64,000 bases of DNA, from the NCBI GenBank assembly GCA_964548415.1, contig CAZJQG010000004.1, forward strand, positions 4,259-68,258. Direction: 5' to 3'. The notes under the pieces are model-generated. The model did no database searches, was not told the origin of the DNA, and saw nothing but the letters and a program-made list of their open reading frames with translations. The stretch comes from an uncultured Dehalococcoidales bacterium (GTDB lineage: Bacteria; Chloroflexota; Dehalococcoidia; GIF9; UBA5629). Each line of letters begins with the position of its first letter. Positions within the stretch are counted from its first letter, which is position 1. Below are positions 1 through 64,000 of this stretch, one piece after another. Both the position numbers and the translations under genes were made by a program.

Positions 1-501
1 TCCGACGCCAATACACTGGTATGCGGCGCCGGCGGGTTCTGCGACGGCAAGACGCTGGCGGCGGCGCTGGTCATGGGTGCGGACGGTGTGCTAATGGGGA
101 CTCGCTTTCTGGCAACTCAGGAGAGCGATTTCCACCAGATCTGGAAAGAAGCTGTTGTGGAATCAGGCGACAGGGCGACTCTGGTAGCGCGCGGCTTTGT
201 GGGACCGGCAAGGTGGTTGAAAACGCCGCGCAGCCAGGAACATGCTAAGCAGACCCTCCAGAAATCGCCCGGCGTTTTTCTGGGTGCTCCCGATGATTAC
301 TCGACCATCGACATGTCTTTGATTCAGTATGAGATCGAATCTATAAAAGCTACCTTCGAAGGGAATAAGGAAAAGGCGATGATGGCAGCCGGCGAAGCGG
401 CCCAGCGGATTAAGGATATGCCTAAGGTAAATGATCTGGTTCAGAAGATCGTTTCTGATGCCGAGGGCATCCTCAAGAATGTTCCAAAGATGTTAGGTTA
501 A
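1..501 (+). CDS. Nitronate monooxygenase / FabK-like FMN oxidoreductase, C-terminal part (5' end lies outside the window)
   Basis: Frame 1 is open from base 1. The translation ...GAGGFCDGKTLAAALVMGADGVLMGTRFLATQES... matches the C-terminal TIM-barrel signature of the NMO / 2-nitropropane dioxygenase family. Confidence 0.75.
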   Translation, partial: SDANTLVCGAGGFCDGKTLAAALVMGADGVLMGTRFLATQESDFHQIWKEAVVESGDRATLVARGFVGPARWLKTPRSQEHAKQTLQKSPGVFLGAPDDYSTIDMSLIQYEIESIKATFEGNKEKAMMAAGEAAQRIKDMPKVNDLVQKIVSDAEGILKNVPKMLG

Positions 502-514
502 ATTTTTTGTTTTT

Positions 515-835
515 TACCCTCACCCTGCCCTCTCCCTAGAAATAGGGAGAGGGTTTTTGTTTGGAAACTAAGAGGGGTTGCACCCCTCTTAGCACTTCCT
601 GCTTCTAAAAGGAAAATAGTTTTTATAAAGAGGGGCTGCGCCCCCTCTTAAACTCCCCAAGATATAAGGGGAGGGACTAAGAAGGGTTGCACCCTTTTTA
701 GAATTTACCGCTTTCTCCGTCGTGTCATTGCGAGTCCTTCCTGCATAAGAAGGCCGTGGCAATCTCATCCCCACCAGACACCACCGCGATCCTCACGTCG
801 TCCTTCTTGAGAAGGACTCCTCAGGATGACACGAG
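515..835. repeat. Mosaic intergenic hairpin-repeat element, locus R1 (modules A, Bx3, C, D)
   Basis: Module A hairpin is CCCTCTCCC-loop-GGGAGAGGG. There are three copies of module B, CTAAGAGGGG-TTGC-ACCCCTCTTAG. Module C is GTGTCATTGCGAG...GGCAATCTCATC. Module D is TCCTTC-TTGA-GAAGGA...CAGGATGACA. The same modules recur at five other loci. Confidence 0.85.
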
Positions 836-895
836 GAAAATTGAAATCTATTGACACATGGTTCCATCGGCTATATTATGTGGCGAATGGAGAAA

Positions 896-3733
896 ATGAT
901 GCGTAAAAAGATATTCTTCTTTTCAACAGCCCTTCTCGTACTATTATCACTACTGGTTTACCCGCTGGCCGACTTGATGCCCGGGAACCGTACCTCAAAC
1001 ACCACAGCTTTATCGACAAACAGTAGTGTGGCTACGGCATACGGCCAGCTGCCCGTACTCTTCATCCGGAACCAGGGGCAGCTGGACAGAACGGTCAAGT
1101 ACTACGTTAAGACGCCGGCGCAGACGCTCTATTTCACTAAAGAGGGCATTGTCTTCGACCTCACGCGCCATAACCAGGCTGAAGCGGCCGGCAGACAGGT
1201 TGAAAGGCTGGTCTTCAGCCTCGACTTTCTGGGAGCGAACAAAAAGCCGGCCGTAGAGGGTACGGACAAAGATACCGCCGTAGTCAATTACTTTAACGGC
1301 AATGACCCACGGATGTGGCGCACCGATATACCAACCTATGGAGAGGTGGTGTACCACGACATTTATCCTTCCATCGACCTCAGGCTCCGCGGAGAGGGAA
1401 ATGCGCTGGAATATGATTTTATCGTTAAACCAGGAGCCAAACCGGAAGATATAACTCTGGCCTACAACGGTGTAGATAGCCTGGCAATCAAAAACGGCGA
1501 GCTCGTGGCCGGCACTGCCTTCGGCTATATAACGCAGGACAGGCCGTACATCTACCAGCAGATTGGGGATGAAACCATGAAGGTGGCCGGCGGTTTCAGA
1601 CTCGGCGCTGGCAACACCTATGGTTTCTATGCGACGGCTTACGATGAGCGCTACCCACTAATCATAGACCCCACGCTGGCCTACTCCACCTACCTCGGCG
1701 GCAGCAGGTTTGATCAGGGAAGTGGCATAACCGTAGATGCAGCCGGTTGTGCCTACGTTACCGGATATACCGGGTCCAGCGACTTCCCCACCCAGATACC
1801 CTACCAGGGGACAAATGCCGGGGCTAACGACGTCTTTGTAGCCAAGCTATCGGCAGCGGGAAACAACCTTATCTACTCAACTTACCTGGGTGGCAGCAGT
1901 GGTGACTCTGGAGGTGGCATAGCCGTGGATGCCGCAGGCTGCGTCTACCTTACCGGGGACACGAATTCCAGTGATTTCCCCACGCAGAACCCCTATCAGG
2001 GGACAATAGCCAGCAGCGATGATGCCTTTGCAGCAAAGCTGTCGGCGGCGGGAAACAGCCTCATCTACTCAACATACCTGGGCGGCAGCTCGACTGATTC
2101 GGGAAACGACATAACTGTCGATGCGGCAGGCTGCGTTTATATCTGCGGAGATACATCTTCAAACAACTTTCCCACACAGAACCCCTATCAGGGGACGTTA
2201 TCCGGTGGTGGTGATGCTTTTGTAACCAAGCTAACGGCGGCGGGAAACAGCCTTATCTACTCAACGTACCTTGGCGGCAATAGTGGTGAGTTGGGACGTG
2301 GCATAGCTGTGGATTCGGCCGGCTGCGCCTATGTCACCGGATTCACGACTTCCAGCAATTTTCCCACACAGAACCCCTATCAGGGGACGATAGCCGGTGC
2401 GGGTGATGCCTTTGTTACTAAGCTGTCGGCGGCGGGAAACAGCCTGATTTACTCCACCTACCTTGGCGGCAGTTCGACTGATTCGACAGCTGGCATAGCC
2501 GTGGATGCGGCGGGCTGCGCCTATGTCACCGGACATACGTCATCCAGCAACTTCCCTACTAAAAACCCGTATCAGGGTACATTAAACGTGAAGGACGATG
2601 CCTTTGTGACAAAGTTTGCGGCGGCGGGAAATAGTCTCAATTATTCTACTTACCTGGGCGGCAGTGACCTCGATGTGGCAGGCGGCATTGCTGTGGATTC
2701 GGCGGGCTGCGCCTATGTCACCGGATATACGCTATCAAGCAACTTTCCGACGCGGAACCCTTATCAGGGTACGAACTACGGGGGTGCTAATACCTTTGTG
2801 ACCAGGCTGTCTGCAGCCGGGAACAGCCTCAGCTACTCGACCTACCTTGGCGGCAGCAGTGGTGACCTGGCAATGGGCATAGCCGTGGATGCAGCCGGGG
2901 GCGCTTATATCACAGGACGGACGAATGCCAGCGACTTTCCTACTCAGAATCCCTATCAGGGGACATTGGCCGGGCTTTTTGATGCATTTGTCTTCAAGTT
3001 TAGCCTTATCCCGCCCAAGGTAACCACTAACGCTGCCACCGGTGTCAGCCTGAATTCAGCTACGCTCAATATGAGCTTCAGCCCTGGTGGGGAAATTGAC
3101 ACGGTCTATGTGCGGTTCGCCTATAAGACAATTGCGGACTCCGACTGGACCTATACGCCATATGTTTCACAGTCTGCGGCAGGCACTTATGCCGAGACAA
3201 TTAGCGGACTCCTTCCCGGCATTCCGTACGATTTCAAGGCGCAGGTTAAATACCTGGCCAATGTGGTCGACGGAGAGACACTACAGTTTGTCACGGGTTC
3301 GCTGTCCCAGCCGCATGTCTCGCCGCCATTGCCCGGCCAGCTCAATCAGGCAAAGGTATACGTGCAATATCTGAACGTAAATCCGGGGCAGGCGTCGGCG
3401 GACCAGCCGGTTATCATCAGCACCAATGTAGTCAATACCGGCGACCAGGCCGGCAGCCTCGACGTCGTGCTCAGGATAAACGGCCAGACGGAGCAGACAA
3501 GGCTGGTCAGCGTGGGCCCTAAGGCAACCCAGCCGGTCAGGTTTACTGTTAGCCGGACACAGCCCGGGACTTATGCCGTGAATATATTCGACCAAGAAGG
3601 TAGCTTCACTGTATCCGGCGACAGCACACCCGGTAGTAAGCCGGTTAATAGCGGCGTAATCGTGGTGCTGGCCTTGATGGTTTTGGTTTTGACAGCGGCT
3701 GTCCTTCTGGTTTTGAAGTTCAGATCTAGCTGA
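896..3733 (+). CDS. Secreted SBBP beta-propeller repeat protein with C-terminal CARDB-like domain and TM anchor
   Basis: Seven ~60-aa repeats of YSTYLGG-x7-GIAVDxxGCxYVTGxTxSxxFPTxNPYQ. The N-terminus is hydrophobic (MMRKKIFFFSTALLVLLSLL). The C-terminal block VVNTGDQAGSLDVVLRINGQ...GTYAVNI is followed by a TM helix and a basic tail. The start was chosen at the Met before the signal peptide. Confidence 0.8.
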   Translation: MMRKKIFFFSTALLVLLSLLVYPLADLMPGNRTSNTTALSTNSSVATAYGQLPVLFIRNQGQLDRTVKYYVKTPAQTLYFTKEGIVFDLTRHNQAEAAGRQVERLVFSLDFLGANKKPAVEGTDKDTAVVNYFNGNDPRMWRTDIPTYGEVVYHDIYPSIDLRLRGEGNALEYDFIVKPGAKPEDITLAYNGVDSLAIKNGELVAGTAFGYITQDRPYIYQQIGDETMKVAGGFRLGAGNTYGFYATAYDERYPLIIDPTLAYSTYLGGSRFDQGSGITVDAAGCAYVTGYTGSSDFPTQIPYQGTNAGANDVFVAKLSAAGNNLIYSTYLGGSSGDSGGGIAVDAAGCVYLTGDTNSSDFPTQNPYQGTIASSDDAFAAKLSAAGNSLIYSTYLGGSSTDSGNDITVDAAGCVYICGDTSSNNFPTQNPYQGTLSGGGDAFVTKLTAAGNSLIYSTYLGGNSGELGRGIAVDSAGCAYVTGFTTSSNFPTQNPYQGTIAGAGDAFVTKLSAAGNSLIYSTYLGGSSTDSTAGIAVDAAGCAYVTGHTSSSNFPTKNPYQGTLNVKDDAFVTKFAAAGNSLNYSTYLGGSDLDVAGGIAVDSAGCAYVTGYTLSSNFPTRNPYQGTNYGGANTFVTRLSAAGNSLSYSTYLGGSSGDLAMGIAVDAAGGAYITGRTNASDFPTQNPYQGTLAGLFDAFVFKFSLIPPKVTTNAATGVSLNSATLNMSFSPGGEIDTVYVRFAYKTIADSDWTYTPYVSQSAAGTYAETISGLLPGIPYDFKAQVKYLANVVDGETLQFVTGSLSQPHVSPPLPGQLNQAKVYVQYLNVNPGQASADQPVIISTNVVNTGDQAGSLDVVLRINGQTEQTRLVSVGPKATQPVRFTVSRTQPGTYAVNIFDQEGSFTVSGDSTPGSKPVNSGVIVVLALMVLVLTAAVLLVLKFRSS

Positions 3734-3738
3734 TTGTA

Positions 3739-4046
3739 TTCACCCTCACCCTACCCTCTCCCGTCAAGGGAGAGGGTTTTCCTTTGGAAACTAAGAAGGG
3801 TTGCACCCTTCTTAGAACTTCCCGCTTTTGACCCCGTGTCATTGCTCGGCAATCTCATCTTGCCTGCCAGCTCTAGTCGAGATCCTTCGTTCACGCTTAT
3901 TCCACCATGGTTCGACAGGCTCACCACGAGCGGTAAATAAAATCCCTCTTAGACCTCTCTGCTTTTGCTACTCTGTCATTGCTCGGCAGTCTCATCTTGC
4001 CTGCCAGCTCTAGTCGAGATCCTTCGCTTCACTCAGAATGACACCG
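3739..4046. repeat. Mosaic intergenic hairpin-repeat element, locus R2 (modules A, B, then module C duplicated)
   Basis: CACCCTCACCCTACCCTCTCCCGTCAAGGGAGAGGG is followed by CTAAGAAGGGTTGCACCCTTCTTAG. A ~57-nt internal direct repeat, GTCATTGCTCGGCA(A/G)TCTCATCTTGCCTGCCAGCTCTAGTCGAGATCCTTCG, occurs at ~3836 and ~3973. Confidence 0.85.
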
Positions 4047-4187
4047 GGCAAAAATCCCTCTCCCTCTAACAGTTGCATAATCGGATACGTAGTCCTACAA
4101 TGGGGAAGCGAGAGGTGGAGCGTGAACGGACCTCACCGGCACGAAAGATTTGAAAAACCAGGCCACTCCAAAAATCGTTCCGTTATT

Positions 4188-5680
4188 TTGTTGAAGAGGG
4201 TATGGCTGTACGTCCAGCATAACTCCTTTATAATCGGCCTGCTCAGCCTCATCTGGTTCGCCGTTAGAACCGGTACCAAGCCATCCAGAGCTGTCTATCC
4301 TTGCCAGCAAGCAGCTGCAGCCAATAGCTATGCTTGGCTGGCAGCTTATATTTTGCCGCTGTTCGCCGGAGTGGTGAGAAGGACGGGTCAGCTCTATGCC
4401 CGAAGAAATCTAATATTTACGGGCATGGCAGCGCTGGCAGTAGTTGTATCCCTGATATTTTCGGTATGTACTGCTCCCGGAGGTAGCGTGGGTCCGGAGC
4501 CCTCCGGTCAAGTTGCTGCGCTCACCCTGTCGGAGAAACAGGCGGCAGCCGCACCGGCCTCGGATATTTTTGTCCTGCAGGGGACTTCGGGGAACGACCA
4601 GGGGATTGCCGAGTTGATAGACCTCATGGGCGATCACAATTTTCAGTTCTATAACTCATCTGCATCAGGAAAGAACAAAGGTCCGTCCGGCCTCATTGCC
4701 AGGGATGATACCGTCATTATCAAGGTCAATTCTCAATGGGACGAGAGGGGAGGGACCAATACCGACGTGGTCAAAGCCCTGATCTCAGCTATCGTGCAGC
4801 ATCCTGATGAATTCGCCGGTGAGATAATAGTTGCCGACAACGGCAGGCTCAGAATGGCCCAACATATCAAGGCGGCAGCTTAAACTATAGTAGAAACAAT
4901 GCGGAGGACATTTCTCAGTCGGTCCAGAAAGTGGTTGACTCCTTTGCCGGTTCCCATAAAGTGTCGACGTATCTCTGGGATACTATCACCAGACAAAGAG
5001 TTCAGGAATACTCCGGGGGAGACATGACCGACGGTTATATTGTCGATCAAACCATCAATCCCAGGACGGGATTGATGGTTTCTTATCCGAAGTTTAAGAC
5101 CGAATACGGCACATATGTCAGTTTTAAGCTGGGAATCTGGAATCCGGAGACGCAAGCCTATGACAGCGGCCGGCTAAAGGTAATCAACGTTCCGGTGCTC
5201 AAGAGCCATGATGACTTTGGCGTCACTGCCTGTGTTAAACATTATATGGGAGTACTTTCATACAACCTAACGATACAACTGGGAAATAATGCACATGAAG
5301 CAATATTGACCGGCGGTCTGGGAACAGAGATGGTGGAAACGCGGTTTCCGGTGTTAAATATCGTCGATGCTATATGGGTGAACGCACTGCCTTATGGGGG
5401 GCCTACATCGTCGTATAGTGGTGCCACAAGAACTAATGTGATTGCCGCCAGCCAGGACCCTATAGCCCTCGATTACTGGGGGGCCAAGCATATACTATTA
5501 CAGATAGCGCAAAACACAAAATACTTTCGTCTTTCAACTGTGTTGGATCCAGACAACGCGTCACAGACAAACTTATTCGGGCAGTGGCTGAGATTATCCA
5601 TGGAGGAGATAAACCGGGCCGGTTATCAGACGACGGTTGACGAAGTCCACATGAACATCTACGTGGGCCAGTATCAGTAA
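4188..5680 (+). pseudogene. DUF362-family protein interrupted by a single-base frameshift near 4845 (true pseudogene or sequencing error)
   Basis: ORFs 4038..4883 and 4931..5680 are the N- and C-halves of one DUF362-like protein (DDTVIIKVNSQWDERGGTNTDVVKALI...IIVADNG, then NVPVLKSHDDFGVTACVKHYMG...DAIWVNALPYGGP). The second frame is already open from 4823 and reads ...QAQNGPTYQGGSLNYSRNNAEDISQSVQKVVDSF. The start is uncertain (TTG at 4188/4191) because the ORF's annotated 5' end runs into repeat R2. Confidence 0.6.
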
Positions 5681-5887
5681 AACCGCTCAATAAATCATTT
5701 CTACGGGCGGCTATTCCCAGCGTCTCTACACTATACTAAAAAGAAGCAAGAGAAATACTCATGGTTATCCCCCTTAGTAAAAGGGGGACTAAGGGGAATT
5801 TTTAATAAATACTGTTCTTGAAACCGTTGACAGTGCCTACTATGTTGTACAACAATAGCATAAATGCGGTTCTTCAGGAGGTCAATA

Positions 5888-6598
5888 ATGGCAATGTATG
5901 AGTACACCATGGACGAAAAGGTGGCGGTGCTCACCATGAATGAGACTGTATTCAATATAAATTCCCTTACTGAATTTCTGTCCATGCTGGACCAGATAGA
6001 AAAGGACACCGACGCCAAGGCGCTGGTGGTCGGGTCGAGCGATGAGAAGATATGGTGCAACGGCATAGACCTCAACTGGCTGTTACCGTACGTCCAGAAA
6101 CAGGAGAGAAAGATAACCGATATGTTCTCCGCCAAGCTGAACGAGCTTCTCAAAAGGTTACTCGTCTATCCTATGATTACCGTGGCTGCCATTACCGGCC
6201 ACGCTTTCGCCGGCGGAGCCATAATGGCGTGTTGTTTCGATTTCCGCTTCATGAGAAAAGACCGCGGCTTCCTCTGCTTTCCGGAGGTCGACCTGGGCAT
6301 ACCTTTTATTCCCAGCATGACCGCCATGGTTAGAAAAGCCATGCCGATGTATATGGTAGAGGACATGCAGCTCACGGGCAGGAGAGTTACCGCCGACGAA
6401 CTGGAATTACGCCACGTCATAAGGAAGGCCTGCACGATGGACAAACTGATGGGTGAAGCCGTGTCCTTTGCCAAGGGGCTGAATAAGCAAAGGGCAATAG
6501 TGGGTAAATTGAAGAGTGTGCTGCACAAGGATATTTTGACGGTAATGGAGGTGGATGACCCGCCTGCCATTAAATCATTATATGATTCAGGGTTTTAA
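5888..6598 (+). CDS. Enoyl-CoA hydratase/isomerase (crotonase) family protein
   Basis: The crotonase fold motif AAITGHAFAGGAIMACCFDFRFM...FPEVDLGIPF is present. AGGAGG lies 6 nt upstream of the ATG at 5888. Confidence 0.85.
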   Translation: MAMYEYTMDEKVAVLTMNETVFNINSLTEFLSMLDQIEKDTDAKALVVGSSDEKIWCNGIDLNWLLPYVQKQERKITDMFSAKLNELLKRLLVYPMITVAAITGHAFAGGAIMACCFDFRFMRKDRGFLCFPEVDLGIPFIPSMTAMVRKAMPMYMVEDMQLTGRRVTADELELRHVIRKACTMDKLMGEAVSFAKGLNKQRAIVGKLKSVLHKDILTVMEVDDPPAIKSLYDSGF

Positions 6599-6607
6599 TC
6601 TTATTAA

Positions 6608-6745
6608 TTCACCCTCATCCTGCCCCCTCCCTCAAGGGAGAGGAACAAAAGTTAAAGATTAAAAGCCAAAGGCAAAAAAGTTTTCATCCAGATCCCGGCC
6701 GAGATTCCTCATCCTTCTGCGGAAAGACTCAGAATGACAATATCA
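6608..6745. repeat. Mosaic intergenic hairpin-repeat element, locus R3 (near-identical to R5)
   Basis: CACCCTCATCCTGCCCCCTCCCTCAAGGGAGAGGAACAAAAGTTAAAGATTAAAAGCCAAAGGCAAAAAAG...GATTCCTCATCCTTCTGCGGAAAGACTCAGAATGACA. It shares a long identical string with locus R5. Confidence 0.85.
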
Positions 6746-6838
6746 CTCACTCCCCGGGGTTATATTCGAAGGTGTCTTGCCCCTCTTATACTTCCCTATA
6801 TTTGAAAATGGGGCCTTGCCCTGCTTAAACTTCGCTGG

Positions 6839-7654
6839 CTACTGGATGACCTTGGTGCACATGAGGCGCCAGGCGGTGCTGTCGAGACTGACGGTTCCCC
6901 AGTAGGCCTGCTTGGCAATCGTTACGTCCGTTTGACGGTCGACGATGTTGTAGCTGCCGGAGCCGGATTCCTCGGCGACCATCCTATGTCCCAGCGCGAG
7001 CAGGTCGGTGTAGTCTTTGAAGGTCGGGTCGGTGAACAGGTTCAGACCGGTATCGATACCGGTTGAATCGTAGAGGTTCAGGCCATCCAGCTGGACTACG
7101 TCCAGGGCAATATCCGTACCTCTCAAAATCGGTCTGGAGGCGCCGGCCAGCATTGTTTCAGGAGCGAAAAGCACGCTTATAGAGCCGGCGAATTTGGCAT
7201 TTTGAGTTTCAATGGGCCACATGAGGACAACGGCGTTCATGCCTTCTACCGCCGGGAACATCTGGCTGAGCATGGGTTTCTTGCTCTGCATGAATTTAAC
7301 CGTTACATCCTGGGTACTGATGTCCGTGCCTTCGTAATTGCGATAGGCATCGGGAGCTACGGTGACCATCATGCCCGCGGGATCAGTGGTGCAGGCATCG
7401 ATTATGAAGGGATATTTGGCGGCCAGGCCGTTCAATATGTTCCCGGTTTCGTCGCCACTCAATCCGGCGCGGGACAGCTCCACAGCTGCGTTCTTCACAT
7501 CGAGGTCAAGTTTATCGAGTTCTGCTTGGACAGCTAATGTAATTTGCTGATTGGTTGTTTTTAGCTCTACTTGCGTGGCGTCAGGGGTAGTGCAGCCGGC
7601 CACTGTGAATATGAGGGATATAGACAGAGCTAAGAGAGATAGTTGTTTTAACAT
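6839..7654 (-). CDS. Lipoprotein with a Cache/PDC-like extracytoplasmic sensor fold (function unknown)
   Basis: Signal peptide plus lipobox (LIFTVAGC). The central block YPFIIDACTTDPAGMMVTVAP...YEGTDIS...KKPMLSQMF...VVLMWPI resembles Cache/PDC ligand-binding domains. No output domain is present. Confidence 0.5.
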   Translation of the reverse strand: MLKQLSLLALSISLIFTVAGCTTPDATQVELKTTNQQITLAVQAELDKLDLDVKNAAVELSRAGLSGDETGNILNGLAAKYPFIIDACTTDPAGMMVTVAPDAYRNYEGTDISTQDVTVKFMQSKKPMLSQMFPAVEGMNAVVLMWPIETQNAKFAGSISVLFAPETMLAGASRPILRGTDIALDVVQLDGLNLYDSTGIDTGLNLFTDPTFKDYTDLLALGHRMVAEESGSGSYNIVDRQTDVTIAKQAYWGTVSLDSTAWRLMCTKVIQ

Positions 7655-7765
7655 GGTTTGGTCTCCTGTTTTATTGATGTTTAAAAATATTGTAACAGAT
7701 GGGGTGGTTTTTAGAAACCTTCCAATAAAGCTAACATTTTGGGTTTTGGTTTTTGGATTTTATTA

Positions 7766-7903
7766 CACCCTCACCCTGACCCTCTCCCGTCAAGGGAGCG
7801 GGAATTGGGGTTATCTAAGAAGGGCTTCGCCCCTCGTAAACTCCCAGTTTGACTCCGTATCATTGAGAGGTCCCGATGCAATCGGGGCCGTGGCAATCTT
7901 ATC
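7766..7903. repeat. Mosaic intergenic hairpin-repeat element, locus R4
   Basis: ACACCCTCACCCTGACCCTCTCCCGTCAAGGGAGCGGG is followed by CTAAGAAGGGCTTCGCCCCTCGTAA and then GTATCATTGAGAGG...GTGGCAATCTTATC. Confidence 0.85.
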
Positions 7904-7920
7904 TTTAGCTCCATGTTTAG

Positions 7921-8340
7921 TCATGTAGCCGTCTTAAATTCACCGTTAATCCCCGCGGATTTCCAGAAGATGAGGGAGACGACCATTATGAAGAGCCCAA
8001 CTACCATGGTTATGGTCAGATAATATTCGGGCACTCCGATTCCCGTGATGTTGTATATGGCGGTTCCCAGCAGCGACCGGATGCGCACGTAGCTAGCGGT
8101 GGCGTCATAGTGGCTGCGAAGCCAGTATTCCAAGTCGGTTATGGGACAGAACTTCCATATTTTGGTCGACAACATAACTTGAAGACCCACAGCTGCGCTA
8201 ATGAACACCCAGAAAAATATTTTCCAATTGCGGTGGGCCCTGAAAACACCGGCGGCCAGAAGTACCGCCGACACGGCAAAGAAGGCTATGAGGAGCAGGT
8301 GCAGCCCGGTAACCGTATCGGCCAAGAACTTCCACGGCAT
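7921..8340 (-). CDS. Small integral membrane protein (DUF2784-like)
   Basis: Four predicted TM helices and a conserved-looking CPITDLEYWLR motif, as I recall it from DUF2784. The family assignment is from memory only. Confidence 0.5.
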   Translation of the reverse strand: MPWKFLADTVTGLHLLLIAFFAVSAVLLAAGVFRAHRNWKIFFWVFISAAVGLQVMLSTKIWKFCPITDLEYWLRSHYDATASYVRIRSLLGTAIYNITGIGVPEYYLTITMVVGLFIMVVSLIFWKSAGINGEFKTAT

Positions 8341-8380
8341 GTTTGTTGAAGCAAATTATAGCTTAAGTTAAATTTTTTAT

Positions 8381-8520
8381 ACACCCTCACCCTGGCCCTC
8401 TCCCTCAAGGGAAAGGAACAAAAGTTAAAGATTAAAAGCCAAAGGCCAAAAAGTTCTAATCCACATCCCCGCTGGGATTCCTCGTCCTTCTACGGAAGGA
8501 CTCAGAATGACAGACTGAGG
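8381..8520. repeat. Mosaic intergenic hairpin-repeat element, locus R5 (near-identical to R3)
   Basis: ACACCCTCACCCTGGCCCTCTCCCTCAAGGGAAAGGAACAAAAGTTAAAGATTAAAAGCCAAAGGCCAAAAAG...GATTCCTCGTCCTTCTACGGAAGGACTCAGAATGACAG. Confidence 0.85.
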
Positions 8521-8584
8521 AAAAAGTGAAGCCGGCACGGGGGTGATGTGCCAGCTTCTGTGAGGTGAACATAAAGTAATTTAG

Positions 8585-9754
8585 CTATTCTTTGAAAGTC
8601 AGGGTGATGACTCCTGCGACCCTTATCTTGTCGCCGTCGCGCAGCAGGTATTTGCCCCCGTTGTCGATTCTAGAGCCGTTGAGCTTGGTGCCGTTGGTAC
8701 TGCCGCGGTCCTCGATGAAGCAGTCATCGACTTCGCAGATGAACTTCAGGTGGTTCCGCGAAATAAGGTCGGCTTTTCCCGGTTTCAACAGCGAACTAAA
8801 GTCGCTCCGGCCCAGTGACCCTTTTCCGGACAAAGACAGGTGCTCACCATTGGACAATTCGAACCTCGGTCCGGCGCCGGGTGTGGTGGCCGGAACCCAG
8901 TCCGCGGTCTGCGTGGCCACGGCGTATCCAGTCCTCTTGCCGGAAGGGGCCGGAGCCAGGGCCGGCCTTCGGATAAAGAGGACGATGGCCGCAGCGATGG
9001 CTACAGCCAGCAGACCGAGCAGCGTGATCACCATGCCCAGATTGTCGGTGACCTCGCTGAGACCGCCGGTCAGCACCGTAGTATTTGGTGCGGGGTCTAC
9101 CACCGTGGACACCGGGGCGCTTGTGGTGGGGTAGCTGTAAACATAGGGTGCTACGGTCACCGTAGTGCTGGCGCTGGCGTTGCCACCGCTGCCGGTGGCG
9201 GTTAAGGTATACGTGGTGTTAGAACCCGGGCTCACATTATATGAGCCGGAGGCCTGGACGGTACCGATGCCGGGAGATATTGTGACCGAAGTGGCATTTG
9301 TGGTAGTCCAGCTGAGCAGAATACCCTGCCCTGATTGAATATAAGACGGGCTGGCCGAGAAGGAGTTGATTACCGGCACGTAAACCGGAGGCTGGCTCGG
9401 GTACGAGTACGGGTATGGGTACGAGTAGTGGTATGACGGTATGATTAACCAACTTGATACATACGGAGGCCACCTTAAACCATAGGGGTAGTGATAGTAG
9501 TCACCGTCAGTCGGTGGATAGTGCCATGGCCAGTGCCAGCCATCATCCGGTGGTGATGGTGGAGAGGGCGGAGACGGTGGTAATGGCGGAGAAGGTGGTA
9601 TGGGTGGGACCGGTGGATATGGCGGCCCGACAAGTATGGTGTCAGTGGTCACGTTATCGGAGGCAAATGCCTGCGACACCGGGAATAACTGCGCGGAGAA
9701 CAGCAGTAGTGCTGCTGTTACCGCCAGGATGAGAAAACCTTTTTTGAACCTCAT
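8585..9754 (-). CDS. Single-pass membrane protein: signal peptide, Pro/Tyr-rich region, Ig-like ectodomain, TM helix, cytoplasmic C-terminal FHA domain
   Basis: The FHA signature is GRS...ISRNHLKF...IEDRGSTNGTKLNG...GDKIRV. The TM segment is VITLLGLLAVAIAAAIVLFI. GGAGG lies 5 nt upstream of the ATG. Confidence 0.85.
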   Translation of the reverse strand: MRFKKGFLILAVTAALLLFSAQLFPVSQAFASDNVTTDTILVGPPYPPVPPIPPSPPLPPSPPSPPSPPDDGWHWPWHYPPTDGDYYHYPYGLRWPPYVSSWLIIPSYHYSYPYPYSYPSQPPVYVPVINSFSASPSYIQSGQGILLSWTTTNATSVTISPGIGTVQASGSYNVSPGSNTTYTLTATGSGGNASASTTVTVAPYVYSYPTTSAPVSTVVDPAPNTTVLTGGLSEVTDNLGMVITLLGLLAVAIAAAIVLFIRRPALAPAPSGKRTGYAVATQTADWVPATTPGAGPRFELSNGEHLSLSGKGSLGRSDFSSLLKPGKADLISRNHLKFICEVDDCFIEDRGSTNGTKLNGSRIDNGGKYLLRDGDKIRVAGVITLTFKE

Positions 9755-9855
9755 TTAACCCTCCAAAATTTTATTTAGCTTGAATATCAGTACCGAGCAA
9801 AGGATCAATGCTGCCGTCATTAAGAAAATGGCCTTTTTCAATTTGGCGTCTCTCC

Positions 9856-11463
9856 TTAATTATTATTTTGTTGTTTAAAACTCATATTGAGCTTCCCGGC
9901 CAGCTCTATGACGTCGCCGTCCTCGAGCGCATGACGGCCGGTACCCTTGATATCCATACCGTTGACCCTGGTGCCGTTGGTGCTGCTGCGGTCTTCGATG
10001 TAGTAACGTCCCTTTTCGGTCCAGATATTGATATGCTGGCGTGATATATATGAGACCTGCGAAGCAGACATTAATTCTTCGAAGTCGTGACGGCCGAACG
10101 AACGTGAATTTCCGGCCAGTAGTATGTCGTTGCCGTTTTTCAGCTTGAGCTTGGCCGGCGCTGCCTCCGCCACAGCCACCGGTGTGGTGGCCAGTTCCGT
10201 ATCTTCGGTATCGGTGTCTCCGGTATCGGTGTCTGCCGAAGCATTGGCCCGGGCCGCCGCAGTGGCTGCCTGGCGTAACGGACGGGCCCTGGATTGTCGC
10301 GTGCCAAGAAGTACGGCTATAACAATGACGGCTACGGCCAGCAGGGCGATAAGCCCCCACAGCAGGTAGGGAGGCTGCTCCACGCTTACGGTTGCTAAGC
10401 TCGACTGGGTAGTACCGTCGACGTAATTGGCTGTCAGCGTGTAAGTAGTTGTCTGGGCAGGCGAAACCTGTGTGGTGCCGCTGCTGCTGACGCTGCCGAT
10501 GCCAGAGATATAGACACTGACGGCTCCAGGAGCATTCCAGGTTAGCGAGGCTGACTGCCCGCTCTTTATGGTGGGCAGGCTGAGACTCAGGCTTGGCGAC
10601 ACCTTCGGCATGACAGTTACGGTAGCGGTCGATGTCACGGCGCTGCCCGATTGACCCGTGGCCGACAGCGTGTAAGTTGTGGTGGCCGAAGGAGTGACCG
10701 TGGTTGAACCGGAAGCGGCCACCGTGCCCACTCCGGGTGAAATTGTCACGCTGGTGGCGCTGGTGGTCGTCCAGGTAAGCACCACCGTCTCACCACCCTG
10801 TATGGCGGACTTGCTGGCAGTGAAGGAGCTGATGGAGGCAGGGTTATAGACGGGCGACGGTGCGTAACCTGGTATGTCCGGCGGATAATAGCCTCGGATG
10901 TAATTGAAATGGAGAATGCGGGTGGACCAGGAACCACCTGATGTGTACCACATCCTCCAGGTGTACCGACCGGAGGGGTCGAACGACTGGGCGACGAAGG
11001 GGCCGATTCTCCAGGTACCGCCATAAGGCCGATACCACCGGTAGCACAGCCAGTGTCCGTAGGGTGAAGCCGGGTAAGGGTAATATTCCCAGAGATAAAA
11101 ATAACCGGGTCCGTTGAAGGATACCACCAGGTATATAGCCTGGTTGCCGTACATGCTGGTGACAATCCGGCCGTAGGCGTCCGTTATATATGCATTGTAT
11201 ATAGAACCGGCGTAGCCGGGGGGATAAGGTGGATAAGGATATGTTTGTGTACCCGGTGATGATGTGTCTGGTGCCGCCTCACTGTATTGCTCCACCGGTA
11301 CCGGCGGCTCTACGGCCTGTCCGGCCTCTTCGGGCGGCTGCCACGATTCCTCGGGGCTGGCCGGTGGCGTAGGGTTGTCATCGGCGAATGTCAGCGAGAT
11401 TTGTACCAGCGCCACCGAGAAGACGACGACGGTAACTATCAGTGCGCTTAAGATTTTTTTCAT
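9856..11463 (-). CDS. Single-pass membrane protein: signal peptide, W/Y-rich ectodomain, three Ig-like repeats, TM helix, cytoplasmic FHA domain
   Basis: The FHA signature is FGRHDF...ISRQHINIWTEKGRYYIEDRSSTNGTRVNG...GDVIELAG. The TM segment is LLWGLIALLAVAVIVIAVLL. The Ig-like repeats are of the form TWTTTSATSVTISPGVGTV...TTTYTL. Confidence 0.85.
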   Translation of the reverse strand: MKKILSALIVTVVVFSVALVQISLTFADDNPTPPASPEESWQPPEEAGQAVEPPVPVEQYSEAAPDTSSPGTQTYPYPPYPPGYAGSIYNAYITDAYGRIVTSMYGNQAIYLVVSFNGPGYFYLWEYYPYPASPYGHWLCYRWYRPYGGTWRIGPFVAQSFDPSGRYTWRMWYTSGGSWSTRILHFNYIRGYYPPDIPGYAPSPVYNPASISSFTASKSAIQGGETVVLTWTTTSATSVTISPGVGTVAASGSTTVTPSATTTYTLSATGQSGSAVTSTATVTVMPKVSPSLSLSLPTIKSGQSASLTWNAPGAVSVYISGIGSVSSSGTTQVSPAQTTTYTLTANYVDGTTQSSLATVSVEQPPYLLWGLIALLAVAVIVIAVLLGTRQSRARPLRQAATAAARANASADTDTGDTDTEDTELATTPVAVAEAAPAKLKLKNGNDILLAGNSRSFGRHDFEELMSASQVSYISRQHINIWTEKGRYYIEDRSSTNGTRVNGMDIKGTGRHALEDGDVIELAGKLNMSFKQQNNN

Positions 11464-11592
11464 TGTGACTCTCCGAACAACATATATTTAACTAGTATAA
11501 ATATACGTCCCGGGGGAGCTGTGTGCTTGACGCGCTGCTGACAGGTCACTGACAGTTGGCTGACAAAATGGAAAACGAGGATTTTATGTGGA

Positions 11593-12663
11593 TCAAAGCA
11601 GATGAAACTTTAATGAGACAGTGCCGGCGGGCTCAATGAGGTCGCCATCTGCGAGTTTAACCGGGCCCTGGTGGCTAATGTCTTTATGGTTAAGGGTTGT
11701 GCCGTTAGCCGAGCCTAGGTCTTCGATATAGAAATGCTCCCCATCCGCTTTTACCTGAAAATGTTTTCTGGAGATGAGCGTCAATTCGTCCAGGCTCAGC
11801 GCGCGGGACAGGTCGGCGCGGCCTATCACTTGCTCTTCACCGCAAAGGCGGATAGAGTTTCCGTCCGGTAATGATATTCTGGCCCTGGCGGGTACCAGTA
11901 GCAGGTTATCTGGAAAGGATGCCGATATTTCCTCTTCTACGGACAGCCGACTTCGGCGGCGCCACAAAAAAAACAATACTAGCGCTAGTCCGATGACTAC
12001 CGCCAAGAGGCAGGCCCCCAGTACCATAGGCCTGGTGAAAAACTCTTTTAGCCGTGAGACGAAGCCCGGTTCTTCAACCGGCGTTACCGGTGGCGAAAGG
12101 GATTCGGCAGGTTTATTTTTGGTATAAGTCCAGTAGATCAGGTTGTTTGGTGAAGTCTGGTCGCTACCGGCCCACTGGTCCCCGCTGTAGAACCAGACCC
12201 GGTAGGCGTGTTGTCCCTCAGCTTCATTGTCGGTTGGCGCGAAGGGGCCAAGCCGCCACAGGCCGCTCTCTGGCAGCTGCCATTTGTACGCCAGCCACTG
12301 GCCGGGTTGGGCCTGGTCCTGCGGGAAATATTCGTAGATATAAGCCCAACCGGGTGCGTTTACGTCAAGGTCGAGATACCAGTGCTCGTCACCGGTGACG
12401 ACGGGCTCATTATTACCAGAAGCCGGCGTGAAGGCGATGATAATGCCGGGCGGCGTGGTTTCGGTTTGCGACGTAGCCCGGAGCAGTACGTATTCGACCG
12501 GCGGCTTGATTTCGTTTTGGGGCTGCTCGCCGGCGGGAGAATTGGGGATGGTGGTGTTGTCGCTGGGCGCTCCCAGGGCGGCCACCGGAGCAGCTGGCAA
12601 AATCAGCACTGCCATAGTGCTGAAGGTCAGGACGAGAGCCAGTAAAGCTAGCTTATTTTTCAT
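11593..12663 (-). CDS. Single-pass membrane protein: signal peptide, W/Y-rich ectodomain (paralogous to that of 9856..11463), TM helix, cytoplasmic FHA domain
   Basis: The FHA signature is IGRADL...ISRKHFQVKADGEHFYIEDLGSANGTTLN...GDLIEPAG. The start was moved to the internal Met (MKNKLALLALVL, a signal peptide) at 12663. The longer ORF extension overlaps the kinase gene and looks non-coding. Confidence 0.8.
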   Translation of the reverse strand: MKNKLALLALVLTFSTMAVLILPAAPVAALGAPSDNTTIPNSPAGEQPQNEIKPPVEYVLLRATSQTETTPPGIIIAFTPASGNNEPVVTGDEHWYLDLDVNAPGWAYIYEYFPQDQAQPGQWLAYKWQLPESGLWRLGPFAPTDNEAEGQHAYRVWFYSGDQWAGSDQTSPNNLIYWTYTKNKPAESLSPPVTPVEEPGFVSRLKEFFTRPMVLGACLLAVVIGLALVLFFLWRRRSRLSVEEEISASFPDNLLLVPARARISLPDGNSIRLCGEEQVIGRADLSRALSLDELTLISRKHFQVKADGEHFYIEDLGSANGTTLNHKDISHQGPVKLADGDLIEPAGTVSLKFHLL

Positions 12664-13666
12664 TTTTATCACGAGATGGGGCAGCCTTAACCTGATAGCC
12701 CTCCGCCGATGATAGAGCTGCCTTGAAGGCTTTGGCATCGGCGAATCTGCGGTCGGCGGAAAAAAGTATGCCCTGTGCCAGGCATTTGGCGGTGCGCTTG
12801 GATATGCCGCGGGAAACCAGGTAGTCGGCCACCGCGCCGGCTTCGGCGTAGGAGCGCGGCCAGTTTGATTTGAACAGGTCGAGGCAAATTTCGTTGGGAT
12901 GTTTGAGCGTAAGCATATAGATGCAGGTCTGTGCCAGACCGAATAGATCGCAGCGCTGGTCGGCATCGCCGCCGATGAACAGTTCCGGAATATCGAAGCC
13001 CTTGTTGGTTATCTTGGTGAACGGGTCGTGGCCCCCCTTGTCTTTATCGGAGCCGTTTAAGTTTTTAGCAGTGCCGAAATCAATTAGCTTGACCGTGCCG
13101 TTGTCGGCGAGCATGATGTTCTTGGGATTGATGTCCCGGTGAATGACGCCGGCTTCATGTATGTAAGACAGCGCGTCCAGCAGCTGGCAAGCCCAGGCAA
13201 TGACCTGGGGTTCCTGATACGGAGTCCGGGGCGAGGCTGCCATCAGCGTTTCCCCGTTAACGTATTCCATCACCAGGTTAAATTCTCCCTTGTAGTAAAA
13301 ATTATCAAGGTATTTGACGATGGCGGTATGTTTAAGTCGCTTCAGGTAGCTGGCTTCCAGCATCAGCTTGTCTAGGTAGACGTTGTCCATGGCGGTTCCG
13401 CGGCGCGGCGTCTTGATGATGCAGGGTTTTCCGGTCTTGCGATTGCGGCCGTACCAGATGGTGGCCATGCCGCCTTGCTTGTATGGCGGTGCTACCAGTT
13501 CGTAGCGACCGTTGACCACGTAGACGTTGTTACTGCTATGCACAGGCATTTGCGGTTTGGCTGGCGAGTATCTCCGGCGCCGGCGAACGACGAGCAGCAC
13601 GATGACCACCACTGCCAGCGTGGCCCAGACCATTATCATCAGCATCAGGGCATCATCGGGCCACAT
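12653..13666 (-). CDS. Hanks-type Ser/Thr protein kinase with only an N-terminal TM anchor
   Basis: The catalytic loop HRDINPKNIML and DFGTA are present, and the VAIK-like block is KPCIIKTP. An N-terminal hydrophobic helix (LMLMIMVWATLAVVVIVLLVV) is followed by RRRRR. There is no C-terminal sensor region. Confidence 0.9.
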   Translation of the reverse strand: MWPDDALMLMIMVWATLAVVVIVLLVVRRRRRYSPAKPQMPVHSSNNVYVVNGRYELVAPPYKQGGMATIWYGRNRKTGKPCIIKTPRRGTAMDNVYLDKLMLEASYLKRLKHTAIVKYLDNFYYKGEFNLVMEYVNGETLMAASPRTPYQEPQVIAWACQLLDALSYIHEAGVIHRDINPKNIMLADNGTVKLIDFGTAKNLNGSDKDKGGHDPFTKITNKGFDIPELFIGGDADQRCDLFGLAQTCIYMLTLKHPNEICLDLFKSNWPRSYAEAGAVADYLVSRGISKRTAKCLAQGILFSADRRFADAKAFKAALSSAEGYQVKAAPSRDKNEK

Positions 13667-14469
13667 TACGTTCTCCTCAGGCTGGTCTCGGCGGCAATCA
13701 TGGCCTGCCAGGACGGCAGATTGTCGGGTTTAACGACGATTATGGATATATTGTCCGGTCCGCCGGCCAGATTAGCCTGAGCTGTCAGGTCGGTGCAGGC
13801 CTGGTCTGGAGTGGCGGCACCGTTGACCGTCTCTGCAATTTGAGACGAAGGCAGCACACCGCAGAGGCCGTCCGAGCAAAGCAGTATGTTGTCGCCGGCA
13901 TATAGCTTTACATAATATAGGTCAGGTATAACGTTGCGGGTGTAACCCAGGACGCGGGTTATCTCGTTTTTACGAGGGTGTTTTCTGGCCTCTTCCGGGC
14001 TGATAGCACCAGCATCCACTAGTTCCTGTACCACGGAATGGTCGCGCGTGACCTGCATTATTTCTCGCTGGTTGATAACATAGCATCGGGAATCTCCAAC
14101 GTGGGCCACGTAAAGATCGCCGCCTATTACCAGAGCCGCGGTCAGTGTGGTGCCCATACCTTTTAGCTCGGCTTCGGTGGCGGAGTCCAGCACCTTGCGG
14201 TTGGCTTTCTTGAAGGCGGCGGCTAAGACCTGGAGTGGAGCGATGGGAGTTTTGGCGTGAAGGCCGAAGATACATTCGGCATGCAGCGTCTTGGTGGCCA
14301 GGTGGCTGGCGATTTCACCGGCGTTGTGGCCGCCCATGCCGTCGGCTACCGAGAACAGTCCGGCCGAGGTGGTGCCCAGGTGTGTCCTGAGGTCGAAGGT
14401 AGTGCACAGGACGCTGTCTTCGTTGAGCTCTCTCAGCAGCCCCGTATCCCAGCTGTAACCCGTTTCCAT
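13666..14469 (-). CDS. PP2C-family Ser/Thr phosphatase
   Basis: The motifs SVADGMGGHNAGEIAS, AHVGDSRCY and LLCSDGLCG are present. Its stop overlaps the kinase start (TAATG). Confidence 0.9.
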   Translation of the reverse strand: METGYSWDTGLLRELNEDSVLCTTFDLRTHLGTTSAGLFSVADGMGGHNAGEIASHLATKTLHAECIFGLHAKTPIAPLQVLAAAFKKANRKVLDSATEAELKGMGTTLTAALVIGGDLYVAHVGDSRCYVINQREIMQVTRDHSVVQELVDAGAISPEEARKHPRKNEITRVLGYTRNVIPDLYYVKLYAGDNILLCSDGLCGVLPSSQIAETVNGAATPDQACTDLTAQANLAGGPDNISIIVVKPDNLPSWQAMIAAETSLRRT

Positions 14470-14471
14470 TT

Positions 14472-15062
14472 TTATTTAACGCCTTTGAACAATTTAAAAG
14501 TTAGTGTAAGCTCCGACTGGCCGGCCAGCTCGATTTTATCGCCGCTTTTCAGAGCTTTCCTGGTCTTGCCGTGTATATCGACGCCGTTGAGTTTAGTATG
14601 GTTGGTGCTGCCCGTGCCGTCACGGCCGTAGTCTTTGACATAGTATCTGCCTCTATCGTAGGTAATGAGAATGTGCTGCCGGGATACTTTCATCAGCAAG
14701 TCCGCCGACGCTTTCCCGTCAAAGTCGCTGCGTTCGATGAAGGTGGGCTCACCGCTGAGCGTGACTATAGAACCACCGGGCATGATGATCCTGGCTTTGG
14801 GCGACGGATGTGGCACGCTCTTTTTAGTTGTAGAGGGAAGCCGGCTTATCTTGGTCGGCTCTGCCTCAGCAAAGTATTTGCCGCAGGCGTAGCAAAAGAA
14901 GCTGGCAGCGTTATTGGAGTGCCGGCAGCGCGGGCAGATGATTTTGCGGGCGGGCTCGTCCTGTGATGCGGCCAGGGGCAGCCCGCATTTATGGCAGACT
15001 TTTTCATTCGCCTCGTTCCTGGCGTGGCAGGCCCGGCAAGTAATTTTAGCCCGTTTACGCAT
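14472..15062 (-). CDS. Double zinc-ribbon plus FHA domain protein (cytoplasmic)
   Basis: Two CxxC-x10-12-CxxC ribbons (CRACHARNEANEKVCHKCG; CPRCRHSNNAASFFCYACG) are followed by FHA (VSRQHILITYDRGRYYVKDYG...STNHTKLNG...GDKIELAG). Confidence 0.85.
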   Translation of the reverse strand: MRKRAKITCRACHARNEANEKVCHKCGLPLAASQDEPARKIICPRCRHSNNAASFFCYACGKYFAEAEPTKISRLPSTTKKSVPHPSPKARIIMPGGSIVTLSGEPTFIERSDFDGKASADLLMKVSRQHILITYDRGRYYVKDYGRDGTGSTNHTKLNGVDIHGKTRKALKSGDKIELAGQSELTLTFKLFKGVK

Positions 15063-15118
15063 TGTTTTTAACAGTCCGTGGTGTTAAAGACAGTGTAGCT
15101 GATTGGTAGGGACTCTGC

Positions 15119-15147
15119 TTGACAGCTTTCTGACAAATACCTAATAT
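15119..15147 (+). promoter_or_regulatory. Sigma-70-like promoter for the FHA-wHTH regulator gene (TTGACA-17-TAATAT)
   Basis: TTGACA lies at 15119-15124, followed by a 17-nt spacer and TAATAT at 15142-15147, ~60 nt upstream of the ATG at 15211. Confidence 0.5.
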
Positions 15148-15210
15148 AAATCTGATATACTCACGGTTTAATCGCATGTATTATACTACACCGAATAAAA
15201 GGCAGCCCAA

Positions 15211-15894
15211 ATGGGTGGAGGTTACGTGGCTTCGTTAATTGTGAGGAAGGGCACCGCCGAGGACATAGGTAAAATCTTCAGCCTGGACCTGTCGCGCACT
15301 GTGGTTGGTCGGCTTACGCTGCAAAACAAACCCGATATCGAACTCAGCGCCGATGTCATTTCCAGACAGCACCTGGAGATTGTGAGTCAGGACGCTAAGT
15401 ACTGGGTGAAAGACCTGGGCAGCACCAACGGCACCACGCTTAACGACGACCGCATAATTCCTGGAAACCTATACGAGCTCAAGCACAATGCCAGGATAGG
15501 ATTGGGAGTGGAAGGGACGTCTCAGCAAACCGTCCTGGTGTTCAAGGAGTCCGAAGATACCAATATCATGCGGGCAAAAGAAGGCAGCGTACCCGCGGTA
15601 GTATCATGGCTGAAGGTAGACGAGGGCAGGAAGGAGGCCGTGGTGGACGGCAAGCCGAAGAAGCTATCCAAGAAGGAATACGACCTGCTGCTGCTGCTTT
15701 ATCGTAACGCCGGAAATATCTGCTCCCGCGACGAGATAATCGAGGCTGTCTGGCCGGAAACGAAGGACGCTTCGGCGATATCAGATGCCACCATCGACCA
15801 GCTTATTCACCGGCTGCGGGAAAAGGTGGAACCGAAACCTGCCAAACCGACGAGAATAATCAGTAAGAAGGCATTTGGCTATATGCTGGTGTAG
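15211..15894 (+). CDS. Fusion regulator: N-terminal FHA domain plus C-terminal OmpR/PhoB-type winged-helix DNA-binding domain
   Basis: The FHA block is VGRL...ISRQHLEIVSQDAKYWVKDLGSTNGTTLND. The wHTH block is LSKKEYDLLLLLYRNAGNICSRDEIIEAVWP...ATIDQLIHRLREKVE...IISKKAFGYMLV. No receiver domain is present. Confidence 0.85.
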   Translation: MGGGYVASLIVRKGTAEDIGKIFSLDLSRTVVGRLTLQNKPDIELSADVISRQHLEIVSQDAKYWVKDLGSTNGTTLNDDRIIPGNLYELKHNARIGLGVEGTSQQTVLVFKESEDTNIMRAKEGSVPAVVSWLKVDEGRKEAVVDGKPKKLSKKEYDLLLLLYRNAGNICSRDEIIEAVWPETKDASAISDATIDQLIHRLREKVEPKPAKPTRIISKKAFGYMLV

Positions 15895-15897
15895 CTG

Positions 15898-16635
15898 CTA
15901 TACGACTCTTTGTTTGAAAGCCTCGTACATCACCAGTGCGGCGGCTACGGAGGCGTTGAGCGAGTTGATCTGGCTGCGCATGGGGATATTGGCCAGGAAA
16001 TCGCACCGTTTTTTAACCAGATCGGATAAGCCTTTGCCTTCGCTACCGATGACGATGGCAGACGGTGACTTGAAGTCCATCCTGGTGTATTCGTCCTTAC
16101 CGCTGCTTTCGATGCCGATAACCCAGACATCCTTCTTCTTGAGGGTTTCGATGGCATCAGCGACGCTGGAAACGGCGGCCACGGGCACGTACCACATAGC
16201 GCCCGCCGATGCCCTGGCCACAGATGCAGTGAGGCCGGCAGCCCTTCTCTCCCGGATAACTACACCATGAACACCGCTGGCATTAGCGGTCCTGAGAATG
16301 GAGCCCAGGTTCTGAGGGTCTTCGATGCCATCGAGGATGACGTAAAGAGGCGGCTCGTTCTTTTTTGCGGAGACGGCCAGCAGGTCATCCAGGCTTACGT
16401 ATTCCTTGGGGGCAGCGTAGGCCATGACCCCCTGATTTATTTCCGTAGTGCTCTGATTGTCTATCAAGTGGCGGGGTACACGCTCCACTGGTATGTTTCT
16501 CAACCTGGCCAGGCGAGTGATTTCGGCCAAGGCATCACCCGGCCTGGTGCTGTCGGCGATAAGTATTTTGGTGATCGGATGCCCGGACTTAAGCAGTTCG
16601 ATTACCGGGTTTCTGCCTTCGATGATGAATGGCAT
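15898..16635 (-). CDS. rlmB: TrmH/SpoU-family 23S rRNA 2'-O-methyltransferase (RlmB-like)
   Basis: An N-terminal SpoU substrate-binding region (IEGRNPVIELLKSG) precedes the SpoU methylase motifs (LDGIEDPQNLGSILRTA, IGSEGKGLS, IPMRSQINSLNASVAAAL). Confidence 0.75.
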   Translation of the reverse strand: MPFIIEGRNPVIELLKSGHPITKILIADSTRPGDALAEITRLARLRNIPVERVPRHLIDNQSTTEINQGVMAYAAPKEYVSLDDLLAVSAKKNEPPLYVILDGIEDPQNLGSILRTANASGVHGVVIRERRAAGLTASVARASAGAMWYVPVAAVSSVADAIETLKKKDVWVIGIESSGKDEYTRMDFKSPSAIVIGSEGKGLSDLVKKRCDFLANIPMRSQINSLNASVAAALVMYEAFKQRVV

Positions 16636-16671
16636 GGTAAAACATATTGTAACAAAAATAAATTTTCTGTT

Positions 16672-16810
16672 TTACCCTCTCCCTGCCCTCTCCCTCAAGG
16701 GAGAGGGAGTAGTAGTTTATTAAGAGGGGCTTCGCCCCTCTTATACTCCCCGTTGGCAACGCTCCAGCAAGCACAAGGCGGAGATTCCTCGTCTCTGTTA
16801 ATGACAGGGA
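16672..16810. repeat. Mosaic intergenic hairpin-repeat element, locus R6
   Basis: TTTACCCTCTCCCTGCCCTCTCCCTCAAGGGAGAGGG is followed by TTAAGAGGGGCTTCGCCCCTCTTA and then GATTCCTCGTCTCTGTTAATGACAGG. Confidence 0.85.
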
Positions 16811-16837
16811 GTTATCTACAGCCCAGACGGAGTAAAG

Positions 16838-17449
16838 TTAATCGGTGAAGACGTAGCCGCCCTTTTTGAGGTACGAGTAGAAGGTGAGTACGGTGGAAAT
16901 AATCGCCAGGTACATCAGGGTGGCCAGTAGCCAGACCGGGCCGACATTGAAAACGGCTATTACCAGTGGCGCCAGCCAGAACCAGAAGTTGATCTTGGCG
17001 ATGCCGGTAGGGGTGGGAAACGCGATGGCCTGTTTGCGGCGTTTAAATAGGTAGGAGCCGATGCCGGCGAATACGGCCACTCCACCGGCCAGGGCGGGAA
17101 TGGCGTAGGGATACGGATTAAAGGGCATCAGACTGTTAGCCTTCGAGAATAGCCCCAAGATTACGGCTATAATCAGGCTGGGCATAAAAAGAAGCTGGTC
17201 GGCAACCATATCATAAATCGAGCCTACCAGGCTGGATTGATGCAGCCGGCGGGCTGTTAAGCCGTCGATACCATCGGTGCAGGCGGCGACTACGATGAGG
17301 ATGCCTGCTGCCAAAAATTGGTGCTGCAGCAGCAGGTAAGCGACGAATCCGGCCATGACCACGCGGATAGTGGTTACGATGTTCGGCACGTTTAGATCGA
17401 ACGTAAGTTCGGGGTTCAGTGCCTGGCTTGCTGTCTCTTTTGTTTTCAT
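16838..17449 (-). CDS. CDP-alcohol phosphatidyltransferase family protein
   Basis: The signature DG-x2-AR-x8-G-x3-D-x3-D is seen as DGLTARRLHQSSLVGSIYDMVAD. The protein is multi-TM. The start was taken at the internal Met (MKTKETAS). Confidence 0.85.
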   Translation of the reverse strand: MKTKETASQALNPELTFDLNVPNIVTTIRVVMAGFVAYLLLQHQFLAAGILIVVAACTDGIDGLTARRLHQSSLVGSIYDMVADQLLFMPSLIIAVILGLFSKANSLMPFNPYPYAIPALAGGVAVFAGIGSYLFKRRKQAIAFPTPTGIAKINFWFWLAPLVIAVFNVGPVWLLATLMYLAIISTVLTFYSYLKKGGYVFTD

Positions 17450-17614
17450 AAATATTCCCCCATCCGATTTAAACGGCAGAATAGCACGGCAGGGGATGCC
17501 TGTCAATCGTTCCTGCTCGATAATGAGTAAAGATAGACGGTTAGCCTAAAATAAACTTTTGGCGGACTGTATCGTTCTATATAGTATAGGCCAGGTTTTC
17601 TGGAGGGAGGACAC

Positions 17615-17836
17615 ATGATTCAGATTGATCAGCTGACAATGAGAGAGAAAGAGATTTTGCGTCTTATTGCCCTCGGATATTTTAACAAGCAGATCGCAGT
17701 AGATTTCAACATCAGCGAACAGGCCGTCAAAAACTATATGACCCGAATTTTACGTAAGCTGGACGCCGCCAACCGTACCGAGGCGGTCGTCAAGGCAGTT
17801 TCATCCGGTCTGGTTTCAATTGAGTCGCAAAAATAG
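17615..17836 (+). CDS. Stand-alone LuxR/GerE-type HTH transcriptional regulator (73 aa)
   Basis: LTMREKEILRLIALGYFNKQIAVDFNISEQAVKNYMTRILRKLDAANRTEA is a typical GerE HTH. GGAGGGAGG lies upstream of the ATG. Confidence 0.85.
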   Translation: MIQIDQLTMREKEILRLIALGYFNKQIAVDFNISEQAVKNYMTRILRKLDAANRTEAVVKAVSSGLVSIESQK

Positions 17837-17856
17837 TCATCGTTTTTAGCATAATT

Positions 17857-17890
17857 TAAAAGGGGGAGTCCAGTACTGGACTCCCCCTTT
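17857..17890. terminator. Bidirectional intrinsic terminator between convergent genes
   Basis: AAAA-GGGGGAGTCC-AGTACT-GGACTCCCCC-TTTT is a perfect 10-bp stem flanked by A- and T-tracts. Confidence 0.85.
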
Positions 17891-17913
17891 TCTTTGTCTG
17901 CTTTGCTGCGTAG

Positions 17914-18606
17914 TTACGGTACGTTGGTCCACGAGCCGGACGTCGTGGGATAGAAACGGATCTGCATCAGCTTCAAGCCCTGATTGTCATAGTCCCAGAA
18001 GTAAGACAGGAGCGTCGGCACGTTGAATACCCATACATTGGTAAAGGTGGTATAAATATTGGAATCAAACGTACCGGAAGCGTCGACATCGATCCAGCCG
18101 CTGGCGCGGAAGATGTCACTGATGTTAACCGGCTTCGGAGTTCCCTTACCTCTTTTGAGTTCGAAGGAACCCATTAGCAGGCTGCCGTAGGTACCATCTT
18201 CGAACGTGACGGTGGCGTCCACGTTAGCCAGTCCAACCGGTTTGCCCAGAGCGGTGGCGTACACATTGAAGGACAGGGTGCCGTAATCCTGGAAAGGAAC
18301 GGCAATGGTGGCACTGCCATCTGTGGCATTTCCATCCAGAACTTCAAACTGGTCAGGATTGGCAACGTTACGAACAACAAATATGTGGCATGACTTCACC
18401 TCGCCGCTGGCGCCCAGCGGTACGAATATGGTGTGACGGCTTGAATCCGTCATGTCTGCGGTCTTGCCGTGCGGGACACCTATGATGTTAAGGTTATAGT
18501 GCGTGCCATTGTCCGGGATTTCGGAACCAATTCCGGCGAATGCCGGGCTCACTCCCAGGGTGAGCACTGCCAGCATACTGAGAATTAGTGCGATTAATTT
18601 TTTCAT
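17914..18606 (-). CDS. Secreted hypothetical protein (signal peptide, no recognisable family)
   Basis: The signal peptide is MKKLIALILSMLAVLTLGVSPAFA. The ORF has even coding-like composition. I recognise no motif. Confidence 0.6.
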   Translation of the reverse strand: MKKLIALILSMLAVLTLGVSPAFAGIGSEIPDNGTHYNLNIIGVPHGKTADMTDSSRHTIFVPLGASGEVKSCHIFVVRNVANPDQFEVLDGNATDGSATIAVPFQDYGTLSFNVYATALGKPVGLANVDATVTFEDGTYGSLLMGSFELKRGKGTPKPVNISDIFRASGWIDVDASGTFDSNIYTTFTNVWVFNVPTLLSYFWDYDNQGLKLMQIRFYPTTSGSWTNVP

Positions 18607-18939
18607 TTAGATATTTCCTCATTGTTGTTGGTTAACTCCCCTCGATGAAGGTGCTACATACCTGGATTAATATACATATCTTTAAGGCCACCGCATTGCT
18701 GAACTAGGGAACGGTAGCCGGAACATTTGTCAGGTTATTTCATGGTGTATCACATCCTTGTAACAGTAAAACGAAGACGGATTGAGCGGCTGTTTAGTGT
18801 TTATTGATTACTTTGGTACACAGCGACGAATGACGTATATACCAAAGTACATGTCTTGTTTTTAAGGACCGGAAAATAGTATTTTAGATGAGACATTTGT
18901 CACATCTTAATTTCCCATTGTGTTGTATATTATTATTAG

Positions 18940-19215
18940 AGTTAAGAAGAGGAGGTGAGGGCAATGCCAGAAAGATATCTGCTATGCCGACTCTTGATCG
19001 GTAGTCGCCCTCAGCCGGCAGGGTAGTGGAAGTCGTGGTGAAGATGAATTGCCGGAGGAGGGGCGCGAAGGTTCCCGAGCTCCTCAGCGAGCGTTGAGGG
19101 TTCATCCGCAAGGATTTCTCCAAAAACGAGCCAGTTTGATGTAGTCAACCAAAAGGGAGGAGTAGTGGAACGAAGCTAGGGACAGGCTCGAAGCTATCGA
19201 GGCTGTCCTTTTTTA
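18940..19215 (+). ncRNA. Candidate structured RNA / cis-regulatory leader ending in an intrinsic terminator (class unknown)
   Basis: The 700-nt gap has no credible ORF. Nested helices are CCCTCA(19008)/TGAGGG(19094), CCGGCA/TGCCGG, GAGGAG/CTCCTC, CGACT/AGTCG and an ATCC-GCAA-GGAT GNRA hairpin. The terminator is GGACAGGCTCG-AAGCTAT-CGAGGCTGTCC plus T6 at 19170-19215. Confidence 0.3.
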
Positions 19216-19311
19216 TGCCTGACAGCCCAAAAATTAAACCTTTTTGCTTCTTTACTCGTTAAATAAGTAAAATAGGATTGTTGACATAAGTTCACGAAGA
19301 GGCCGAAGAAG

Positions 19312-19596
19312 ATGTGGCAAGTTAATTTTTGCCCCAATTGTGGAGCTAGGGCTGCGAGCAACAGTATATTTTGCGGGACGTGCGGTTTTAATCTGGCAAT
19401 GGTAGTTCCCCAGGTACCGCCCATGCATTATGAATATCAGTTGCCTTTTCAGCAGTGGGTACCATGTGGGGCTTCCTATCATGAGGCTGGTAGCTATGCG
19501 AGTAGAGAAGATAGGAATGCTTCGCCTATGAGCGCCCAGATTTCCAAGCTGCTCGAAGAGTTATTCGAAAAACGCGTTAGATACGATAAGAGCTAA
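19312..19596 (+). CDS. Small zinc-ribbon protein (94 aa)
   Basis: The N-terminal CPNCG-x12-CGTCG is a zinc ribbon. The rest has no recognisable family. Confidence 0.6.
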   Translation: MWQVNFCPNCGARAASNSIFCGTCGFNLAMVVPQVPPMHYEYQLPFQQWVPCGASYHEAGSYASREDRNASPMSAQISKLLEELFEKRVRYDKS

Positions 19597-19619
19597 GGGT
19601 TCACAATCTCAAATATAAA

Positions 19620-19651
19620 GGCAGCCTCCCCAAGGGAGGCTGCCTTTTTTA
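19620..19651. terminator. Bidirectional intrinsic terminator between convergent genes
   Basis: AAAG-GCAGCCTCCC-CAA-GGGAGGCTGC-CTTTTTT. Confidence 0.85.
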
Positions 19652-19676
19652 TATCAGTTTTATTTACAGGAACTGT

Positions 19677-21119
19677 CTACAGTGCGGCGTCAAGGTTCGT
19701 ATTTTCGAGCAATTGCGCCGAATCGGTAGCTGATGGGACGGTAGCAGCCGGGACTTCTATGGGAATCACAGGCTGAATCATGGCTGGTGCTGATGGCATC
19801 GGCTGAATTACAGGTTCCGGGGCTGCAACCGGCTGTTGATAGTTAGTTATGACTGGTTCCGGTCTTGGAACGGGCTCGATAACAGGCATGGATTGTACTA
19901 CCACGGGTGTTGGGTCCATAACCGGCATAGGTTCGACTGCCACCGGCGCTGGCTGGGAAATCGGCATGGGTTCCACTACCACCGGCGCCGGTTCCATAAC
20001 CGGCAGAGGTTGCACCGCTACTGGTACAGGTTCAATAACCGGGAGTGGTTCCGCAGCCAGGGGTGCCGGTTCCGTAACCGGTAGGGGTTCTACTGCTACT
20101 GGTGCGGGTTCTATAACTGGCGCTGTCTCGACAACAACCGGCGCTGGTTCTGTCAGTACCTGTTCGGTCACGATAACCGGTTCAGTTGCTGGAGCCACAT
20201 CAATAGAAGGTTCATTTGCCACCGATTGAGTTGGCTCTGATATCTGCGGTTCAACCGGCACTTCGGTGACTACCGGGGATACATCGAAAGCCGGTTCGCT
20301 TGGAGTTGCTTCAAGTGTCGGTTCGGGTACCGTCGTTGTCGTATTGATGACAAGTTCAGGTTCTGGCTCAGTCGTCACTACCGGTGATGTTGGTTCCGCA
20401 AGCGGTGATTCAGCTTGCACTTCCGGCGTGGCTGTGACTGTGCCATCAATAGTTGGCTGGTCTATAGTGTCAACCGTTGGCGAATTCTCAACCACGGGCT
20501 CGGATGGGGTCTCGGGTGCGATCGCAGGCGGGTCGGCTGATGCGATGGGGCTGGCTGGCATCGTGATTGCATCCGGAGGTGAGACGGGGGCTTCGACAAC
20601 TACGGGGTGTGGACATCCAGGGGGAGCTGGCGGCTCAGGACCATCCGGGGGATGTGAGCAGGGTGGATGTGGGTGTGGGTGTGGGAAAGGAGGAGGACAA
20701 TGCATCCACGGGACGTAATATTGACAGTAGTTATTGTAATACCACGATAAGTAATAACACTGGTTCAATTGACCGGGGTAAAAGCCGATAGGCGTGCAGG
20801 GACTGTAACAATAAGGTGTAGTTGTCACGCAGCCATACGGGTTTACCACGCAAGTCTGAGCTGTCTTCTGACAGGTAGTGCAGTCTTGTGACGTCTGATT
20901 CAGCTGGTTTTGAAGCTGAGTATTTTGATTTTGTAGGTTTTGGAGTGCCGTTTGCGTAGACTGCAGGCTATTTTGAGTCGTTGCCAGAGACAGGCTTAAT
21001 GCCTGTACCTGGTATTGTAATTCTGCCAGCTCTTTCTCGCTGGCTGAAGGGGCGCAGGCAGAGCCAACAAGTGCAATAATAAGCAGAAGGGAAGCTAGTC
21101 CGAACACCTTTTTTAACAT
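19677..21119 (-). CDS. Secreted protein: Q/N-rich coiled-coil segment, Cys/His-rich segment, long Pro/Val/Glu-rich degenerate repeat tail
   Basis: The signal peptide is MLKKVFGLASLLLIIALVGSACA. GGAGG lies 6 nt upstream of the ATG at 21119. Heptad-like LQNLQNQNTQLQNQLNQ is followed by PPFPHPHPHPPCSHPP. About 12 degenerate (E/Q)P(A/V/M)PV(A/V)V units follow. Confidence 0.7.
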   Translation of the reverse strand: MLKKVFGLASLLLIIALVGSACAPSASEKELAELQYQVQALSLSLATTQNSLQSTQTALQNLQNQNTQLQNQLNQTSQDCTTCQKTAQTCVVNPYGCVTTTPYCYSPCTPIGFYPGQLNQCYYLSWYYNNYCQYYVPWMHCPPPFPHPHPHPPCSHPPDGPEPPAPPGCPHPVVVEAPVSPPDAITMPASPIASADPPAIAPETPSEPVVENSPTVDTIDQPTIDGTVTATPEVQAESPLAEPTSPVVTTEPEPELVINTTTTVPEPTLEATPSEPAFDVSPVVTEVPVEPQISEPTQSVANEPSIDVAPATEPVIVTEQVLTEPAPVVVETAPVIEPAPVAVEPLPVTEPAPLAAEPLPVIEPVPVAVQPLPVMEPAPVVVEPMPISQPAPVAVEPMPVMDPTPVVVQSMPVIEPVPRPEPVITNYQQPVAAPEPVIQPMPSAPAMIQPVIPIEVPAATVPSATDSAQLLENTNLDAAL

Positions 21120-21208
21120 GGCATACCTCCGAGCCTTAATGTTTAACATGGTTTGTTCAGGAAACGACCAAGCGAGTACACAAACCCATGTTCCGGTGGA
21201 CTATTTGA

Positions 21209-21237
21209 ACTATAAATCAGCAAATCCGGTTTGTCAA
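21209..21237 (-). promoter_or_regulatory. Sigma-70-like promoter (TTGACA-17-TATAGT) for the Pro-rich secreted protein gene
   Basis: On the minus strand, TTGACA is at 21237-21232, the spacer is 17 nt and TATAGT is at 21214-21209. Confidence 0.5.
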
Positions 21238-21330
21238 ATGGCGAGCAGACATGAACAGAAGATATTCCAGTAAATGGACACAAATTTTACAATTCATTTA
21301 TGATTGACATAAAATAATAGGTGGAACGGG

Positions 21331-24300
21331 TCATGGACTATGGGGACCTGGCAGTGGTGCATAAACCATCTCGTAGAGACGGGCGTATAGTCCGCCGCGG
21401 CGCAATAATTCCTGATGACGGCCCTGCTCCACAAGGCGCCCGTCGTCGATGACCAGTATCAGGTCAGCATCCCGAATAGTCGACAGCCGGTGAGCGATGA
21501 CTACGGTAGTTCTGCCTCTGAGCAGATTTTGCAGACCTTGTTGGAGGACGCGCTCGCTATAAGAGTCGACGCTAGCAGTAGCTTCATCCAGCAGCAGAAT
21601 TGCCGGATTGGCTAGTAGCGCCCGGGCAAAGCTGATTAGCTGGCGCTGTCCCATGCTCAGATTCTGTGCGCGTTCTTGAAGCTCGGTGTCGTAGCCCTTC
21701 TCCAGCCTCATAATGAAATCGTGAGCGCCAACCGTGGTAGATGCAGCAACTATTGCCTCCTCGCTGGCCTCCAGTTTGCCGTAACGAATATTGTCGCGCA
21801 CCGTTCCGGAGAAGAGGAATGGGTCCTGAAGCACCAGCCCCAACTGTCGACGGTAGCTGCCCACATCGATGTCGCGCAAATCACGGCCGTCGATAAGGAT
21901 TCTGCCCTTGTCGACATCGTAGAAGCGGGCGATGAGGCTGACAACGGTGCTCTTGCCGGCGCCTGTCGGCCCTACCAGGGCTATAGTTTTTCCCTGCGGG
22001 ATGTGCAGGTTTATATCGTGAATTACCTCTATACCCGGCTCATAGCTGAATGACACTCCCTCAAACTTGATATCGCCCTGTATTCTATCCAGTTTTTGTT
22101 TACCGGTAGCCAATTCCGGCTTCACATCCAGCAACTCGAAGACGCGGGCGCCTGAAGCCATGGCCATCTGCAATTGGGTATATTCCATAGTCAGCGACCT
22201 GATGGGGTCGAAGAAGTTCTGCATGTACAGAATGAACGCCAGTAGCGTGCCTACCAGCAGTGTGCCGTTAAGCACGCCGGTACCGCCAAAAAAGACGATG
22301 ATAACCGTCGATAGCGCCAGCAGCAGCTCCACTCCGGGCATCATACCGGACGATAATCTGGCTGCATGTACGTTGGCCTCGAAATGTCCGTAATTTACAC
22401 GCTCGAAGTGCTGGGAATTCAACTCTTCGCGTGACAGGCTTTGAATCACCCGCACACCGGAGATGTTCTCCTGCAGTGCGGCATTCACCGGGGCTAGCGC
22501 CTGCCTGACCTTGATGAATGAGCGGCGGGCTGTGGTCTGCCATAGCATTATGAACAGAAACAACAGCGGTACTACTACCAGAGTGAGCAATGCCAGTTTC
22601 AGGTTCATGGCAAACATAGCGATGACTATAGCGATCAGGCTTATTATCTCGCCGGCTACCCAGAAGACTCCTGAATCCAGAAAATCTCCGACCTCACCAA
22701 CGTCGTCCTGAACGCGGGACATAACGCGGCCTACCTCGTTGCTTTCGATAAATCTCAAAGGCAGACGCTGCAAGTGGTCGAATAGCTGGCTGCGCAAGTG
22801 GAGCAGTATGCTCTGGCCGAGCCGCGCTTCAGCCCGGATTTGCGCATAATAAGATATCCCGTTGAGCAACGCTACGCCGATGAATATCAGTACGATTACA
22901 TTCAGTCCGGAAAGATTGCCAGCTACGATATAGTTATCTTCAGCCACTCCTACCAGATACGGGTTGGCCACTATGGTTATGGTGTAGAGCAGTGTAGCTA
23001 CGATAGTGAGCGGTAGCGCTACTTTATAGGTAGCGAAATATCTGGCTAGCCTTGAGACTAGGCGAGAGTCATAAGGCTTGCCGAAGACGATATCATCCGA
23101 GATGCGAAGGCTGGTGGCATGTTCGCTTCGGGCGCGTGTGGGCTGCCTCATAGCGCCTTCCGGGCAGACGGAGGCTGTTTCTTCTTCAACCATGGCTGGA
23201 AGCGAGGATTCGATAAAGTCTTCCTGGTGCTCGAACTGGAGGCCGTAAAGCTGCTGGTACCAGCCGTTCCGGGCCAGCAGTGCCTCGTGGTTGCCGCGCT
23301 CCACTATCTGACCATCCTTAAGCACCAATATCAAATCGGCCATCTGCACCGAACGCAGCCGGTGGGCGATAATGAAGGTAGTACGACCAGCGGGCAATTC
23401 AGCCAGGGCTTGCTGCAGCAGGTACTCGGTTTCGGCATCCAGGCTCGACGTGGAATCGTCCATTATTAGGATACGCGGGTTGAGCAATATTGTGCGGGCG
23501 ATGGCCAGCCGCTGTTTCTGACCGCCGGATAGGGTAACGCCGCGCTCACCAACCCAGGTCTCGTAGCCATCGGGTAGGCTCATTATGAAGTCATGGAGTC
23601 GTGCAGTTTTGGCGGCCTCCATTATTTCTCCCAGGCTGGCATCGGGCTTCCCATAGCTGATGTTTTCCCGGATGGTGGCCGAGAATAAGAAAGTATCCTG
23701 GTGAACGATGCCGACGTGTTTTCTGAGTGAGGCCAGCGGCATATCGCGGATATCCACATCATCGATGGTGATGCGCCCGGCAGTAACATCGTAGAACCGC
23801 GGTATCAAATTGGCTATTGTAGATTTACCGCTGCCGCTGGCGCCCACGAGGGCAATTATCTGCCCGGGCTGTGCTTCGAAGCTGACATCCTTCAGGGCGG
23901 TGCCATGCGAATCGTAGCTGAAAGAAACATTTTCGAATTTAACCAGACCTCTAATGTACCGGACATCGGCGGCACCAGGTTTCTCCTGTACCGGGGATAC
24001 CTGGTCTATTATTTCGAAAATACGTTTTCCAGAAGCCATAGCCCGTGAGAACAGTATACTCAACCAACCGAGTATGTAGACGGGCGTGCTGAGCATTACC
24101 AGGTAAATCAGGAACTGGGCCAACTCGCCCTGCGTCAGGCTGCCGGCTATTACCAGTCGGCCGCCGTACCACAGGACAAAACCCATGGCCAGCAGCAAGG
24201 CAAAACTCATGACCGGGCTGTTTGATGCCAGAAGATTGTTGCTCTCAATCTCCTGGTTATAGATGACTTCGGCCTGGCTGTGGAACTTTTTACTTTCGAA

Positions 24301-24945
24301 CTCTTCGCGGGCGAAAGCCCTGACCACTCTAACTCCGGTCAAGTTTTCCTGCAGGATGGTACCGAGGTCGCCTATGCCCTGCTGTATCTTTGCCCACAGC
24401 ACGCGCAATGTCCGGTTTATAGAGACGGTGCGGAAAGAAATGAAGGGCAGCACGCTTAAGCTGATAAGCGCCAGTTTCCAGTTGAGTATCAAAAGGACCA
24501 CTGTTATGGCCACCATGAGCAACACGAAATAAAGTCCCCGTAGCAGCGCAAAACCGACGAACATGCGGACGGCCTCCACGTCAGAAGTAGCCCGCGACAT
24601 GAGTTGGCCTGTCTGTGACCGGTCGTGGAAGGCGTAGCTGAGCGTCTGAAGCCGGTTATAGATTGTATTGCGGAGGTCGTAAGCGACTCTATTGGAAAGG
24701 AACTCGGCCAGATATCCCTGGCCGTAGCTAAACAGGCTACGAAATACACCGGCAATAAGTATGGCCAGGGCTAACAGCACCAGTGCACTATGCTGGCCGG
24801 CGCCTAGAGCCAGGTCGATAGCCTGGCCGGTGAACTGCGGTATTAGTATAGTTAGCGCTGCTCCGGCAAACAGGCAGATGTAAGCCAGTGCTGCCCGGGG
24901 CCAATATTTCCAGAACAACGCGCCAACTCGTATAAAGATGCGCAT
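21331..24945 (-). CDS. Fused full-length ABC exporter (TMD-NBD-TMD-NBD, 1204 aa) of the MsbA / multidrug half-transporter type
   Basis: There are two six-helix TMDs and two NBDs. The first NBD has Walker A GASGSGKST, signature LSGGQKQR and Walker B ILIMDDSTS. The second has GPTGAGKST, LSMGQRQL and ILLLDEATA. A ~45-aa linker joins the halves in one uninterrupted ORF. Confidence 0.9.
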   Translation of the reverse strand: MRIFIRVGALFWKYWPRAALAYICLFAGAALTILIPQFTGQAIDLALGAGQHSALVLLALAILIAGVFRSLFSYGQGYLAEFLSNRVAYDLRNTIYNRLQTLSYAFHDRSQTGQLMSRATSDVEAVRMFVGFALLRGLYFVLLMVAITVVLLILNWKLALISLSVLPFISFRTVSINRTLRVLWAKIQQGIGDLGTILQENLTGVRVVRAFAREEFESKKFHSQAEVIYNQEIESNNLLASNSPVMSFALLLAMGFVLWYGGRLVIAGSLTQGELAQFLIYLVMLSTPVYILGWLSILFSRAMASGKRIFEIIDQVSPVQEKPGAADVRYIRGLVKFENVSFSYDSHGTALKDVSFEAQPGQIIALVGASGSGKSTIANLIPRFYDVTAGRITIDDVDIRDMPLASLRKHVGIVHQDTFLFSATIRENISYGKPDASLGEIMEAAKTARLHDFIMSLPDGYETWVGERGVTLSGGQKQRLAIARTILLNPRILIMDDSTSSLDAETEYLLQQALAELPAGRTTFIIAHRLRSVQMADLILVLKDGQIVERGNHEALLARNGWYQQLYGLQFEHQEDFIESSLPAMVEEETASVCPEGAMRQPTRARSEHATSLRISDDIVFGKPYDSRLVSRLARYFATYKVALPLTIVATLLYTITIVANPYLVGVAEDNYIVAGNLSGLNVIVLIFIGVALLNGISYYAQIRAEARLGQSILLHLRSQLFDHLQRLPLRFIESNEVGRVMSRVQDDVGEVGDFLDSGVFWVAGEIISLIAIVIAMFAMNLKLALLTLVVVPLLFLFIMLWQTTARRSFIKVRQALAPVNAALQENISGVRVIQSLSREELNSQHFERVNYGHFEANVHAARLSSGMMPGVELLLALSTVIIVFFGGTGVLNGTLLVGTLLAFILYMQNFFDPIRSLTMEYTQLQMAMASGARVFELLDVKPELATGKQKLDRIQGDIKFEGVSFSYEPGIEVIHDINLHIPQGKTIALVGPTGAGKSTVVSLIARFYDVDKGRILIDGRDLRDIDVGSYRRQLGLVLQDPFLFSGTVRDNIRYGKLEASEEAIVAASTTVGAHDFIMRLEKGYDTELQERAQNLSMGQRQLISFARALLANPAILLLDEATASVDSYSERVLQQGLQNLLRGRTTVVIAHRLSTIRDADLILVIDDGRLVEQGRHQELLRRGGLYARLYEMVYAPLPGPHSP

Positions 24946-25074
24946 TTTCTTATATTTATATTAGCACGTACCAGCCGTTGGATGCTGGACTTATGTTTTG
25001 GGCTTTGTTAGACTTACGCGGATATTTCGGCTCATTTTAAGGAGTTATTTAACTAGCCGCAAAGGAGGTAAACC

Positions 25075-25599
25075 ATGCAGTGGTCCAGCCCGCCGGCAAT
25101 GACTATTGACCAGAACAAACAGTATACAGCAACCGTCAAGTCCAATTACGGAGATATTACGGTTCAGCTTTTCCCTAAAGACGCACCGCTGGCTGTGAAT
25201 AATTTTGTTTTTCTATCACGACAGAGTTTTTATAACGGAGTCAAGTTTCATCGCGTAGTTAAAGGTTTCGTAATTCAGGGAGGCGACCCGACGGGCACCG
25301 GCAGGGGCGGGCCAGGCTACAAGTTCGCCGATGAGCCGGTAACTAAAGACTACGTAGCCGGCACACTGGCGATGGCTAATGCCGGACCGAATACCAATGG
25401 CAGCCAGTTCTTCATCACGTTAGCCGACCTCAGCGGCAGGCTGCCCAAGAACTACACTATCTTTGGCCTGGTTACGGCTGGGATGGATGTAGTTCAGAAA
25501 ATAGGGGCCGTGCCGGTAAAATCCGAAGCGCCCGGAGATGAGGTCTCATCGCCAACAGCGGACGTTCATATAGACGGCGTTGTTATTGAGGAGAAATAA
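25075..25599 (+). CDS. Cyclophilin-type peptidyl-prolyl cis-trans isomerase
   Basis: FHRVVKGFVIQGGDPTGTGRGGPGY...GTLAMANAGPNTNGSQFFIT. AAAGGAGG lies upstream of the ATG. Confidence 0.9.
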   Translation: MQWSSPPAMTIDQNKQYTATVKSNYGDITVQLFPKDAPLAVNNFVFLSRQSFYNGVKFHRVVKGFVIQGGDPTGTGRGGPGYKFADEPVTKDYVAGTLAMANAGPNTNGSQFFITLADLSGRLPKNYTIFGLVTAGMDVVQKIGAVPVKSEAPGDEVSSPTADVHIDGVVIEEK

Positions 25600-25610
25600 G
25601 CCAAATCTAG

Positions 25611-27842
25611 TTAGGTCTGGGGTTGGTTTTTAGGCGGCTGTTCGGTAGGTTCTCGGCTAAAGCCTTCTTCTTCCAGTTTTTCCATAATACGGGCGGCTCT
25701 GGGGTAACCGATGCGCAGCTTTCGTTGTAAGAAAGAAGTGGATAAATATTTGTGCTCTTTAGCCAGTTGCCTGGCCGATTCCATTATCGAATCTTCACTG
25801 CTTTTTTCCGTCGAAGTCAGCTGGCTCAGGTCCTCGAACCGGACCGGTTCAGCTTCCGGCCGACGCTGATTGCCCCAGAAATAGACCACCCTCTCTGTCT
25901 CCGCATCCGAAACGAAGGTACCCTGAAGGCGTTTTGGTTTAGCCGCATCGGTCGGCATGTAGAGCATATCGCCCCGGCCCAGCAGCTTTTCGGCGCCTGC
26001 AGAATCGAGTATGGTACGCGAGTCCACCTGTGAAGTCAGAGCGAAGCTGATACGTGTGGGGAAGTTGGCTTTGATAAGGCCGGTTACCACGTCGACCGAT
26101 GGCCGCTGGGTGGCGACTATAAGATGTATACCCGTGGCGCGTGCCAGCTGTGCCAGGCGGCAGAGGGTGCGCTCAACTTCGTCGAAGGCGGTCATCATGA
26201 GGTCAGCCAGTTCATCGATTATAACCACAATGAAGGGCATAGATTCGCCCGACTGCCTGTTCTTATTGTAGCCTTCGATGTTCCGGGCTCCAACCTGAGC
26301 GAATTTCTGGTAGCGATTGTCCATTTCCTGGTTGAGCCAGCGGAGTGCCAGTACCGCCTTATCCGCGTCCACAACCACGGGAGCTATCAAGTGCGGCAGC
26401 GAATTGAAATTGACCAGCTCTACGCGCTTTGGATCTATCATTATAAACTGGACGTCGTCCGGAGTGTTGTGAATTAGCAGGCAGCAGATAGTAGAGTTGA
26501 GACAGGCCGTCTTGCCGCTGCCGGTGGCACCTGCTATAAGCAGATGTGGCATGCGGGCGAGGTCGGCGGCCACGGTTTCACCACCAGCACCCTTGCCCAT
26601 GGCGATTGCCAGTTTCGATTTGGCGCCGGCTTTCTGGAAAGAAGCTGATTCGATTACTCCGCGCAGGTTGACCAGTCCGAATGAAGTATTTGGGACTTCG
26701 ATGCCCACAATTGATTTGCCAGGCACGGGAGCTTCGATCCTGATGCTTGATGCAGCCAGAGCTAAAGCCAGGTCGCTGGCCAGCGCACTGATACGGTCGA
26801 CCTTTACTCTTGTTTTCGATATCTCCTCACTACGTACCTGAGTTTCACCGTTCTTGTCCCGCTCTCTGATCTCCTTGTATTTGCGGTCCCAGCCGGGCTC
26901 GACGCCGAACTGGGTAACCGTGGGGCCAACGTTTATCTGGACTACTTTAGCTTCGACCCCATAACTTCCCAGAGCCTCTTCGATGAGCTGAGCCCGTTTC
27001 TGGATTTCGTTCTTACTGAGCTCGACCTCGGTAGGCTCATCAAGTATGCTGATTGGTGGTAGCTGCCAACCTCCAGCTGTGACCACGGGCTGCCGTTTCC
27101 CGGGTTCCCAGGCTTCATGTTTTGGCGCCTCTGCAGCTTTGGGCGCATTTATTATCGGAGCAGGTTCGGGCACCGGTTCTCTAACGCTCGGTTCAGGCTT
27201 ACTGTACTCGATTTCCCTGGGCGTTTGTTCCGCTTCTACCTTGGGCGGGCGCTGGAAGGTTCGTTTGATAGCCTGCCCCAGGAGTAGGAAAACTTTACCT
27301 ATACTTTTGAATAGACCGCTAAGCATCCGCCATGTCCAGTGCGGCACTATTATCAAGATACCCAGAAAAACAAGGCCGATTAGCCTCAAAGCCCCAATAA
27401 AATAGTCTTCAGTGATTATGTTTTTACCTATGTCGCCGCCAAGCGAGTGATGTCCTATAACGCCGTGGCCAGGGCTTAAAAAGACTAGTATACCCCAGGC
27501 AGCGACGGTCAGAGGAATCCCACCCAGCCACCATTTCCAGTACTTCGTGAAAATCGAGAACCGTCCGGAAGCGATCATCCAGATTATGACTCCCAGAAAT
27601 ACCGCAGTCGGGATTAAGCCCAAACCGAAAATAGACAGCAGCCCCTCCCAGGTGCCGGTCATCCAATCGGTGGCATTCGACCAGGTTTCTTCTGCCCAGC
27701 TGGATATAATTGGCCAGAACCAGACCACAAGACCAACGATTATAACGGCCAGCAACAACCGTATTACGGGACCTTGCCAGTTGGTTTTTTTCTTGCCTTT
27801 GCCGCTGTCGGAGGTTTTAGTGGTTTTCTTTTTCTTAGCCAT
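25611..27842 (-). CDS. ftsK: DNA translocase FtsK
   Basis: The N-terminal TM helices are followed by the motor domain (HLLIAGATGSGKTACLN, VVIIDELADLMM, HLIVATQRPSVDV) and a C-terminal gamma wHTH (LLQRKLRIGYPRAARIMEKLE). Confidence 0.9.
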   Translation of the reverse strand: MAKKKKTTKTSDSGKGKKKTNWQGPVIRLLLAVIIVGLVVWFWPIISSWAEETWSNATDWMTGTWEGLLSIFGLGLIPTAVFLGVIIWMIASGRFSIFTKYWKWWLGGIPLTVAAWGILVFLSPGHGVIGHHSLGGDIGKNIITEDYFIGALRLIGLVFLGILIIVPHWTWRMLSGLFKSIGKVFLLLGQAIKRTFQRPPKVEAEQTPREIEYSKPEPSVREPVPEPAPIINAPKAAEAPKHEAWEPGKRQPVVTAGGWQLPPISILDEPTEVELSKNEIQKRAQLIEEALGSYGVEAKVVQINVGPTVTQFGVEPGWDRKYKEIRERDKNGETQVRSEEISKTRVKVDRISALASDLALALAASSIRIEAPVPGKSIVGIEVPNTSFGLVNLRGVIESASFQKAGAKSKLAIAMGKGAGGETVAADLARMPHLLIAGATGSGKTACLNSTICCLLIHNTPDDVQFIMIDPKRVELVNFNSLPHLIAPVVVDADKAVLALRWLNQEMDNRYQKFAQVGARNIEGYNKNRQSGESMPFIVVIIDELADLMMTAFDEVERTLCRLAQLARATGIHLIVATQRPSVDVVTGLIKANFPTRISFALTSQVDSRTILDSAGAEKLLGRGDMLYMPTDAAKPKRLQGTFVSDAETERVVYFWGNQRRPEAEPVRFEDLSQLTSTEKSSEDSIMESARQLAKEHKYLSTSFLQRKLRIGYPRAARIMEKLEEEGFSREPTEQPPKNQPQT

Positions 27843-27855
27843 AGTTCGATAAAAT

Positions 27856-29514
27856 TTATACTTCTAAGGCGGTTGTTAGAATCATAGGACGGCGCCGTGT
27901 TTGCTCGAAAAAGAACTTACCTAAAGTATCTTTAACCTTGGTATTTATGTAGCTCGATTCCAGTGGAAGCCCGCCGCTGTGGTCGAGAGCGGTTTTTACC
28001 AGGTCACGTCCCTGCTCCAGTATTATTTCACCTTCTTTCATGTCCACGAAACCCCTGGATACGATATCCGGCCGGCCAACAATCTTGCCTTTCTCTTTAT
28101 CGATAGCTACGATTACTACTACAATACCATCCCGGGACAGCAACTTGCGGTCGCGCAGAATAACGTTGGCCAGGTCTCCCATGACCAGTCCGTCAACGTA
28201 TACGTTACCTGTGGGCAGTTTGGTCGTTATCCTGCCCTTTTCGCGGTCCAGTTCCAGAATATTGCCGTTCTCGAGCACGAAAATGTTGTCTTCAGACATG
28301 CCCAGGCTTTTTGCCAGCTTGGCGTGAAGGCTCAAGTGGCGGTATTCGCCGTGTATCGGGACGAAGAACTTTGGCTTAACCAGACTGAGCAGTAGTTTCA
28401 ATTCTTCCTGGCTGCCATGGCCGTGCACATGCACCTGTGCTAATTTCTCATAGACCACGTTAGCACCCTGCCTGAAGAGGTTGTCTATGGTACGGTTAAC
28501 CAGCGCTTCATTGCCCGGCACCGGTGTGGCCGACATAATGACTGTGTCTCCCTGGATAATTTTGACCTGGTTGTTATCGCGATTGGCAATGCGTACCAAT
28601 GCCGATGTCGGCTCTCCCTGGCTGCCTGTAGTCAAAAGGATGATTTTATCGTGAGGAAAGTGGTGTATTTCATCGAAGTGCCGCATGATACCAGACGGAG
28701 AATTGAGATAACCGAGCTCCGTGGCGATACGCACGGTATCTCTCATGCTGCGGCCGATGATGAAAACGTGTCGGTTGTGCTTGACGGCAGCATCGATTAC
28801 CTGTTGAATGCGTGAAATAAGCGACGAAAAGGTGGTGATGATTACTCTCCCCGGTGCATCGCCTATGATGCGTGCCAACGTTTCTCCGACTACCGTCTCT
28901 GAGGGCGTGTAGCCTGGGAGCTCGGCGTAGGTTGAGTCAGCCAGAAGCAGCAGCACGCCTTCTGTTCCCAATTTGGCCAGCTTGGCTAGTTCTGTAGGTT
29001 TGCAGTCCACCGGCGTGTAGTCGATTTTAAAGTCGCCGCTGTGCACCACAATGCCTATTGGCGTATAAATAATAAATCCAAGCGAATCGGGGATACTGTG
29101 GCAGACCGCAAAAGGTTCTATCTTAAAGTTGCCCAGTGAGAATTTCACTCCTGGTTGAACCGTCTTGAGTGTGGCCTTCTTTTGATACCGGTGTTCCTTC
29201 AATTTGACCGATATCAGGCCTTTGGTAAGTTTTGTCCCGTAGACGGGCACATCGAGCTGCGGCAGTATATAAGGCAGAGCCCCGATGTGGTCCTCATGTC
29301 CGTGGGTAATGATTATGCCCCTGATTTTCTCGCGGTGTTCCAGCAGGTAGCTGATGTCGGGAATCACCAGGTCGATACCCAGCATTTCTTCTTCAGGGAA
29401 CATGAGTCCGGCGTCGATGATGACGATGTCGTTAGCGAACTCGATTGCCATCATGTTTTTACCGATTTCGCCGAGTCCGCCGAGGGGAATTATTTTTAGT
29501 TTTTGTTTGCTCAT
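27856..29514 (-). CDS. rnj: Ribonuclease J
   Basis: The metallo-beta-lactamase / beta-CASP protein begins KIIPLGGLGEIGKNMMAIEF and carries ITHGHEDHIGALPY. Its 552-aa length is typical of RNase J. Confidence 0.9.
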   Translation of the reverse strand: MSKQKLKIIPLGGLGEIGKNMMAIEFANDIVIIDAGLMFPEEEMLGIDLVIPDISYLLEHREKIRGIIITHGHEDHIGALPYILPQLDVPVYGTKLTKGLISVKLKEHRYQKKATLKTVQPGVKFSLGNFKIEPFAVCHSIPDSLGFIIYTPIGIVVHSGDFKIDYTPVDCKPTELAKLAKLGTEGVLLLLADSTYAELPGYTPSETVVGETLARIIGDAPGRVIITTFSSLISRIQQVIDAAVKHNRHVFIIGRSMRDTVRIATELGYLNSPSGIMRHFDEIHHFPHDKIILLTTGSQGEPTSALVRIANRDNNQVKIIQGDTVIMSATPVPGNEALVNRTIDNLFRQGANVVYEKLAQVHVHGHGSQEELKLLLSLVKPKFFVPIHGEYRHLSLHAKLAKSLGMSEDNIFVLENGNILELDREKGRITTKLPTGNVYVDGLVMGDLANVILRDRKLLSRDGIVVVIVAIDKEKGKIVGRPDIVSRGFVDMKEGEIILEQGRDLVKTALDHSGGLPLESSYINTKVKDTLGKFFFEQTRRRPMILTTALEV

Positions 29515-29522
29515 TTTGTAGT

Positions 29523-30119
29523 CTAGAACAGGCTTAACTGCTGCGCTTCAGCTTCATCCTGAGGTAATTTCTGAGTTTGAGCCAGTATTTGTGGGATTTT
29601 AAGCATGTCCGCCTCTATCGTCTTTCTCAAGCTTCCCTGGTGTAGAGCTGCAGCCGGGTGGTACATGGCGAAGTATATTACGTCATCCTGCTTTTTAGCT
29701 TTGCCGTGGACCTGGCTGATGCTCTGGCTGGGAAAGTATTTCGCCATGGAGTAGCGTCCCAGTGTAACGACCATCTTCGGTTTGATTAGTTCTATCTGTT
29801 GAGTCAACCATTTGCTGCAAGCTTGGATTTCACCGGGCAAGGGGTCCCTGTTTGACGGCGGACGGCATTTAATAACGTTGGCAATAAACACTTGCTCGCG
29901 TTTCAAGCCGATAGAAGCCAGCAGTTCTTCCAGAAATTTGCCGGCGGGGCCCACGAACGGGCGTCCTTGCTGGTCTTCATGCCATCCTGGTGCTTCGCCA
30001 ATGAAGAGGAGGGTAGCATCTTCGGGGCCTTCCCCGGGCACGGCCCTATTGCGGTGTTTGCCTAACTCGCAGTCCTGGCAGCGTTCGATTTCTTCGTTCA
30101 GCTCTGTAAGCGCTGACAT
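29523..30119 (-). CDS. Uracil-DNA glycosylase, family 4
   Basis: CQDCELGKHRNRAVPGEGPEDATLLFIGEAPGWHEDQQGRPFVGPAGKFL is the family-4 Fe-S UDG N-terminal signature. Confidence 0.85.
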   Translation of the reverse strand: MSALTELNEEIERCQDCELGKHRNRAVPGEGPEDATLLFIGEAPGWHEDQQGRPFVGPAGKFLEELLASIGLKREQVFIANVIKCRPPSNRDPLPGEIQACSKWLTQQIELIKPKMVVTLGRYSMAKYFPSQSISQVHGKAKKQDDVIYFAMYHPAAALHQGSLRKTIEADMLKIPQILAQTQKLPQDEAEAQQLSLF

Positions 30120-30158
30120 CTGGGAGAATCATAGCATAGCTTTTCAACGCCGGTCAAT

Positions 30159-30494
30159 TTAGACCAGCAGTACTATAATGCTGATAGCGGCCAGGCAGAG
30201 GACGGCTACTGATATGCCGATGAACAGTCTGTTTCTGTCTAATGAGAAGAACACGATTGATAGAATCACCTGTATTATGGGTATTAGCAACAGCAGAAAA
30301 ATACCGATACTTATTATTATGGCTGCGGGTATTTGCTCTAATTTAACGAACGGCTGTATGTTGCTCGAGCGCGAGATATAGATAAGTAAAATAAAGCCGA
30401 TTAAGACCAGAGTGAGCGAGATACCAATACCTACTCTGAATACAATGCTGGACCACGCTTTCAATCGGCTATTGTCAATCTTATTACTTTTCAT
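30159..30494 (-). CDS. DUF1634-like small membrane protein
   Basis: It has three TM helices and sits immediately downstream of a TauE/SafE gene, the usual DUF1634 context. Confidence 0.55.
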   Translation of the reverse strand: MKSNKIDNSRLKAWSSIVFRVGIGISLTLVLIGFILLIYISRSSNIQPFVKLEQIPAAIIISIGIFLLLLIPIIQVILSIVFFSLDRNRLFIGISVAVLCLAAISIIVLLV

Positions 30495-30497
30495 ATC

Positions 30498-31355
30498 CTA
30501 GTCTATTATCCCTACTGTTTCAAGGAACATTAACACGGAGACCATAAACAGGAAAATACCGAATATACGCCTAAGCCAGTCCCCATGGATCTTTTTGGTT
30601 AGCTGGACACCGGCACTTGAGCCGATAACCGTGCCGATTACCAGTGGGGCGATGATGAAAGGCTGCAGATTGCCGTAATGCTGATGGATAAAAGCACCGG
30701 TAGCAGCTGTAAGCGCTATCATAAAAGTACTAGTGGCTACGGCTGCTTTCATCGGCACTCCCATGACCAGATGCATTACCGGGACTTTTATGACTCCGCC
30801 GCCGACGCCAAGCAGGCTGGATAATATGCCAGCTCCAAACCCGGCTCCCATTCCGGCTGGAGTTCTATTAACATTGTAGGTGATCTTCTTGCTGAGATTT
30901 TCGTCTTCATAAGAATCTGATAGAGACCTGGATAGACGACTACCGCTTGTGTCTGGTTCAATGACAGCATTGGTATTATTTGAAGCAGAGTACATTCGGG
31001 CCACCATGGTGTAGCCGACATACAGCAGTAACAGCCCGAATAAAGCGCTGAGCACTGCAGCCGGAATGTATGCCGCCGCAAAACCGCCCACTATTGCTCC
31101 TGGAATGGTCGTTGTTTCTAGCAGCAGACCAAGCTTTATATTGGTAAATCCGGATCTGGTATAGGCCCCGGCCGCGGTGCAGGCGTTGGCCACGATGGCA
31201 ACCAGACTGCTACCCACAGCTAACTTAATAGGCAGGTGTAGTGCCAGCGTAAGAATAGGTACGATGATAAAACCACCACCTACTCCCAGCATGGAACCCA
31301 GGAGGCCGGCGATTATGCCGGTGCCACCCAACCACCAGAGATTAACTTCATTCAT
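30498..31355 (-). CDS. TauE/SafE family anion (sulfite) exporter
   Basis: It is a duplicated 4-TM protein with GxGGG motifs (LGVGGGFIIVPIL; LLGVGGGVIKVPVM). The start was taken at the internal Met (MNEVNLWW). Confidence 0.8.
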   Translation of the reverse strand: MNEVNLWWLGGTGIIAGLLGSMLGVGGGFIIVPILTLALHLPIKLAVGSSLVAIVANACTAAGAYTRSGFTNIKLGLLLETTTIPGAIVGGFAAAYIPAAVLSALFGLLLLYVGYTMVARMYSASNNTNAVIEPDTSGSRLSRSLSDSYEDENLSKKITYNVNRTPAGMGAGFGAGILSSLLGVGGGVIKVPVMHLVMGVPMKAAVATSTFMIALTAATGAFIHQHYGNLQPFIIAPLVIGTVIGSSAGVQLTKKIHGDWLRRIFGIFLFMVSVLMFLETVGIID

Positions 31356-31484
31356 AGGTGCGATTAGACATAGTAACATTCGTAGCTTCGACAGGTCAAC
31401 GCTTGCTCAATTTTCGCAATCGCGACGACCTTATTGTTGTACCGTGACATCAATGTTATACTGTCCAGTGAAAAGTCGGTCTGG

Positions 31485-32210
31485 ATGAAAAGAATCGACG
31501 GTCGTGTCAGTGACGAGCTTCGTACCATAAATATTATTTTGGGATACCAGGCGTTTGCTGAAGGCTCAGCGCTCATAGAACTGGGGCGCACCCGTGTGCT
31601 CTGCTCCGTCAGTGTGGAGGAAAGGGTCCCAAACTTTCTTAAAGGGAAGGGTACCGGCTGGGTAACCGCAGAATACGCCATGTTGCCCCGGTCGACCCTT
31701 ACACGAACTCCCAGGAACATCTCACCGGAGAGACAAGCCGGCAGAAACCAGGAAATACAACGGCTGATAGGCCGGAGCTTGAGGGCTGTTACCGACCTTA
31801 CCGTTCTCGGCGAACGGACGTTTACGGTAGACTGTGACGTGTTACAGGCGGACGGCGGCACCAGAACGGCGGCTATTACAGGCGGATATGTGGCGCTATA
31901 TACGGCGATGTACAATCTTGAGAAACAGGGAGCACTGAAGTCGATTCCGTTAAAAGGCAAGGTAGCCGCCACCAGCGTCGGCGTTCTCGGTCGGGAGGCG
32001 CTGTTGGACCTTTGCTACGAGGAAGACTTTAAAGCGGACGTGGATTTCAATGTGGTAATGACTGATAAGGGTGATTTTGTGGAACTGCAAGGAACTGCTG
32101 AGGGTAAACCGTTCCCCAAGCAGACCATAGATATACTTCTAGCACTGGCCGAGAAGGGCATTAAACAGCTATTTAAAGTTCAGAAAATGACCTTGGACGA
32201 GCTGCACTAA
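31485..32210 (+). CDS. rph: Ribonuclease PH
   Basis: [13 protein letters not shown]...[20 protein letters not shown]...[11 protein letters not shown]...[18 protein letters not shown]. Confidence 0.9.
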
Positions 32211-33481
32211 GGTCTTACCTGCCCGTTACCGATGATAATCCACTTGTAGCTGGTTATCTCTCTCAAGGCCATTGGACCACGGGCGTGGAATTTTTGGGTG
32301 CTTATGCCGATTTCTGCGCCAAGGCCGAACTGGCCGCCGTCGGTAAATCTGGTGCTGGCGTTGGCGTAGACGCAGGCGGCATCAACTTCATTCAAAAAAC
32401 GGTCTGCGGCTGCTTTGTCCTCGGTGACGATAGCTTCGGAGTGTCCCGAGCCGTACCGTGCGATGTGCTGGATAGCTTCGTCCAGTGAATCCACGATTTT
32501 TACGGCTGCTATTAATGATAAAAATTCCTTGCCCCAATCATCAGTCTTGGCCGGCATAACTTTAAGGGCAGGGACGGGGCCGAGGATAGATAAAGCTCGC
32601 TTATCGCAGTGCATTTCCACACCGGCTTTATCCCATTCCGCGGCTATTAAGGGCAGATACTTGGGCGCAATGGCAGAGTGAACCAAAAGCGTATCCAATG
32701 CATTGCAGACAGTGGGGCGTTGTACTTTAGCGTTATAAGCGATGGCTACCGCCTTATTAACATCAGCGCTCTTGTCCACGTATGTATGACAGACACCGAT
32801 GCCGCCGGTTAGTACCGGCATGGTCGCCTTTTCGGCCACCGATTTGATTAAACCAGCGCCGCCGCGCGGTATAACCAGGTCGATGGTGTCCCTCATCTTC
32901 AGCATTTGATTAACTAGTGCCCTGTCCGTAGACTCGATAATCTGCACGGCACCTTCAGGTATACTGGCTTTATATGCGGCTTTTTGGACGATCCCCGCGA
33001 GAGCCAAGTTCGAACGGAGCGCTCCCTTACCGCCCCGCAAGATGACCGCGTTTCCCGACTTCAGGCATAGTACCGAGATGTCAACCGTGACATTAGGACG
33101 GCTTTCGTATATGGCTGCCATAACTCCCAGTGGCACACGCTTTTTGCTTATTTGAAGTCCGTTGGGCAGGATTCGCTGCTCTATTATTTCCCCAACCGGG
33201 TCGGGTAAAGCTGCCACTGTTCTGACATCGTTGGCGATGCCATTGAGCCTTTCGGAGTCTAGCATCAATCGATCAAGCAAGACGGCGCTGGTGCCCGATG
33301 CCTGACAATCTGCATAGTCCTTTGCGTTAGCGGCTAGTATTTCTTTCTCTCCAGCCTTTAGGGCATCGGCCACGTCAAGCAGGGCTTTGTTTTTTACTTC
33401 GGTCGGCAGGAAGGCCAGCCTTTTGGATGCGGCTTTAGCTGCTTTACCTTTGTCTTCGAGCTCTACGAAACCAGACTTCAT
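32207..33481 (-). CDS. proA: Gamma-glutamyl phosphate reductase
   Basis: It is aldehyde-dehydrogenase-like, with [32 protein letters not shown] and [10 protein letters not shown], and is adjacent to proB. Confidence 0.9.
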
Positions 33482-33500
33482 TATTGCTCCTTATTACTGC

Positions 33501-34613
33501 TTAAATCAGCACCATGTTGTTTCTATGGATTAGTTCGTCTCCATATTCGTGGCCTATTAGGCTGGAAATTTGTTCCGATCGTGCTCCCTTGATGGCTGCA
33601 ATCTCGCTGGCGTCGTAGTTGGGCATGCCGCATCCAAGACGGGTGCCTTTAGAATCGTAGATATTCACGACATCGCCGCGTTGGAACTCACCTTCTACAC
33701 CGATGACGCCGGCAGGAAGCAGACTACGGTTCTGCTTCTTCAAAGCTACAACGGCCCCATCGTCGATCGTGAGTTTGCCTTTACAAGCTAGCCCGCTTAA
33801 CATCCATCGTTTCTTGCTTTCCACCTTGCTGGTTCGAGATGGAAATATAGTGCCTATGGCTTTTCCTGCCGTGATTTGTTTTAGTACGTTTTCTTTACGA
33901 CCGTTGGCGATTGCTACGGTTACTCCGGAAGTAGTGGCGAGCTTCGCAGCTTCGAGTTTGGTTATCATGCCGCCGACACCGCAGGAACTGGAGGTATCAC
34001 CGGCAGCCCGTTCAATCTCGGCGTCTATTCTGTCGATTCTGGGGATGAGTTTAGCCTCGGGATTGCAGGTCGGGTCGGCATCGTAGAGGCCATCGATATC
34101 CGTGAGAAGCGCCAGCAAATCGGCATCAACTAAATTGGCCACCATAGCCGAAAGATTATCATTATCTCCAAACTTCAACTCACCCAATTCGTCGGTGGCC
34201 ACCACGTCATTTTCGTTTACGATACATATTACGCCAAGCTCCAGCAATGCTAGAAGCGTGTTGCGAGCATTCAGGTAACCGGCACGGTCGATTAGGTCCG
34301 ACTTAGTCAGCAGTGCCTGGGCTACAATAATCTTATGTTTACCGAAAAGTTGTTCGTAAGTGTTCATTAGCCGGCTTTGTCCGACTGAAGCCAGAACTTG
34401 CTTGAAAGGGATGTCCTTCTGTTCCCGCGCAAATCCCAGCTTCTCTCTACCGGCAGCAACGGCCCCGGAAGACACGATTATTATCTCATGGCCCTGGTGG
34501 TGGAGCTCGGCTACCTGCTCCACCAGACTTGACATAAGGTCAATATCGAGTTGGTTGCTGCCTCCAGTGAGTAAATTTGTACCGAATTTAGCTATCAGGC
34601 GATGATAACGCAT
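33501..34613 (-). CDS. proB: Glutamate 5-kinase (with C-terminal PUA domain)
   Basis: The amino-acid kinase fold is shown by IIVSSGAVAAG, FGDNDNLSAMVA and GMITKLEAAK. The PUA tail is DDGAVVALKKQNRSLLPAGV. Confidence 0.9.
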   Translation of the reverse strand: MRYHRLIAKFGTNLLTGGSNQLDIDLMSSLVEQVAELHHQGHEIIIVSSGAVAAGREKLGFAREQKDIPFKQVLASVGQSRLMNTYEQLFGKHKIIVAQALLTKSDLIDRAGYLNARNTLLALLELGVICIVNENDVVATDELGELKFGDNDNLSAMVANLVDADLLALLTDIDGLYDADPTCNPEAKLIPRIDRIDAEIERAAGDTSSSCGVGGMITKLEAAKLATTSGVTVAIANGRKENVLKQITAGKAIGTIFPSRTSKVESKKRWMLSGLACKGKLTIDDGAVVALKKQNRSLLPAGVIGVEGEFQRGDVVNIYDSKGTRLGCGMPNYDASEIAAIKGARSEQISSLIGHEYGDELIHRNNMVLI

Positions 34614-34774
34614 GGTATGTGAATTATAACGCCGCCTGAGCTTACCAACAAGTATAAGCGGTGCTAGGTAGTATATTTACGTGAGATGGCGCGGTGTATT
34701 TGTATCAATGAAGTAGCCGCTCTAATCTGGCTTAGGCACTTCTTTTTCCCGTTTCTGGTGCCGCTGTTGTCTTA

Positions 34775-36139
34775 TTATGGTTTATGATGGGCCTGGTACC
34801 ATTTCCAGCCGATAACTGACCATATTGCTAGCACAGCGATTATTCCGATAATGCTGCCTATAAGCCACCAATTAATACCATGTACGGCTGAGGCAACCAC
34901 TTCGAATTCACCTGTAAGGCCGGATATTTCCACTCGGTGTTTGCCCAGCTCGTCAGACGTCACGGTGAAATTAACTAACTTGTTATCCCCGGGTGCTACG
35001 GTTACCTGCGTGCTTGATTTGGCCGCGCCATCAATTTTGAGGTCTAAGTTGTAGTCGGAACTTATTTCACCGGTATTAGCTACTTTAACAGAGATGGTTA
35101 TTGCCTCGTTTGATTTAATTCGTGACGGATTAATAGTAAGGTCGCTAACGGTAAATTTAGCTGGTACCGCGGTCGGTTCTGCAATCTTGGCTAATACAGC
35201 ATATATAGAGAAGTGAGTCAGCAGACAATGTGCTTTGCCGATTTCTGCAACGCCCGGTCCAGGGTCTAACGCTAGCCAGCCCTCACTTTTATCATAGTTG
35301 GCAATGTAGCCTTCTATCGCGCCTGGAGGCAAAGAAGCCGGATCGTAATTCAAGATTAGACGGGCTGAGGGAGTAATAGCGATTGACGACGGCGCAGTAC
35401 TCTGTGCCGAGGAGTAAGCACTGAGTTCGTACACCGAGCTAATTATTTTAGTATTTTCAGGAACAGGTAATTCAGCGGCTGAGGTAGTGAATTTGATTGA
35501 ATATGGAACAACGTTGCCGGCAAGGGCTAGCTTGGTGCCTTTATCGAGTTCCAGCGAATTTTTACCTGATTTATCTTTGGCCAGACAGGCTTCACAAAGT
35601 ATGCCCTCAGTGGTCATACTGGCGACGGTAATATTGCCTTGAACATCGGCTGCCAGGCTCAGGGGGCAGCCAGCTAACGTCCCGGCTAGACCACCTAGAT
35701 CACCGCCTGCACCTCCACCGCCGCCACCGCTACATAGTGTTGTACCCTGCGGGTCATTAGATATGGCAGTCCACGTACCCATCGAATCGGTCGCCTTTAT
35801 GGCAAAGAAATAGGAAGTACACTGGTCTAAACCTATGACCAGAAGTGTTTCAGGCTGGCCTGGTGGCAGAGGATCTGGCGGATTTGCCAGTTGAGTAGCT
35901 GCTTGCCATTCGCTCTCGCTGGTAATCGGCAAAAGAGAGTAACGAATATCATATTTGGTGGCTGGCCCCCAATCTGGCGGGCTACTCGGTGGTGAAGTCC
36001 AGGTCAATGTCAGGCTTGTGTAGTTGAGATTGGTAGTGGCTAAGTCTATAATCCTGTTATTTATGATGGTTACACTGGCCTGAACTTCTGTATTATCGGC
36101 GTTAACTATACCGGGTATTATCCATAGCAACAGAGCCAA
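34775..36139 (-). CDS. Cell-surface protein: FN3-like domain, poly-Gly linker, conserved ~330-aa C-terminal module (Cys-containing domain plus CARDB-like domain plus TM anchor)
   Basis: The FN3-like block is LTLTWTSPPS...YDIRY. GGGGGGAGG is followed by CPLSL...ILCEACLAKD. The CARDB-like block is VANTGEISSDYNLDLKIDG...GKHRVEI. The C-terminus is INWWLIGSIIGIIAVLAIW plus a basic tail. The start is uncertain (TTG at 36139; the frame stays open further upstream). Confidence 0.75.
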   Translation of the reverse strand: MALLLWIIPGIVNADNTEVQASVTIINNRIIDLATTNLNYTSLTLTWTSPPSSPPDWGPATKYDIRYSLLPITSESEWQAATQLANPPDPLPPGQPETLLVIGLDQCTSYFFAIKATDSMGTWTAISNDPQGTTLCSGGGGGGAGGDLGGLAGTLAGCPLSLAADVQGNITVASMTTEGILCEACLAKDKSGKNSLELDKGTKLALAGNVVPYSIKFTTSAAELPVPENTKIISSVYELSAYSSAQSTAPSSIAITPSARLILNYDPASLPPGAIEGYIANYDKSEGWLALDPGPGVAEIGKAHCLLTHFSIYAVLAKIAEPTAVPAKFTVSDLTINPSRIKSNEAITISVKVANTGEISSDYNLDLKIDGAAKSSTQVTVAPGDNKLVNFTVTSDELGKHRVEISGLTGEFEVVASAVHGINWWLIGSIIGIIAVLAIWSVIGWKWYQAHHKP

Positions 36140-36185
36140 CAGAATAACTGTTAGCTTCAGTGTATCCGTTAATTTTAATACTCGT

Positions 36186-36902
36186 TTAATAATAGCGGCG
36201 TCGCCTCGTCAGTACTATTAACACAATAATAATAATTAAGACAACAACGGCAGCACCAATGGCTATTGGCAACCAGTTTATGGATTTCTTGGCTGGCTGT
36301 GCGCCGCCTTCACCGATGATTTTCTCCCCGGTACCTGTGCTAGCAGAGATTACCTGGACTGAGAACTCGAAATCCCTGGTCTGCTTTATGGCAGCCGTCC
36401 CGGTTTGACCGAGCCATTCCGCCGTCCCCGAAACTTTTATTTCAGCCTGTTGCCCGATTTTTTCAGTTTCAGGTACGGTGACGATAATATTAGCCACCTT
36501 AGCCAGTGCATAACCTCTGCTGGGAACAGTAATAGATGCGCTTCCCGCCGGGACGTCGGTGGCTGGCTGGGACAGCAGTTCAGACGGTTCAATGTAAAGG
36601 TTCTCGGTAACGGTGACTACCTGTCCATTGACCTCTACCTGCATCTCATGTAACGGCGGGTCAATTTTAACATCCCAATTATCCGGAGCCTGCGCTATAT
36701 TCAAAGTAACATGGGTTATGCGATTGCCGTCCACATTGTAAAAATAAATAACTCCTGTACCTGTTTTGCCCGGAATTACCTGTATTTGCTTATTGCCCTG
36801 GGCGGTAGCAAAGTTGTACTTTGCTGGTTCCTGGGCTAAGACCAGTGATGGTATGGCCAGTAACAGGGCAATGGTGAGAATTAAGGTGATTGTCTTTTTC
36901 AT
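36186..36902 (-). CDS. Cell-surface protein, NEW3/CARDB-like beta-sandwich with C-terminal TM anchor
   Basis: The signal peptide is MKKTITLILTIALLLAIPSLVLA. The block VIPGKTGTGVIYFYNVDGNRITHVTLNIAQAPDNWDVKIDP is NEW3-like. The C-terminus is INWLPIAIGAAVVVLIIIIVLIVL followed by TRRRRYY. Confidence 0.65.
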   Translation of the reverse strand: MKKTITLILTIALLLAIPSLVLAQEPAKYNFATAQGNKQIQVIPGKTGTGVIYFYNVDGNRITHVTLNIAQAPDNWDVKIDPPLHEMQVEVNGQVVTVTENLYIEPSELLSQPATDVPAGSASITVPSRGYALAKVANIIVTVPETEKIGQQAEIKVSGTAEWLGQTGTAAIKQTRDFEFSVQVISASTGTGEKIIGEGGAQPAKKSINWLPIAIGAAVVVLIIIIVLIVLTRRRRYY

Positions 36903-36929
36903 TCGCTGTTCTCCAGACTTCGTAATTAA

Positions 36930-39900
36930 TTACTGTGTCGCCTGATAATAAAAAGTACTGCTATAGTCCCCGGGGGTTTGTCCGGCAGGGATTGATATCC
37001 AGTGATAGCATTGATGAACATCGCCTGCATAGGCGGACACAGTATACCACGTGACGTAGCTGGTCTGCATAGTGCTGGCTCCGAGAGTAGTGTTGACGCT
37101 ATTATATTTGACGTTAGCTATTGATATATTTCCGGGACCGCTAAAGTTATCACCTCTAATCTGAACATTGACATCTACGTTTGTCTCCGTGCTAACGGTG
37201 AGTGTGACCGCACCCTGACTGGGTGTCTGGTCAGCGGGTTGATCGGTCGTTCCGGGGTTCAGGCTGCCAAACTTGATGCCGTCGCCACTATAGTCTGTGA
37301 CCGTGAATGAAATGTAGATATTTGACTCCCCGATAGCAAAATCGCCAAATGACGCCAATCCCGTCGCCTGCGTACTCGTAGACGTACGTGTGCCAACTGC
37401 GGGATATGCCCAGGTAGAGCCATTGAAATTGCCGACAATAAATGTACTGGTGTTGGCCCCACTATCGATATCGCCTGAATTGAAATTGAAGGTGGCGCTA
37501 TAGTTTGTGAAACCGATTCCTGAGTTTGTTAAGCTCCAGTATAAATTAACGCTCTTACTCGAATTGATTGTAGAAGATGCAATGGATGGGTGATCGCCTG
37601 GCGTGGCTTTTGCAGTTAGATTGCCGGCAGTGCCGACACTATTAAAAATTACAGTGACGGGATTATAGCCACTTGTGGTACCGATTTCGAATGTGCATGA
37701 GACGTTTGTCCCAGAAGAAACATTCTTCTGCAAGTTGCCGATGATATAGCCGCTGGTGCGTGAGACGCTGCCGCCGGTTCCAATTATGACTGTACTGCCG
37801 CCGGTGGTAATCTTGCTGCTGGTTAAATTAAGTATATTGTTGATTGTGGCGTTGTTATTCAGGTTAAGACCGTTGCTGTTATTAAGCGTAAGGTTATAAA
37901 AGGTGGTGGCGCCGGTCACCGACTGCGTGCTTGTCCCATTCAAGGTGATAGTGCTGCTATTTGCCGTGAACGTCCCACTATTATTCCAGTTTCCTGTCAG
38001 GCTCAGCGTGCTGGAACCGCCATTCAATGTGCCTGCGGTCAGCGTGACGTCGCCGTTGATGGTATGTGTTAATCCGGTACCAAGATTCAATGTCCCGCCA
38101 GAACCGTCAAGGGTTAAGGCAATTCCATTCACATTTCCGGTTAAGGTAGCCGTACCTCCGGTCTTTGTCATAGATACGATACCGGAGGTGGAGAAGCCGG
38201 CGATGCTCTGCGTTCCTGTGCCGCTGATTGTAATAGTGGAGGTGCCGGCGGTAAACGTGCCGCTATTGATAAAGTTGCCGCCGAATGTGAGGGCGTAGCT
38301 GCCGGTGTTTAATATGGCGCCGGTGTTAATAGTAAGCGGAGCGTTGATTACCTTCCCCTGATTTAGTGTAACCGCACTGCCACTCGTATTAGCAATTATT
38401 ACTCCTCCCGAACCGCTCCACGTTGCCGGAAATTCCGTTCCCGTCGTTTGAGCGCTGGTCCCCTTGTATTGCAGCGTAGCGGCCGCGCCGTATGTGGGGG
38501 TTGTTCCCGTGGTTGTGGCAGTCCCTTCAATGGAGAGAATGCCGTTAATATTTATGGTACCAATAGCCTTTTGCCCGCTGCCGGACAGTGTAAGGTTGTT
38601 ATATGTTGTCATCCATGTGGTCGGGAGCGTTTGAGCAGCGCCGTAGTACTCAACAGTACCCGTACCGGGAGTCCATGTGCCCCTCGTCCCATTGATTGAG
38701 ACTGTGGTACCGATTTTCAGAGTACCACCACTGGACATATTGATGCTACCCCGCCTATTACCATTACCCCCGACACTTAGCCATGTACCGATCGTGAGCT
38801 GTGATACGCTATTTAAAAATGATAGTGTTGAGGTGGTGTTATTGGTAGTACCCACGGTGAGGGTTGAGCATACAGCATCACTTACGTTGACGGTCACCGT
38901 ATAACCGTTGTTAATAAATACATTATCGTTCGAAGTAGGTACAGCGGCACCTCCCCAGGTGGCTGTATTGTTCCAGTTGCCACTAGCTGAGGCCGTTCTG
39001 GTAGCCGCTGGGGCGTATACCGGTGGCGTGGGGCCGGGTTCCGGTGTGGGGACTGGAGCGGGTATTATAGGCGGTGTTGCCGCCTCACCCATGGCTGTGG
39101 CTATGTTAATACGACCAAACCACTGGTTTGGTACCGGGTCAACCGCGCCTCGGATCTGGTCGAAGACATAATCATTGTTTTGTCCATTTGCCGTCAGTAG
39201 AGCTGCCAGCCCGGCTACATTGGCAGCGGCGGCAGAAGTGCCGCTTATGGTGTAATAATTACCGCCTATAAACGTAGTGTAAATACCGACTCCAGGTGCA
39301 GCCACGTTGGCGCTGCCCGTATTGCTATCAGCGGCTACATTATCGTCCTGGTCGGTGGATGCGACTCCAAGCACGTGCTCCATGCCAGCCGGATAACTGG
39401 GTGCAGTTGAACCATCGTTGCCCGTAGCGGCCACTAACACGCATCCCTTGTTCCATGCGTACTGGATGGCGTCCGCTAATGCATCCGAGTAATCGGGGCT
39501 GCTGAAGCCCATCAAAATAACATTGGCGCCGTTATCGGCTGCCCACAGCATGCCGGCCACGATATCGCTGTCCAGGCCAGTGCCATCAGGTTGAAGCACC
39601 TGGACCGAAGAGAGTGTAGTTCCAGCATAAGCTACGCCAGCGATGCCGACAGCGTTGTTGACATTGGCAGCGGCTATGCCGGCTAGCGCGGTTCCATGGC
39701 CGTTCGGGTCACAGCTGGCATCACCATCGACGAAGCTCTGTCCTGATACAATACGGCCGGCAAAATCCGGGTGACCGGAATCTATGCCTGTATCCAGCAC
39801 TGCAATCGTGGCCGAGCCGGTAAAATTCCGTATATCGTAAACTTGATCCCAGGACATCTTGGGCAGAGCCCATTGCTGCGAATACAGAGGATCATCCGGT

Positions 39901-40235
39901 GTTCCGGCCTTATGGAACTTGACGGCCTTGGATGCTCGTTCGACGTGAGGGTTATTTGCCAGCGTGGACAGTACATTGTCTGCTGCCGCCGCCGGCACGC
40001 TGATTACATGTGTGTGAAGTTGCGAAAAATGGCGTAGGGCTTTGCCATGTGAGGCCTGTATTGCTGTATCTACTGCAGAGGTATTATCAGCATCCTTGAA
40101 TTTGACGATGATTTGGACTGTATCGTCGGATGGCTGTGCCTGAGTGATGCTGGTCGAGCTCACCAGTGTGAGCGTCGCCAGCATCACCATGAGTGTCAGT
40201 CCAACAACACATCTACGCAAAAACTGCTTTCCCAT
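36930..40235 (-). CDS. Secreted subtilisin-like (S8) serine protease with I9 propeptide, long Thr/Gly/Asn-rich beta-helix-like passenger and a C-terminal domain homologous to the neighbouring 172-aa protein
   Basis: The catalytic triad blocks are AVLDTGIDSGHPDF, HGTALAGIAA and SGTSAAAANVAGLAALL. The I9-like block is IVKFKD...HVISVP. Imperfect ~20-aa TGxxxLxxxGN repeats follow. The start was taken at the Met before the signal peptide (MGKQFLRRCVVGLTLMVML). Confidence 0.85.
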   Translation of the reverse strand: MGKQFLRRCVVGLTLMVMLATLTLVSSTSITQAQPSDDTVQIIVKFKDADNTSAVDTAIQASHGKALRHFSQLHTHVISVPAAAADNVLSTLANNPHVERASKAVKFHKAGTPDDPLYSQQWALPKMSWDQVYDIRNFTGSATIAVLDTGIDSGHPDFAGRIVSGQSFVDGDASCDPNGHGTALAGIAAANVNNAVGIAGVAYAGTTLSSVQVLQPDGTGLDSDIVAGMLWAADNGANVILMGFSSPDYSDALADAIQYAWNKGCVLVAATGNDGSTAPSYPAGMEHVLGVASTDQDDNVAADSNTGSANVAAPGVGIYTTFIGGNYYTISGTSAAAANVAGLAALLTANGQNNDYVFDQIRGAVDPVPNQWFGRINIATAMGEAATPPIIPAPVPTPEPGPTPPVYAPAATRTASASGNWNNTATWGGAAVPTSNDNVFINNGYTVTVNVSDAVCSTLTVGTTNNTTSTLSFLNSVSQLTIGTWLSVGGNGNRRGSINMSSGGTLKIGTTVSINGTRGTWTPGTGTVEYYGAAQTLPTTWMTTYNNLTLSGSGQKAIGTININGILSIEGTATTTGTTPTYGAAATLQYKGTSAQTTGTEFPATWSGSGGVIIANTSGSAVTLNQGKVINAPLTINTGAILNTGSYALTFGGNFINSGTFTAGTSTITISGTGTQSIAGFSTSGIVSMTKTGGTATLTGNVNGIALTLDGSGGTLNLGTGLTHTINGDVTLTAGTLNGGSSTLSLTGNWNNSGTFTANSSTITLNGTSTQSVTGATTFYNLTLNNSNGLNLNNNATINNILNLTSSKITTGGSTVIIGTGGSVSRTSGYIIGNLQKNVSSGTNVSCTFEIGTTSGYNPVTVIFNSVGTAGNLTAKATPGDHPSIASSTINSSKSVNLYWSLTNSGIGFTNYSATFNFNSGDIDSGANTSTFIVGNFNGSTWAYPAVGTRTSTSTQATGLASFGDFAIGESNIYISFTVTDYSGDGIKFGSLNPGTTDQPADQTPSQGAVTLTVSTETNVDVNVQIRGDNFSGPGNISIANVKYNSVNTTLGASTMQTSYVTWYTVSAYAGDVHQCYHWISIPAGQTPGDYSSTFYYQATQ

Positions 40236-40310
40236 ATTGCTTCCTGGCTCCCTGCATCGCCAAGAAGTATCCATTGTCAGTGTTTTACGAGCAGGTTCTT
40301 ACTTTTTACT

Positions 40311-40829
40311 CTATAGCGTCTTGTCTATTTTGTAATCGAAATTAGTTTGGTAGGTTGCAGCCGCCTGTCCGGCCGGGATGTTAATCCAGTGCCACACACC
40401 CTGTGACCAGGCCACGCCGGGAGTTGTATCCGAGCCTATCTGAGCATAAGTCGTGTCCATGGCAGTTCCAGGAGTGACGTTATCGGTGTTCCAGGTGGCG
40501 TTGTCAAGAGCAAATGAATTGGTTCCACCATCGCTAAAGTCCCCCTCGCCTTTTAGGCCGACTTTGCAGACTGCATTGGTCTCTGCAGCCACATCGATGG
40601 TGACAGCGCCGGTACTATCACTCTGATTAATCTCGGGTACATTCGTATCACCCGGATTCAGAGTGCCGAAACCAATGGTCCCACCAGTAACGGTTACCGT
40701 AGCATTAATATATTCATTGATAGTTACCGATGCATTGACTGATTCCTCAACTGCCAGAACTGGTGCTGCCACAGTACCTACTAGGATGAGTGCACAGGCC
40801 AGGCTGATAAGTAGATTTGTTTTTTTCAA
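40311..40829 (-). CDS. Small secreted beta-sandwich (fimbrial / pilin-like or WxL-like) protein, first gene of the riboswitch-controlled operon
   Basis: The signal peptide is MKKTNLLISLACALILVGTVAAPVLA. The blocks FGTLNPGDT...GAVTIDVAAETN...WHWINIPAGQAAATYQTNFDY align with the S8 protease C-terminus (FGSLNPGTT...GAVTLTVSTETN...YHWISIPAGQTPGDYSSTFYY). It has a TTG start with GGAGG 5 nt upstream. Confidence 0.7.
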   Translation of the reverse strand: MKKTNLLISLACALILVGTVAAPVLAVEESVNASVTINEYINATVTVTGGTIGFGTLNPGDTNVPEINQSDSTGAVTIDVAAETNAVCKVGLKGEGDFSDGGTNSFALDNATWNTDNVTPGTAMDTTYAQIGSDTTPGVAWSQGVWHWINIPAGQAAATYQTNFDYKIDKTL

Positions 40830-40965
40830 TTTTGCCTCCTTTTTTATTTTGTATTTTAGTTGTCTGATAATCGCTAATTTTCTTCTAGAAAATCATATGT
40901 GCCATTTCGTATCTAAATCTGAGCCTCTAGGTATCACCTCCTGTTTGTCATATGTTCTATAAAAC

Positions 40966-41056
40966 GCAAAAACCGACCTATTTTTGGGTCGGTTTCACTA
41001 CTGGCTCGGCACCGCTCAAGTGACCAAATTACAAACGGTGCTTCATTGCCTCCCAA
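40966..41056 (-). promoter_or_regulatory. Class-II c-di-GMP riboswitch (aptamer plus intrinsic-terminator expression platform), copy 1
   Basis: The minus strand reads GGGAGGCAAUGAAGCACCGUUUGUAAUUUGGUCACUUGAGCGGUGCCGAGCCAGUAGUGAAACCGACCC-AAAAAUA-GGGUCGGUUUUUG. It contains the conserved c-di-GMP-II blocks (CAAUGA, AAUUUGGNCACUUGA, AGUAGUGNAACCGACC). Its helices covary with copy 2. Confidence 0.8.
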
Positions 41057-41091
41057 TTCATGAAATAATGACTATTTATTTAGCTGACTAA

Positions 41092-41120
41092 ATAATCTCA
41101 TAGGGCTTAAATGGTGTCAA
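41092..41120 (-). promoter_or_regulatory. Sigma-70-like promoter TTGACA-17-GATTAT driving riboswitch copy 1 and the surface operon
   Basis: On the minus strand, TTGACA is at 41120-41115, the spacer is 17 nt and GATTAT is at 41097-41092. The hexamers and spacing are identical to those upstream of copy 2. Confidence 0.6.
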
Positions 41121-41689
41121 GTGACTTAAACTAACCAAACCTCCCAAAAGCAGTACCTTTTTCCTATAAGAATTGGTACTTTTGAGCCATTTTATAATAT
41201 TTTGCGATACGATTGTGTCATACCGGTGGGCAAAATTGAGAAAAAAAATGGTACTAAAGACCTATTAATCGAAAGTCTAGTAATCCATGGCGTTACTGTA
41301 GGGCACGGGCCGGACAACTTCTGTGACCGGGTGCTTTTGACGACAGTGGAATCTTCGTAAACAGTGATACTATCCAGTTAAAGCGAAAAGGTGCCGTCTC
41401 AGCGAAGATTGTTACCGATCTAATCGAGTATGGTGCTAGCAGCTCTCGGGAAGTGGTGGTAATGGGTTCGCCAGGTTGACGATGACTCGATATCTTCGAA
41501 GTAATCTCCATTTGAGATGTAATGATGTTAACTGACTCGGGAGTAGGGAGGTCTTCTACCCCGTCCGTACTGGAAAAATCACAGTACTATCTAGCCACGA
41601 AATTCGGTACCTTTGCGGGATTGTAGGAGGAGATAAGATAGGATAGAGTTAGTATAGTTTCACAGCAGATAACATTAAGGAGTAAGAAC

Positions 41690-41938
41690 ATGGGAAAGAA
41701 AAATAACGGAAACGGACTTTTAACCGCCAGACAGGTGGCTCGGCTTCTTAATGTTCATGTGAATACGGTCCGGCGCTGGAATGACCGGGGCATTCTCAAG
41801 GCATACCGTATCGGTCCGCGCGGCGACCGGAGATTCGACAAGGCCGACGTCGAAGGTTTCCTGTCTGGTAACGGAGACGGTAGTGGCAATGACCAACACG
41901 GCAGCCAGTCTGTACCCGAGCTCGTACTCGTCAATTGA
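41690..41938 (+). CDS. Excisionase/MerR-superfamily small HTH DNA-binding protein (82 aa)
   Basis: LLTARQVARLLNVHVNTVRRWNDRGILKAYRIGPRGDRRFDKADVEGF is a typical excisionase-family HTH. AAGGAG lies upstream of the ATG. No integrase is nearby. Confidence 0.75.
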   Translation: MGKKNNGNGLLTARQVARLLNVHVNTVRRWNDRGILKAYRIGPRGDRRFDKADVEGFLSGNGDGSGNDQHGSQSVPELVLVN

Positions 41939-41995
41939 TAATATTTGGCGGGATTCTTTTGGGCAATGAAATATGCCCGGCCGGTAGCCAGCTGA

Positions 41996-44900
41996 TTAGT
42001 AGTTAAACCGCCTCCATCTCATTAAAATCCATATGGCGAATGCCAGTATAATAACAGCAATAATGCCGCCGATTAGCCACCAGTTGAGGCTATTGGGCCC
42101 AGCTACTACAAATTCACCCTTTAGCCCGGCCACAGTCACCTGGTAGGTTCCAACGATGTCTTCGGTTGTAGTGAAACTCACCACGCTGCTTGTCCCGGCA
42201 GCAAGGGTTACTTCTTTCGTTGATTTCGTTATACCATTCACTTTTAGCTCAACGTTGTAGTTTCCAGCAGTGCTGCCCGTATTAGCTACATTTAAACCAA
42301 TGGTTACTTGCTGAGCGGGTTGTATTTGAGTCGGGTTGATAGTTAAATTGCTTACTTCAAATTTAGCTGCCGCCTCCGCAAGCTTAGCCAATAAAGTGTC
42401 GGGTACGAAATAGTCCAGAGTACCTACCGCTTGGCCGAGTTCGGCCACCGTACCTACGGAGCCCATGGCCTGCCAGCCCTGGTTTTGACTGGAGTAGTAA
42501 TCATAGGTTACCTGTGCAGTATTTTCTGGCAGCTCATTAGGGTCATAAGCTGAGGCGATAGTGAACAGCGGATAAATATTGATGGCTGACGGATCCGTGC
42601 CGTCCAATGAGGCATAAGCGTTAATATTATAGGCTTGTCCGATTGTCTGGCCACCAGTAACCGGTGGTGATGAGCTGGCGAGTGTTACTTTGATAAGTTG
42701 TGGTATCTGATTATCCACCAGGGTAAGCTTTGTTCCTTCTTTAGCTTCCCAGCTATCTTGCTTCTGCGGGTCGTAGGCCAGGCAATTTTCGCATAGCACA
42801 CCATCCGATGTCATTTTGGCGGTGGTTATTTGGCCCAGCATATTTACAGTAAGTGTTAGGGGACAACCGCCGCCTGTTGTTGTCTGCCCAAAACCAACTT
42901 CACCTCCGCCACCTCCGCCTCCACCGCCACATTGTATGACGCTAACCGTGGTTGTGGCATTATCGCTGATACAGCCGTTTGTGTTGGTAACAACCAGAGT
43001 ATAAGTGCCAGACATATTGGAGGTGGCATTAGGTATGGAGGGATTCTGCAAATTGCTGGAAAACCCGAGAGGCCCCGTCCAGCCATATGAAGCTACATTA
43101 TCTGAACCGGCCATTAGCTGTATAGTACCGCCGATGCAGACAGGTGAGTTAGTGGATGGAGCGGAGATGGGTATAGGATTTATGGTTACGTGTCCGGTGG
43201 CGGTGTCATCGGGGCAGACGCCGTTAGAGCAGGTGACGGTATAGTCGTAGGTCCCTGGAGTCGAAGGGTTAACCAGGTGATAATCTAGGGTCATAGAACA
43301 GGAGCCGGAGCAGGCGGCGCCGTTAGAGGTAAACAGGGTATCGTTAAGTGTCGTTCCCTGGCAGATAGAGAAATCGGGAGCGGTGGAAGTGCAGGGAGAA
43401 ACGACGGTTACGTGTCCGGTGGCGGTGTCATCGGGGCAGACGCCGTTAGAGCAGGTGACGGTATAGTCGTAGGTCCCTGGAGTCGAAGGGTTAACCAGGT
43501 GATAATCTAGGGTCATAGAACAGGAGCCGGAGCAGGCGGCGCCGTTAGAGGTAAACAGGGTATCGTTAAGTGTCGTTCCCTGGCAGATAGAGAAATCGGG
43601 AGCGGTGGAAGTGCAGGGAGAAACGACGGTTACGTGTCCGGTGGCGGTGTCATCGGGGCAGACGCCGTTAGAGCAGGTGACGGTATAGTCGTAGGTCCCT
43701 GGAGTCGAAGGGTTAACCAGGTGATAATCTAGGGTCATAGAACAGGAGCCGGAGCAGGCGGCGCCGTTAGAGGTAAACAGGGTATCGTTAGGTGTCGTTC
43801 CCTGGCAGATAGAGAAATCGGGAGCGGTACTTAAACAGGGAGCGACGATGGTTACATCGATGCTGTTATTACATGTGCAGCCGTTATTGGAGATAGTGAC
43901 TGCGATATGCGCTGTACCAGATGAAGCAGCATCCCAGGTGATAGAGTTGCCAGCATTACTCCCTACTATGCTACCGCTACCGGTTATAGTCCAATCATAG
44001 GTAGCGTTATCCACGGCGTTGGGTACTGAAGCCGAGTTGCTGGTGGAGTTTTCGCAGACTGCATTAGTTGTGTCGATGGTGCAGTCGGGCAGCGAGTTAA
44101 CGGTAATATAGTTTGTCTTTGTCTGGTTGTCAGAGCCACAATCATTCGTAGCGATTAAAGTGACGTAATAGCTGCCGGCCGTATCGTAGGTTATGGCTAG
44201 AGGATTCCGATCGCTCGAGAATGAAGGATTCCCGCCTTCGAAAGTCCAGCTAAAAGAGGTAGCGTTGGTGGATGTATTGGTAAAGATGACGTTATTGCCA
44301 GCGCAAATTGCAGTAGGACAGCCGGAGAAATCGGCGATAGGCCCATTGCATGTAACCTGTCCAAGCTTGGCGCAAATTGCATTAGCGTAAGCCTGACCGT
44401 TGGCGATTATCTGTACCCAGCCTGGCGGCGGATAAGCTGGCGGCGTAGCATAAGAGCCGGTTTGAGGCCAGACGATGTCAGTCCGCAGCCACTCGCTTGC
44501 CGTATCCTGTGAGGGACCTATATACTCAGCATCGATCTCATCCTGGTCAGAGGTCATGCCTAAATGACCGATGGTGTAAACTTGTGCTGCCTCCGTGCTG
44601 TCCATAGCCTCTGTACACCCATCAACGATATCGCACGAGTCACAGCCAACTGAATTATAGGGATGACCGGTGTCATTGCAACAGCGTGTGGGTATGCCAT
44701 CGGTGACTAGATTAACGACCTGTTTGATATCAGGATCAAAGCACGGTGCACCGTATAATGTATCGGCAGCCAGGTAAAAGGCGCAGGCTAGAGGGGTATA
44801 TCCGCCCCTTTTGGAGATGCCACTGATAGTATTGGCCACGCTAACGGCGTTGCTGGCCGTGATAACAGTAGGCGGTACTTCGATCACTGCCCCAATGCCT

Positions 44901-46795
44901 CCCGGTGGGAAGAGGGGCAGACCGATTTGTACCACCGTCAGCTGTATCGAGCCATCATGTATAAAACAGCCGGGATCTGCGTTCTCGATGGCTGAAGCCA
45001 GGCCGTTCTTCATATCGGTGAAATCGGTACCGGATATGCTGGCGCTACCATCCAAGATTATGGCTAGCTGGACCCGCAGAGGCACAAAGTCGGGGTCGGC
45101 GGCATCTATCAAAGTGTCGCAGTCGTTGTCGATGCCGTCGCAAACCTCCAGGGCGCCGGGATGGACATTGGGATTGGAATCGTTGCAGTCGGTGTTATCA
45201 GCAACATAGCCGACGGGCTGACTGCACGAAAACTGCTGGATACTGGGGTTGCCATATCCATCATTATCGCTGTCCCTATACCAGACTGTGGGTGAGTTAT
45301 AGGTAAAAGAACCGCTACTGGTAGCGGTGCCACCGGACGTGGTCACCGTAATTTGGCCGCTGGAGCCAGTGCCCACCACAGCCGTAATTTGGGTGGCCGT
45401 GTTAACAGTGTAACTGGCAGCATCGGTGCCGCCAAATTGAACCGCGGTGGTCCCGAGGAAATCGGTGCCATGGATTGTTACCGAAGTATCGGTGCAGCCG
45501 GATATCGGGTCAAACGAAGTAATCGTGGGTGGTGCTGGGGGAGTGTAGAAAATCTTTACCTGCACCTGGTCCAGCCATATGGAATCACCACCTCCAGTCG
45601 CATCCATCCTCACTCTAAAGCTATTGCTATTGATTATAGTCGTGGTCCATGAGCCGTATCCCCAATTGTTACTACTGCCTCCGAGCACTATCGTGGTATC
45701 ATAAGTCTGCAGACTGCCGGTATTTATAGCAGTTGTCCAGTGGGTGCCACCGTCGTAGGAGAGGGAGACGTCCCAGGTCCTTGATGAACTGGAATCTCTA
45801 TATCCCTCGATACTGACCTGAATGCCATCGATAGTAGAACCACCCGGAATAGTAAGTCCGAAACCATAGTATTGATTTATATCATTAGTGGAATCATACT
45901 CCGCTCTAAGGTTGTTTGAGGTATAAGCATAAGTCGGATTACCAACACCGCCTCCAGTGGAACTGTTAGGCTGTTTCCAGCCGTCTTCGAAACTAGCAGC
46001 TATTGTATGATTAGCGGTAACGTTGGTGAAAGTATAACTATTTGTTCGTCCTTGCGAGACGCTGTCTACTGCCACGTCAGAAACTATATAACTTGTATTT
46101 GGGGGGATGTCGAATGCCTGGTCATTTCCTTCATCGACCGATACGACACCGGAAGGTGTTATGCTACCTCCTGCTCCGGCAGTAGCGTTAATGGTATAAG
46201 TTACTGTCGGAGTGTAGTAAACCGTAATCCGAATAAAGTCTACATATATGTCAGTATTATTGCTCCGGGCTTGCGCTGCCATGTGGACACCAAATGTAGA
46301 GGCATTGATTTCAGAGCGAGTCCATGTTGTTCCCCATAGGTCGGTTGGCCCACCGTATGTTCTTATGGTTGCTGAGCCGGGCCAGTTAGGTGATGTAACG
46401 GCTTTGTTGTCACCTACCCGGGCGGTGCCGTTCTTTGTAAGTTGGACGAGGGCATCCCTGGCGCTACCGGCGCCGCAATATCTCTCAATCTCTACTTGGA
46501 TACCTGTTATGGCGTTACCAGCGGGTATGTTAAAGCTAAAGTTAGTTGCCATCAGGACATAAGAGTAATCATTGTCGTCAAAAGATGAGGCAGTTATGCT
46601 CGCATTATTCCCGTCATCGGCACTTATGTTACCCCGGTTTATCCAGTCTTCGTCGTTGTATGAACCCTCGGAATTTGTATTGACTGTTCCTGGATAGCTG
46701 ATGCCCGTATTGTCTGCCAGCGCTGTACCGGCCATTGGTAGTGTTAGTGCAAGGAGCATGATTACTCCGAGTATCAGGTATAATAGCCTTCTCAT
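41996..46795 (-). CDS. Giant (1599 aa) multidomain cell-surface adhesin
   Basis: Domains in N-to-C order:
- Signal peptide.
- Two paralogous ~150-aa N-terminal domains (motif I(T/D)GIQV(E/S)IE).
- IPT/TIG-like domain (ITSFDPISG...VTIHGTDF).
- MopE-type metal-binding motif (DNDGYG...CDGIDNDCD).
- VWA-like domain (ILDGSASISG).
- PKD-like domain (WTFEGG...YDTAGSYYVTLIATNDCG).
- Three tandem Cys-rich 74-aa repeats.
- Poly-Gly linker.
- The same C-terminal module and NWWLIG TM anchor as 34775..36139. Confidence 0.85.
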   Translation of the reverse strand: MRRLLYLILGVIMLLALTLPMAGTALADNTGISYPGTVNTNSEGSYNDEDWINRGNISADDGNNASITASSFDDNDYSYVLMATNFSFNIPAGNAITGIQVEIERYCGAGSARDALVQLTKNGTARVGDNKAVTSPNWPGSATIRTYGGPTDLWGTTWTRSEINASTFGVHMAAQARSNNTDIYVDFIRITVYYTPTVTYTINATAGAGGSITPSGVVSVDEGNDQAFDIPPNTSYIVSDVAVDSVSQGRTNSYTFTNVTANHTIAASFEDGWKQPNSSTGGGVGNPTYAYTSNNLRAEYDSTNDINQYYGFGLTIPGGSTIDGIQVSIEGYRDSSSSRTWDVSLSYDGGTHWTTAINTGSLQTYDTTIVLGGSSNNWGYGSWTTTIINSNSFRVRMDATGGGDSIWLDQVQVKIFYTPPAPPTITSFDPISGCTDTSVTIHGTDFLGTTAVQFGGTDAASYTVNTATQITAVVGTGSSGQITVTTSGGTATSSGSFTYNSPTVWYRDSDNDGYGNPSIQQFSCSQPVGYVADNTDCNDSNPNVHPGALEVCDGIDNDCDTLIDAADPDFVPLRVQLAIILDGSASISGTDFTDMKNGLASAIENADPGCFIHDGSIQLTVVQIGLPLFPPGGIGAVIEVPPTVITASNAVSVANTISGISKRGGYTPLACAFYLAADTLYGAPCFDPDIKQVVNLVTDGIPTRCCNDTGHPYNSVGCDSCDIVDGCTEAMDSTEAAQVYTIGHLGMTSDQDEIDAEYIGPSQDTASEWLRTDIVWPQTGSYATPPAYPPPGWVQIIANGQAYANAICAKLGQVTCNGPIADFSGCPTAICAGNNVIFTNTSTNATSFSWTFEGGNPSFSSDRNPLAITYDTAGSYYVTLIATNDCGSDNQTKTNYITVNSLPDCTIDTTNAVCENSTSNSASVPNAVDNATYDWTITGSGSIVGSNAGNSITWDAASSGTAHIAVTISNNGCTCNNSIDVTIVAPCLSTAPDFSICQGTTPNDTLFTSNGAACSGSCSMTLDYHLVNPSTPGTYDYTVTCSNGVCPDDTATGHVTVVSPCTSTAPDFSICQGTTLNDTLFTSNGAACSGSCSMTLDYHLVNPSTPGTYDYTVTCSNGVCPDDTATGHVTVVSPCTSTAPDFSICQGTTLNDTLFTSNGAACSGSCSMTLDYHLVNPSTPGTYDYTVTCSNGVCPDDTATGHVTINPIPISAPSTNSPVCIGGTIQLMAGSDNVASYGWTGPLGFSSNLQNPSIPNATSNMSGTYTLVVTNTNGCISDNATTTVSVIQCGGGGGGGGGEVGFGQTTTGGGCPLTLTVNMLGQITTAKMTSDGVLCENCLAYDPQKQDSWEAKEGTKLTLVDNQIPQLIKVTLASSSPPVTGGQTIGQAYNINAYASLDGTDPSAINIYPLFTIASAYDPNELPENTAQVTYDYYSSQNQGWQAMGSVGTVAELGQAVGTLDYFVPDTLLAKLAEAAAKFEVSNLTINPTQIQPAQQVTIGLNVANTGSTAGNYNVELKVNGITKSTKEVTLAAGTSSVVSFTTTEDIVGTYQVTVAGLKGEFVVAGPNSLNWWLIGGIIAVIILAFAIWILMRWRRFNY
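43184..43828. repeat. Near-perfect tandem repeat, 222-nt unit x 2.9, inside the adhesin gene
   Basis: GGTTACGTGTCCGGTGG recurs at 43184, 43406 and 43628. The units are identical apart from one or two substitutions (for example TTAAGT vs TTAGGT, giving Leu vs Pro). Confidence 0.95.
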
Positions 46796-46843
46796 TTCTC
46801 TATTACGCCTCCTATTCGCGGCAATCCTGGATGTTCGCTAAAA

Positions 46844-46936
46844 TAAAAAAACCGACCGTTAAAATGGGTCGGTTTCACTACTGGCTCAGCACAAGTCAAG
46901 TGACCAAATTATTACTCGTGCTTCATCGCCCCCCAA
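46844..46936 (-). promoter_or_regulatory. Class-II c-di-GMP riboswitch (aptamer plus terminator), copy 2, upstream of the giant adhesin
   Basis: The minus strand reads GGGGGGCGAUGAAGCACGAGUAAUAAUUUGGUCACUUGACUUGUGCUGAGCCAGUAGUGAAACCGACCC-AUUUUAAC-GGUCGGUUUUUUU. AGGAGG and the ATG at 46795 follow ~35-50 nt later. Confidence 0.8.
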
Positions 46937-47048
46937 CAAGTTCTTAAGTACGTAAATTATTTCGAGTTGGTTACCTCCATGGCAGCCTTCGACTTGATTT
47001 GAAGTTACTTAAACAACACGCAAATCTGCCAAATTTACGATAATTTAC

Positions 47049-47077
47049 ATAATCGCATAGTACCAGTTACTTGTCAA
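47049..47077 (-). promoter_or_regulatory. Sigma-70-like promoter TTGACA-17-GATTAT driving riboswitch copy 2 and the adhesin gene
   Basis: On the minus strand, TTGACA is at 47077-47072, the spacer is 17 nt and GATTAT is at 47054-47049. Confidence 0.6.
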
Positions 47078-47300
47078 GAGTTTTTTCACCCTTTTTTCAC
47101 AAAGTTTTCATGAAATCTTCACGTTTCTCTGAGGCCGCAAACTAATTATCTTCGGCCAAAGGCTTTGTAATCTTTCCCCGGCACATTTCCTCGTTTATTT
47201 AGGAATTCAGTACTAGTGAGTTGGGGGACTAAACTACGGCGAAAAACGTGACCTACGGGTCATTCGAAAGCTCAGCCAACCGGTTAAACTAGCCCTTAAC

Positions 47301-48326
47301 ATGGTAAAAACGGGGAAGTTTATTTGGTTGGCGCTCATTCTCCTGATTACGCTAGTGGTTACAGTATTAGCTCCAACCCTTGTTAGAATCTCAGGCATTT
47401 CCTTGACAGGTTCAGTCGCGGTTCTGCCATTTGAACCGGGAACCGAAATTCAAAAGCCCAGTTCGATTGTTCCGAAAGATTCTTCCGGAAAGCAGTGGGC
47501 TATAACGAAGGTAATGGCGCCACAAGCCTGGCAGGTTACTGGCGGTGAGCCGAATATCCTGATAGCTGTATTGGATACCGGAATCGATAAAGACCAGAAA
47601 GACCTCGCTGGCAAGGTGATGGCCGAAATCAATTTCACCGATAGCGATACAGTTGAAGATGTTTACGGCCATGGCACTCATATAGCGGGCATCATTGCAG
47701 CCTGGGCAAAAAATAGTGGCGGTGTTGACGGTTTGGCTCCCGATTGTCGACTGCTTAATGTGAAGGTGGCTGACGATCAGGGCAGATTTGACAGCAAAGT
47801 AGCAGCTAAAGGCGTCATCTGGGCGGTTGACCATGGTGCCAAGGTCATAAACATGAGTCTGGTTACCCTGGAGCCGTCGTCCGCCTTGGAGGCGGCAATT
47901 GACTATGCCTGGAACAAAGGGGCTGTTGTAGTCGCTGCAGCCGGCAATCTCGTTGGCGATAAGATTGTATATCCAGCATATTATTCGCGGTGCATCGCCG
48001 TGGCTGCCACTGACAGCAACGACAGTATAGCTTCCTGGTCCAGCCAGGGAGAATGGGTGGATGTAGCGGCGCCGGGTGTGGATATTTATTCTACGCTGCC
48101 CCGAGATAATTATGGCTACAAAAGCGGGACCTCAATGGCATCGGCTCATGTATCAGGAGTGGCCGGGCTATTATTTGCTCTGGAGAAAGACACTGACGGC
48201 GATGGCCTGATTAACGATGAAGTCAGGTCTGCGCTTGAGAACGGTTGTGATGGTCTTGATGCAGGTGTTGTAAAAGGGCGAATTAATGCCTATCATGCAG
48301 TGAATAGCGCGTTAACCTCCAAATAG
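47301..48326 (+). CDS. Membrane-anchored/secreted subtilisin-like (S8) serine protease (341 aa)
   Basis: The triad blocks are AVLDTGIDKDQKDL, HGTHIAGIIAA and SGTSMASAHVSGVAGLL. The N-terminus has a hydrophobic helix. Confidence 0.9.
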   Translation: MVKTGKFIWLALILLITLVVTVLAPTLVRISGISLTGSVAVLPFEPGTEIQKPSSIVPKDSSGKQWAITKVMAPQAWQVTGGEPNILIAVLDTGIDKDQKDLAGKVMAEINFTDSDTVEDVYGHGTHIAGIIAAWAKNSGGVDGLAPDCRLLNVKVADDQGRFDSKVAAKGVIWAVDHGAKVINMSLVTLEPSSALEAAIDYAWNKGAVVVAAAGNLVGDKIVYPAYYSRCIAVAATDSNDSIASWSSQGEWVDVAAPGVDIYSTLPRDNYGYKSGTSMASAHVSGVAGLLFALEKDTDGDGLINDEVRSALENGCDGLDAGVVKGRINAYHAVNSALTSK

Positions 48327-48329
48327 ACG

Positions 48330-48385
48330 GAACGAAGCAACCTCATTCAATTTACTCACCCCTGAGGTTGCTTCGTTCTGATATT
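48330..48385 (+). terminator. Intrinsic terminator after the S8 protease gene
   Basis: GAACGAAGCAACCTCA - 17-nt loop - TGAGGTTGCTTCGTTC is followed by a T-rich tract. Confidence 0.7.
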
Positions 48386-48469
48386 TTCGGTAGTAATTCC
48401 ATCAACTCGATATAGCTTCGAATTCCAGTTCTTTCCTTTTTATTATAGTGGCAGTATAATCTGGAAATC

Positions 48470-49951
48470 ATGCCCAAAATGGATAAAGACCTCTATGGTC
48501 TGCTCACCACGCTGTCCGATATCCTCACCCCCAAGCAAAGACCGGCTTATGTGGTTGGTGGGTTTGTCCGTGACTGGCTCCTGGGAAAGGATACCGTTGA
48601 TGTTGATATTGCTGTTCAGGGGGACGCACTAAAAACAGCTCATCAAGTGGCCCAAGCGGTTAACGGGAAATATGTTTTGCTTGATCAAGTCAATAAAGTT
48701 GCCAGGGTGGTTGTCACATCTGGGCGACAATGGCATCTGGATTTCAGTACGTTTCAAATCGATATCGAGTCAGACCTGGCACGGCGTGATTTCACCGTCA
48801 ATGCTATGGCCTTCGAACTTCAGGGTTTGATTGACGGCTCGCCAAGTATTATCGATCCGTTCTCAGGCAAAGGAGACTTGAAGAAGAAGCGGGTACGCGC
48901 GGTCAGCGAGCAAATCTTTCACGCAGATGCCGCCAGACTAATGCGCGCCCTTAGAATAGCCGCCGAACTCAACTTTAAGATTGAGCCTGCCACAGAAACG
49001 CTCATCAGGAAAGATTGCCAGTTGGCAGCACTGGTTCCGGGCGAACGGCTGCGCGATGAGCTGGTCAGGATACTTGCGGTGCCTGGAGCCGCTGCTTTGG
49101 TACGATATATGGATAGCCTCGGTTTGCTGACCGCCATTATTCCTGAACTGGACTGTTTAAAAGGCGTGGAACAGCCGAAAGAGCATTATTGGGATGTATT
49201 TAATCATTCCGTTGAAACGATAGCCACAGCTGAATTTTTACTGCGGGAAAGTAGGTGGAAGTACGGGAAAACTAGTTTGTTGTCCGTAACTCCCTGGTCG
49301 GAAGAAGTGGAGCATCATTTTGATGGTGAGATTTCATCGGGGACGAACAGGAAGGTGATGCTAAAGATTGGTGCATTGATGCACGATATAGCCAAGCCTG
49401 CCACCAAGGCCGTTGATGAGACGGGCAGGACGCGTTTTTTGGGTCATCCCAAAGAGGGTGCCGCGATTACAGTGAAAGTTTTGGAGAGACTCAGGTTCAG
49501 TAGTCGGGAAATTAGACTGGCAGAAAACTTGGTTTATCATCACCTGCGTCCGGCACAAATGTCCAATGTGGGGATGCCGACCAGTCGGGCTATTTTCAGA
49601 TATTTCCGGGATACGGAGGGAGCCGGAATCGATATATTGTTTTTAGCGCTGGCCGATTATTTAGCCACGCACGGTCCCAAACTTGACATTCAGGAGTGGA
49701 ACAATCATAATCATGTGATTAATTTTGTACTGACCGAGCATTTGCATCAGGAAACCAAGGTTTTACCGGTCAAGTTGATAGATGGCAATGATTTAATGAA
49801 GACCTTCGGCTTGAAGCCGGGGCGCTTATTGGGCGAGCTTTTAAAGGAAGTGCAAGAAGCTCAAGCCGCCCGAGAACTGAGTACCAGGGAGCAAGCTCTG
49901 GACCTGGTCAGGAAAGAATTAGAAAAAAGGCAGTGCGGTTCAGCATGCTAA
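48470..49951 (+). CDS. cca: CCA-adding tRNA nucleotidyltransferase / poly(A) polymerase family protein with HD domain
   Basis: The head-domain block is VVGGFVRDWLLGKDTVDVDIAV and RRDFTVNAMA. The HD block is MHDIAKP...LGHPKEG. Confidence 0.8.
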   Translation: MPKMDKDLYGLLTTLSDILTPKQRPAYVVGGFVRDWLLGKDTVDVDIAVQGDALKTAHQVAQAVNGKYVLLDQVNKVARVVVTSGRQWHLDFSTFQIDIESDLARRDFTVNAMAFELQGLIDGSPSIIDPFSGKGDLKKKRVRAVSEQIFHADAARLMRALRIAAELNFKIEPATETLIRKDCQLAALVPGERLRDELVRILAVPGAAALVRYMDSLGLLTAIIPELDCLKGVEQPKEHYWDVFNHSVETIATAEFLLRESRWKYGKTSLLSVTPWSEEVEHHFDGEISSGTNRKVMLKIGALMHDIAKPATKAVDETGRTRFLGHPKEGAAITVKVLERLRFSSREIRLAENLVYHHLRPAQMSNVGMPTSRAIFRYFRDTEGAGIDILFLALADYLATHGPKLDIQEWNNHNHVINFVLTEHLHQETKVLPVKLIDGNDLMKTFGLKPGRLLGELLKEVQEAQAARELSTREQALDLVRKELEKRQCGSAC

Positions 49952-49985
49952 ACTTAGTCAATCAAATAAATAGGCAGGCAGTCAA

Positions 49986-51320
49986 TTGAAAAGAGCAAAT
50001 ACACCACTACTAATTTTTATCCTGGCTCTATTTGCCGTCTGTGTCTGGTTCATTTTGCCGGGTAATGGATTTGGTGACAGAAAAGATTTCAAATTGGGCC
50101 TCGACCTTAAAGGCGGCAGCCATCTGGTCTATAGAATAGACCTCTCGAAAAAGGACCCGTCTCAGTCGGACGCCGACGTTATAGCCGGCGTTAAACAAAA
50201 GATCGAACGCCGCGTAAATGCCTACGGTGTCACCGAGCCCATTGTCCAGACAATCACTAATGAGGGAGGCAGCTTCGTTCTCGTTCAGTTGCCCGGCGTC
50301 ACCGACATAGATGAGGCAATTAACCTCATCGGCCAGACCGCAGAACTGGACTTCAGGGAACAAGTGGTCGATGCTAGCGGCAAGCCGGTACTTGATGCCG
50401 AGGGCAACCAGGAATGGAAAATTGCCACGGCCAAAGGCACCGATGGGCAGGAAAGAGAGCTAACAGGTAAATATCTAAAACCAAACGCTCAGGTGGTTCT
50501 GACTCCGCAAACTAATGAGCCTGAGGTAGCATTTGAGTGGAATTCGGAGGGTGCCACGCTCTTTGAGCAGATCACGCAACGCAACTTAAATAAACCTCTC
50601 GGTATATTTCTTGATAATAAACTTATTTCGGCACCGACGGTGCAGGCTGTAATTAAGGATAAAGGCGTCATCACCGGCCTGACCCTGGAAAACGCCAAGA
50701 CACTGGCCATACAGTTGAATTCGGGTTCATTGGATGTTCCGCTGACGATAGTGGAACGCAGAGATATTGGCGCAACTCTAGGCGCGGATTCTCTGAAGAA
50801 AAGCCTTGAAGCCGGTATCATCGGGGCCGCCATGGTCATTATTTTTATGATCGCCTATTACCGGTTCTCCGGCCTTATGGCATGTCTGGCTTTAATAGTC
50901 TACGTGGCCTTAACCTTAGCCGTATTTAAGCTGATTCCGGTAGTTTTGACGCTGCCCGGTATAGCCGGCTTTCTGGTTTCGGTCGGCATGGGAGTAGATG
51001 GCAATGTCCTTGTCGCCGAGCGCCTTAAAGAAGAATTGAGACGCGGGCGCACCCTGGGAGCGGCTATAGAGGAAGGCTTCAAGCAGTCGTGGTCAGCCAT
51101 TTTAGATGCCAACGTAACCGTATTTATCGCCTGCATAGTTCTATACTGGCTGGGCAATACATTCGGCAATTTCCTGGTTCTGGGTTTTGCCACCACTTTG
51201 TTCATAGGTACACTTTTAAGCATGTTTACGCAGGTTGTAGTAACCAGGACTTTCCTCCGCGCCGTTGTAGGTGCCGGTATGGCTAAGAGTCCCGCGGCTT
51301 ATGGAGTAGCGAAACAATGA
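49986..51320 (+). CDS. secD: Protein translocase subunit SecD
   Basis: LGLDLKGGSHLVY...ELDFRE are followed by the C-terminal 6-TM domain. It has a TTG start and lies directly upstream of secF with a 4-nt overlap. Confidence 0.9.
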   Translation: MKRANTPLLIFILALFAVCVWFILPGNGFGDRKDFKLGLDLKGGSHLVYRIDLSKKDPSQSDADVIAGVKQKIERRVNAYGVTEPIVQTITNEGGSFVLVQLPGVTDIDEAINLIGQTAELDFREQVVDASGKPVLDAEGNQEWKIATAKGTDGQERELTGKYLKPNAQVVLTPQTNEPEVAFEWNSEGATLFEQITQRNLNKPLGIFLDNKLISAPTVQAVIKDKGVITGLTLENAKTLAIQLNSGSLDVPLTIVERRDIGATLGADSLKKSLEAGIIGAAMVIIFMIAYYRFSGLMACLALIVYVALTLAVFKLIPVVLTLPGIAGFLVSVGMGVDGNVLVAERLKEELRRGRTLGAAIEEGFKQSWSAILDANVTVFIACIVLYWLGNTFGNFLVLGFATTLFIGTLLSMFTQVVVTRTFLRAVVGAGMAKSPAAYGVAKQ

Positions 51321-52225
51321 TTGATTTAGTAGGCAAAAGGAACTGGTTTTTTCTCATCTCGGCGATAGTAATTATCCCGGGCATTATTTCACTGGCTGTA
51401 TTTGGGCTTAAGCCGGGAGTTGATTTTAGCAGTGGCACGGCGATAACGTTTCATTTTGATAAAACGGTGGAGTTGGGCCAGTTACGGCAGGAGTTAACTA
51501 ACGAGGGCTATGACCAGGCAGTCGTTCAACCCGCGGGAGAGGGCGATTTCTTTGTGCGACTCCCCGAAATGTCTACCGACCAAACTACAAAACTAAAAAA
51601 TGATTTGCAAACGGGATTGGATACCACGGTAACCATTAGCAGCCTTTATACCGTCTCGCCTATAGTCGCGGCCGGCACTGTTCGGAATACCATCATTGCG
51701 ATAGTAGTGGCTGCCGTGGCCATTTTGCTGTATATATCGTGGGCCTTTCGTAAAATGCCTAAGCCATTTCGGTGGGGCACCTGTGCTATTATCGCGCTAG
51801 TACACGACCTGGTGGTAGTTATCGCCATATTTTCAATTCTGGGTTGGGCGGCCGGTGTGGAGGTTGATGCACTATTCGTGACCGGCGTACTGGCTGTGGT
51901 CGGCGTTAGCGTTAATAATATAGTAGTCGTGTTTGACCGCATCAGGGAAAATATGAAGAGGGGCATAAGCCGTGACTTCGAGGTAGTAGCGAACTACGGC
52001 ATTGTTGAGTCTTTAGGACGTTCTCTGAATACAGGCTTGGCCACACTATTTGTGATAGTGGCTCTTTACTTGCTGGGCGGGCAGACTACACATACGCTGG
52101 TGTTAGCACTGCTTATAGGTATAGCCACCGGAATATACTCATCATTGTGTATTGCCGGGCAGCTTCTGGTAGTCTGGGAAAAAGGCCTGGCACCAAGAAA
52201 AAAGGAAGCGGTTAGCTCTATCTAA
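51317..52225 (+). CDS. secF: Protein translocase subunit SecF
   Basis: GVDFSSGTAITF is followed by the 6-TM domain with VHDLVVVIAIFSI and FDRIREN. Confidence 0.9.
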   Translation: MIDLVGKRNWFFLISAIVIIPGIISLAVFGLKPGVDFSSGTAITFHFDKTVELGQLRQELTNEGYDQAVVQPAGEGDFFVRLPEMSTDQTTKLKNDLQTGLDTTVTISSLYTVSPIVAAGTVRNTIIAIVVAAVAILLYISWAFRKMPKPFRWGTCAIIALVHDLVVVIAIFSILGWAAGVEVDALFVTGVLAVVGVSVNNIVVVFDRIRENMKRGISRDFEVVANYGIVESLGRSLNTGLATLFVIVALYLLGGQTTHTLVLALLIGIATGIYSSLCIAGQLLVVWEKGLAPRKKEAVSSI

Positions 52226-52260
52226 TTACCGGCTTTCCTTCAAATTGCCAGTACCCAAAA

Positions 52261-53292
52261 TCAAATCTGGTGGATTTCTTTCACCATTCGTACGAAGTTA
52301 TCAAAGCTTATGTGCCTCGATCTTGCCGGCTGTCTACCGAGGGGGTCGGAAATTTGCTTCTCACCCCTGAGCGTGTCCAAAGTGGCCGCTATCGATAGCG
52401 ACAGCGCTTCAAGATTGTAGCCGCCCTCGAGGACGAAGACCATCTTCCCCTGGCACAGCATATCGGCCAGAGTTATAATAATTTCGACCAGGCGGGCAAA
52501 GCCTGATACACTGAGCTGCATCGATGCCAGCCTGTCAGCCCAGTGGGCGTCGTAACCTGCTGAAACCATAATTATCTGGGGCTCAAACCGCTTCGCTATC
52601 GGCGCTAAAATGTCTTCGAAAACTTTCTGGTACTCGTCATCGCCCCAGCCTGCAAGGAGTGGAATGTTGACGGTAAAACCCTCTCCGCCTCCGGCTCCCG
52701 TCTCATCTATGCTGCCCGTTCCCGGGTAAAACGGATATTCATGAGTGGAGAAATAAAGTACGTTCGGGTCGGCGTAGAATGTATCCTGTGTACCATTGCC
52801 GTGATGGACGTCGAAATCCACTATTAGTATACGTTTGATATCGAAATTGGCGAGTGCGTATTTTGCAGCTATGGCTATATTATTGAATAGGCAGAAGCCC
52901 ATTGCTTGCCAGCAAGTTGCGTGGTGTCCGGGAGGCCTGACCAGCGCGAAAGAACTGCTTACCTCCCTGTTCATCACGGCATCAACCGCGGTTATGGTAC
53001 CCCCGGCGGCGAACAAAGCTGCGTTGTACGAACCTGGCGAGGTCACTGTGTCGTGATCCAGCCAGCCTCCGCCCCTCTCCGATTGACTTCTAATTCGTGA
53101 AATATATTCAGGCGCATGAACCGCCGTCAGTTCAGCGACGGTAGCCGCACGCGGATGCAATAAATTGAGTTTATCTATTGAGTGGGTGTCCTCGAGGTGG
53201 GATAGGGTGGCTGTCAGCCGCTGACCGTTTTCAACGTGAGTCCCGGTATCGTGTTCTAGATAAACAGGGTCAGAAATCAGGCCGACTCTCAT
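52261..53292 (-). CDS. Histone deacetylase-family (AcuC/HDAC class) deacetylase
   Basis: The motifs RPPGHHA, DFDVHHGNGTQ and EGGYN are present. The start was moved to the internal Met (MRVGLISDPVYLEHDTG) because the upstream extension overlaps the DegV promoter region. Confidence 0.85.
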   Translation of the reverse strand: MRVGLISDPVYLEHDTGTHVENGQRLTATLSHLEDTHSIDKLNLLHPRAATVAELTAVHAPEYISRIRSQSERGGGWLDHDTVTSPGSYNAALFAAGGTITAVDAVMNREVSSSFALVRPPGHHATCWQAMGFCLFNNIAIAAKYALANFDIKRILIVDFDVHHGNGTQDTFYADPNVLYFSTHEYPFYPGTGSIDETGAGGGEGFTVNIPLLAGWGDDEYQKVFEDILAPIAKRFEPQIIMVSAGYDAHWADRLASMQLSVSGFARLVEIIITLADMLCQGKMVFVLEGGYNLEALSLSIAATLDTLRGEKQISDPLGRQPARSRHISFDNFVRMVKEIHQI

Positions 53293-53481
53293 ACGTACTT
53301 TGCTCTTTGGGAAAATGTGGCAGGCAATTTGTTTAAAGAGCATGCCTATGATAGCAAAGCTGGACGTAATGGGCAACAAATGCCTTGTATCCAACGTTGA
53401 AATAACATAGAATATGAAGTCGCCTCGCATATCTAGGCATATCACGCTTGATAAGTCACTCGGAATATACAGGAGGACTAA

Positions 53482-54315
53482 ATGATTAGACTCGTTACCG
53501 ACAGCGCGTCCGATATACCACCCGAGTTTGAAAAAGAGCTGGATGTAACCGTAGTGCCGCTTCAAATACAGTTTGGTAACGAAACTTATAAAGACAGGGT
53601 CGACCTGAGTGCCGAGGAGTTCTACGACAAGCTGCAACACAGTTCCATTCTGCCATCCACTGCAGCTCCCGGTCCGGGTATATTCGCCGAAGTGTTTGAC
53701 GAACTGGCATCAAAGACCAACGAAATTCTGGGTGTATTTGTTTCTCGAAAGTTAAGCGCCACGTATGATGCTGCGCTGCAGGGAATAAAGCTGATGAAAA
53801 GGAAATGCCGGGTGGAAATTGCCGATTCAATGTCTGGCATACTGGGAGAAGGAATACTGGTTATCGAAGCGGCTAACAGAGCGAAAACCAGTGTCAGCCT
53901 GGATGAACTGATTAGTTTTATATCGGAAACCATCCCCAAGATACACGTTAGAGTAACCCTTGACACCCTGGAATACTTGGCCAGAGGCGGCAGGATTGGT
54001 AAGGTGCAGGCTTTCCTCGGCTCTATGCTCAAAATGAATCCGATATTGGGTCTTAAAGACGGTGTGGCTTTTCCTGCTGCCAGAGAGAGGTCCCGGGCTA
54101 AGGCGACCGAATGGCTGATTGACTTTGTATCCCATTTCAGTAAAGTAAAGGCTATGGGTGTGGAGTACGGGACTAATCTTATCGAGGCAAAGGCATTCGC
54201 GGCGCGTCTAACTTCGATTTTTCCGCAGGCTACCATGTATATGTCGAATGTTAGTCCGGTTATCGGGACGCATACCGGGCCTAATTTGTTAGGTTTAACT
54301 GTTCTGGAAGGCTAG
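53482..54315 (+). CDS. DegV-family fatty-acid-binding protein
   Basis: IRLVTDSASDIPPE...VVPLQIQFGNETYKD...SSILPSTAAPGPG...LSATYDAA. Confidence 0.85.
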   Translation: MIRLVTDSASDIPPEFEKELDVTVVPLQIQFGNETYKDRVDLSAEEFYDKLQHSSILPSTAAPGPGIFAEVFDELASKTNEILGVFVSRKLSATYDAALQGIKLMKRKCRVEIADSMSGILGEGILVIEAANRAKTSVSLDELISFISETIPKIHVRVTLDTLEYLARGGRIGKVQAFLGSMLKMNPILGLKDGVAFPAARERSRAKATEWLIDFVSHFSKVKAMGVEYGTNLIEAKAFAARLTSIFPQATMYMSNVSPVIGTHTGPNLLGLTVLEG

Positions 54316-54486
54316 TACAAGCAGGGACTACAGGAAGTACCCTTCTAACGGACTTCCAGACCTATACTGTAAAGCACTACTTCTCTTACCCACGTGTTAT
54401 GCCACTCGTCGCCGCGATTTTCTGTATAAGCACCTAACGGGGCCGATATTTTTTATAGCAGGCTTCGGCGACAATATTAGAAATCG

Positions 54487-54515
54487 TTGTTTGGGTTATG
54501 ACCTCGTGATATACT
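54487..54515 (+). promoter_or_regulatory. Candidate promoter TTGTTT-17-TATACT for the NurA / HAS-barrel / HerA operon
   Basis: The hexamers lie at 54487-54492 and 54510-54515 with a 17-nt spacer, ~18 nt upstream of the ATG at 54533. Confidence 0.4.
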
Positions 54516-54532
54516 GGGGCGTCGGGATAATC

Positions 54533-55735
54533 ATGTCTCTGGATCTATCAAAAATAATCGGACAGATTGTGAACCTGGCTGCTAACTTGAAGCAGAAGGA
54601 GGCACAGAGGCGGTCAAAAATAAGGCATGCCGTGGATGCTCTGGCGTCGGCTGCTGCCGATATAAATGCCTTGAAACAAAAAGTAGAATCGAGCAAAACG
54701 ACCTGGCTGGTGGCGGGGCCAAAAGAGAGCATCGACCTCCGGCAGCCCGCAAAAGAATGTTCCACCGATTACATAGCTGTGGCAAGCGATGGTTCTCACA
54801 TAGACGTGGACCGTCATCAATCGGCCCATTGTTTTCTTATTAACATCGGCATAGCCGAGTTACAGTATGGATTCAATCCAGGCGCTGAACTGCTCAGCGT
54901 ACCGAAGCTATACTTTAGAGACGATGAAGTGGTTATTATGTCCGCGGACGGACGCATAGTCCCGATTGAGGGACAGCTCCTTGGTATAAAGCGCAGTATC
55001 GAGGAATGCCGTATGCTAGTCGATAGGTTGGAAAGGCCGGAATCGTCGCTGCCTATAATTATGTTGCTCGATGGTTCCCTTATATTATGGAGCTTGGCCG
55101 AGCAAATTTACCCTGATTTTGTAGTTAATGAGTTGTTGGTTAATGGATTTTTAAAACACCTGGACAAAATTAGACGGTTCGGTCCAAGACCCCTCTTGGC
55201 CCTGGCAAGTTATATTAGTTTTCCGCGCAGCACGGAGGTGATTAATCTGCTGAGGCTGGCCACCTGTCCGCATCAACAAGTGGACTGTGACCAGTACTGT
55301 TCGGGGAAATTTTCTACGAGGGAATGTGACAGAGTAGGCGGCATACTGGACCGTGAACTTTTTACTTACCTGTTAGCTCCGGGAGAAAGGTCGGCAGTGT
55401 TTACCAGCCGCTCTTCTGTTGTTACCAGGCACTATGAAGCCAACGAAATTAACTTTTTCTACGTCAGGCTGGATAGGGAAGTGGCCCGAATTGAAATTCC
55501 ATTATGGGTAGCTGAAAACGAAAAGCTGCTTGAGCTAACACATTCCGCCATTCTTGACCAGTGCCGAAGAGGATTGGGATACCCGGTTGCTCTGAGCGAA
55601 GCTCACGAGCAAGCAGTGGTAAATGTCGGAGACCGGCAGCAGTTCTGGAATCTGGTCGGGCAAGTACTGGGCGAAGATGGGATTTCAATGTCAAGCTCGG
55701 CCAAGAGTGAAAGCAAGAGAGCCAGATGGATATAG
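54533..55735 (+). CDS. nurA: NurA-domain nuclease
   Basis: The NurA blocks are IAVASDGSHIDVD, IIMLLDGSLILWS, SYISFPRSTEV and the C-terminal GLGYPVALSEAHEQAVV. The start was placed at the Met after the predicted promoter. Confidence 0.75.
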   Translation: MSLDLSKIIGQIVNLAANLKQKEAQRRSKIRHAVDALASAAADINALKQKVESSKTTWLVAGPKESIDLRQPAKECSTDYIAVASDGSHIDVDRHQSAHCFLINIGIAELQYGFNPGAELLSVPKLYFRDDEVVIMSADGRIVPIEGQLLGIKRSIEECRMLVDRLERPESSLPIIMLLDGSLILWSLAEQIYPDFVVNELLVNGFLKHLDKIRRFGPRPLLALASYISFPRSTEVINLLRLATCPHQQVDCDQYCSGKFSTRECDRVGGILDRELFTYLLAPGERSAVFTSRSSVVTRHYEANEINFFYVRLDREVARIEIPLWVAENEKLLELTHSAILDQCRRGLGYPVALSEAHEQAVVNVGDRQQFWNLVGQVLGEDGISMSSSAKSESKRARWI

Positions 55736-56358
55736 AACAAGCTAAAAGCCAAAAACCAAAAACCAAAAACCATTCGGAAAGGCGAATAGGAGAGGTTATT
55801 AAGGCAAGTAGTGCAGAGTTCGCCGCTCAATGTTATAAGCTTGATGAGGCACCGCCTCTAGGATGTCTGGTTAAAACTGAGGGTAAGCCGGGTGAAATTT
55901 ACGGCGTTGTCTACGACGTGGAAACTCAAAGCCTGGAACCGGGTCGTCGTGTAGTGGCCAGGGGGGAGAAATTGGATTCAAAGGACGAGGTTTTTGCGGC
56001 CAATCCGCAACTGTCGCGGCTTCTATCAACCGATTTTAAGGTGATGGTGGTCGGGGAGGTTGAAGGGAAAAGTCGACACTACTATCTGCCGCCAACACCC
56101 GCCGCGATTCACAGTTTTGTCTATGTCTGTCAACCCGAAGAGGTCAGGGGTTTTACCGAGTCCTTGGATTTCCTCAGCCTGCTGATAAACGCTAAAATTT
56201 TGGTTCCGGTGGATGAAGTCATTGCCTCCTGCCTGCGGAATGCCAGCCTAACCCATCCCGACTCGAATGCATTTTTAGTTAAGGCCGGCAAAGAACTGGC
56301 ACGCATGTTGAGTAACGATATTAATAGATTAAATTCTGTGTTGAAAAGGCTAAGGTAA
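55726..56358 (+). CDS. Stand-alone HAS-barrel-like protein (HerA N-terminal-domain paralogue without ATPase) with a helical C-terminal extension
   Basis: RIGEVIKASSAEFAAQCYKLDEAPPLGCLVKTEG..GEIYGVVYDVE...FKVMVVGEVEG...YLPPTPAAIHSFVYVCQPEEV parallels the HerA N-terminus of the next gene (LGAVVSGSLTQGVEVRL...VGRYVAIEG..HRFFGMITDVS...LPMLTIGG...PAKTVPAHFSTVKLASQRDV). It overlaps both neighbours. Confidence 0.55.
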   Translation: MDIEQAKSQKPKTKNHSERRIGEVIKASSAEFAAQCYKLDEAPPLGCLVKTEGKPGEIYGVVYDVETQSLEPGRRVVARGEKLDSKDEVFAANPQLSRLLSTDFKVMVVGEVEGKSRHYYLPPTPAAIHSFVYVCQPEEVRGFTESLDFLSLLINAKILVPVDEVIASCLRNASLTHPDSNAFLVKAGKELARMLSNDINRLNSVLKRLR

Positions 56359-57983
56359 TGGCAACTGAAGAAGAACAGAAACGTTTAGGGGCTGTGGTTT
56401 CCGGCTCGCTTACTCAGGGCGTCGAAGTCAGGCTAGACGCCTCTATTTCGGTTGAAGACATGGCTGTGGGCAGGTACGTGGCGATTGAGGGCACCAAGCA
56501 CCGTTTCTTTGGAATGATTACCGATGTCAGCCTGGAAACCGTAGACCCTAATGTGGCAGTAACGCCTCCTGATGTATCTGACCCCTTTATTGCCCAGGTG
56601 ATAAACGGTACCACTACATATGGAAAACTCGAGGTGTTGCCCATGCTGACCATTGGCGGCGATGCTGCCAGTATTCTAGAAGGCCCTCAACCGGCGAAGA
56701 CAGTGCCAGCCCATTTCTCTACTGTGAAGCTGGCTTCTCAACGTGATGTTGAGGTAGTTTTCGGCGCCGAGGATGAAAAGCGATTTTACGTTGGAACACC
56801 GCTTGATATGGAGACCAAGGTGTGTCTGGATGTGGCTGAATTTGTTAAGCGCTCGAATGGTGTTTTCGGCAAAAGCGGTACGGGCAAAACATTTCTCACG
56901 CGCTTACTTCTCGTCGGCATGCTACAAAAGAATGCAGCGGTTAGTCTCGTATTCGACATGCACAGCGAGTACGGATGGGAAGGTAAAACCGAAAAAGGCT
57001 ATAAAGTTAAGGGTTTGAAGCAGCTATTTCCATCTAAAGTTGCCATTTTTACTCTGGATGAGGAAAGTTCCAAACGCAGAAGAGTAAACACCGATGTTGT
57101 GGTTAGAATCGGCTACAATGAAATCGAACCCGAAGATGTCGAGCTTCTACGTCAAACCCTCAACCTTACCGAGGCGTCCACTCAAACGATATATCAGCTA
57201 GCGAGAGAGTTCGGGGACAGTAAATGGCTGGAGACCGTGCTGAACCTGAATGAGGAGGACGGTAAACAATTAATATCGAGGCTGAATATTCATGACAGCA
57301 CCTACCGCAACTTGCGGCGCGGTCTCGAAAACCTGCGGCGTTTTTCATTTTTGGTGCCCCATACCCGCGAAAATTCGGTGCAGCGCATACTAGATTACCT
57401 GGATAGGGGCATAAATGTAATACTTGAGTTCGGCAGGTTCGATGATTTCGCTGCTTACATCCTGGTAGCCAATCTACTGAGCCGGCGAATATACGCCAGA
57501 TATCGGGAGAATGCGGAAAGGGAGATGGGAGGCGAGGTAGCCCCGTCCCGTCCCTTGGTCATAACCATTGAAGAGGCGCACCGTTTTCTGAATCCAGAGC
57601 TTTCGTCTCACACCATATTCGGTAGAATAGCCCGCGAAATGAGGAAATACAACGTAACCCTACTGGTAATCGACCAGCGGCCCAGTGGAATAGACGCCGA
57701 AGTCATGTCTCAGCTGGGGACTAAGATAACCTGTCTTCTTGATGATGAACGGGACCTGGACAGCGTGCTTACAGGAACTTCAGGTAAAAGCGAATTAAAA
57801 TCAGTTCTGTCAAAATTAGAGACGAAACAGCAAGCCCTTATATTCGGCCACGCCGTGCCTATGCCGGTGGTGATTAAAACCCGGGAGTACGGCACCGCCG
57901 AGTCTTATAGGGAGCTCGGTTTTCTGGACGCGGCTGAACTTAAGAAAAAGACGCAAAAAGACATAGAAGATTTGTGGGCTTGA
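56358..57983 (+). CDS. herA: HerA-like (DUF87, FtsK-HerA superfamily) hexameric ATPase/helicase
   Basis: An N-terminal HAS barrel is followed by Walker A FGKSGTGKTFL, the DMHSEYG block, ITIEEAHRFLNP and LLVIDQRPSGID...ITCLLDDERD. Confidence 0.8.
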   Translation: MATEEEQKRLGAVVSGSLTQGVEVRLDASISVEDMAVGRYVAIEGTKHRFFGMITDVSLETVDPNVAVTPPDVSDPFIAQVINGTTTYGKLEVLPMLTIGGDAASILEGPQPAKTVPAHFSTVKLASQRDVEVVFGAEDEKRFYVGTPLDMETKVCLDVAEFVKRSNGVFGKSGTGKTFLTRLLLVGMLQKNAAVSLVFDMHSEYGWEGKTEKGYKVKGLKQLFPSKVAIFTLDEESSKRRRVNTDVVVRIGYNEIEPEDVELLRQTLNLTEASTQTIYQLAREFGDSKWLETVLNLNEEDGKQLISRLNIHDSTYRNLRRGLENLRRFSFLVPHTRENSVQRILDYLDRGINVILEFGRFDDFAAYILVANLLSRRIYARYRENAEREMGGEVAPSRPLVITIEEAHRFLNPELSSHTIFGRIAREMRKYNVTLLVIDQRPSGIDAEVMSQLGTKITCLLDDERDLDSVLTGTSGKSELKSVLSKLETKQQALIFGHAVPMPVVIKTREYGTAESYRELGFLDAAELKKKTQKDIEDLWA

Positions 57984-57992
57984 GGACGCGTT

Positions 57993-58427
57993 TTACTTTT
58001 TAGGAAACGGCCCTCTGCCGATCTTCATTTCGCCCTTGAAGTACAGGGAATAGGCCTCGTTTATCTTCTGGTTCCAGACTTTTTCGCCCTGCTGTTTTCT
58101 GAGACACAAACTATAGATTTTGATGTTATGTGGGAGGCGTTCCGCTCTGTCTGCACATGGTAAAAGTTTGGAGCAGGGAAACTCGGCGCAATCACAACAA
58201 AACTCCACGCCTTTATCCTGAGCACAGATGTATGTGGCACATTGCTCTCCGATAACCGGGCAATAGCCGATAACGGCCCTGCAGCCCTTACAGGTAGCCT
58301 TTTCAGGAGGAACATTCATTCGCTGCGACAGAGTGTCTCTCAATTTCTCGTCAGTCAACGCTTTGTTCAGCAGACAGAGGCCGCAGTGAATTCCACACGG
58401 CGCCGCAAGTCCGGCCTGGTCAGTCAT
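57993..58427 (-). CDS. Cys-rich DUF3795-like protein
   Basis: CGIHCGLCLL...CKGCR...CATYICAQDKGVEFCCDCAEFPC is the pattern typical of DUF3795. Confidence 0.65.
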   Translation of the reverse strand: MTDQAGLAAPCGIHCGLCLLNKALTDEKLRDTLSQRMNVPPEKATCKGCRAVIGYCPVIGEQCATYICAQDKGVEFCCDCAEFPCSKLLPCADRAERLPHNIKIYSLCLRKQQGEKVWNQKINEAYSLYFKGEMKIGRGPFPKK

Positions 58428-60021
58428 TTACAGTTACCTCCTTTAATATGGGGACTCCCTGTATATCGAGTTTAAAGTTATTGACATAAGGTTTAACAAG
58501 CAGATAGGTCTTTCCGAAAAACAATGGCAAACAAGCCGCGTCATCGACAAGCTTCTGCTCGGCCTCCTGGTACATAAGCAATCTGGTGGCCTCGTCCTTT
58601 TCGATTCCGGCCTTGTCGAGCAGGGCATCGACGTCCGGATTACTGTACTTGCCCGTGTTGTATTCGGCGCCGGTATGAAACAGCGTATCCAGAAAGTTCT
58701 GGGGGTCGGCATAGTCTGCAATCCAGCCGCTGACGTACATCTGATCAACTTCCTGGTTTAGAACATAGTTAAATATCTCGGGTTCCAGCTGCCTTACACT
58801 TACTTCTACACCCAGGTTATTCTTCCAGTCCTGAATAGCGGCACCAAGATATTCGTCTATATTACCGCCGAGGCCGGAGTCGGTGATGGTAATGGGCGGC
58901 AAGTTGGCGACGCTGCCATATTTGGAACTGGCTATTAAGCTTTTGGCTTTCTCTACGTCGAAGTCGAGCCCCACCAGTTTGTCATTGTATCCCGGCAAGC
59001 TGGGGGGCAATATGCCGTCTGCTTTGTCCATAGAGTCCTTTAGAATGACTTTAATTATGCGCTCCTTGTCGATCGCGTAGCAGAAAGCCCGACGAACGTT
59101 GGCATCATCGAACGGAGGCTTCTGACTGTTGAAACCGATGTAGAAAAAACTCAGGTCGGGAAAAGTGTGAAATTCGTTGAGGAACGGACCTCGCGGGTCT
59201 GTTGCCCTGTCTAGATTATATTCATCGACTTGAGCTACATCTATATCTCCCAGTTCATATAATGCCATGGGGAGGCCGGCTAGCAGATGGAAAATAACTT
59301 TAACCTTGGCCGGTTGTCCGTAATAAAGTACATTCGGCTCCAATGTCAGTATCTGGTTCTGTGTCCACTCAGTTAGCTTGAAGGGTCCCGTCCCGTTGGG
59401 TTTCAGCCACCAATTGACACCCGACTCTACGTTGGCTTTATCGACAACAAAAGTGGCATGGTAGGTTAACTTAGACAGAAAAAACACCTTGGGTGCATCG
59501 ATGGTTACCTTTAATGTGTGGTCATCTATTATCTGTACGCCGCTGATTTCAGTGGTTTTTCCATCCAGTACATTGGCTACACCGACGATATCACCCAGAT
59601 AAGTGGCTGCGGTCTGCGAATCGGTCTTAGGCAGGCAAGCCCTCTCCCAGGAATACTTAAAATCGCTGGCAGTAACTTCTCTCCCATCCTGGAATTTCAC
59701 CCCGTCCCGTAGAAAAAAAGTATAGGTCTTGCCATCGTCGCTTACCTGCCACCTCTCCGCGATATCCGGCTCAGGCTGTGCATCGGCCCCTGTGCGGACC
59801 AGACCGCTGAAGATTTGCCTTACATAGACCGTCGAGATCGATTCACTGGCTATTGCCGGGTCAAGCGTAATCGGGCCGCTGTCCCACAAATTGAGAGCTC
59901 CGGGTTCCCGAATTGTGGTGGATGTAGTGGTGGTCGTGGGCTGGCATTTAACAATGAACGGCAATGCAACTAAAGCACATACGATTGCACCAATTAAGGT
60001 AAAGTGCCAAATTTTCCTCAT
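58420..60021 (-). CDS. ABC transporter substrate-binding protein, family 5 (peptide/nickel type), orphan
   Basis: An N-terminal anchor is followed by LDPAIASE...GLVRTG...PDIAERWQVSDDGKTYTFFLRDGVKFQDGREVTASDFKYSWER. No permease or ATPase genes are adjacent. Confidence 0.85.
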   Translation of the reverse strand: MRKIWHFTLIGAIVCALVALPFIVKCQPTTTTTSTTIREPGALNLWDSGPITLDPAIASESISTVYVRQIFSGLVRTGADAQPEPDIAERWQVSDDGKTYTFFLRDGVKFQDGREVTASDFKYSWERACLPKTDSQTAATYLGDIVGVANVLDGKTTEISGVQIIDDHTLKVTIDAPKVFFLSKLTYHATFVVDKANVESGVNWWLKPNGTGPFKLTEWTQNQILTLEPNVLYYGQPAKVKVIFHLLAGLPMALYELGDIDVAQVDEYNLDRATDPRGPFLNEFHTFPDLSFFYIGFNSQKPPFDDANVRRAFCYAIDKERIIKVILKDSMDKADGILPPSLPGYNDKLVGLDFDVEKAKSLIASSKYGSVANLPPITITDSGLGGNIDEYLGAAIQDWKNNLGVEVSVRQLEPEIFNYVLNQEVDQMYVSGWIADYADPQNFLDTLFHTGAEYNTGKYSNPDVDALLDKAGIEKDEATRLLMYQEAEQKLVDDAACLPLFFGKTYLLVKPYVNNFKLDIQGVPILKEVTVND

Positions 60022-60032
60022 TTATATTTGCC

Positions 60033-60755
60033 TCAAACCAGATTTTTAGCCTTCATGCTCAGGTGTTCGTTGTCGCAGACAACTATGTGGTCGAGCACGT
60101 CTATACCGATAATTTCACCCGCCTCAATCAACCGCTTAGTCATCTTGATATCGTCTTCCGACGGCGTGGGGTCGCCCGAGGGGTGGTTGTGTATGAAAAT
60201 CACAGAGGCAGCACTGGAAGAAATTGCTTCTTTAAACACCTCGCGCGGATGAACAATGCTGCAATCCAGGCTGCCGATGGAAACCACATTGGTCTTTATT
60301 AAATGATTTCGTGTATCCAGACATAAAACAAGAAAATGTTCTTTCTTCTTGCCTTTTAGCAAGGTCCTTGCCGTTTTAATAACGTCCTCCGGAGATTTGA
60401 CTGTTAGTTTTGGAGCTTCTGCCGAGGAATTTTCCAGCCTTTTGCTCAGCTCGAAGGTGGCTTTAATTTGGGCGGCCTTAGCCGGTCCTATGCCGTTTAT
60501 TTGTGTCAGCTCCTCTATTGTAGCGGAGGCTAAATTTTTTAAATTGCCGAACTTGGTCAATAGTTTCTGTGCAGTAACTATTACCGATTCGCCTTTGATA
60601 CCCCGGCCAAGAATCACCGCTAGAATTTCCTGGCTGGAAAGAGCCTCGCTGCCAAGCTTTGATAGTCTTTCTCTGGGGCGCTCAGAAAGCGGCAGGTCGT
60701 GGACGGTGAAAGAGTTCTTCAATAAACCTCCTGTAATACGCATATCTGAGCCCAC
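60033..60755 (-). CDS. radC: RadC-like JAB-domain protein (UPF0758)
   Basis: ERPRERL...ELLAVILGRG are followed by HhH (INGIGPAKAAQI) and the JAB motif HNHPSGDPTPSEDD. The start is either 60755 or 60743. Confidence 0.85.
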   Translation of the reverse strand: MGSDMRITGGLLKNSFTVHDLPLSERPRERLSKLGSEALSSQEILAVILGRGIKGESVIVTAQKLLTKFGNLKNLASATIEELTQINGIGPAKAAQIKATFELSKRLENSSAEAPKLTVKSPEDVIKTARTLLKGKKKEHFLVLCLDTRNHLIKTNVVSIGSLDCSIVHPREVFKEAISSSAASVIFIHNHPSGDPTPSEDDIKMTKRLIEAGEIIGIDVLDHIVVCDNEHLSMKAKNLV

Positions 60756-61867
60756 ATAGAATTTTCTTTAGACTGGCTTGGTGTCTGACCGGTCACGTAT
60801 TGCTGCCATAGTGCATCGAGTCCATCCTGGTCGAAACCATAGACATGAAGGAGTGCGTCATCATACGTATTCCCAACTTTGAATAAATTCAGAAGCTCTA
60901 GCACTTTGTCTCCACCGTAGTTTTGAATAAGGAAAGTAACGATGCTTTGGCTTTCAGCATATGACAGATAAGCCTCTGCCGGTATGGCCGAAAACGGGCT
61001 GGCTAAGCTGCGCACAGATATAAGGTTGTGTTGGGCTATTCCCTTTACCAGCACCGATTCCAGATAAGAATCAGGTTCACCCTGGGCATACATGGCTAAG
61101 CCTTCATCCAACCAGAAAGGTAGGACGGCACCATAGGGGCTGAAAGTTATTTGATGAGTTACCATATGGCCGAGCTCATGTGCCAGCGCACTTTTACCCC
61201 AGTCCAGATCACTTGTGGGAATACCGATTGCGATTATGCCGTATGCATAGTAAGAGAAGCCGCCCGACCATTCTTGCGGGAAGATCATGGCGCTGTGCAG
61301 GTCATTGGAGCTGGCATATATGTATATGCTCACCGGTTTCTCGAGATGGACACCCGTATCTTGTGCCAGTTTCTGCAACGTGTCCCCACCCGCCGCTAAC
61401 AATTGATCAGCAAAAGATTGGCTACCTTGGTACCAGTAGATATTTAGTTGACCTGAAGTTGCGCTCTTCCACTGGTGGCGAAGATCGTCGAAACTAATTT
61501 TTTGCTTTTGGGTGGTGAGAATGTTGCCGGTGACATCCTCAATTGTCCACCAGTAGGTGACCGCGGCGCCAACCGGCAAGGAAGCTTTTCTCATATCCCA
61601 GACCCATTGTGTTTTCACTTTGGTGGAAGGCGTAAACTCAGGCCAGCCTTCATCCGTTACCTTAGCGTAGTTCATACTGTCAACTTGATAGTGCAGGCGC
61701 AATTTGACAATGTTATTTGGGCTCTCAGCAGTAATGCTGAACGTTAGAGCCGATGGGAAATATATCTGAGCTGAGCTGTCAACCAACGAAATTCCACTCT
61801 CGGCATGAGTAATGGAGGGAACAATAACCATTAGAGCCAGCATAACGGAGAGTAACCACTTACTCAT
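60719..61867 (-). CDS. Secreted MA-clan zinc metallopeptidase-like protein
   Basis: The signal peptide is MSKWLLSVMLALMVIVPSITHA. HELGHMV is followed by a downstream glutamate (WLDEGLAMY). Confidence 0.7.
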   Translation of the reverse strand: MSKWLLSVMLALMVIVPSITHAESGISLVDSSAQIYFPSALTFSITAESPNNIVKLRLHYQVDSMNYAKVTDEGWPEFTPSTKVKTQWVWDMRKASLPVGAAVTYWWTIEDVTGNILTTQKQKISFDDLRHQWKSATSGQLNIYWYQGSQSFADQLLAAGGDTLQKLAQDTGVHLEKPVSIYIYASSNDLHSAMIFPQEWSGGFSYYAYGIIAIGIPTSDLDWGKSALAHELGHMVTHQITFSPYGAVLPFWLDEGLAMYAQGEPDSYLESVLVKGIAQHNLISVRSLASPFSAIPAEAYLSYAESQSIVTFLIQNYGGDKVLELLNLFKVGNTYDDALLHVYGFDQDGLDALWQQYVTGQTPSQSKENSMWAQICVLQEVY

Positions 61868-62968
61868 TTTCCTACCCCCAGTCTGTAGCGCAGATATGCG
61901 GCGATAAAATCGTCGATTTCCCCATTGAGCACGGCGCCAGCGTTACTCGTCTCATATTTGGTTCGATGGTCTTTCACCATTTGATAGGGATGCAATACGT
62001 AACTTCTTATTTGGTTACCCCAGCCGGCTTCAATCCGCTCGCCTTTCAATTTGGACTTTTCCATCTCCTGTTCTTCAACCTTCTGTTCCAGAAGTCTTGC
62101 ATAAAGCACTTTCAGGGCACTTTCCTTATTTTGCCGCTGTGAACGTTGACTCTGACAGCTGACCACCATGCCAGTTGGCAGATGTGTAATTCTAACAGCA
62201 CTGCTGGTTTTTTGCATATGCTGCCCACCGGGCCCACTCGATCTGAACGTGTCTATTTTCAGGTCTTCCGGTTTTACTTTGATATCAATCTCCCCCTCGG
62301 CTTCAGGAAGTATCTCGACGAGAACGAAAGAAGTGTGGCGGGCATGGTCGGCGTCGAAGGGAGACAGACGGACAAGACGATGGACCCCATGTTCCGATTT
62401 TAAGTAGCCGTAGGCGTAGTCCCCCTTTATTTCTAACGTGGCACTCTTCAGACCGGCTTCTTCGCCGGGTGAGGTGTCCAATATTTCCGTTTTATGGTTA
62501 TGCCGCTCAGCCCAGCGCAAATACATCCGGAACAGCATCTCAGCCCAATCCTGCGATTCGGTACCTCCAGCGCCGGCATGTATGGTCATGATGGCGTCTC
62601 GAGTGTCGTATTCTTCACTCAGCAGCAGTCTGGTCTCAAGCTCATCGAGTTCAGATGTCATCTCCTCAGCGCGTGTCTGTATGTCTTCCTTGAAAGACTC
62701 ATCATTTTCGTTTATAGCCAGCGAAACTATATCAAGCAGGTCAGCAACTTCCTTTTCCAGCTTACGCCAGGTTTCCACTGTGCTTTTAGCGGCTCCAAGC
62801 TGGCGCATTAAAGCCTGCGCTCTGGCAGGCTCCTGCCAAAAATCAGGTTTGATAGTTTTAGCCTCGAGATTGGCAATTTGTTTTTCCCTACTGGGAATGT
62901 CAAAGACGCACCAGAATGTCCGAGATGCGCCGGTTCAGAGCTTCGAGAATATCTTTTTGTTCCTGCAT
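61864..62968 (-). CDS. prfB: Peptide chain release factor 2, requires programmed +1 frameshift at CTT TGA C (62905-62899)
   Basis: ORF0 is ATG(62968) MQEQKDILEALNRRISDILVRL followed by TGA. The +1 frame continues DIPSREKQIANLEAKTIKPDFWQEPARAQALMRQL... into the 314-aa ORF, which carries SPF and GGQ motifs (RSSGPGGQHMQKT). Confidence 0.9.
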
Positions 62969-63023
62969 GGATAGTCACTCCTTTTTCTTACTTTAGGGAT
63001 CCTTTCGGGGAATGGAGCCAATC

Positions 63024-63818
63024 TCAGGTGAGACCGGATAAAATGGCCGCCATATTTCCGCCAGCTGCAAGATGAGCCAATCGAGCGGGTTCAGGAAGCC
63101 GATAACCGCAGCAGCACTCCGTTACCCATTTCACGGCTGTCATCAGGTCAATCTTGTGTCCTATAGATACATATATTGGTTTCGTGCCGGTTTTACTACG
63201 GAGTACAGCGCCGATGATTTCACCGTTATCTGTCAGTTCGGCGTAACTGCCTGCCTCTGAGTCAATGGGTGGTTCTAAACCAGACAACCGGGATTTAGCG
63301 CAACCTATAGTAGGCAGGTCTAGCAGCAGGCCCAGATGTGAGGCAATTCCGAAACGCCTTGGGTGGGCGATTCCGTGTCCATCTACAATTAACAGGTCAG
63401 GCTCGATAGATAGTTTCCGCCAGGCGGCTAATATCAGTGGGGTCTCTCTAAAAGACAGGAGGCCAGGGACGTAGGGAAAGTTAAGCTCGTCCTCAGCTGT
63501 CTTTATCTCACGAACGCGAAGCTCAGGATAATTGATGACGACTACGGCGGCCCGCGCTGTCTTGCGTGCCTGTCCGGATGATATGTCGACACCGGCGATA
63601 AATCTAGGTTTGATGCCATTGCTTTGCCGAGACACCTGGCAAGCTAGTTCGAGCTGTATCTGTTTAGCCTGATTTATGCCGATTTGCCAGTCGTGCAAAT
63701 CCTTTATTTTCACATTACTGATTATAATAGCTGCTGTAATTAGAGGCAACATTAGCAGGAGAAGCGTATTGACAGTTTGGGTGAGTTTAGTGCATAATAG
63801 CCTACAAAAATTTCTCAA
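63024..63818 (-). CDS. nfi: Endonuclease V
   Basis: IAGVDIS...[18 protein letters not shown]...[22 protein letters not shown]...PTIGCAKS. The true start is probably downstream of 63818 (for example GTG at 63713), because the first ~35 codons look like a non-conserved extension. Confidence 0.85.
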
Positions 63819-63843
63819 GGAGGCCTATCTAAATAGACAACCG

Positions 63844-64000
63844 ATGGTGAAGATTAGATTGCGGAGGATTGGTACCAGGAATAAACCCATTTATAGAATG
63901 GTTGTAACCGATGAACGTTCACCTCGTGACGGTAGATTTATCGAGATCATCGGACATTATAATCCTTTGATGGAGCCCACAAGCTTTGATGTTAATGAAG
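63844..64000 (+). CDS. rpsP: 30S ribosomal protein S16, 5' part (runs off the window; not in the supplied ORF track)
   Basis: The ATG at 63844 gives [42 protein letters not shown]..., the canonical S16 N-terminus. Confidence 0.9.

Follow-up and report, generated by a model that had tools for sequence, protein, structure and literature searches.

On balance, seven adjacent genes of a Dehalococcoidia genome appear, judging from their sequences, to make up one autoregulated transmembrane Ser/Thr-phosphorylation circuit. The genes (hereafter the module) encode a Ser/Thr kinase, a PP2C phosphatase, three membrane FHA proteins (mFHA356, mFHA535, and mFHA389), a zinc-ribbon FHA protein (ZnR-FHA), and an FHA-winged-helix (FHA-wHTH) regulator. 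The module looks like a complete circuit because its genes are kept together in more than 50 related species and are accompanied by conserved operator sites of their own. It would resemble a two-component system acting on threonine phosphorylation and has not been described before.

The features of the module are collected in Table 1, in which positions refer to the window, i.e., the whole 64-kb stretch of DNA that was analyzed. Every domain match of the seven ORFs exceeds its Pfam cut-off. The ZnR-FHA and PP2C genes are separated by 2 nt, while the PP2C and kinase genes overlap by 1 nt and the kinase and mFHA356 genes by 11 nt; gaps of 129 and 101 nt precede mFHA535 and mFHA389, respectively. 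The overlap between the mFHA356 start and the end of the kinase gene is retained in nearly all loci, where it is usually 4 nt. The gene order, spacings, domains, and topologies given in a preliminary description of this DNA were borne out by ORF, Pfam, and hydropathy checks, including a membrane FHA protein that it called FHA-357. The length of the latter is corrected here to 356 aa: the longest ORF at this gene has 457 aa, and the start was set at 12663 on the basis of orthologues and the signal peptide.

Table 1. Genes and predicted regulatory features of the module (positions in the window)
Feature	Positions	Strand	Length	Remarks
mFHA389	8585-9754	-	389 aa	signal peptide, Pro/Tyr-rich region, one Ig-like domain, TM, linker, FHA at C-terminus
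Small ORF	9755-9841	-	28 codons	TTG start; hydrophobic peptide; copy of mFHA389 signal-peptide segment
mFHA535	9856-11463	-	535 aa	signal peptide, Pro-rich stalk, domain X (86-192), two Ig-like domains, TM, linker, FHA at C-terminus
Predicted -10 box TATATT, mFHA535/mFHA389 operon	11500-11505	-		consensus TATA.T in 34 loci; 20 nt after GTCAAG
Receptor-operon operator-like array	11524-11565	-		phased at 11 bp; conserved in 34 loci
mFHA356	11593-12663	-	356 aa	signal peptide, domain X ectodomain, TM, cytoplasmic FHA at C-terminus
Ser/Thr kinase (Pkinase)	12653-13666	-	337 aa
PP2C phosphatase	13666-14469	-	267 aa
ZnR-FHA (double zinc ribbon + FHA)	14472-15062	-	196 aa
Predicted -10 box TACACT, ZnR-FHA/PP2C/kinase/mFHA356 operon	15092-15097	-		consensus TA.a.T conserved; 20 nt after GTCAAG
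Kinase-operon operator-like array	15116-15157	-		four 11-bp-phased repeats; phylogenetic footprint in 42 loci
Predicted sigma-70 promoter of regulator, TTGACA-N17-TAATAT	15119-15147	+		10/12 matches; hexamers at least 80% conserved in 42 loci
FHA + Trans_reg_C regulator	15211-15894	+	227 aa

The seven genes are colinear in 34 of the 37 species-level Dehalococcoidia genomes that provide enough sequence for judging gene order, and three genomes (L015, L022, and L114) have a deviating receptor set. An identical gene set and order in so many of the related genomes indicates that the arrangement is not due to chance; the scattering of genes that would have told against the earlier proposal is not seen. 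The genes flanking the module differ between related genomes, while the module itself is syntenic throughout the clade and all seven of its proteins diverge together. The host of the window is an uncultured freshwater bacterium. A search of RNA runs gave none that contains the locus.

The kinase is a Hanks-type Ser/Thr kinase (Pfam Pkinase, 8.3e-35), the nearest solved structure to which is Mycobacterium tuberculosis PknB, with HRD and DFG aligned. Its Gly loop, the Lys of IIK, and the HRDINPKN, DFG, and DPFT motifs are at least 95% conserved among orthologues, and Thr217 of the activation loop is invariant. Hydropathy places a single N-terminal transmembrane (TM) anchor followed by RRRRR in 39 of 41 orthologues, and neither Pfam domains nor hydropathy reveal an ectodomain, in agreement with the sensor-less, briefly anchored kinase of the preliminary description. 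The juxtamembrane segment of the kinase in the window lacks Thr; FHA docking would therefore need Thr217. The phosphatase belongs to the Stp1/IreP family (NCBIfam NF033484, 252 bits against a cut-off of 230). Its metal-binding Asp motifs are conserved in 43 orthologues, and hydropathy finds no TM segment in the window protein or in 38 of the 43. Since catalytic motifs of both enzymes are invariant across orthologues, as are the pThr-binding Arg/Ser/His/Asn residues in all five FHA domains, the two proteins look like active enzymes and the FHA domains like competent ones.

For each of the membrane FHA proteins, hydropathy and an AF2 model give a signal peptide and a single internal TM segment with Arg/Lys behind it. 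The receptor-like topology claimed for them earlier is thereby recovered, and their ectodomains are conserved as strongly as their FHA domains (per-domain identity). These ectodomains are tandem beta sandwiches most like adhesins, S-layer proteins, and IgSF proteins; their fold points to no ligand, and a PDB search gave no match at E 1e-3 or better. The more than 1300 database relatives of mFHA535 carry no functional name. The shared rare ectodomain had gone unnoticed in the preliminary description. Conserved TTP motifs occur in the disordered and otherwise variable linkers of two of the three proteins, namely, Thr417 and Thr427 (..DT.P.TTP) in mFHA535 and P.T290[TS]P[VIL] in mFHA389, whereas alignment of orthologues shows no conserved Thr in the mFHA356 linker. 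The suggestion that the receptors are kinase substrates is favored by sequence, as substrates and scaffolds, for mFHA535 and mFHA389 only.

The regulator joins an FHA domain (Pfam 9.3e-17) to a Trans_reg_C domain (1.1e-19), which aligns with response-regulator effector domains, e.g., those of RegX3, PhoB, and RpaB, and is by sequence of the OmpR/PhoB response-regulator type. Domains of this type bind direct repeats one helical turn apart. Directly C-terminal to the FHA domain lies Thr117, in the motif FKE[ST]E.T[NS][ILV][IML], which is 77% identical compared to 22% for the linker behind it. Thr117 is present without exception in 37 orthologues and 30 database proteins and is retained in three of four distant paralogues (45-51% identical), the exception being L122, which has no matching Thr. 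Among the paralogues, the recognition-helix region SDATIDQLIHRLREKVEP hardly varies. ZnR-FHA (Pfam DZR 4.2e-08, FHA 2.4e-10) has a conserved second zinc ribbon and FHA domain joined by a variable linker. Hydropathy finds no TM segment in the regulator or in ZnR-FHA, and the predicted architecture of the latter is that of a soluble, ArnA-like protein. Thr117, the operator arrays, and the ArnA-like layout are all absent from the preliminary description.

A promoter scan ranks TTGACA-N17-TAATAT, upstream of the regulator, as the top promoter-like site in 8300-16000 and finds no sigma-70 -35 box at either kinase-direction promoter. Both of the latter have a phased array whose distance to the predicted -10 box is exactly 20 nt. 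The kinase-operon array reads TATCAGA (15157-51), TATTAGG (15146-40, degenerate), TGTCAGA (15135-29), and TGTCAAG+GCA (15124-16), and overlaps the -35 box, -10 box, and start region of the regulator promoter on the opposite strand. The receptor-operon array reads TGTCAG (11565-60), TGTCAG (11554-49), TGTCAG (11543-38), and CGTCAAG+GCA (11532-24). The window contains just two exact copies of GTCAG-N6-GTCAAGCA, one at each of these promoters, and in related loci phased arrays are likewise restricted to the two module promoters, always on the kinase strand. From adjacency and domain family only, we infer that the regulator binds these repeats; the conserved predicted arrays at the module's own promoters lend weight to the earlier proposal that output runs through the FHA-wHTH protein.

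In the proposed circuit, the sensor-less kinase, anchored by one helix, and the Stp1-type PP2C would write and erase phosphothreonine, while the three type-I membrane proteins, with a beta-sandwich ectodomain and a cytoplasmic FHA, would act as co-receptors and scaffolds for the kinase. The linker Thr motif (..TTP followed by a hydrophobic residue) of two receptors may be phosphorylated by the kinase and read by FHA domains, which would yield a phospho-dependent cluster of receptor, kinase, and adaptor at the membrane, as with PknF and Rv1747. ZnR-FHA could serve as a soluble adaptor or co-regulator in an ArnA-like manner. The FHA-OmpR-type regulator would be the output: phosphorylation of Thr117, which has a hydrophobic residue at +3, would join molecules FHA to pThr, standing in for the receiver-domain dimerization of PhoB/OmpR. 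The joined regulator would then occupy the four 11-bp-phased TGTCAG/TGTCAAG repeats. Where the array takes the place of the -35 box, at the kinase and receptor operons, activation would be expected; where it covers the regulator's own sigma-70 promoter in the divergent region, autorepression would be expected.

The repeat motif is not confined to the module. In a complete scan of the genome collection, the three-repeat form is found at 53 places, most on Dehalococcoidia or Chloroflexota contigs and about 15 scattered over other taxa. The Dehalococcoidia matches examined are module promoters or sites before another membrane-FHA gene or a coiled-coil lipoprotein gene; among module-bearing MAGs, L291 has a new site before a fourth membrane-FHA gene, and L161 and L292 have new sites before a coiled-coil lipoprotein gene. 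A paralogous FHA-wHTH module shows the same architecture, the paralogous FHA-wHTH genes L124 and L197 also carry repeat arrays, and the motif adjoins Trans_reg_C genes with other N-terminal domains (L156, L233, and L197). In about 20 Anaerolineae genomes, related phased repeats (CGTAGG/CGTCAGG/CGTCAAGCA) lie upstream of dnaE and dnaX at a common 18-nt distance to a TACACT box, and one related site precedes pspA. The 8-kb loci of these sites contain no FHA-wHTH gene; therefore, a different, clade-wide factor could read the motif. It is unlikely that the module repeats are likewise read by another regulator widespread in Chloroflexota, leaving the FHA-wHTH protein with other targets: the Dehalococcoidia arrays sit at module promoters or other FHA-system genes, overlap the regulator's own promoter, and recur at paralogues with a nearly unchanged recognition helix, while the Anaerolineae unit is CGTAGG or CGTCAGG as opposed to TGTCAG in the module.

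A modest possibility is that the membrane FHA proteins are surface structural or adhesion proteins with Ig-like stalks, the clustering of which is controlled from inside by the kinase and phosphatase via FHA-pThr multivalency, with the regulator only keeping stoichiometry. Rv1747 clustering and Fha1 in type VI secretion offer parallels, and the folds most resembling the ectodomains, the 67% conserved TM helix of mFHA535, the C-terminally anchored surface proteins inserted within the module of L015, L016, L018, and L027, and a regulon so far comprising the module, one more FHA membrane protein, and one lipoprotein would all fit. However, the module has no linked genes for secretion, an S-layer, or an assembly ATPase, and its having a transcription factor of its own, with operator arrays, speaks for signaling. 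The conservation of domain X and the Ig domains resembles that of ligand-binding domains, although structural contact would fit it too. That the module is instead a counterpart of the actinobacterial FhaA/FhaB-PstP-PknA/B cluster, controlling division or envelope growth, is very improbable. The two are built from similar parts, namely, FHA proteins, including a membrane-anchored one, together with a PP2C and a PknB-like kinase; among solved kinase structures PknB is the nearest, and in NCBIfam the FHA domains match FhaB/FipA best, albeit weakly. Yet the FhaB score is 28-44 bits where the cut-off is 125, the module lacks RodA/FtsW/PBP genes and PASTA domains, as already noted in part when this cluster was first set aside, and its transcription factor and operators are absent from the actinobacterial cluster. 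Of division-related genes, only ftsK was seen in the window, at a distance of 10 kb, and it is unlinked in other genomes. A kinase-based anti-phage defense or conflict system is scarcely credible. Kinase/phosphatase defense modules are known, such as KKP (PMC11341870), and the kinase matches the PADLOC models PD-T4-6 and mad6, with PP2C matching PDC-M21C weakly; these matches extend over no more than the generic kinase fold, the PADLOC defense models match none of the five FHA proteins, no effector (nuclease or toxin) is present in the module, and its synteny and co-divergence across the clade are unlike patchy defense islands.

Among known systems, PknH-EmbR of M. tuberculosis likewise connects a Hanks kinase to an FHA-containing OmpR-like transcription factor, with the FHA domain as the phospho-dependent kinase link joined to a Trans_reg_C-type winged helix (PMC9239209, PMC4601284). 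EmbR has the order wHTH-BTAD-FHA, whereas the module regulator is FHA-wHTH, lacks BTAD, and has a response-regulator-type DNA-binding domain. PknH has its own sensor ectodomain and the module kinase none, and the PknH-EmbR unit lacks the membrane FHA proteins and PP2C gene found in the module. In PknH-EmbR, to our knowledge, the regulator's promoter is not covered by a phased operator array. OmpR/PhoB-class two-component systems share with the module a homologous output domain and sites in which direct repeats, spaced by one helical turn, take the place of the -35 box, and they share with the proposed circuit an autoregulated regulator and membrane signal input. The module has no histidine kinase or receiver, and its proposed acceptor is an FHA-read Thr rather than Asp. 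The FhaA/FhaB(FipA)-PstP-RodA-PbpA-PknA-PknB cluster of Actinobacteria, in which FhaB is a small membrane-anchored FHA protein, also unites FHA proteins, PP2C, and Hanks kinases in one conserved cluster. In contrast, the module phosphatase has no TM, RodA/PBP genes and PASTA domains are missing, and there are, in addition, a transcription factor and three type-I FHA proteins whose ectodomains are large.

As proposed for the module, a cytoplasmic FHA lies beside a disordered linker with acceptor threonines in PknF-Rv1747 of M. tuberculosis, where phosphorylation of the linker threonines by the neighboring kinase leads to FHA-pThr self-association (PMC8339232, PMC5549992). Rv1747 differs in being an ABC transporter and in having two FHA domains, while each of the module proteins crosses the membrane once and combines a beta-sandwich ectodomain with a single FHA. 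ArnA of Sulfolobales (ArnA/ArnB with ArnC/ArnD and PP2A) is laid out like ZnR-FHA, with a flexible linker between the zinc ribbon at its N-terminus and the FHA at its C-terminus, and binds its phosphorylated partner and, jointly, promoters (PMC10470591). The likeness is in domain types alone, a PDB search of ZnR-FHA having found nothing. ArnA, an archaeal protein, has a vWA protein as its partner; the module contains no vWA gene, but the paralogous module L124 has one. Kinase, PP2C, and FHA are co-encoded, with FHA as a docking switch between kinase and phosphatase, in the Deinococcus radiodurans vWA-STK-FHA-PP2C operon DRA0331-0334 (bioRxiv 10.64898/2026.01.23.701218) and in the type VI secretion threonine-phosphorylation pathway (PpkA/PppA/Fha1). 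These have vWA proteins and the T6SS as partners and lack a transcription factor and FHA receptors, and the NCBIfam TagH model scores far below its cut-off.

The small ORF of Table 1 stays open, with a length of 26-32 aa, both in the window and in nine related loci and is missing from more distant ones.

The preliminary description listed six minus-strand ORFs and a single plus-strand ORF, and all seven are found in the window. The five FHA proteins, one kinase, and one phosphatase named there carry their Pfam domains above cut-off. FHA occurs in five of them; the 196-aa protein (ZnR-FHA) also has a double zinc ribbon, the 267-aa protein matches PP2C, the 337-aa protein matches Pkinase, and the 227-aa plus-strand protein, an FHA-wHTH regulator, combines FHA with Trans_reg_C. 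The spacings given there (2-nt gap, 1-nt overlap, and 11-nt overlap) also agree and are followed by gaps of 129 and 101 nt, while the protein called FHA-357 has 356 residues, going by its orthologues. A longer, 457-aa ORF for the latter is rejected, as it would traverse the kinase gene and the orthologues are against it. The three membrane FHA proteins (mFHA356, mFHA535, and mFHA389, named by length) have the topology proposed for them, a signal peptide and one internal TM segment followed by basic residues, as judged by hydropathy; by the same measure, ZnR-FHA, the phosphatase, and the regulator have no TM segment. ZnR-FHA, PP2C, the kinase, and mFHA356 are predicted to form the kinase operon, and mFHA535 and mFHA389 the receptor operon. 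No RNA runs with the locus were found, the locus occurring just in DNA metagenomes from freshwater and sediment; both the operons and the transcription starts are therefore predictions.

Coordinates of the module and of other features discussed (L-numbers are loci in other genomes; all other positions are those of the window)
Feature	Location	Strand	Remark
Seven-gene module	8585-15894		
Four 11-bp-phased repeats, kinase operon	15116-15157		
Four 11-bp-phased repeats, receptor operon	11524-11565		
Conserved 15-nt block	~15176-15190		
mFHA535 TM helix	10303-10374		residues 364-387
28-codon ORF	9755-9841	-	TTG start
DUF7948 + SBBP beta-propeller gene	851-3733	+	960 aa
Cache-like secreted-protein gene	6839-7654	-	271 aa
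S8 subtilase gene	36930-40274		1114 aa
PKD-domain surface-protein gene	41996-46795		1599 aa
c-di-GMP-II riboswitch	40978-41062	-	74.9 bits
c-di-GMP-II riboswitch	46858-46942	-	65.5 bits
Inserted secreted-protein genes	L015:12861-16064, L016:6695-8720, L018:12224-12688, L027:12167-14401		between mFHA356 and mFHA535
Motif beside AAA_35 + Trans_reg_C gene	L233:962-2623		Chloroflexota MAG
Motif beside 403-aa Trans_reg_C protein	L156:5573-6857		Saccharibacteria
Paralogous module	L124:1359-10675		same contig as L018/L127, ~45 kb away
Related array upstream of dnaE	L157, L173, L179, L184, L194, L206, L220		Anaerolineae
Related array upstream of dnaX	L227		Anaerolineae
Related array upstream of pspA (PspA/IM30 gene)	L283		Anaerolineae

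The window derives from an uncultured member of the Dehalococcoidia that inhabits freshwater or freshwater sediment. With each species represented by a single genome, a scan recovers a kinase orthologue at 56-89% identity in 43 loci, almost all of which bear a Dehalococcoidia or other Chloroflexota label, and a second scan adds ten further loci. Chromosome OY970123.1 of the clade also carries the module. In tblastn with the seven window proteins, gene order and orientation are identical throughout the related loci: the regulator gene is divergent from the other six, those for ZnR-FHA, PP2C, the kinase, and mFHA356 overlap or abut, and mFHA535 and mFHA389 follow. Three loci deviate in gene content: the receptor pair is replaced in locus L015, mFHA389 is missing from L022, and the receptor pair of L114 lies with its operator array on another contig (L266) of the same metagenome-assembled genome (MAG). 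Of the 37 loci whose sequence suffices for a judgement, 34 carry all seven genes by our own count; the arrangement, whose conservation the preliminary description had left to be checked, is kept and not scattered. Because the flanking SpoU methylase and CDP-alcohol transferase genes are common to the closest relatives only, the conserved unit is the seven genes. What the sequences and their comparison show are the parts of the module with their topology and co-inheritance, together with its cis elements. Four loci (L015, L016, L018, and L027) carry inserted secreted-protein genes whose products end in a common motif, ..DPN.ILYISG.., followed by a TM segment and a basic tail, possibly serving for sorting or anchoring; a search of the window did not find this motif.

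The kinase is a Hanks-type (eukaryotic-like) Ser/Thr protein kinase (Pfam Pkinase, 120.9 bits vs a cut-off of 31.7). Conservation is 95% or more for its motifs GGMATIW, IIK, HRDINPKN, DFG, and IPE in 41 orthologues and, across orthologues, for DPFT217 of the activation segment; HRD and DFG align with those of the closest solved structure, M. tuberculosis PknB. Hydropathy places a single N-terminal TM segment before RRRRR with just ~8 residues outside the membrane, in keeping with the earlier claim of a kinase with an N-terminal anchor and no sensor domain. Membership in the PASTA kinase PknB/Stk1 family is rejected, as the NF033483 match is confined to the kinase domain and, at 113 bits, falls short of the 450-bit cut-off; moreover, the PASTA layout has its repeats beyond a C-terminal TM segment, whereas the TM segment here is N-terminal. 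The window protein lacks threonine in its juxtamembrane segment. The phosphatase belongs to the Stp1/IreP family of PP2C enzymes (NCBIfam NF033484, 252.1 bits vs a cut-off of 230), and its metal-binding motifs NEDS, DGMGGH, SDGL, and GGPDN are at least 95% conserved across orthologues. The PADLOC models PD-T4-6 and mad6, which have no curated cut-off, match the kinase through its generic fold only, and no defence model matches any of the five FHA proteins. Given the nature of these matches and the clade-wide conservation of the module, kinase-based anti-phage defence (PD-T4-6, MADS) is unlikely.

In all five FHA domains, GR/ER, SR.H, and TNG/TNH are conserved in orthologues, and the predicted pThr-binding Arg, Ser, His, and Asn residues reach at least 95% conservation. 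Judging from their sequences, the three membrane FHA proteins are a mosaic of paralogues: all share the FHA domain, mFHA535 and mFHA389 share an Ig-like domain (63% identity), and mFHA535 and mFHA356 share an aromatic-rich ectodomain, domain X. The AlphaFold model of mFHA535 comprises, from N to C terminus, a signal helix, a disordered Pro-rich stalk, a beta domain (88-189), two Ig-like domains, a TM segment (366-386), a disordered linker (388-432), and the FHA domain (437-531); a fold search with the whole model returns generic Ig-like tandem arrays and nothing more specific. Domain X has no Pfam family, and a search of 1.84 billion representative proteins matches 63 clusters only; of 59 matches scanned with Pfam, 28 also carry FHA. 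Modelled alone, it is a confident beta sandwich (pLDDT 95.7) with no PDB match at E 1e-3, so no ligand is assigned to it; weak likenesses are to CBMs, other Ig-like folds, the Wzt C-terminal domain, and RhoGDI.

The ectodomains are conserved like the cytoplasmic FHA domains (56-66% identity), compared with 20-45% for stalks and linkers. The TM helices of the kinase (22% identity) and mFHA356 (23%) are not conserved across orthologues. That of mFHA535 has 67% identity, equal to its folded domains, which suggests a specific contact within the membrane. Within otherwise variable, disordered segments of the regulator, mFHA535, and mFHA389, single threonines are fixed. These are Thr417 and Thr427 in ..DT.P.TTP[VAI] of the mFHA535 linker, Thr290 in P.T[TS]P[VIL] of the mFHA389 linker, and Thr117 in FKE[ST]E.T[NS][ILV][IML] of the regulator, immediately C-terminal to its FHA domain; the alignments of mFHA356 show no comparable threonine. 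Many FHA domains prefer a hydrophobic residue at +3. The Thr equivalent to Thr117 is kept in three of four distant regulator paralogues. Between mFHA535 and mFHA389 lies a 28-codon ORF with an upstream RBS, encoding the hydrophobic peptide LKKAIFLMTAALILCSVLIFKLNKILEG, a duplicated copy of the mFHA389 signal-peptide segment; it is open in nine related loci (26-32 aa, basic end) and missing from more distant ones.

The regulator matches Trans_reg_C at 70.7 bits (cut-off 26.2), and NCBIfam assigns its DNA-binding half to the OmpR/PhoB response-regulator type, its best PDB relatives being response-regulator effector domains (RegX3, RstA, VicR, and others). It is not itself a response regulator with a receiver domain and phospho-acceptor Asp, as its N-terminal half is FHA; response-regulator equivalog models match residues 116-226 only and lie far below their cut-offs. 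EmbR/SARP proteins have an N-terminal wHTH followed by BTAD, and the FHA domain of EmbR is C-terminal. This type is likewise rejected, as the regulator has no BTAD match and the reverse domain order; EmbR is not among its PDB matches at E 1e-3. In a pattern-based genome scan with the regulator alignment, FHA-wHTH proteins are confined to this Dehalococcoidia/Chloroflexota group, the remaining matches being ordinary response regulators. ZnR-FHA consists of DZR (residues 9-61), an unconserved linker, and FHA (125-179), the same layout as that of archaeal ArnA, in which a zinc ribbon is joined by a flexible linker to a C-terminal FHA domain and which binds its phosphorylated partner as well as promoters (PMC10470591). 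That partner, ArnB, is a phosphorylated vWA protein; the module of the window has no vWA gene, whereas the paralogous module L124 has one.

Alignment of intergenic regions from related loci reveals a footprint upstream of each operon. Between mFHA356 and mFHA535 it reads TGTCAG-N5-TGTCAG-N5-TGTCAG-N6-GTCAAGCA, with TATA.T 20 nt after the end of GTCAAG. The divergent region has TATCAGA, a degenerate TATTAGG, TGTCAGA, and TGTCAAGCA in the identical 11-bp phase, and TACACT follows GTCAAG at the same spacing of 20 nt. The promoter scan finds no -35 box at either operon promoter. Direct repeats one helical turn apart in place of the -35 box are the hallmark of a classical PhoB/OmpR-activated promoter, and from this shared layout activation of both operons is predicted. 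On the opposite strand, the divergent-region array overlies TTGACA-N17-TAATAT, which points into the regulator gene and is the sigma-70-like site that ranks best in the promoter scan of the whole region; the same bound protein is thus predicted to repress the regulator's own promoter. The exact GTCAG-N6-GTCAAGCA occurs in the 64-kb window only twice, at the two module promoters, and across 43 related loci all phased arrays with at least three of four repeats lie upstream of the two operons, always on the kinase strand. Between the predicted transcription start of the regulator and its ATG lies a 15-nt block, TTGCAGTATAATATA (minus-strand reading), at least 80% conserved in 42 loci. A similar TGCAGTATAATATCAGA precedes the array in the Anaerolineae locus L283. 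The block may represent an additional promoter, a further operator, or an element of the 5'UTR.

An earlier, looser motif scan was mixed with chance matches; a complete scan of the genome collection with the stricter three-repeat pattern finds 53 places, most on Dehalococcoidia or Chloroflexota contigs, and about 15 scattered through unrelated taxa against a rough chance estimate of ~17. Most matches of the clade are on contigs already known to carry the module. Elsewhere, one site (L291) lies at a gene whose 666-aa product, a fourth membrane FHA receptor, has a signal peptide and carries FHA at its C terminus; it sits on a separate contig of the MAG that holds module locus L018. Two further sites (L161 and L292) lie at homologous coiled-coil lipoprotein genes of two module-bearing MAGs. 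The motif also adjoins Trans_reg_C genes irrespective of their N-terminal domain: an FHA-wHTH gene in L197 and, as GTCAG-N6-GTCAAGCA-N18-TAnnnT, genes in L156 and L233 whose products have a C-terminal Trans_reg_C and neither receiver nor FHA domain, the N-terminal part of the L156 protein being without assignment. The L233 site is itself among the three-repeat matches examined on non-module contigs. Its presence at the L291, lipoprotein, paralogous-module, and Trans_reg_C genes ties the motif to this wHTH lineage.

It is nevertheless conceivable that the arrays of the module are read by a protein other than the regulator. In Anaerolineae (~20 genomes among the matches listed), CGTAGG/CGTCAGG/CGTCAAGCA-N18-TACACT precedes dnaE or dnaX, and in these array loci no FHA-wHTH gene is found within the 8-kb locus. 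Two Anaerolineae sites, L283 and L297, are among the three-repeat matches examined on non-module contigs. The dnaE arrays lie 230-430 nt upstream of the gene, and the leader between is conserved and CU-rich (..TTCTCTTCTTCTCCTCC..), with no match to an Rfam family.

The paralogous module has an FHA-wHTH gene divergent from genes for CARDB, an FHA-trypsin-like protease, a PD40 beta-propeller, and one unassigned protein, as well as vWA, DZR-FHA, kinase, and PP2C. Its promoter has the module-like layout TGTTAG, TGCAGG, TGCAAG, TGTCAAGCA, 20 nt, TAGACT. The FHA-wHTH/DZR-FHA/kinase/PP2C core appears to have been redeployed alongside other membrane or extracytoplasmic partners.

How the module might operate is an inference that goes further than its anatomy, its conservation, and its cis elements. 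The anchored kinase and PP2C would set the phosphothreonine level, and the FHA co-receptors, two of which carry putative phospho-acceptor motifs, would assemble with the kinase and the soluble ZnR-FHA adaptor via FHA-pThr contacts, as PknF and Rv1747 do (PMC8339232). The regulator, phosphorylated on Thr117, would oligomerise FHA-to-pThr, into predicted dimers or tetramers, in place of receiver-domain dimerisation and bind the four phased repeats. The same parts could be wired otherwise: phosphorylated receptors might retain the regulator, or the FHA domains might engage their own linkers in cis, as in GarA.

Joined together, these elements may tentatively be read as a full "threonine two-component system", a reading that is possible and rather unlikely to hold in its entirety. 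Here, the FHA domain and one adjacent acceptor Thr would take over the receiver-domain role in an OmpR/PhoB-type regulator, and its cooperative binding to the repeats would be driven by FHA-pThr oligomerisation that depends on phosphorylation. The input would be split between a sensor-less kinase and several single-pass FHA co-receptors by which it is gated or scaffolded, a receptor-associated-kinase logic otherwise represented by JAK at cytokine receptors and by cytoplasmic kinases at plant receptor-like proteins. The motif beside wHTH proteins with other inputs (AAA_35, and unassigned domains in candidate phyla radiation bacteria) would make the output a portable wHTH-operator module.

The components of the module are all of known kinds, and the closest systems are PknH-EmbR, OmpR/PhoB two-component systems, FhaA/FhaB-PstP-PknAB, PknF-Rv1747, ArnA/ArnB, and vWA-STK-FHA-PP2C operons. 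The distinction previously drawn from the FhaA/FhaB-PstP-RodA-PbpA-PknAB division cluster stands, as no rodA/ftsW or PBP genes occur in or beside the module and matches to the FhaB equivalog NF049868 reach 28-44 bits where the cut-off is 125. The type VI secretion threonine-phosphorylation pathway (PpkA/PppA/Fha1/TagH) is rejected on TIGR03354 (24-28 bits vs a cut-off of 120), with no T6SS genes among the window ORFs scanned. More broadly, the Yop-YscD_cpl and TagH matches that might suggest type III, VI, or VII secretion are below cut-offs and reflect FHA-fold similarity; no secretion genes were found near the module. Literature searches returned no description of the gene set, the closed seven-gene circuit, or the FHA-Trans_reg_C order with operator arrays; literature and database searches returned none of three FHA co-receptors around a sensor-less kinase or of domain X, and word-based protein searches gave only orthologues without a functional name.

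To our knowledge, the private output and signal source of most bacterial Hanks-type kinases are not known. The circuit here appears closed, with receptors, kinase, phosphatase, adaptor, transcription factor, and predicted DNA sites, and it is compact (7 kb) and maintained in over 50 species of a class that is difficult to culture. As its steps could be reconstituted, it would offer a direct test of FHA-pThr pairing as a replacement for receiver-domain dimerisation in an OmpR-type regulator and would also be suited to asking how FHA co-receptors control a sensor-less kinase. It further brings to notice domain X, a rare and confidently modelled ectodomain, and provides a defined DNA motif usable for regulon finding in Chloroflexota.

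Elsewhere in the window, the DUF7948 gene and the gene for a secreted protein with a Cache-like "HK/GC/chemotaxis sensor" domain and no output domain are unrelated to the module and not conserved beside it. Of the two c-di-GMP-II riboswitches, one lies upstream of the S8 subtilase gene and the other 63 nt upstream of the PKD-domain gene, so secreted or surface proteins may be under c-di-GMP control.

What the first reader, a model, noticed from the sequence alone, without database searches (positions are those of the whole stretch)
34775..48326. A 13.5-kb cell-surface island whose proteins share modules in a combinatorial way
Several modules are shared between proteins of the island.
- The 454-aa protein and the 1599-aa adhesin share a ~330-aa C-terminal module. 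It runs from poly-Gly through CPL(S/T)L..(I/V)LCE(A/N)CLA(K/Y)D, a central domain, a CARDB-like domain (NV/VANTG...Y(N)(L/V)(D/E)LK(I/V)(D/N)G) and NWWLIG-TM.
- The SBBP protein at 896..3733 ends with the same CARDB-like-plus-TM arrangement.
- The S8 protease C-terminus is homologous to the free-standing 172-aa protein.
- Two S8 proteases flank the island.

This looks like a dedicated envelope/adhesion toolkit built by domain shuffling. At least five of its genes are under c-di-GMP control.
Basis: partly seen in the sequence, partly recalled or inferred. Interest (0 to 1): 0.65.

Follow-up and report, generated by a model that had tools for sequence, protein, structure and literature searches.

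The report
c-di-GMP-switched surface-protein locus in Dehalococcoidia
Two c-di-GMP riboswitches in an uncultured Dehalococcoidia bacterium appear to switch on five cell-surface genes built from reusable parts, chiefly a probably self-cleaving membrane-anchor cassette and a pilin-like docking domain; this is a new variant of a known kind of adhesion control, not a new kind of system.

Summary
The 454-aa and 1599-aa proteins share a roughly 300-aa C-terminal module (39% identity, E 2e-58). The S8 protease C-terminus is homologous to the 172-aa protein (E 2e-17). The SBBP protein ends in CARDB plus a TM helix. Two c-di-GMP-II riboswitches (74.9 and 65.5 bits) precede the 1599-aa gene and the 172/S8/238/454 gene run, and each has a terminator that overlaps the aptamer, which is an ON design.

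New findings:
- **Anchor cassette.** The unannotated central domain of the shared module looks like a GAIN/MAIN-type autoproteolytic beta-sandwich. H309-F310-S311 sits in the last beta-turn. H-hydrophobic-S/T is kept in 113 of the 150 best of 3,696 related clusters. The 1599-aa paralogue has lost both His and Ser.
- **Pilin-like cassette.** The 172-aa protein has a chaperone-usher-pilin-like fold. In seven loci it sits beside a larger protein that carries the same domain without its N-terminal extension, and in five of those seven a 238-aa-type membrane protein is present too.
- **Locus, not island.** The region is a syntenic, variable locus in Dehalococcoidia, not an acquired island. Only one S8 protease flanks it; the other is internal.

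Self-cleavage and fibre formation are inferred, not shown. Verdict: a real feature and a new variant of a known kind.

The parts
47049..47077 (-). Sigma-70-like promoter (TTGACA, 17 nt spacer, TG-GATTAT) upstream of riboswitch 1
   Evidence: The same hexamers and spacing recur upstream of riboswitch 2. This is a consensus match only.
46858..46942 (-). c-di-GMP-II riboswitch aptamer 1, in the 5' leader of the 1599-aa adhesin gene
   Evidence: RF01786, 65.5 bits against a gathering score of 53.5, E 2e-12, full-length model match. It is 85% identical to aptamer 2, and the differences include changes within the central stem.
46841..46875 (-). Intrinsic terminator of riboswitch 1. Its 5' arm AAACCGACC overlaps the 3' end of the aptamer.
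   Evidence: Sequence. The fold gives -18 kcal/mol, z -4.6, followed by a U-run.
41996..46795 (-). 1599-aa multidomain adhesin: signal peptide, two copies of an unknown N-terminal domain, MopE metal-binding motif, VWA, PKD domains, three 74-aa Cys-rich repeats, Ig, poly-Gly, degenerate GAIN/MAIN-like domain, CARDB-like domain, TM anchor
   Evidence: Pfam; hydropathy; BLASTP against the 454-aa protein.
43184..43849 (-). Three tandem 222-bp repeats (100%, 100% and 95% identity to the reference copy), encoding 74-aa Cys-rich units of the adhesin
   Evidence: One metagenome contig skips 444 nt here, which indicates copy-number variation.
42371..42889 (-). Central domain of the shared module in the 1599-aa protein (residues 1303-1475). 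The catalytic positions read Y1462-F1463-V1464, so the domain is predicted not to cleave.
   Evidence: A3 profile E 1.8e-66. The motif NYFVPDTLLAKL is conserved in the orthologues in L001 and L006.
42005..42367 (-). CARDB-like domain plus NWWLIG and the C-terminal TM helix of the 1599-aa protein
41690..41938 (+). 82-aa HTH_17/MerR-type DNA-binding protein, convergent with the adhesin gene and upstream of unit 2
   Evidence: PF12728, E 4.8e-12. A similar small gene lies in the corresponding loci L001, L003 and L030.
41092..41120 (-). Sigma-70-like promoter (TTGACA, 17 nt spacer, TG-GATTAT) upstream of riboswitch 2
40978..41062 (-). c-di-GMP-II riboswitch aptamer 2, in the 5' leader of the 172/S8/238/454 gene run
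   Evidence: RF01786, 74.9 bits, E 5e-15.
40959..40996 (-). Intrinsic terminator of riboswitch 2, overlapping the 3' end of the aptamer
   Evidence: Terminator scan. The fold gives -15.5 kcal/mol, z -3.9.
40311..40829 (-). 172-aa secreted pilin-like protein: signal peptide, then a conserved N-terminal extension (residues 27-39, alternating hydrophobic residues), then an Ig-like domain
   Evidence: AF2 model pLDDT 87. The best Foldseek matches are CsuA/B, CupE, CfaB, FimA and Caf1 pilins (E 1.8e-4). The family alignment is A1.
36930..40274 (-). 1114-aa S8 subtilase: signal peptide, fervidolysin-type prodomain, catalytic domain (D/H/S present), Pro-rich linker, Gly/Thr-rich repeat region, C-terminal pilin-like domain
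   Evidence: Pfam, NCBIfam, sequence.
36936..37322 (-). C-terminal pilin-like domain of the S8 protease (residues 985-1113). It is homologous to the 172-aa protein from profile position about 38 onward, so it lacks the signal peptide and N-terminal extension.
36186..36902 (-). 238-aa protein: signal peptide, beta-rich ectodomain with no family match, INW motif, C-terminal TM helix, RRRRYY tail. It is a conserved partner of the 172-aa family.
   Evidence: Full-length homologues follow the 172-type gene in L024, L025, L026 and L028.
34775..36190 (-). 454-aa (more likely about 471-aa) protein: signal peptide, fn3, poly-Gly, GAIN/MAIN-like domain, CARDB, TM anchor. The ORF call starts at TTG 36139; the likely true start is ATT 36190.
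   Evidence: Pfam. Orthologues are 54-69% identical in Dehalococcoidia MAGs.
35174..35692 (-). Central domain of the shared module in the 454-aa protein (residues 150-322): an all-beta domain of 14 strands
   Evidence: AF2 model pLDDT 93. The A3 profile finds 3,696 representative clusters.
35207..35215 (-). H309-F310-S311, the predicted autoproteolytic site (cleavage between F310 and S311), in the turn between the last two strands of the central domain
   Evidence: It aligns on H-L-T of the ADGRF1 GPS site.
34796..35143 (-). CARDB domain (residues 333-404), then INWWLIG and the C-terminal TM helix of the 454-aa protein
   Evidence: PF07705, 29 bits against a 22.7-bit cutoff. Foldseek matches the CARDB structures 2kl6 and 3idu.
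47301..48326 (+). 341-aa membrane-anchored S8 subtilase. It is divergently transcribed, has no riboswitch and belongs to the conserved flank rather than the variable region.
   Evidence: Pfam. L003 has a 340-aa S8 protein with a closely similar sequence in the same position.
851..3733 (+). 960-aa DUF7948/SBBP beta-propeller surface protein ending in a CARDB-like domain plus TM helix. It lies outside the locus, has no central domain and no riboswitch.

Best explanation
This is a c-di-GMP-induced cell-surface locus of an uncultured Dehalococcoidia (Chloroflexota) bacterium. It occupies a conserved chromosomal slot whose contents vary by whole cassettes.

**Regulation.** There are two transcription units. 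Each starts with the same promoter-like site, a c-di-GMP-II aptamer and an intrinsic terminator whose 5' arm is part of the ligand-bound aptamer fold. Binding of c-di-GMP should therefore prevent termination, which makes each an ON switch (inferred from the sequence).
- Unit 1 encodes the 1599-aa adhesin.
- Unit 2 encodes the 172-aa pilin-like protein, the 1114-aa S8 protease, the 238-aa membrane protein and the 454-aa fn3 protein.

All five proteins have Sec-type signal peptides. Three of them are held in the cytoplasmic membrane by a C-terminal helix. This fits a lineage whose cultured members lack a peptidoglycan wall and sortase anchoring (established for Dehalococcoides, assumed here).

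**Shared module 1: a display-and-anchor cassette.** It consists of a poly-Gly linker, a GAIN/MAIN-type beta-sandwich, a CARDB spacer and a TM helix.
- In the 454-aa protein the sandwich keeps H-F-S in its last beta-turn. I infer that it cleaves itself between F310 and S311. The fn3 head would then stay attached non-covalently and could be shed under force, as was shown for MAIN domains in Firmicutes.
- In the 1599-aa adhesin the His and Ser are replaced by Tyr and Val, so that adhesin should stay covalently tethered.

**Shared module 2: a pilin-like Ig domain.**
- The free 172-aa subunit carries a conserved N-terminal extension.
- The S8 protease carries the same domain at its C-terminus without that extension.
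- I infer that the subunits associate by strand complementation into a short fibre or stalk that carries the protease at its end.
- The 238-aa protein may act as the membrane base. This last step is the weakest.

The confidence of 0.65 is for the overall picture. My estimates for the parts are: riboswitch identity about 0.95, ON logic about 0.8, GAIN/MAIN-type domain about 0.7, actual self-cleavage about 0.55, and donor-strand fibre with terminal cargo about 0.35.
For: **Riboswitches and ON design.**

**Operon layout and export signals.**

**Organism and synteny.**
- Orthologues and the named hits are from Dehalococcoidia MAGs.
- The slot between proB and S8-341/CCA-adding enzyme is occupied in L001 and L003.
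- Riboswitches lie upstream, on the same strand, in L001 (3), L003 (2), L006 (3), L007, L009, L011 and L014.

**Central domain.**
- The model has pLDDT 93 and 14 strands, with HFS between the last two strands.
- The profile finds 3,696 clusters.
- H-[FLYVW]-[ST] is kept in 113 of the 150 best representatives, with Ser and Thr interchangeable.
- The weak Pfam hits that recur in more than one member are ZU5, GPS and Peptidase_S68, apart from one unrelated family, Pcf11_C.
- The best PDB sequence hit is the GPS region of adhesion GPCR F1, with HFT aligned on HLT (E 0.17).
- The architecture of signal peptide, variable head, this domain and an anchor matches the published definition of MAIN domains, in which HFS is cleaved between F and S and S-to-A abolishes cleavage (bioRxiv 10.64898/2026.05.12.724683).
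- A degenerate lineage is conserved across genomes.

**Pilin-like module.**
- The extension is conserved in free subunits and absent from every cargo copy.
- The subunit is paired with a cargo protein in the window and in L024, L025, L026, L027, L028/L029 and L030.
- A 238-type protein is present in the window, L024, L025, L026 and L028/L029.
- Chaperone-free donor-strand fibres are known in monoderm bacteria and archaea (PMC9674648, PMC9245690).
Against: - No experiment and no transcript data are available.
- The fold link to GAIN_B could not be tested directly, because the structure search was swamped by CARDB matches.
- Every sequence link to GPS or ZU5 is below significance on its own.
- No sequence comparison with a proven MAIN domain was possible.
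- About a quarter of the family lacks the motif, so the domain also works without cleavage.
- The pilin resemblance is moderate (TM 0.45-0.60). No Pfam or NCBIfam fimbrial, SCPU or TasA model matches, and no multimer model was made.
- Co-transcription of the four unit-2 genes is inferred from spacing only.
- No terminator was predicted between the 454-aa gene and proB.
- No GGDEF motif was found among window ORFs of 150 aa or more, so the source of c-di-GMP was not seen here.
Confidence: 0.65

Rival explanations
1. The central domain is only a structural stalk. The conserved HFS is a folding determinant of the last beta-hairpin and no self-cleavage occurs. In that case the module is simply a spacer plus membrane anchor that lifts varied heads above the cell surface.
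For: 37 of the 150 best representatives, including the whole 1599-type lineage, lack the motif yet keep the domain. All links to GPS and ZU5 are sub-threshold. The fold comparison was not obtained.
Against: His and the hydroxyl residue are kept together in sequences that are only 19-35% identical overall, and Ser and Thr are interchangeable. That is the pattern expected of a nucleophile and its general base. The motif has the same position (last beta-turn, just before the anchor) and the same flanking F-A-V-L residues as experimentally cleaved MAIN and GAIN sites.
Confidence: 0.25
2. The 172-aa protein is not a fibre subunit. It and the S8 C-terminal domain are alternative ligands for one receptor, for example the 238-aa membrane protein or a surface-layer component. 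In that case the free protein would compete with the protease, or act as a co-factor for docking it.
For: The three genes co-occur in several genomes. No chaperone, usher, SipW-type peptidase or TasA-family match is present. The pilin similarity is moderate.
Against: A strongly conserved N-terminal extension with alternating hydrophobic residues is present only in the free subunits. It is predicted with low confidence in the monomer model. This is typical of a donor strand and has no obvious role in a simple competitor.
Confidence: 0.3
3. The region is a horizontally acquired adhesion island, as its title in the finding suggests.
For: Gene content between the conserved flanks differs between related genomes. 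The 172/cargo/238 cassette also occurs in unrelated genomic contexts without riboswitches.
Against: GC content of 0.46-0.54 is like the rest of the window. There are no tRNA genes and no flanking direct repeats. No integrase or other mobility gene was seen among the locus genes scanned. The slot, its riboswitches, the HTH_17 gene and the 454-aa orthologue are conserved in relatives. All homologues found are from the same phylum, apart from one MAG labelled delta proteobacterium.
Confidence: 0.08
4. The riboswitches are OFF switches, or no longer respond to c-di-GMP, and the locus is expressed constitutively as ordinary envelope maintenance.
For: No ligand-binding or expression data exist. Two related leaders, in L006 and L030, are the c-di-GMP-II-GAG variant. 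I do not know its ligand.
Against: Both window aptamers match the full RF01786 model well above threshold. In both, the terminator 5' arm is made of aptamer nucleotides, which gives ligand-dependent anti-termination. The characterised class II riboswitches of C. difficile induce adhesins and pili at high c-di-GMP (PMC11477304).
Confidence: 0.1

Closest known systems
MAIN (microbial GAIN-like) autoproteolytic domains, prototype B. subtilis YfkN (Brogan and Rudner, bioRxiv 10.64898/2026.05.12.724683), and the eukaryotic GAIN/GPS and ZU5 domains
   Same: - The order of parts matches: signal peptide, varied adhesion or enzyme heads, a beta-sandwich of about 170 aa, then a surface anchor.
- H-hydrophobic-S/T sits in the beta-turn before the last strand and is followed by F-A-V-L.
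- fn3, PKD, CARDB and S8 domains are among the partner domains listed for MAIN proteins.
   Different: - Anchoring here is by CARDB plus a C-terminal TM helix, not by sortase, SLH or wall-binding domains.
- The host is Dehalococcoidia, which does not appear in the parts of the paper's tables held here.
- A conserved Cys trio (CPL..LCExC) is specific to this clade.
- A naturally degenerate paralogue (Y-F-V) sits in the same locus.
- Expression is under c-di-GMP riboswitches.
- Homology to YfkN itself was not tested.
c-di-GMP-II riboswitch regulon of Clostridioides difficile (pilA1 pilus operon, adhesins CD2831 and CD3246, with the protease PPEP-1/ZmpI under a class I riboswitch)
   Same: - Class II aptamers with transcriptional ON platforms sit in front of adhesin and pilus genes.
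- A secreted protease belongs to the same regulatory circuit (PMC11477304).
   Different: - Here the protease is co-induced with the adhesins rather than reciprocally regulated.
- It is a subtilase with a pilin-like docking domain.
- The adhesins are TM-anchored rather than sortase substrates.
- Any release step would be built into the adhesin anchor rather than supplied by the protease.
Donor-strand pili: chaperone-usher pilins with two-domain tip adhesins (FimH, CsuE), and chaperone-free fibres (TasA/TapA, archaeal AbpA, threads)
   Same: - The subunit is a small secreted Ig-like protein with an N-terminal extension.
- A larger protein carries the same domain at its C-terminus without the extension, as tip adhesins do.
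- An accessory membrane-associated protein is encoded alongside, loosely like TapA or AbpB (PMC9245690, PMC10151520).
   Different: - There is no chaperone, usher or SipW.
- No sequence-family membership was found.
- The cargo can be an enzyme (S8 protease).
- Polymerisation has not been shown.
LapA/LapG-type c-di-GMP control of adhesin retention (own knowledge, not checked here)
   Same: Both link c-di-GMP level to an adhesin whose retention at the cell surface depends on a proteolytic event.
   Different: The parts are entirely different: a riboswitch rather than the LapD receptor, self-cleavage rather than a periplasmic cysteine protease, and a monoderm envelope.

Membership tests
c-di-GMP-II riboswitch (Rfam RF01786) | Covariance-model score at or above the curated gathering score, over the full model | tested here: met
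   74.9 and 65.5 bits against 53.5, model positions 1-84 of 84.
c-di-GMP-II riboswitch (Rfam RF01786) | Located in the 5' leader, on the same strand as the controlled gene, with an expression platform | tested here: met
   The aptamers end 62 nt and 148 nt before the start codons. Terminators overlap the 3' end of each aptamer.
c-di-GMP-II riboswitch (Rfam RF01786) | Binds c-di-GMP and changes transcription | not testable with these tools
   This needs in-line probing and transcription assays.
GAIN/MAIN-type autoproteolytic domain | H-hydrophobic-S/T motif in the beta-turn before the last strand | tested here: met
   In the 454-aa protein, H309-F310-S311 lies between model strands 153-158 and 163-169. 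The motif is present in 113 of 150 family representatives.
GAIN/MAIN-type autoproteolytic domain | The same motif in the 1599-aa paralogue | tested here: not met
   The paralogue reads Y1462-F1463-V1464. The same loss is seen in the orthologues in L001 and L006. It is therefore a homologous but probably non-cleaving copy.
GAIN/MAIN-type autoproteolytic domain | GAIN_B-like beta-sandwich fold | tested here: inconclusive
   The model is all-beta with 14 strands, but the Foldseek list was filled by CARDB matches. Sub-threshold sequence hits go to ZU5, GPS and Peptidase_S68 and to the ADGRF1 GPS region (E 0.17).
GAIN/MAIN-type autoproteolytic domain | Architecture: signal peptide, variable ectodomain, the domain, then a surface anchor | tested here: met
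GAIN/MAIN-type autoproteolytic domain | Self-cleavage with the fragments remaining associated | not testable with these tools
   This needs protein expression.
GAIN/MAIN-type autoproteolytic domain | Sequence relationship to the YfkN-seeded family | not tested
   No YfkN sequence was obtainable. A profile search meant to reach named Firmicutes proteins returned only 4 hits.
CARDB (PF07705) | Pfam score above the gathering cutoff | tested here: met
   The 454-aa protein scores 29 bits against 22.7. The 1599-aa and SBBP copies are linked only through BLASTP to it. Foldseek matches the CARDB structures 2kl6 and 3idu.
Donor-strand pilins (chaperone-usher or TasA-like) | Pilin-type Ig-like fold | tested here: inconclusive
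   The top Foldseek hits are almost all chaperone-usher pilins (E 1.8e-4 to 5e-2), but TM is only 0.45-0.60.
Donor-strand pilins (chaperone-usher or TasA-like) | N-terminal extension on polymerising subunits, absent from the terminal two-domain protein | tested here: met
   The conserved TASVTVNE-type extension is found only in free subunits. Every cargo copy starts at profile position 27-40.
Donor-strand pilins (chaperone-usher or TasA-like) | Chaperone and usher genes, or SipW/TapA, or sequence membership of the Fimbrial, SCPU or Peptidase_M73 families | tested here: not met
   No such Pfam or NCBIfam matches were found in the locus. It is therefore not filed as a member, only as working in a similar way.
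Donor-strand pilins (chaperone-usher or TasA-like) | Forms filaments | not testable with these tools
   No multimer prediction or experiment was available.
Peptidase S8 (subtilase) | Pfam match and an Asp/His/Ser triad | tested here: met
   PF00082 at E 8e-33 and 7.5e-51. DTG, HGT and GTS motifs are present in both sequences.
Horizontally acquired genomic island | Atypical composition, a tRNA or repeat boundary, mobility genes | tested here: not met
   The slot is syntenic in relatives.

The most novel reading that the evidence does not exclude
The 172-aa subunit, a cargo protein carrying a C-terminal copy of its domain, and the 238-aa membrane protein together form a previously undescribed chaperone-free donor-strand fibre system of monoderm Chloroflexota. 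The fibre would display interchangeable cargo at its end: here an active subtilase, elsewhere beta-helix or unknown heads. In this genome it is wired to c-di-GMP together with a cleavable and a non-cleavable GAIN-like anchored protein. The cell would then switch on attachment, a force-releasable surface protein and a tethered protease as one programme.
Probability: 0.25. Interest if true: 0.75.

Novelty: new variant of a known kind. Interest (0 to 1): 0.55.

Why it matters
- **Biology of the group.** Dehalococcoidia are abundant in sediments and aquifers, are hard to culture and have an unusual envelope. How they attach to surfaces is essentially unknown. This locus gives a concrete, testable attachment programme with a defined signal, c-di-GMP.
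- **Reach of GAIN-like domains.** It would extend the newly described microbial GAIN-like self-cleaving domains to a wall-less lineage with a different anchor (CARDB plus TM helix).
- **A natural control pair.** The locus holds a catalytic copy and a degenerate copy of the domain side by side, which suits tests of what cleavage is for.
- **An unnamed domain family.** The central domain defines a large family (3,696 clusters at 50% identity) with no Pfam model in the copy searched, so many 'hypothetical' surface proteins could be annotated.
- **A possible display principle.** The recurring pairing of a subunit with a cargo protein suggests a general way of displaying enzymes on the cell surface.

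Tried and rejected
- **Structure search of the module model against PDB.** The top 50 hits were all CARDB-type or other Ig-like matches, so it said nothing about the central domain.
- **PDB sequence searches.** The A3 profile, the A1 profile and the 238-aa protein gave nothing useful. The A5 profile gave only the sub-threshold ADGRF1 GPS hit.
- **Third homologue search with the broad profile A5.** It was meant to reach named Firmicutes MAIN proteins but returned only 4 hits, so it gave no taxonomic or naming information.
- **Cluster look-up of 10 divergent representatives.** No organism names were returned.
- **Link between the 172-aa family and the 340-aa family of sister loci.** jackhmmer found none. 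hhalign gave E 0.0033 but only 9.7% probability, so this stays a possibility.
- **RNA-seq runs.** None were listed, so operon structure and read-through could not be checked.
- **Sensitive Rfam scan of 34500-47400.** It found no further RNA element, and no group I intron of the kind sometimes coupled to class II riboswitches.
- **GGDEF motif scan of window ORFs.** It found none.
- **PGF-pre-PGF hypothesis for the central domain.** I rejected it because NCBIfam found nothing.
- **SipW hypothesis for the 180-aa proteins of L024-L026.** I rejected it because there is no peptidase match and only a faint F5/8-type-C hit.

Full report
**1. What is there**

On the minus strand between 34775 and 46942 lie five genes. 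In transcription order they encode:
- a 1599-aa multidomain protein (46795-41996);
- a 172-aa protein (40829-40311);
- a 1114-aa S8 subtilase (40274-36930);
- a 238-aa protein (36902-36186);
- a 454-aa protein (36139-34775).

A small HTH_17 gene (41690-41938, plus strand) sits between the first two. A 341-aa S8 subtilase (47301-48326, plus strand) is divergent from the first gene.

All five proteins have N-terminal hydrophobic signal sequences. The 1599-, 238- and 454-aa proteins end in a hydrophobic helix followed by basic residues.

**2.

- The 454-aa and 1599-aa proteins align over 294 residues at 39% identity (E 2e-58).
- The 172-aa protein aligns with residues 985-1111 of the S8 protease at 37% identity (E 2e-17).
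- The SBBP protein at 851-3733 shares the CARDB-like segment (E 7e-11) followed by a TM helix, but not the central domain.
- The catalytic domains of the two subtilases are 42% identical.

These are genuine homologies, not low-complexity matches. One correction is needed: one S8 gene is inside the gene run and only the 341-aa gene flanks it.

**3. Regulation**

Rfam finds exactly two elements in the 64-kb window. Both are c-di-GMP-II aptamers, at 46858-46942 and 40978-41062 on the minus strand, scoring 65.5 and 74.9 bits against a gathering score of 53.5. A more permissive scan adds nothing.

Each aptamer is preceded by the same promoter-like site, TTGACA-17-TGnGATTAT. Each is followed by a 10-bp GC-rich hairpin and a U-run, at -18 and -15.5 kcal/mol, with no shuffle folding as well.

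The 5' arm of each hairpin, AAACCGACC, consists of the conserved AACCG and P1 3'-strand nucleotides of the aptamer. A ligand-bound aptamer and the terminator are therefore mutually exclusive. This is the layout of a transcriptional ON switch, as in the class II riboswitches of C. difficile that induce pili and adhesins (PMC11477304).

The unit-2 genes are separated by 36 nt and 27 nt, then by a gap of at most 46 nt. No terminator-like site was predicted between them on that strand. 'Five genes under c-di-GMP control' is therefore reasonable but rests on inference, and no RNA data were found.

**4. Organism and locus**

The 454-aa protein has about 55 full-length homologues at 51-69% identity. 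The named ones are from Dehalococcoidia MAGs. A scan of one genome per species returned 19 loci. Eighteen are Chloroflexota or Dehalococcoidia MAGs and one is labelled delta proteobacterium. The DNA itself occurs, identical, in freshwater and sediment metagenomes.

In related contigs the same slot is filled by a similar but not identical gene set, and the 454-aa orthologue is always last. The slot lies between proB/proA/RNase PH on one side and S8-341/CCA-adding enzyme/SecDF on the other.

c-di-GMP-II aptamers precede these genes in L001 (three), L003 (two), L006 (three, one of the GAG variant), L007, L009, L011 and L014.

GC content is unremarkable. There is no tRNA gene and no boundary repeat. 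This is a conserved, internally variable surface-protein locus, not an acquired island.

**5. Shared module 1**

Pfam annotates only fn3 and CARDB in the 454-aa protein, and nothing for residues 150-325. An AlphaFold model of residues 150-420 is confident (pLDDT 93). It shows an all-beta domain of 14 strands followed by the CARDB sandwich.

A profile of the central domain alone finds 3,696 representative clusters at E up to 1e-3, and 1,714 at 1e-10. In 34 sampled members, 23 also carry CARDB, and the N-terminal parts cover 87 Pfam families. The cassette is an old and widespread anchor rather than a local invention.

The key feature is the motif H309-F310-S311, in the turn between the last two strands:
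- His and Phe are invariant or nearly so, even in members that are 19-35% identical to the query.
- Among the 150 best representatives, 113 have H-[FLYVW]-[ST] at this position (78 HFT, 24 HFS), followed by xFAVLA.
- The weak Pfam hits that recur in more than one member are ZU5, GPS and Peptidase_S68, apart from one unrelated family, Pcf11_C.
- The best match in the whole PDB sequence set is the GPS region of adhesion GPCR F1. There HFT aligns on the cleaved H-L-T, and an upstream Trp also aligns (E 0.17).

A 2026 preprint defines microbial GAIN-like 'MAIN' domains by exactly these features (bioRxiv 10.64898/2026.05.12.724683):
- They occur in secreted proteins with varied adhesion or enzyme heads, placed just before the anchor.
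- An HFS motif is cleaved between F and S.
- S-to-A abolishes cleavage and S-to-T restores it.
- The fragments stay associated until they are pulled apart.
- A structural domain parser labels the domains GPS or ZU5.

I therefore read the central domain as a member, or a close relative, of that family. I predict self-cleavage at F310/S311.

Not shown:
- the fold superposition, because the Foldseek output was filled by CARDB hits;
- any direct sequence link to YfkN;
- cleavage itself.

**6. A degenerate paralogue**

In the 1599-aa adhesin the same positions read Y-F-V. The orthologous adhesins in L001 and L006 have the same NYFVPDTLLAKL sequence. The 454-type proteins, and a third type of about 1150 aa, keep HFS.

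So the two copies in the window are ancient paralogues. One is predicted to be cleavable and the other permanently covalent.

**7. Shared module 2**

The 172-aa family is small: 14 clusters, and the one named member is from Chloroflexota. Its model (pLDDT 87) is most similar to chaperone-usher pilins: CsuA/B, CupE, CfaB, FimA and Caf1. The best E-value is 1.8e-4 and TM is 0.45-0.60.

After the signal peptide comes a strongly conserved stretch, consensus TASVTVNEYIS, with hydrophobic residues at alternate positions. The monomer model gives it low confidence.

Wherever a family member could be placed on a contig, a larger neighbour carries the same domain at its extreme C-terminus. That copy begins at profile position 27-40, so it lacks the signal peptide and the extension. 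The neighbours are:
- the S8 protease here and in L030;
- proteins of 895 and 887 aa in L024 and L025;
- a 534-aa protein in L027;
- a 367-aa protein in L028/L029;
- a 146-aa fragment in L026.

A full-length homologue of the 238-aa membrane protein follows in L024, L025, L026 and L028/L029.

This is the arrangement of a polymerising subunit plus a two-domain terminal protein, as in FimA with FimH. Chaperone-free donor-strand fibres are established in monoderm bacteria and archaea (PMC9674648, PMC9245690, PMC10151520). I take this as the most likely mechanism, but it is an inference. No chaperone, usher or TasA-family signature is present, and no multimer model could be made.

Sister loci carry a different pair in the same slot: a 340-aa free protein and a 911-1219-aa adhesin whose last 330 residues match it. 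The pairing principle is conserved while the cassette differs. Outside the window and L030, the 172-type cassette has no riboswitch.

**8. Synthesis**

High c-di-GMP should switch on four things:
- a permanently tethered multidomain adhesin (VWA, PKD, Cys-rich repeats);
- a small fn3 protein on a probably self-cleaving, force-releasable anchor;
- a subtilase that docks through a pilin-like domain;
- that domain's free subunit and membrane partner.

Shown: the homologies, the riboswitches and their terminators, the synteny, the motif conservation and the gene pairing.

Inferred: ON regulation, the operon structure, self-cleavage, fibre formation and the envelope context.

**9. Verdict**

I score it as a new variant of a known kind with interest 0.55. 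The most novel surviving reading is a new donor-strand cargo-display fibre, which I put at about 0.25 probability.

Noticed in passing
window 36139-36190 (-): The ORF call for the 454-aa gene starts at TTG 36139, which leaves a truncated signal peptide (MALLLWIIPGIVNA). The frame is open further upstream. It reads I-K-R-V-L-K-L... from ATT 36190, matching the MKRV/MNK N-termini of homologues. That ATT shares its last base, T36188, with the TAA stop of the 238-aa gene (ATTAA). The gene may use a non-canonical AUU start with translational coupling, or its ATG start may be mutated.
   Followed up: partly
window 43184-43849: Three 222-bp tandem repeats (100%, 100% and 95% identity to the reference copy) encode 74-aa Cys-rich units of the adhesin. 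One metagenome contig (run X2) joins 43183 to 43628 and so skips two units. Repeat number therefore varies in natural populations.
   Followed up: partly
L006 9174-9258; L030 1394-1478: Two related leaders score as the c-di-GMP-II-GAG variant (RF03169) rather than RF01786. One of them lies in front of the closest 172-aa/S8 pair. I did not look into its ligand.
   Followed up: no
window 40986-41019 and 46865-46907: Metagenome contigs from the same samples match only the aptamer cores and then diverge (loose ends). The communities therefore hold more c-di-GMP-II leaders of this type, either elsewhere in this genome or in relatives.
   Followed up: no
window 41690-41938 (+); L001 2973-3200; L003 3634-3894; L030 465-722: A small HTH_17/MerR-type gene, with a Gly/Asn-rich tail in the window and L003 copies whose sequences were read, lies beside a riboswitch-controlled unit in each of these loci, on the opposite strand. 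It is a candidate second regulator of the locus.
   Followed up: partly
window 41121-41689: About 570 nt between the HTH_17 start and the unit-2 promoter contain no convincing ORF and no Rfam match.
   Followed up: partly
window 8585-12966 (-): Three consecutive proteins (389, 535 and 457 aa) each end in an FHA domain.
   Followed up: no
window 54491-57983 (+): A NurA nuclease gene and a HerA (DUF87/HAS-barrel) helicase gene lie in the same stretch, separated by a 210-aa ORF (55726-56358). This pair is better known from archaea.
   Followed up: no
L024 1974-3947 and 9017-10120; L025 1256-4592 and 9310-13640; L026 184-2841: In other Chloroflexota the 172/238 cassette sits among secreted proteins with prenyltransferase or squalene-cyclase-like repeats (recurring AAGEDP motif). 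In L025 it is followed by DUF4430 plus a CbiQ/ECF transporter set. A 694-aa ORF in L025 ends in another central-domain-like segment with HLS and a TM helix.
   Followed up: no
window 41996-46795, residues 30-420 of the 1599-aa protein: Two copies of an unannotated domain of about 190 aa, each ending in ...VYYTP or ...IFYTP, open the adhesin. By eye, a similar domain opens the 911-aa adhesin of L003.
   Followed up: no
L020 8026-8104 (-): A group II intron domain match lies close to a distant central-domain gene in a complete Dehalococcoidia MAG chromosome.
   Followed up: no

Follow-up and report, generated by a model that had tools for sequence, protein, structure and literature searches.

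Two predicted class-II c-di-GMP riboswitches upstream of surface-protein genes in a Dehalococcoidia bacterium

The locus, its cargo genes and its host

Two units have been delineated on the minus strand of the window, by which is meant the whole 64-kb stretch of DNA that was analysed, and in each of them a predicted promoter is followed by a c-di-GMP-II aptamer, an intrinsic terminator and genes for proteins of a surface type. The features are as follows, in order of coordinate.

34775-36139, minus strand: gene 4 of unit 1, a 454-aa fn3/CARDB protein (Pfam fn3 and CARDB) with a C-terminal TM anchor
36186-36902, minus strand: gene 3 of unit 1, for a product of 238 aa that carries a signal peptide and, at its C-terminus, a TM anchor ending RRRRYY (from the translation)
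36930-40274, minus strand: gene 2 of unit 1, a 1114-aa S8 subtilase (Peptidase_S8, E 8e-33; Fervidolysin_NPro-like, E 5e-6) with a long C-terminal extension
40311-40829, minus strand: gene 1 of unit 1, an ORF that starts at TTG, 7 nt after a GGAGG, and encodes a secreted protein of 172 aa
40969-40996, minus strand: intrinsic terminator of unit 1, 10 pairs of which 5 are G-C, then UGCGUUUUAU (terminator scan)
40978-41062, minus strand: c-di-GMP-II aptamer copy 1 (RF01786, 74.9 bits, model positions 1-84 of 84)
41092-41120, minus strand: predicted sigma-70-type promoter of unit 1, TTGACA-17-GATTAT with an extended -10 TG (10/12 in a consensus scan)
41690-41938, plus strand: divergent gene for an 82-aa HTH_17/MerR-like protein (Pfam HTH_17, E 5e-12)
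41996-46795, minus strand: cargo of unit 2, a 1599-aa surface protein (Pfam MopE, VWA and PKD) with a CARDB-like C-terminal module and a TM anchor
46848-46876, minus strand: intrinsic terminator of unit 2, GAAACCGACC in common with the aptamer, then UUUUAUUUU (MFE and centroid fold of 46840-46942, minus strand)
46858-46942, minus strand: c-di-GMP-II aptamer copy 2 (RF01786, 65.5 bits, E 2.1e-12, model positions 1-84 of 84)
47049-47077, minus strand: predicted promoter of unit 2, TTGACA-17-GATTAT with an extended -10 TG (10/12 in a consensus scan)

A preliminary description of this DNA had placed a set of four genes between 40829 and 34775, and four ORFs are present there, all on the same strand and separated by gaps of 27-46 nt; we infer that they are transcribed as an operon. 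The surface-type cargo that it proposed agrees with the Pfam content of unit 1, and of its labels for the individual products those of S8 protease and FN3/CARDB protein are upheld by Pfam, but the other two fared less well. The 172-aa product of gene 1 belongs to no Pfam or NCBIfam family (NCBIfam gave no informative family for any of the cargo proteins), and a search of 5.8 billion proteins found only 14 homologues of it. Its AF2 model, of moderate confidence (mean pLDDT 69.5), had no match in the PDB at E <= 0.001, the best being a weak one (E 0.035, probability 0.97, TM 0.40-0.50) to CsuA/B, an archaic chaperone-usher pilin, and the operon genes lack any chaperone or usher Pfam domain, so that the term "pilin-like" is a hint from a modelled fold and not a finding. 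The label "NEW3-like" for the 238-aa product of gene 3 is likewise not established, since no Pfam domain, NEW3 included, was found in it at E <= 0.01 and only its C-terminal anchor segment is held in common with a NEW3-containing gene at the equivalent position in a related contig (L053). Gene 4 and the 1599-aa protein of unit 2 have a C-terminal module of about 300 aa in common, the last ~300 residues of the latter being 41% identical to gene 4, and residues 985-1111 of the subtilase are 37% identical to gene 1. A 222-bp tandem repeat (2.9 copies, 99% identical) lies within the 1599-aa gene at 43184-43828. Between gene 4 and proB there is a gap of 161 nt with a promoter-like site, in which no clear terminator was found. 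According to Pfam, no protein with a GGDEF, EAL or HD-GYP domain is encoded in the window.

The wider taxonomic range suggested in the preliminary description depended on the host not being a Firmicute, and both flanking-gene identity and synteny identify it as a Dehalococcoidia bacterium (Chloroflexota). The flanking genes show 74-89% protein identity to Dehalococcoidia MAGs; the Dehalococcoidia contig L093 aligns with positions 47478-53385 (5.9 kb, 74% nucleotide identity), and the corresponding protein identities are 88% for SecD, 89% for SecF, 82% for the deacetylase and 74% for the CCA enzyme. In addition, proB is 86% identical to that of Chloroflexi bacterium RBG_13_51_36 (L045), and among the homologues of the 172-aa protein the most distant (P0014, 40% identity) comes from a Chloroflexota MAG. 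Copy 2 is conserved at the syntenic position in the MAG that contains L093, and orthologues of copy 1 occupy the syntenic positions in L045 and L053. The cargo at the copy-1 position differs among them: L045 has one gene, for a protein of 1262 aa, and L053 has another set of four genes, the third of which is 62% identical to gene 4, and the C-terminal anchor module recurs in the syntenic cargo.

A link between the riboswitch and the family of the 172-aa protein was considered and rejected. The two occur together only in the near-identical contigs L001-L006 and, as a variant, in L018 (64% protein identity), and the loci of the distant homologues (L007-L017 and L019) gave no Rfam match and have another gene context; the aptamer thus goes with the locus and the lineage and not with the protein family. 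The homologous leader in L018 has two changes in the conserved blocks and is called RF03169 rather than RF01786. In L002, L005 and L018 the riboswitch-1 unit has the same small HTH gene upstream of it, and the HTH_17/MerR-like product of this gene may be an additional regulator, although its membership of the system is uncertain.

Aptamer structure and expression platform

Copy 1 had been put forward in the preliminary description as a class-II c-di-GMP riboswitch, with the Rfam threshold as the proposed check. When the whole window was compared with the 4227 families of Rfam release 15 by cmscan, copy 1 matched RF01786 at 74.9 bits (E 4.8e-15), which exceeds the curated gathering score of 53.5 bits by 21 bits. 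Membership was defined as a score at or above that value combined with a full-length match, and both copies have the two properties; a permissive scan of the window (E <= 0.5) returned no Rfam family besides these two matches. The leader sequence quoted in the earlier account is found on the minus strand at about 41053-40985, and the span of 40966-41056 that it gave to the element takes in most of the aptamer together with the terminator, but the Rfam match reaches 6 nt further in the 5' direction, to 41062. Copy 2, which lies some 6 kb from copy 1, was absent from that account.

The helices of copy 1 are P1 (UUGGG/CCCAA), P2 (GGC/GCC, consistent with the Rfam consensus ggC/Gcc) and P3 (GCACCGUU/AGCGGUGC), and all three pair at the model positions in both copies, as had been proposed for copy 1. 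The pseudoknot, read from the sequence, is UCAC/GUGA in both copies. In the RF01786 consensus the loop of P3 (GCAC) and the 3' tail (GUGC) are reverse complements that form the pseudoknot, and thus one pair is U-A in both window copies as opposed to G-C in the consensus, which represents a compensatory change. The nucleotides that contact the ligand in the 3Q3Z structure are A13, A14, U37, G39, U60, A61 and C68-A74 (PMC7288161). If the 3Q3Z numbering is put on the window copies by way of the conserved blocks, an inferred mapping and not a structure alignment, the corresponding nucleotides of copy 1 are A, A, U, G, C (paired), A, A (paired), A, A, C, C, G and A, so that all would be kept bar two, U60->C and C68->A. 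The first of these sits in a covarying pair of P2 and the second is offset by a G->U change in its pseudoknot partner. At the same positions copy 2 differs from copy 1 only in having G for A13, a position that is variable in the RF01786 consensus. By every sequence-level criterion testable here, both are members of RF01786. An assignment to RF03169, the c-di-GMP-II-GAG variant of the same clan (CL00127), was tried and rejected for the window copies: on our own reading of the two consensus lines both have A at position 69 (GUGAAACCG) where RF03169 has G (GGCGAGACCG), and RF01786 outscores it in clan competition.

The promoter reported upstream of the element corresponds to the predicted consensus match with TG at 41120-41092, and the TTGACA...ATGAGATTAT arrangement is retained in the homologous leader of L018; the predicted promoter of unit 2 lies about 100 nt upstream of copy 2. 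The terminator that had been reported after the element could likewise be located, at 40996-40969 and with 10 pairs. A terminator hairpin follows directly on each aptamer, and consists of GAAACCGACC, a loop, GGUCGGUUUU and a U-rich tail, which in terminator 1 is interrupted (UGCGUUUU), a weakness of that terminator. In both copies the 5' arm of the hairpin, GAAACCGACC, is the 3' strand of the aptamer itself and takes in the ACCGA pocket, two cytosines of P1 and one strand of the pseudoknot. Folded alone, the aptamer adopts P1-P2-P3, but when 18 downstream nucleotides are included P1 gives way in both copies to the 10-bp terminator (MFE -31.5 and -31.7 kcal/mol), and the copy-1 hairpin was also recovered independently by the terminator scan. 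A terminator that shares an arm with the aptamer, the mark by which an aptamer-coupled expression platform was recognised, is therefore present in both copies.

It follows from the shared strand that aptamer and terminator are mutually exclusive, and hence that an aptamer stabilised by its ligand should block termination, in other words that each leader should behave as an ON switch. Transcription would start at the predicted sigma-70-type promoter. In the absence of ligand GAAACCGACC would pair with the downstream GGUCGGUUUU to form the intrinsic terminator and the transcript would stop within the leader, whereas with c-di-GMP bound P1, the pseudoknot and the ACCGA pocket would retain GAAACCGACC, no terminator would form and RNA polymerase would continue into the cargo genes. 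High c-di-GMP is thus predicted to lead to remodelling of the cell surface in the Dehalococcoidia host. It is scarcely credible that the leaders are OFF switches, or that they control translation rather than transcription. Class-I c-di-GMP riboswitches do work in both directions, those of C. difficile being of the OFF type and one of B. thuringiensis of the ON type (PMC6366702), and the long spacer of 137 nt between terminator 1 and the start codon could hide further structure. However, with the 3' strand of the aptamer as the 5' arm of the terminator a ligand-stabilised fold can only oppose termination, and neither ribosome-binding site overlaps the aptamer-terminator unit upstream of it, the distance being about 130 nt in unit 1 and about 40 nt in unit 2.

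Related aptamers and what they imply

The distribution of such aptamers was followed by a single pattern scan of species-representative genomes, specific for the U-A form (GTCACTT...AGNNANTNGTGAAACCGNCC), and its figures carry no information on how common U-A forms are relative to G-C forms in the phylum. At least 117 loci matched. Among the matches listed at least 94 are labelled Chloroflexota, mostly Dehalococcoidia or Dehalococcoidales, at least 8 are Bacillota, at least 14 belong to other phyla and one has no phylum label; several of the listed MAGs give four to six loci each. The flanks of the Chloroflexota loci were also scanned with a relaxed pattern, which revealed no pseudoknot of the canonical G-C form; the sample is biased in that the loci had been picked by the U-A pattern. 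When 12 Chloroflexota loci were re-scanned all 14 of their aptamers reached an Rfam gathering score, 11 for RF01786 and 3 for RF03169, so that members of the class in this phylum are already within reach of the standard model. As regards the suggestion that the locus extends the range of the class, the host does belong to the Chloroflexota, but the element is one of at least 94 loci so labelled, in a phylum where Rfam can already detect it.

The helices P2 and P3 covary strongly across 119 related copies among the matches listed. Over these copies 81.7% of positions in the model structure are paired, compared with 68.7% after shuffling and 32-44% when the register is slid, and the covariation score of 0.435 (0.186 in shuffles) was reached by none of 500 shuffles. 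P3 is 92.6% paired, with double changes in 8/8 pairs, and P2 is 90.2% paired, and the short P1 keeps its inner three pairs well and varies in the outer ones. Positions left free by the search pattern are near-invariant and consensus-like in the same 119 copies (A19 in 119, G18 in 117, G39 in 119, U38 in 115 and A66 in 119), but the pseudoknot bases were fixed by the pattern, and covariation in the relatives thus bears on the helices alone. Judging from these features, the retrieved sequences are evidently the same RNA as the window aptamers. A shared-arm terminator was found in 78 of 121 related copies among the matches listed.

One question is whether these leaders still switch at all, or whether they have decayed, with the hairpin acting as a constitutive attenuator or terminator, or being bypassed, and control residing at the promoter only, for example through the HTH_17/MerR-like protein. 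A precedent exists in that only 11 of 16 predicted c-di-GMP riboswitches in C. difficile were functional (PMC6366702), the L018 homologue has its two block changes and its RF03169 call, and the conserved small HTH gene adjoins the promoter. Nevertheless, loss of switching is highly improbable for the window copies, as both match over the full length with high scores and have every conserved position intact, their helices covary, and syntenic orthologues in other species keep aptamer and terminator at about 26% flanking nucleotide divergence.

The first genes downstream of the related aptamers provide a further view of what the RNA controls. The 102 examined among the matches listed mostly lack a Pfam family, and the families that recur (Flg_new_2, Beta_helix, SdrD_B, SpaA, PKD, RCC1, GT2, GT4 and HD_5 with PAS) are mostly of surface or exopolysaccharide types. 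An N-terminal hydrophobic segment, a crude heuristic that was limited to genes of at least 200 aa, occurs in 53/78 first genes and in 83/459 other ORFs of the same loci (odds ratio 9.6, p 4e-18; matches listed); secreted or membrane proteins are thus over-represented among the first genes after the aptamer. In two loci (L079 and L102) the first gene encodes a PAS-HD-GYP phosphodiesterase (HD_5, E 1e-35 to 1e-38, with HDxGK...GYP motifs), and a motif scan of the 8-kb stretches taken around related loci likewise found HD-GYP but no GGDEF. The products of HD-GYP genes typically hydrolyse c-di-GMP, and to place one behind such a leader is the negative feedback that would be expected if c-di-GMP were the ligand. 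Surface-protein cargo, hydrophobic first genes and PAS-HD-GYP genes in relatives together fit the biology of c-di-GMP.

These data bear on the possibility that the aptamers, with "GAA" at positions 67-69 in place of the canonical "GCA", are a specificity variant that recognises another cyclic dinucleotide or binds c-di-GMP with markedly different affinity. Position 68 is a ligand contact in 3Q3Z and a highly conserved C in the Rfam consensus, and it is A in both window copies and in all related copies retrieved; the same U-A pair is present in the consensus pseudoknot of RF03169 (uCGCC/GGCGA), and 4 of 15 related aptamers scored as RF03169 rather than RF01786. However, the pattern required an A at position 68, and thus its invariance is partly by construction, and the C68->A change is matched exactly by a G->U change in its partner, as in neutral covariation of a helix. 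Furthermore, position 69 is the canonical A in the window copies, both of which are well above the RF01786 threshold and are retained by that family in clan competition, and relatives carry HD-GYP genes as cargo. A variant of this kind is accordingly judged improbable, and there is a small chance that A at position 68 alters affinity or specificity. A more far-reaching idea has an outside chance of being correct, namely that Dehalococcoidia possess a subclass characterised by the U-A pseudoknot ("GAA"), several copies per genome and a near-uniform terminator, which serves as the main cyclic-dinucleotide effector for fast-evolving anchored surface proteins and in which the change at position 68 shifts affinity or specificity relative to the clostridial aptamers.

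The two elements are very probably class-II c-di-GMP riboswitches that act as transcriptional ON switches, and the most likely role of the copy-1 leader, as predicted from its sequence, is to turn on the surface-protein genes as c-di-GMP rises. Since the standard Rfam model detects the Dehalococcoidia copies they are additional members of a known riboswitch class, and each is an ordinary member that leaves the understanding of its mechanism unchanged, within what is evidently a large and neglected group. Dehalococcoidia are abundant in the subsurface and in sediments, are mostly uncultured and include organohalide respirers, and to our knowledge little has been established about how their cell surface and attachment are controlled. 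The window and the at least 94 related loci point to a regulon in which ON switches precede secreted or anchored proteins, glycosyltransferases and HD-GYP phosphodiesterases, and this would give a way to test how these bacteria remodel their surface and aggregate. The related loci also represent a large and diverse natural set of aptamer sequences.

Comparison with known c-di-GMP-II systems

The c-di-GMP-II riboswitches have been described as typical of clostridia and Deinococcus (PMC9495176). A search of the full-text literature, with primary discovery papers and Rfam species lists outside its scope, found no paper on the class in Chloroflexi or Dehalococcoidia, common though it is in the Dehalococcoidia lineage, and the functional work that was found concerned C. 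difficile only. The four class-II switches of this species are all of the ON type, and three have a pilin or adhesins as cargo (pilA1, CD630_28310 and CD630_32460; PMC6366702). Cdi-2-4, the switch of pilA1, reportedly acts through a terminator, with c-di-GMP leading to read-through into a surface-appendage operon (PMC6366702). The leaders described here are of the same aptamer class and would follow the same terminator-based ON logic, and the first cargo gene of unit 1 is again small, secreted and structural-looking. In contrast to Cdi-2-4, however, the host is a member of the Chloroflexota (Dehalococcoidia) and not of the Bacillota, the first gene encodes, in place of a type IV pilin, a protein of no Pfam family with a weak CsuA/B-like fold match, and the pseudoknot pair is U-A and not G-C.

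The resemblance extends to Cdi-2-3 and Cdi-2-1, which precede the adhesins CD630_28310 and CD630_32460, in that class-II switches, predicted to be ON switches here, are found with anchored surface proteins in both cases, but the anchors here are C-terminal TM helices whereas the C. difficile adhesins have LPXTG sortase signals. A protease would likewise be part of a surface programme controlled by c-di-GMP in both organisms. In C. difficile a class-I OFF switch controls the zinc metalloprotease ZmpI, which acts against the adhesins, whereas here a serine protease of the S8 family would, if the genes form an operon, come under the same ON switch as the surface proteins. With respect to the aptamer itself, the closest comparison is with the C. 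acetobutylicum RNA of 3Q3Z and with RF01786. The pair involving position 68 is U-A in the window copies and not G-C as in 3Q3Z, and P2 is GGC/GCC where that of C. acetobutylicum is AAC/GUU, but the P1-P2-P3 arrangement, the pseudoknot and the conserved blocks UGA, UUGG, AGUAGUG and AACCGACC are the same.

Riboswitch copies in the window and in related genomes

A second full-length c-di-GMP-II riboswitch was found about 6 kb from the first, with a terminator of the same design, and downstream of it lies the gene (41996-46795, minus strand) for a 1599-aa MopE/VWA/PKD surface protein.

46858-46942, minus strand: c-di-GMP-II riboswitch, copy 2, 65.5 bits

A number of aptamers were also located in related loci.

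L018, 1394-1478, plus strand: leader homologous to that of the first riboswitch unit, matching RF03169 (the c-di-GMP-II-GAG variant, 47.9 bits) instead of RF01786
L132 (Dehalogenimonas sp. XYDCF, CP139473), 5611-5694 and 5926-6010, minus strand: tandem c-di-GMP-II aptamers
L079, 3933-5330, plus strand: PAS-HD-GYP (HD_5) gene directly downstream of a c-di-GMP-II aptamer
L102, 5352-6794, plus strand: PAS-HD-GYP (HD_5) gene directly downstream of a c-di-GMP-II aptamer

The L018 leader retains its promoter and terminator and precedes a 172-aa gene that is 64% identical to its counterpart, with two of the conserved blocks altered (UGG to UAG and AGU to ACU); this leader may be drifting, or may represent a variant. 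The tandem pair, some 230 nt apart, occurs in a complete Dehalogenimonas genome. The riboswitch region of a further contig, L105, is 88% identical over 67 nt to copy 2, and the contig is labelled as uncultured Bacteroidetes; the MAG label may be due to a binning error and not to a Bacteroidota host. Since the PAS-HD-GYP genes of two Chloroflexi MAGs (L079 and L102) are placed immediately 3' of the aptamers, the arrangement implies riboswitch-driven feedback on the signal itself.

Neighbouring genes

A small gene is divergent from, and upstream of, the first riboswitch unit, and as its position is conserved in three related loci (L002, L005 and L018) it may represent a second layer of control.

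41690-41938, plus strand: small HTH_17/MerR-like gene

Elsewhere in the window, five FHA-domain proteins in total are densely clustered at 8585-15894, alongside a kinase, a phosphatase and a regulator.

12653-13666: Ser/Thr kinase
13666-14469: PP2C phosphatase
15211-15894: FHA-Trans_reg_C regulator

A 1204-aa ORF (21331-24945, minus strand) consists of two full ABC exporter units of the MsbA/HlyB type fused together. Consecutive genes for a NurA nuclease, a HAS-barrel protein and a HerA-like ATPase (54491-57983, plus strand) could be an archaeal-type end resection system or an anti-phage HerA system.

Architecture of the cargo proteins

A C-terminal module of about 300 aa, in which a Gly-rich linker and a Cys-containing domain are combined with CARDB and a TM anchor, is common to riboswitch-controlled proteins in the window (34775-35700 and 41996-42900, both minus strand) and in L053, L045, L113 and L124, and the N-terminal parts of the proteins sharing it among related Dehalococcoidia are unlike one another. 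The 1599-aa gene also carries a tandem repeat.

43184-43828: 222-bp tandem repeat, 2.9 copies

The repeat copies are 99% identical and translate into three Cys-rich units, each about 74 aa long and nearly the same in sequence, a pattern suggestive of a recent expansion or of a copy number that varies. In the first unit, the C-terminal ~130 residues of the S8 protease (36930-37320, minus strand) are homologous to the 172-aa product of the first gene (40311-40829, minus strand; 37% identity, E 1e-15), a likeness suggesting that the two have a substrate or co-assembly relationship. The fold of the 172-aa protein weakly resembles that of the CsuA/B pilin.
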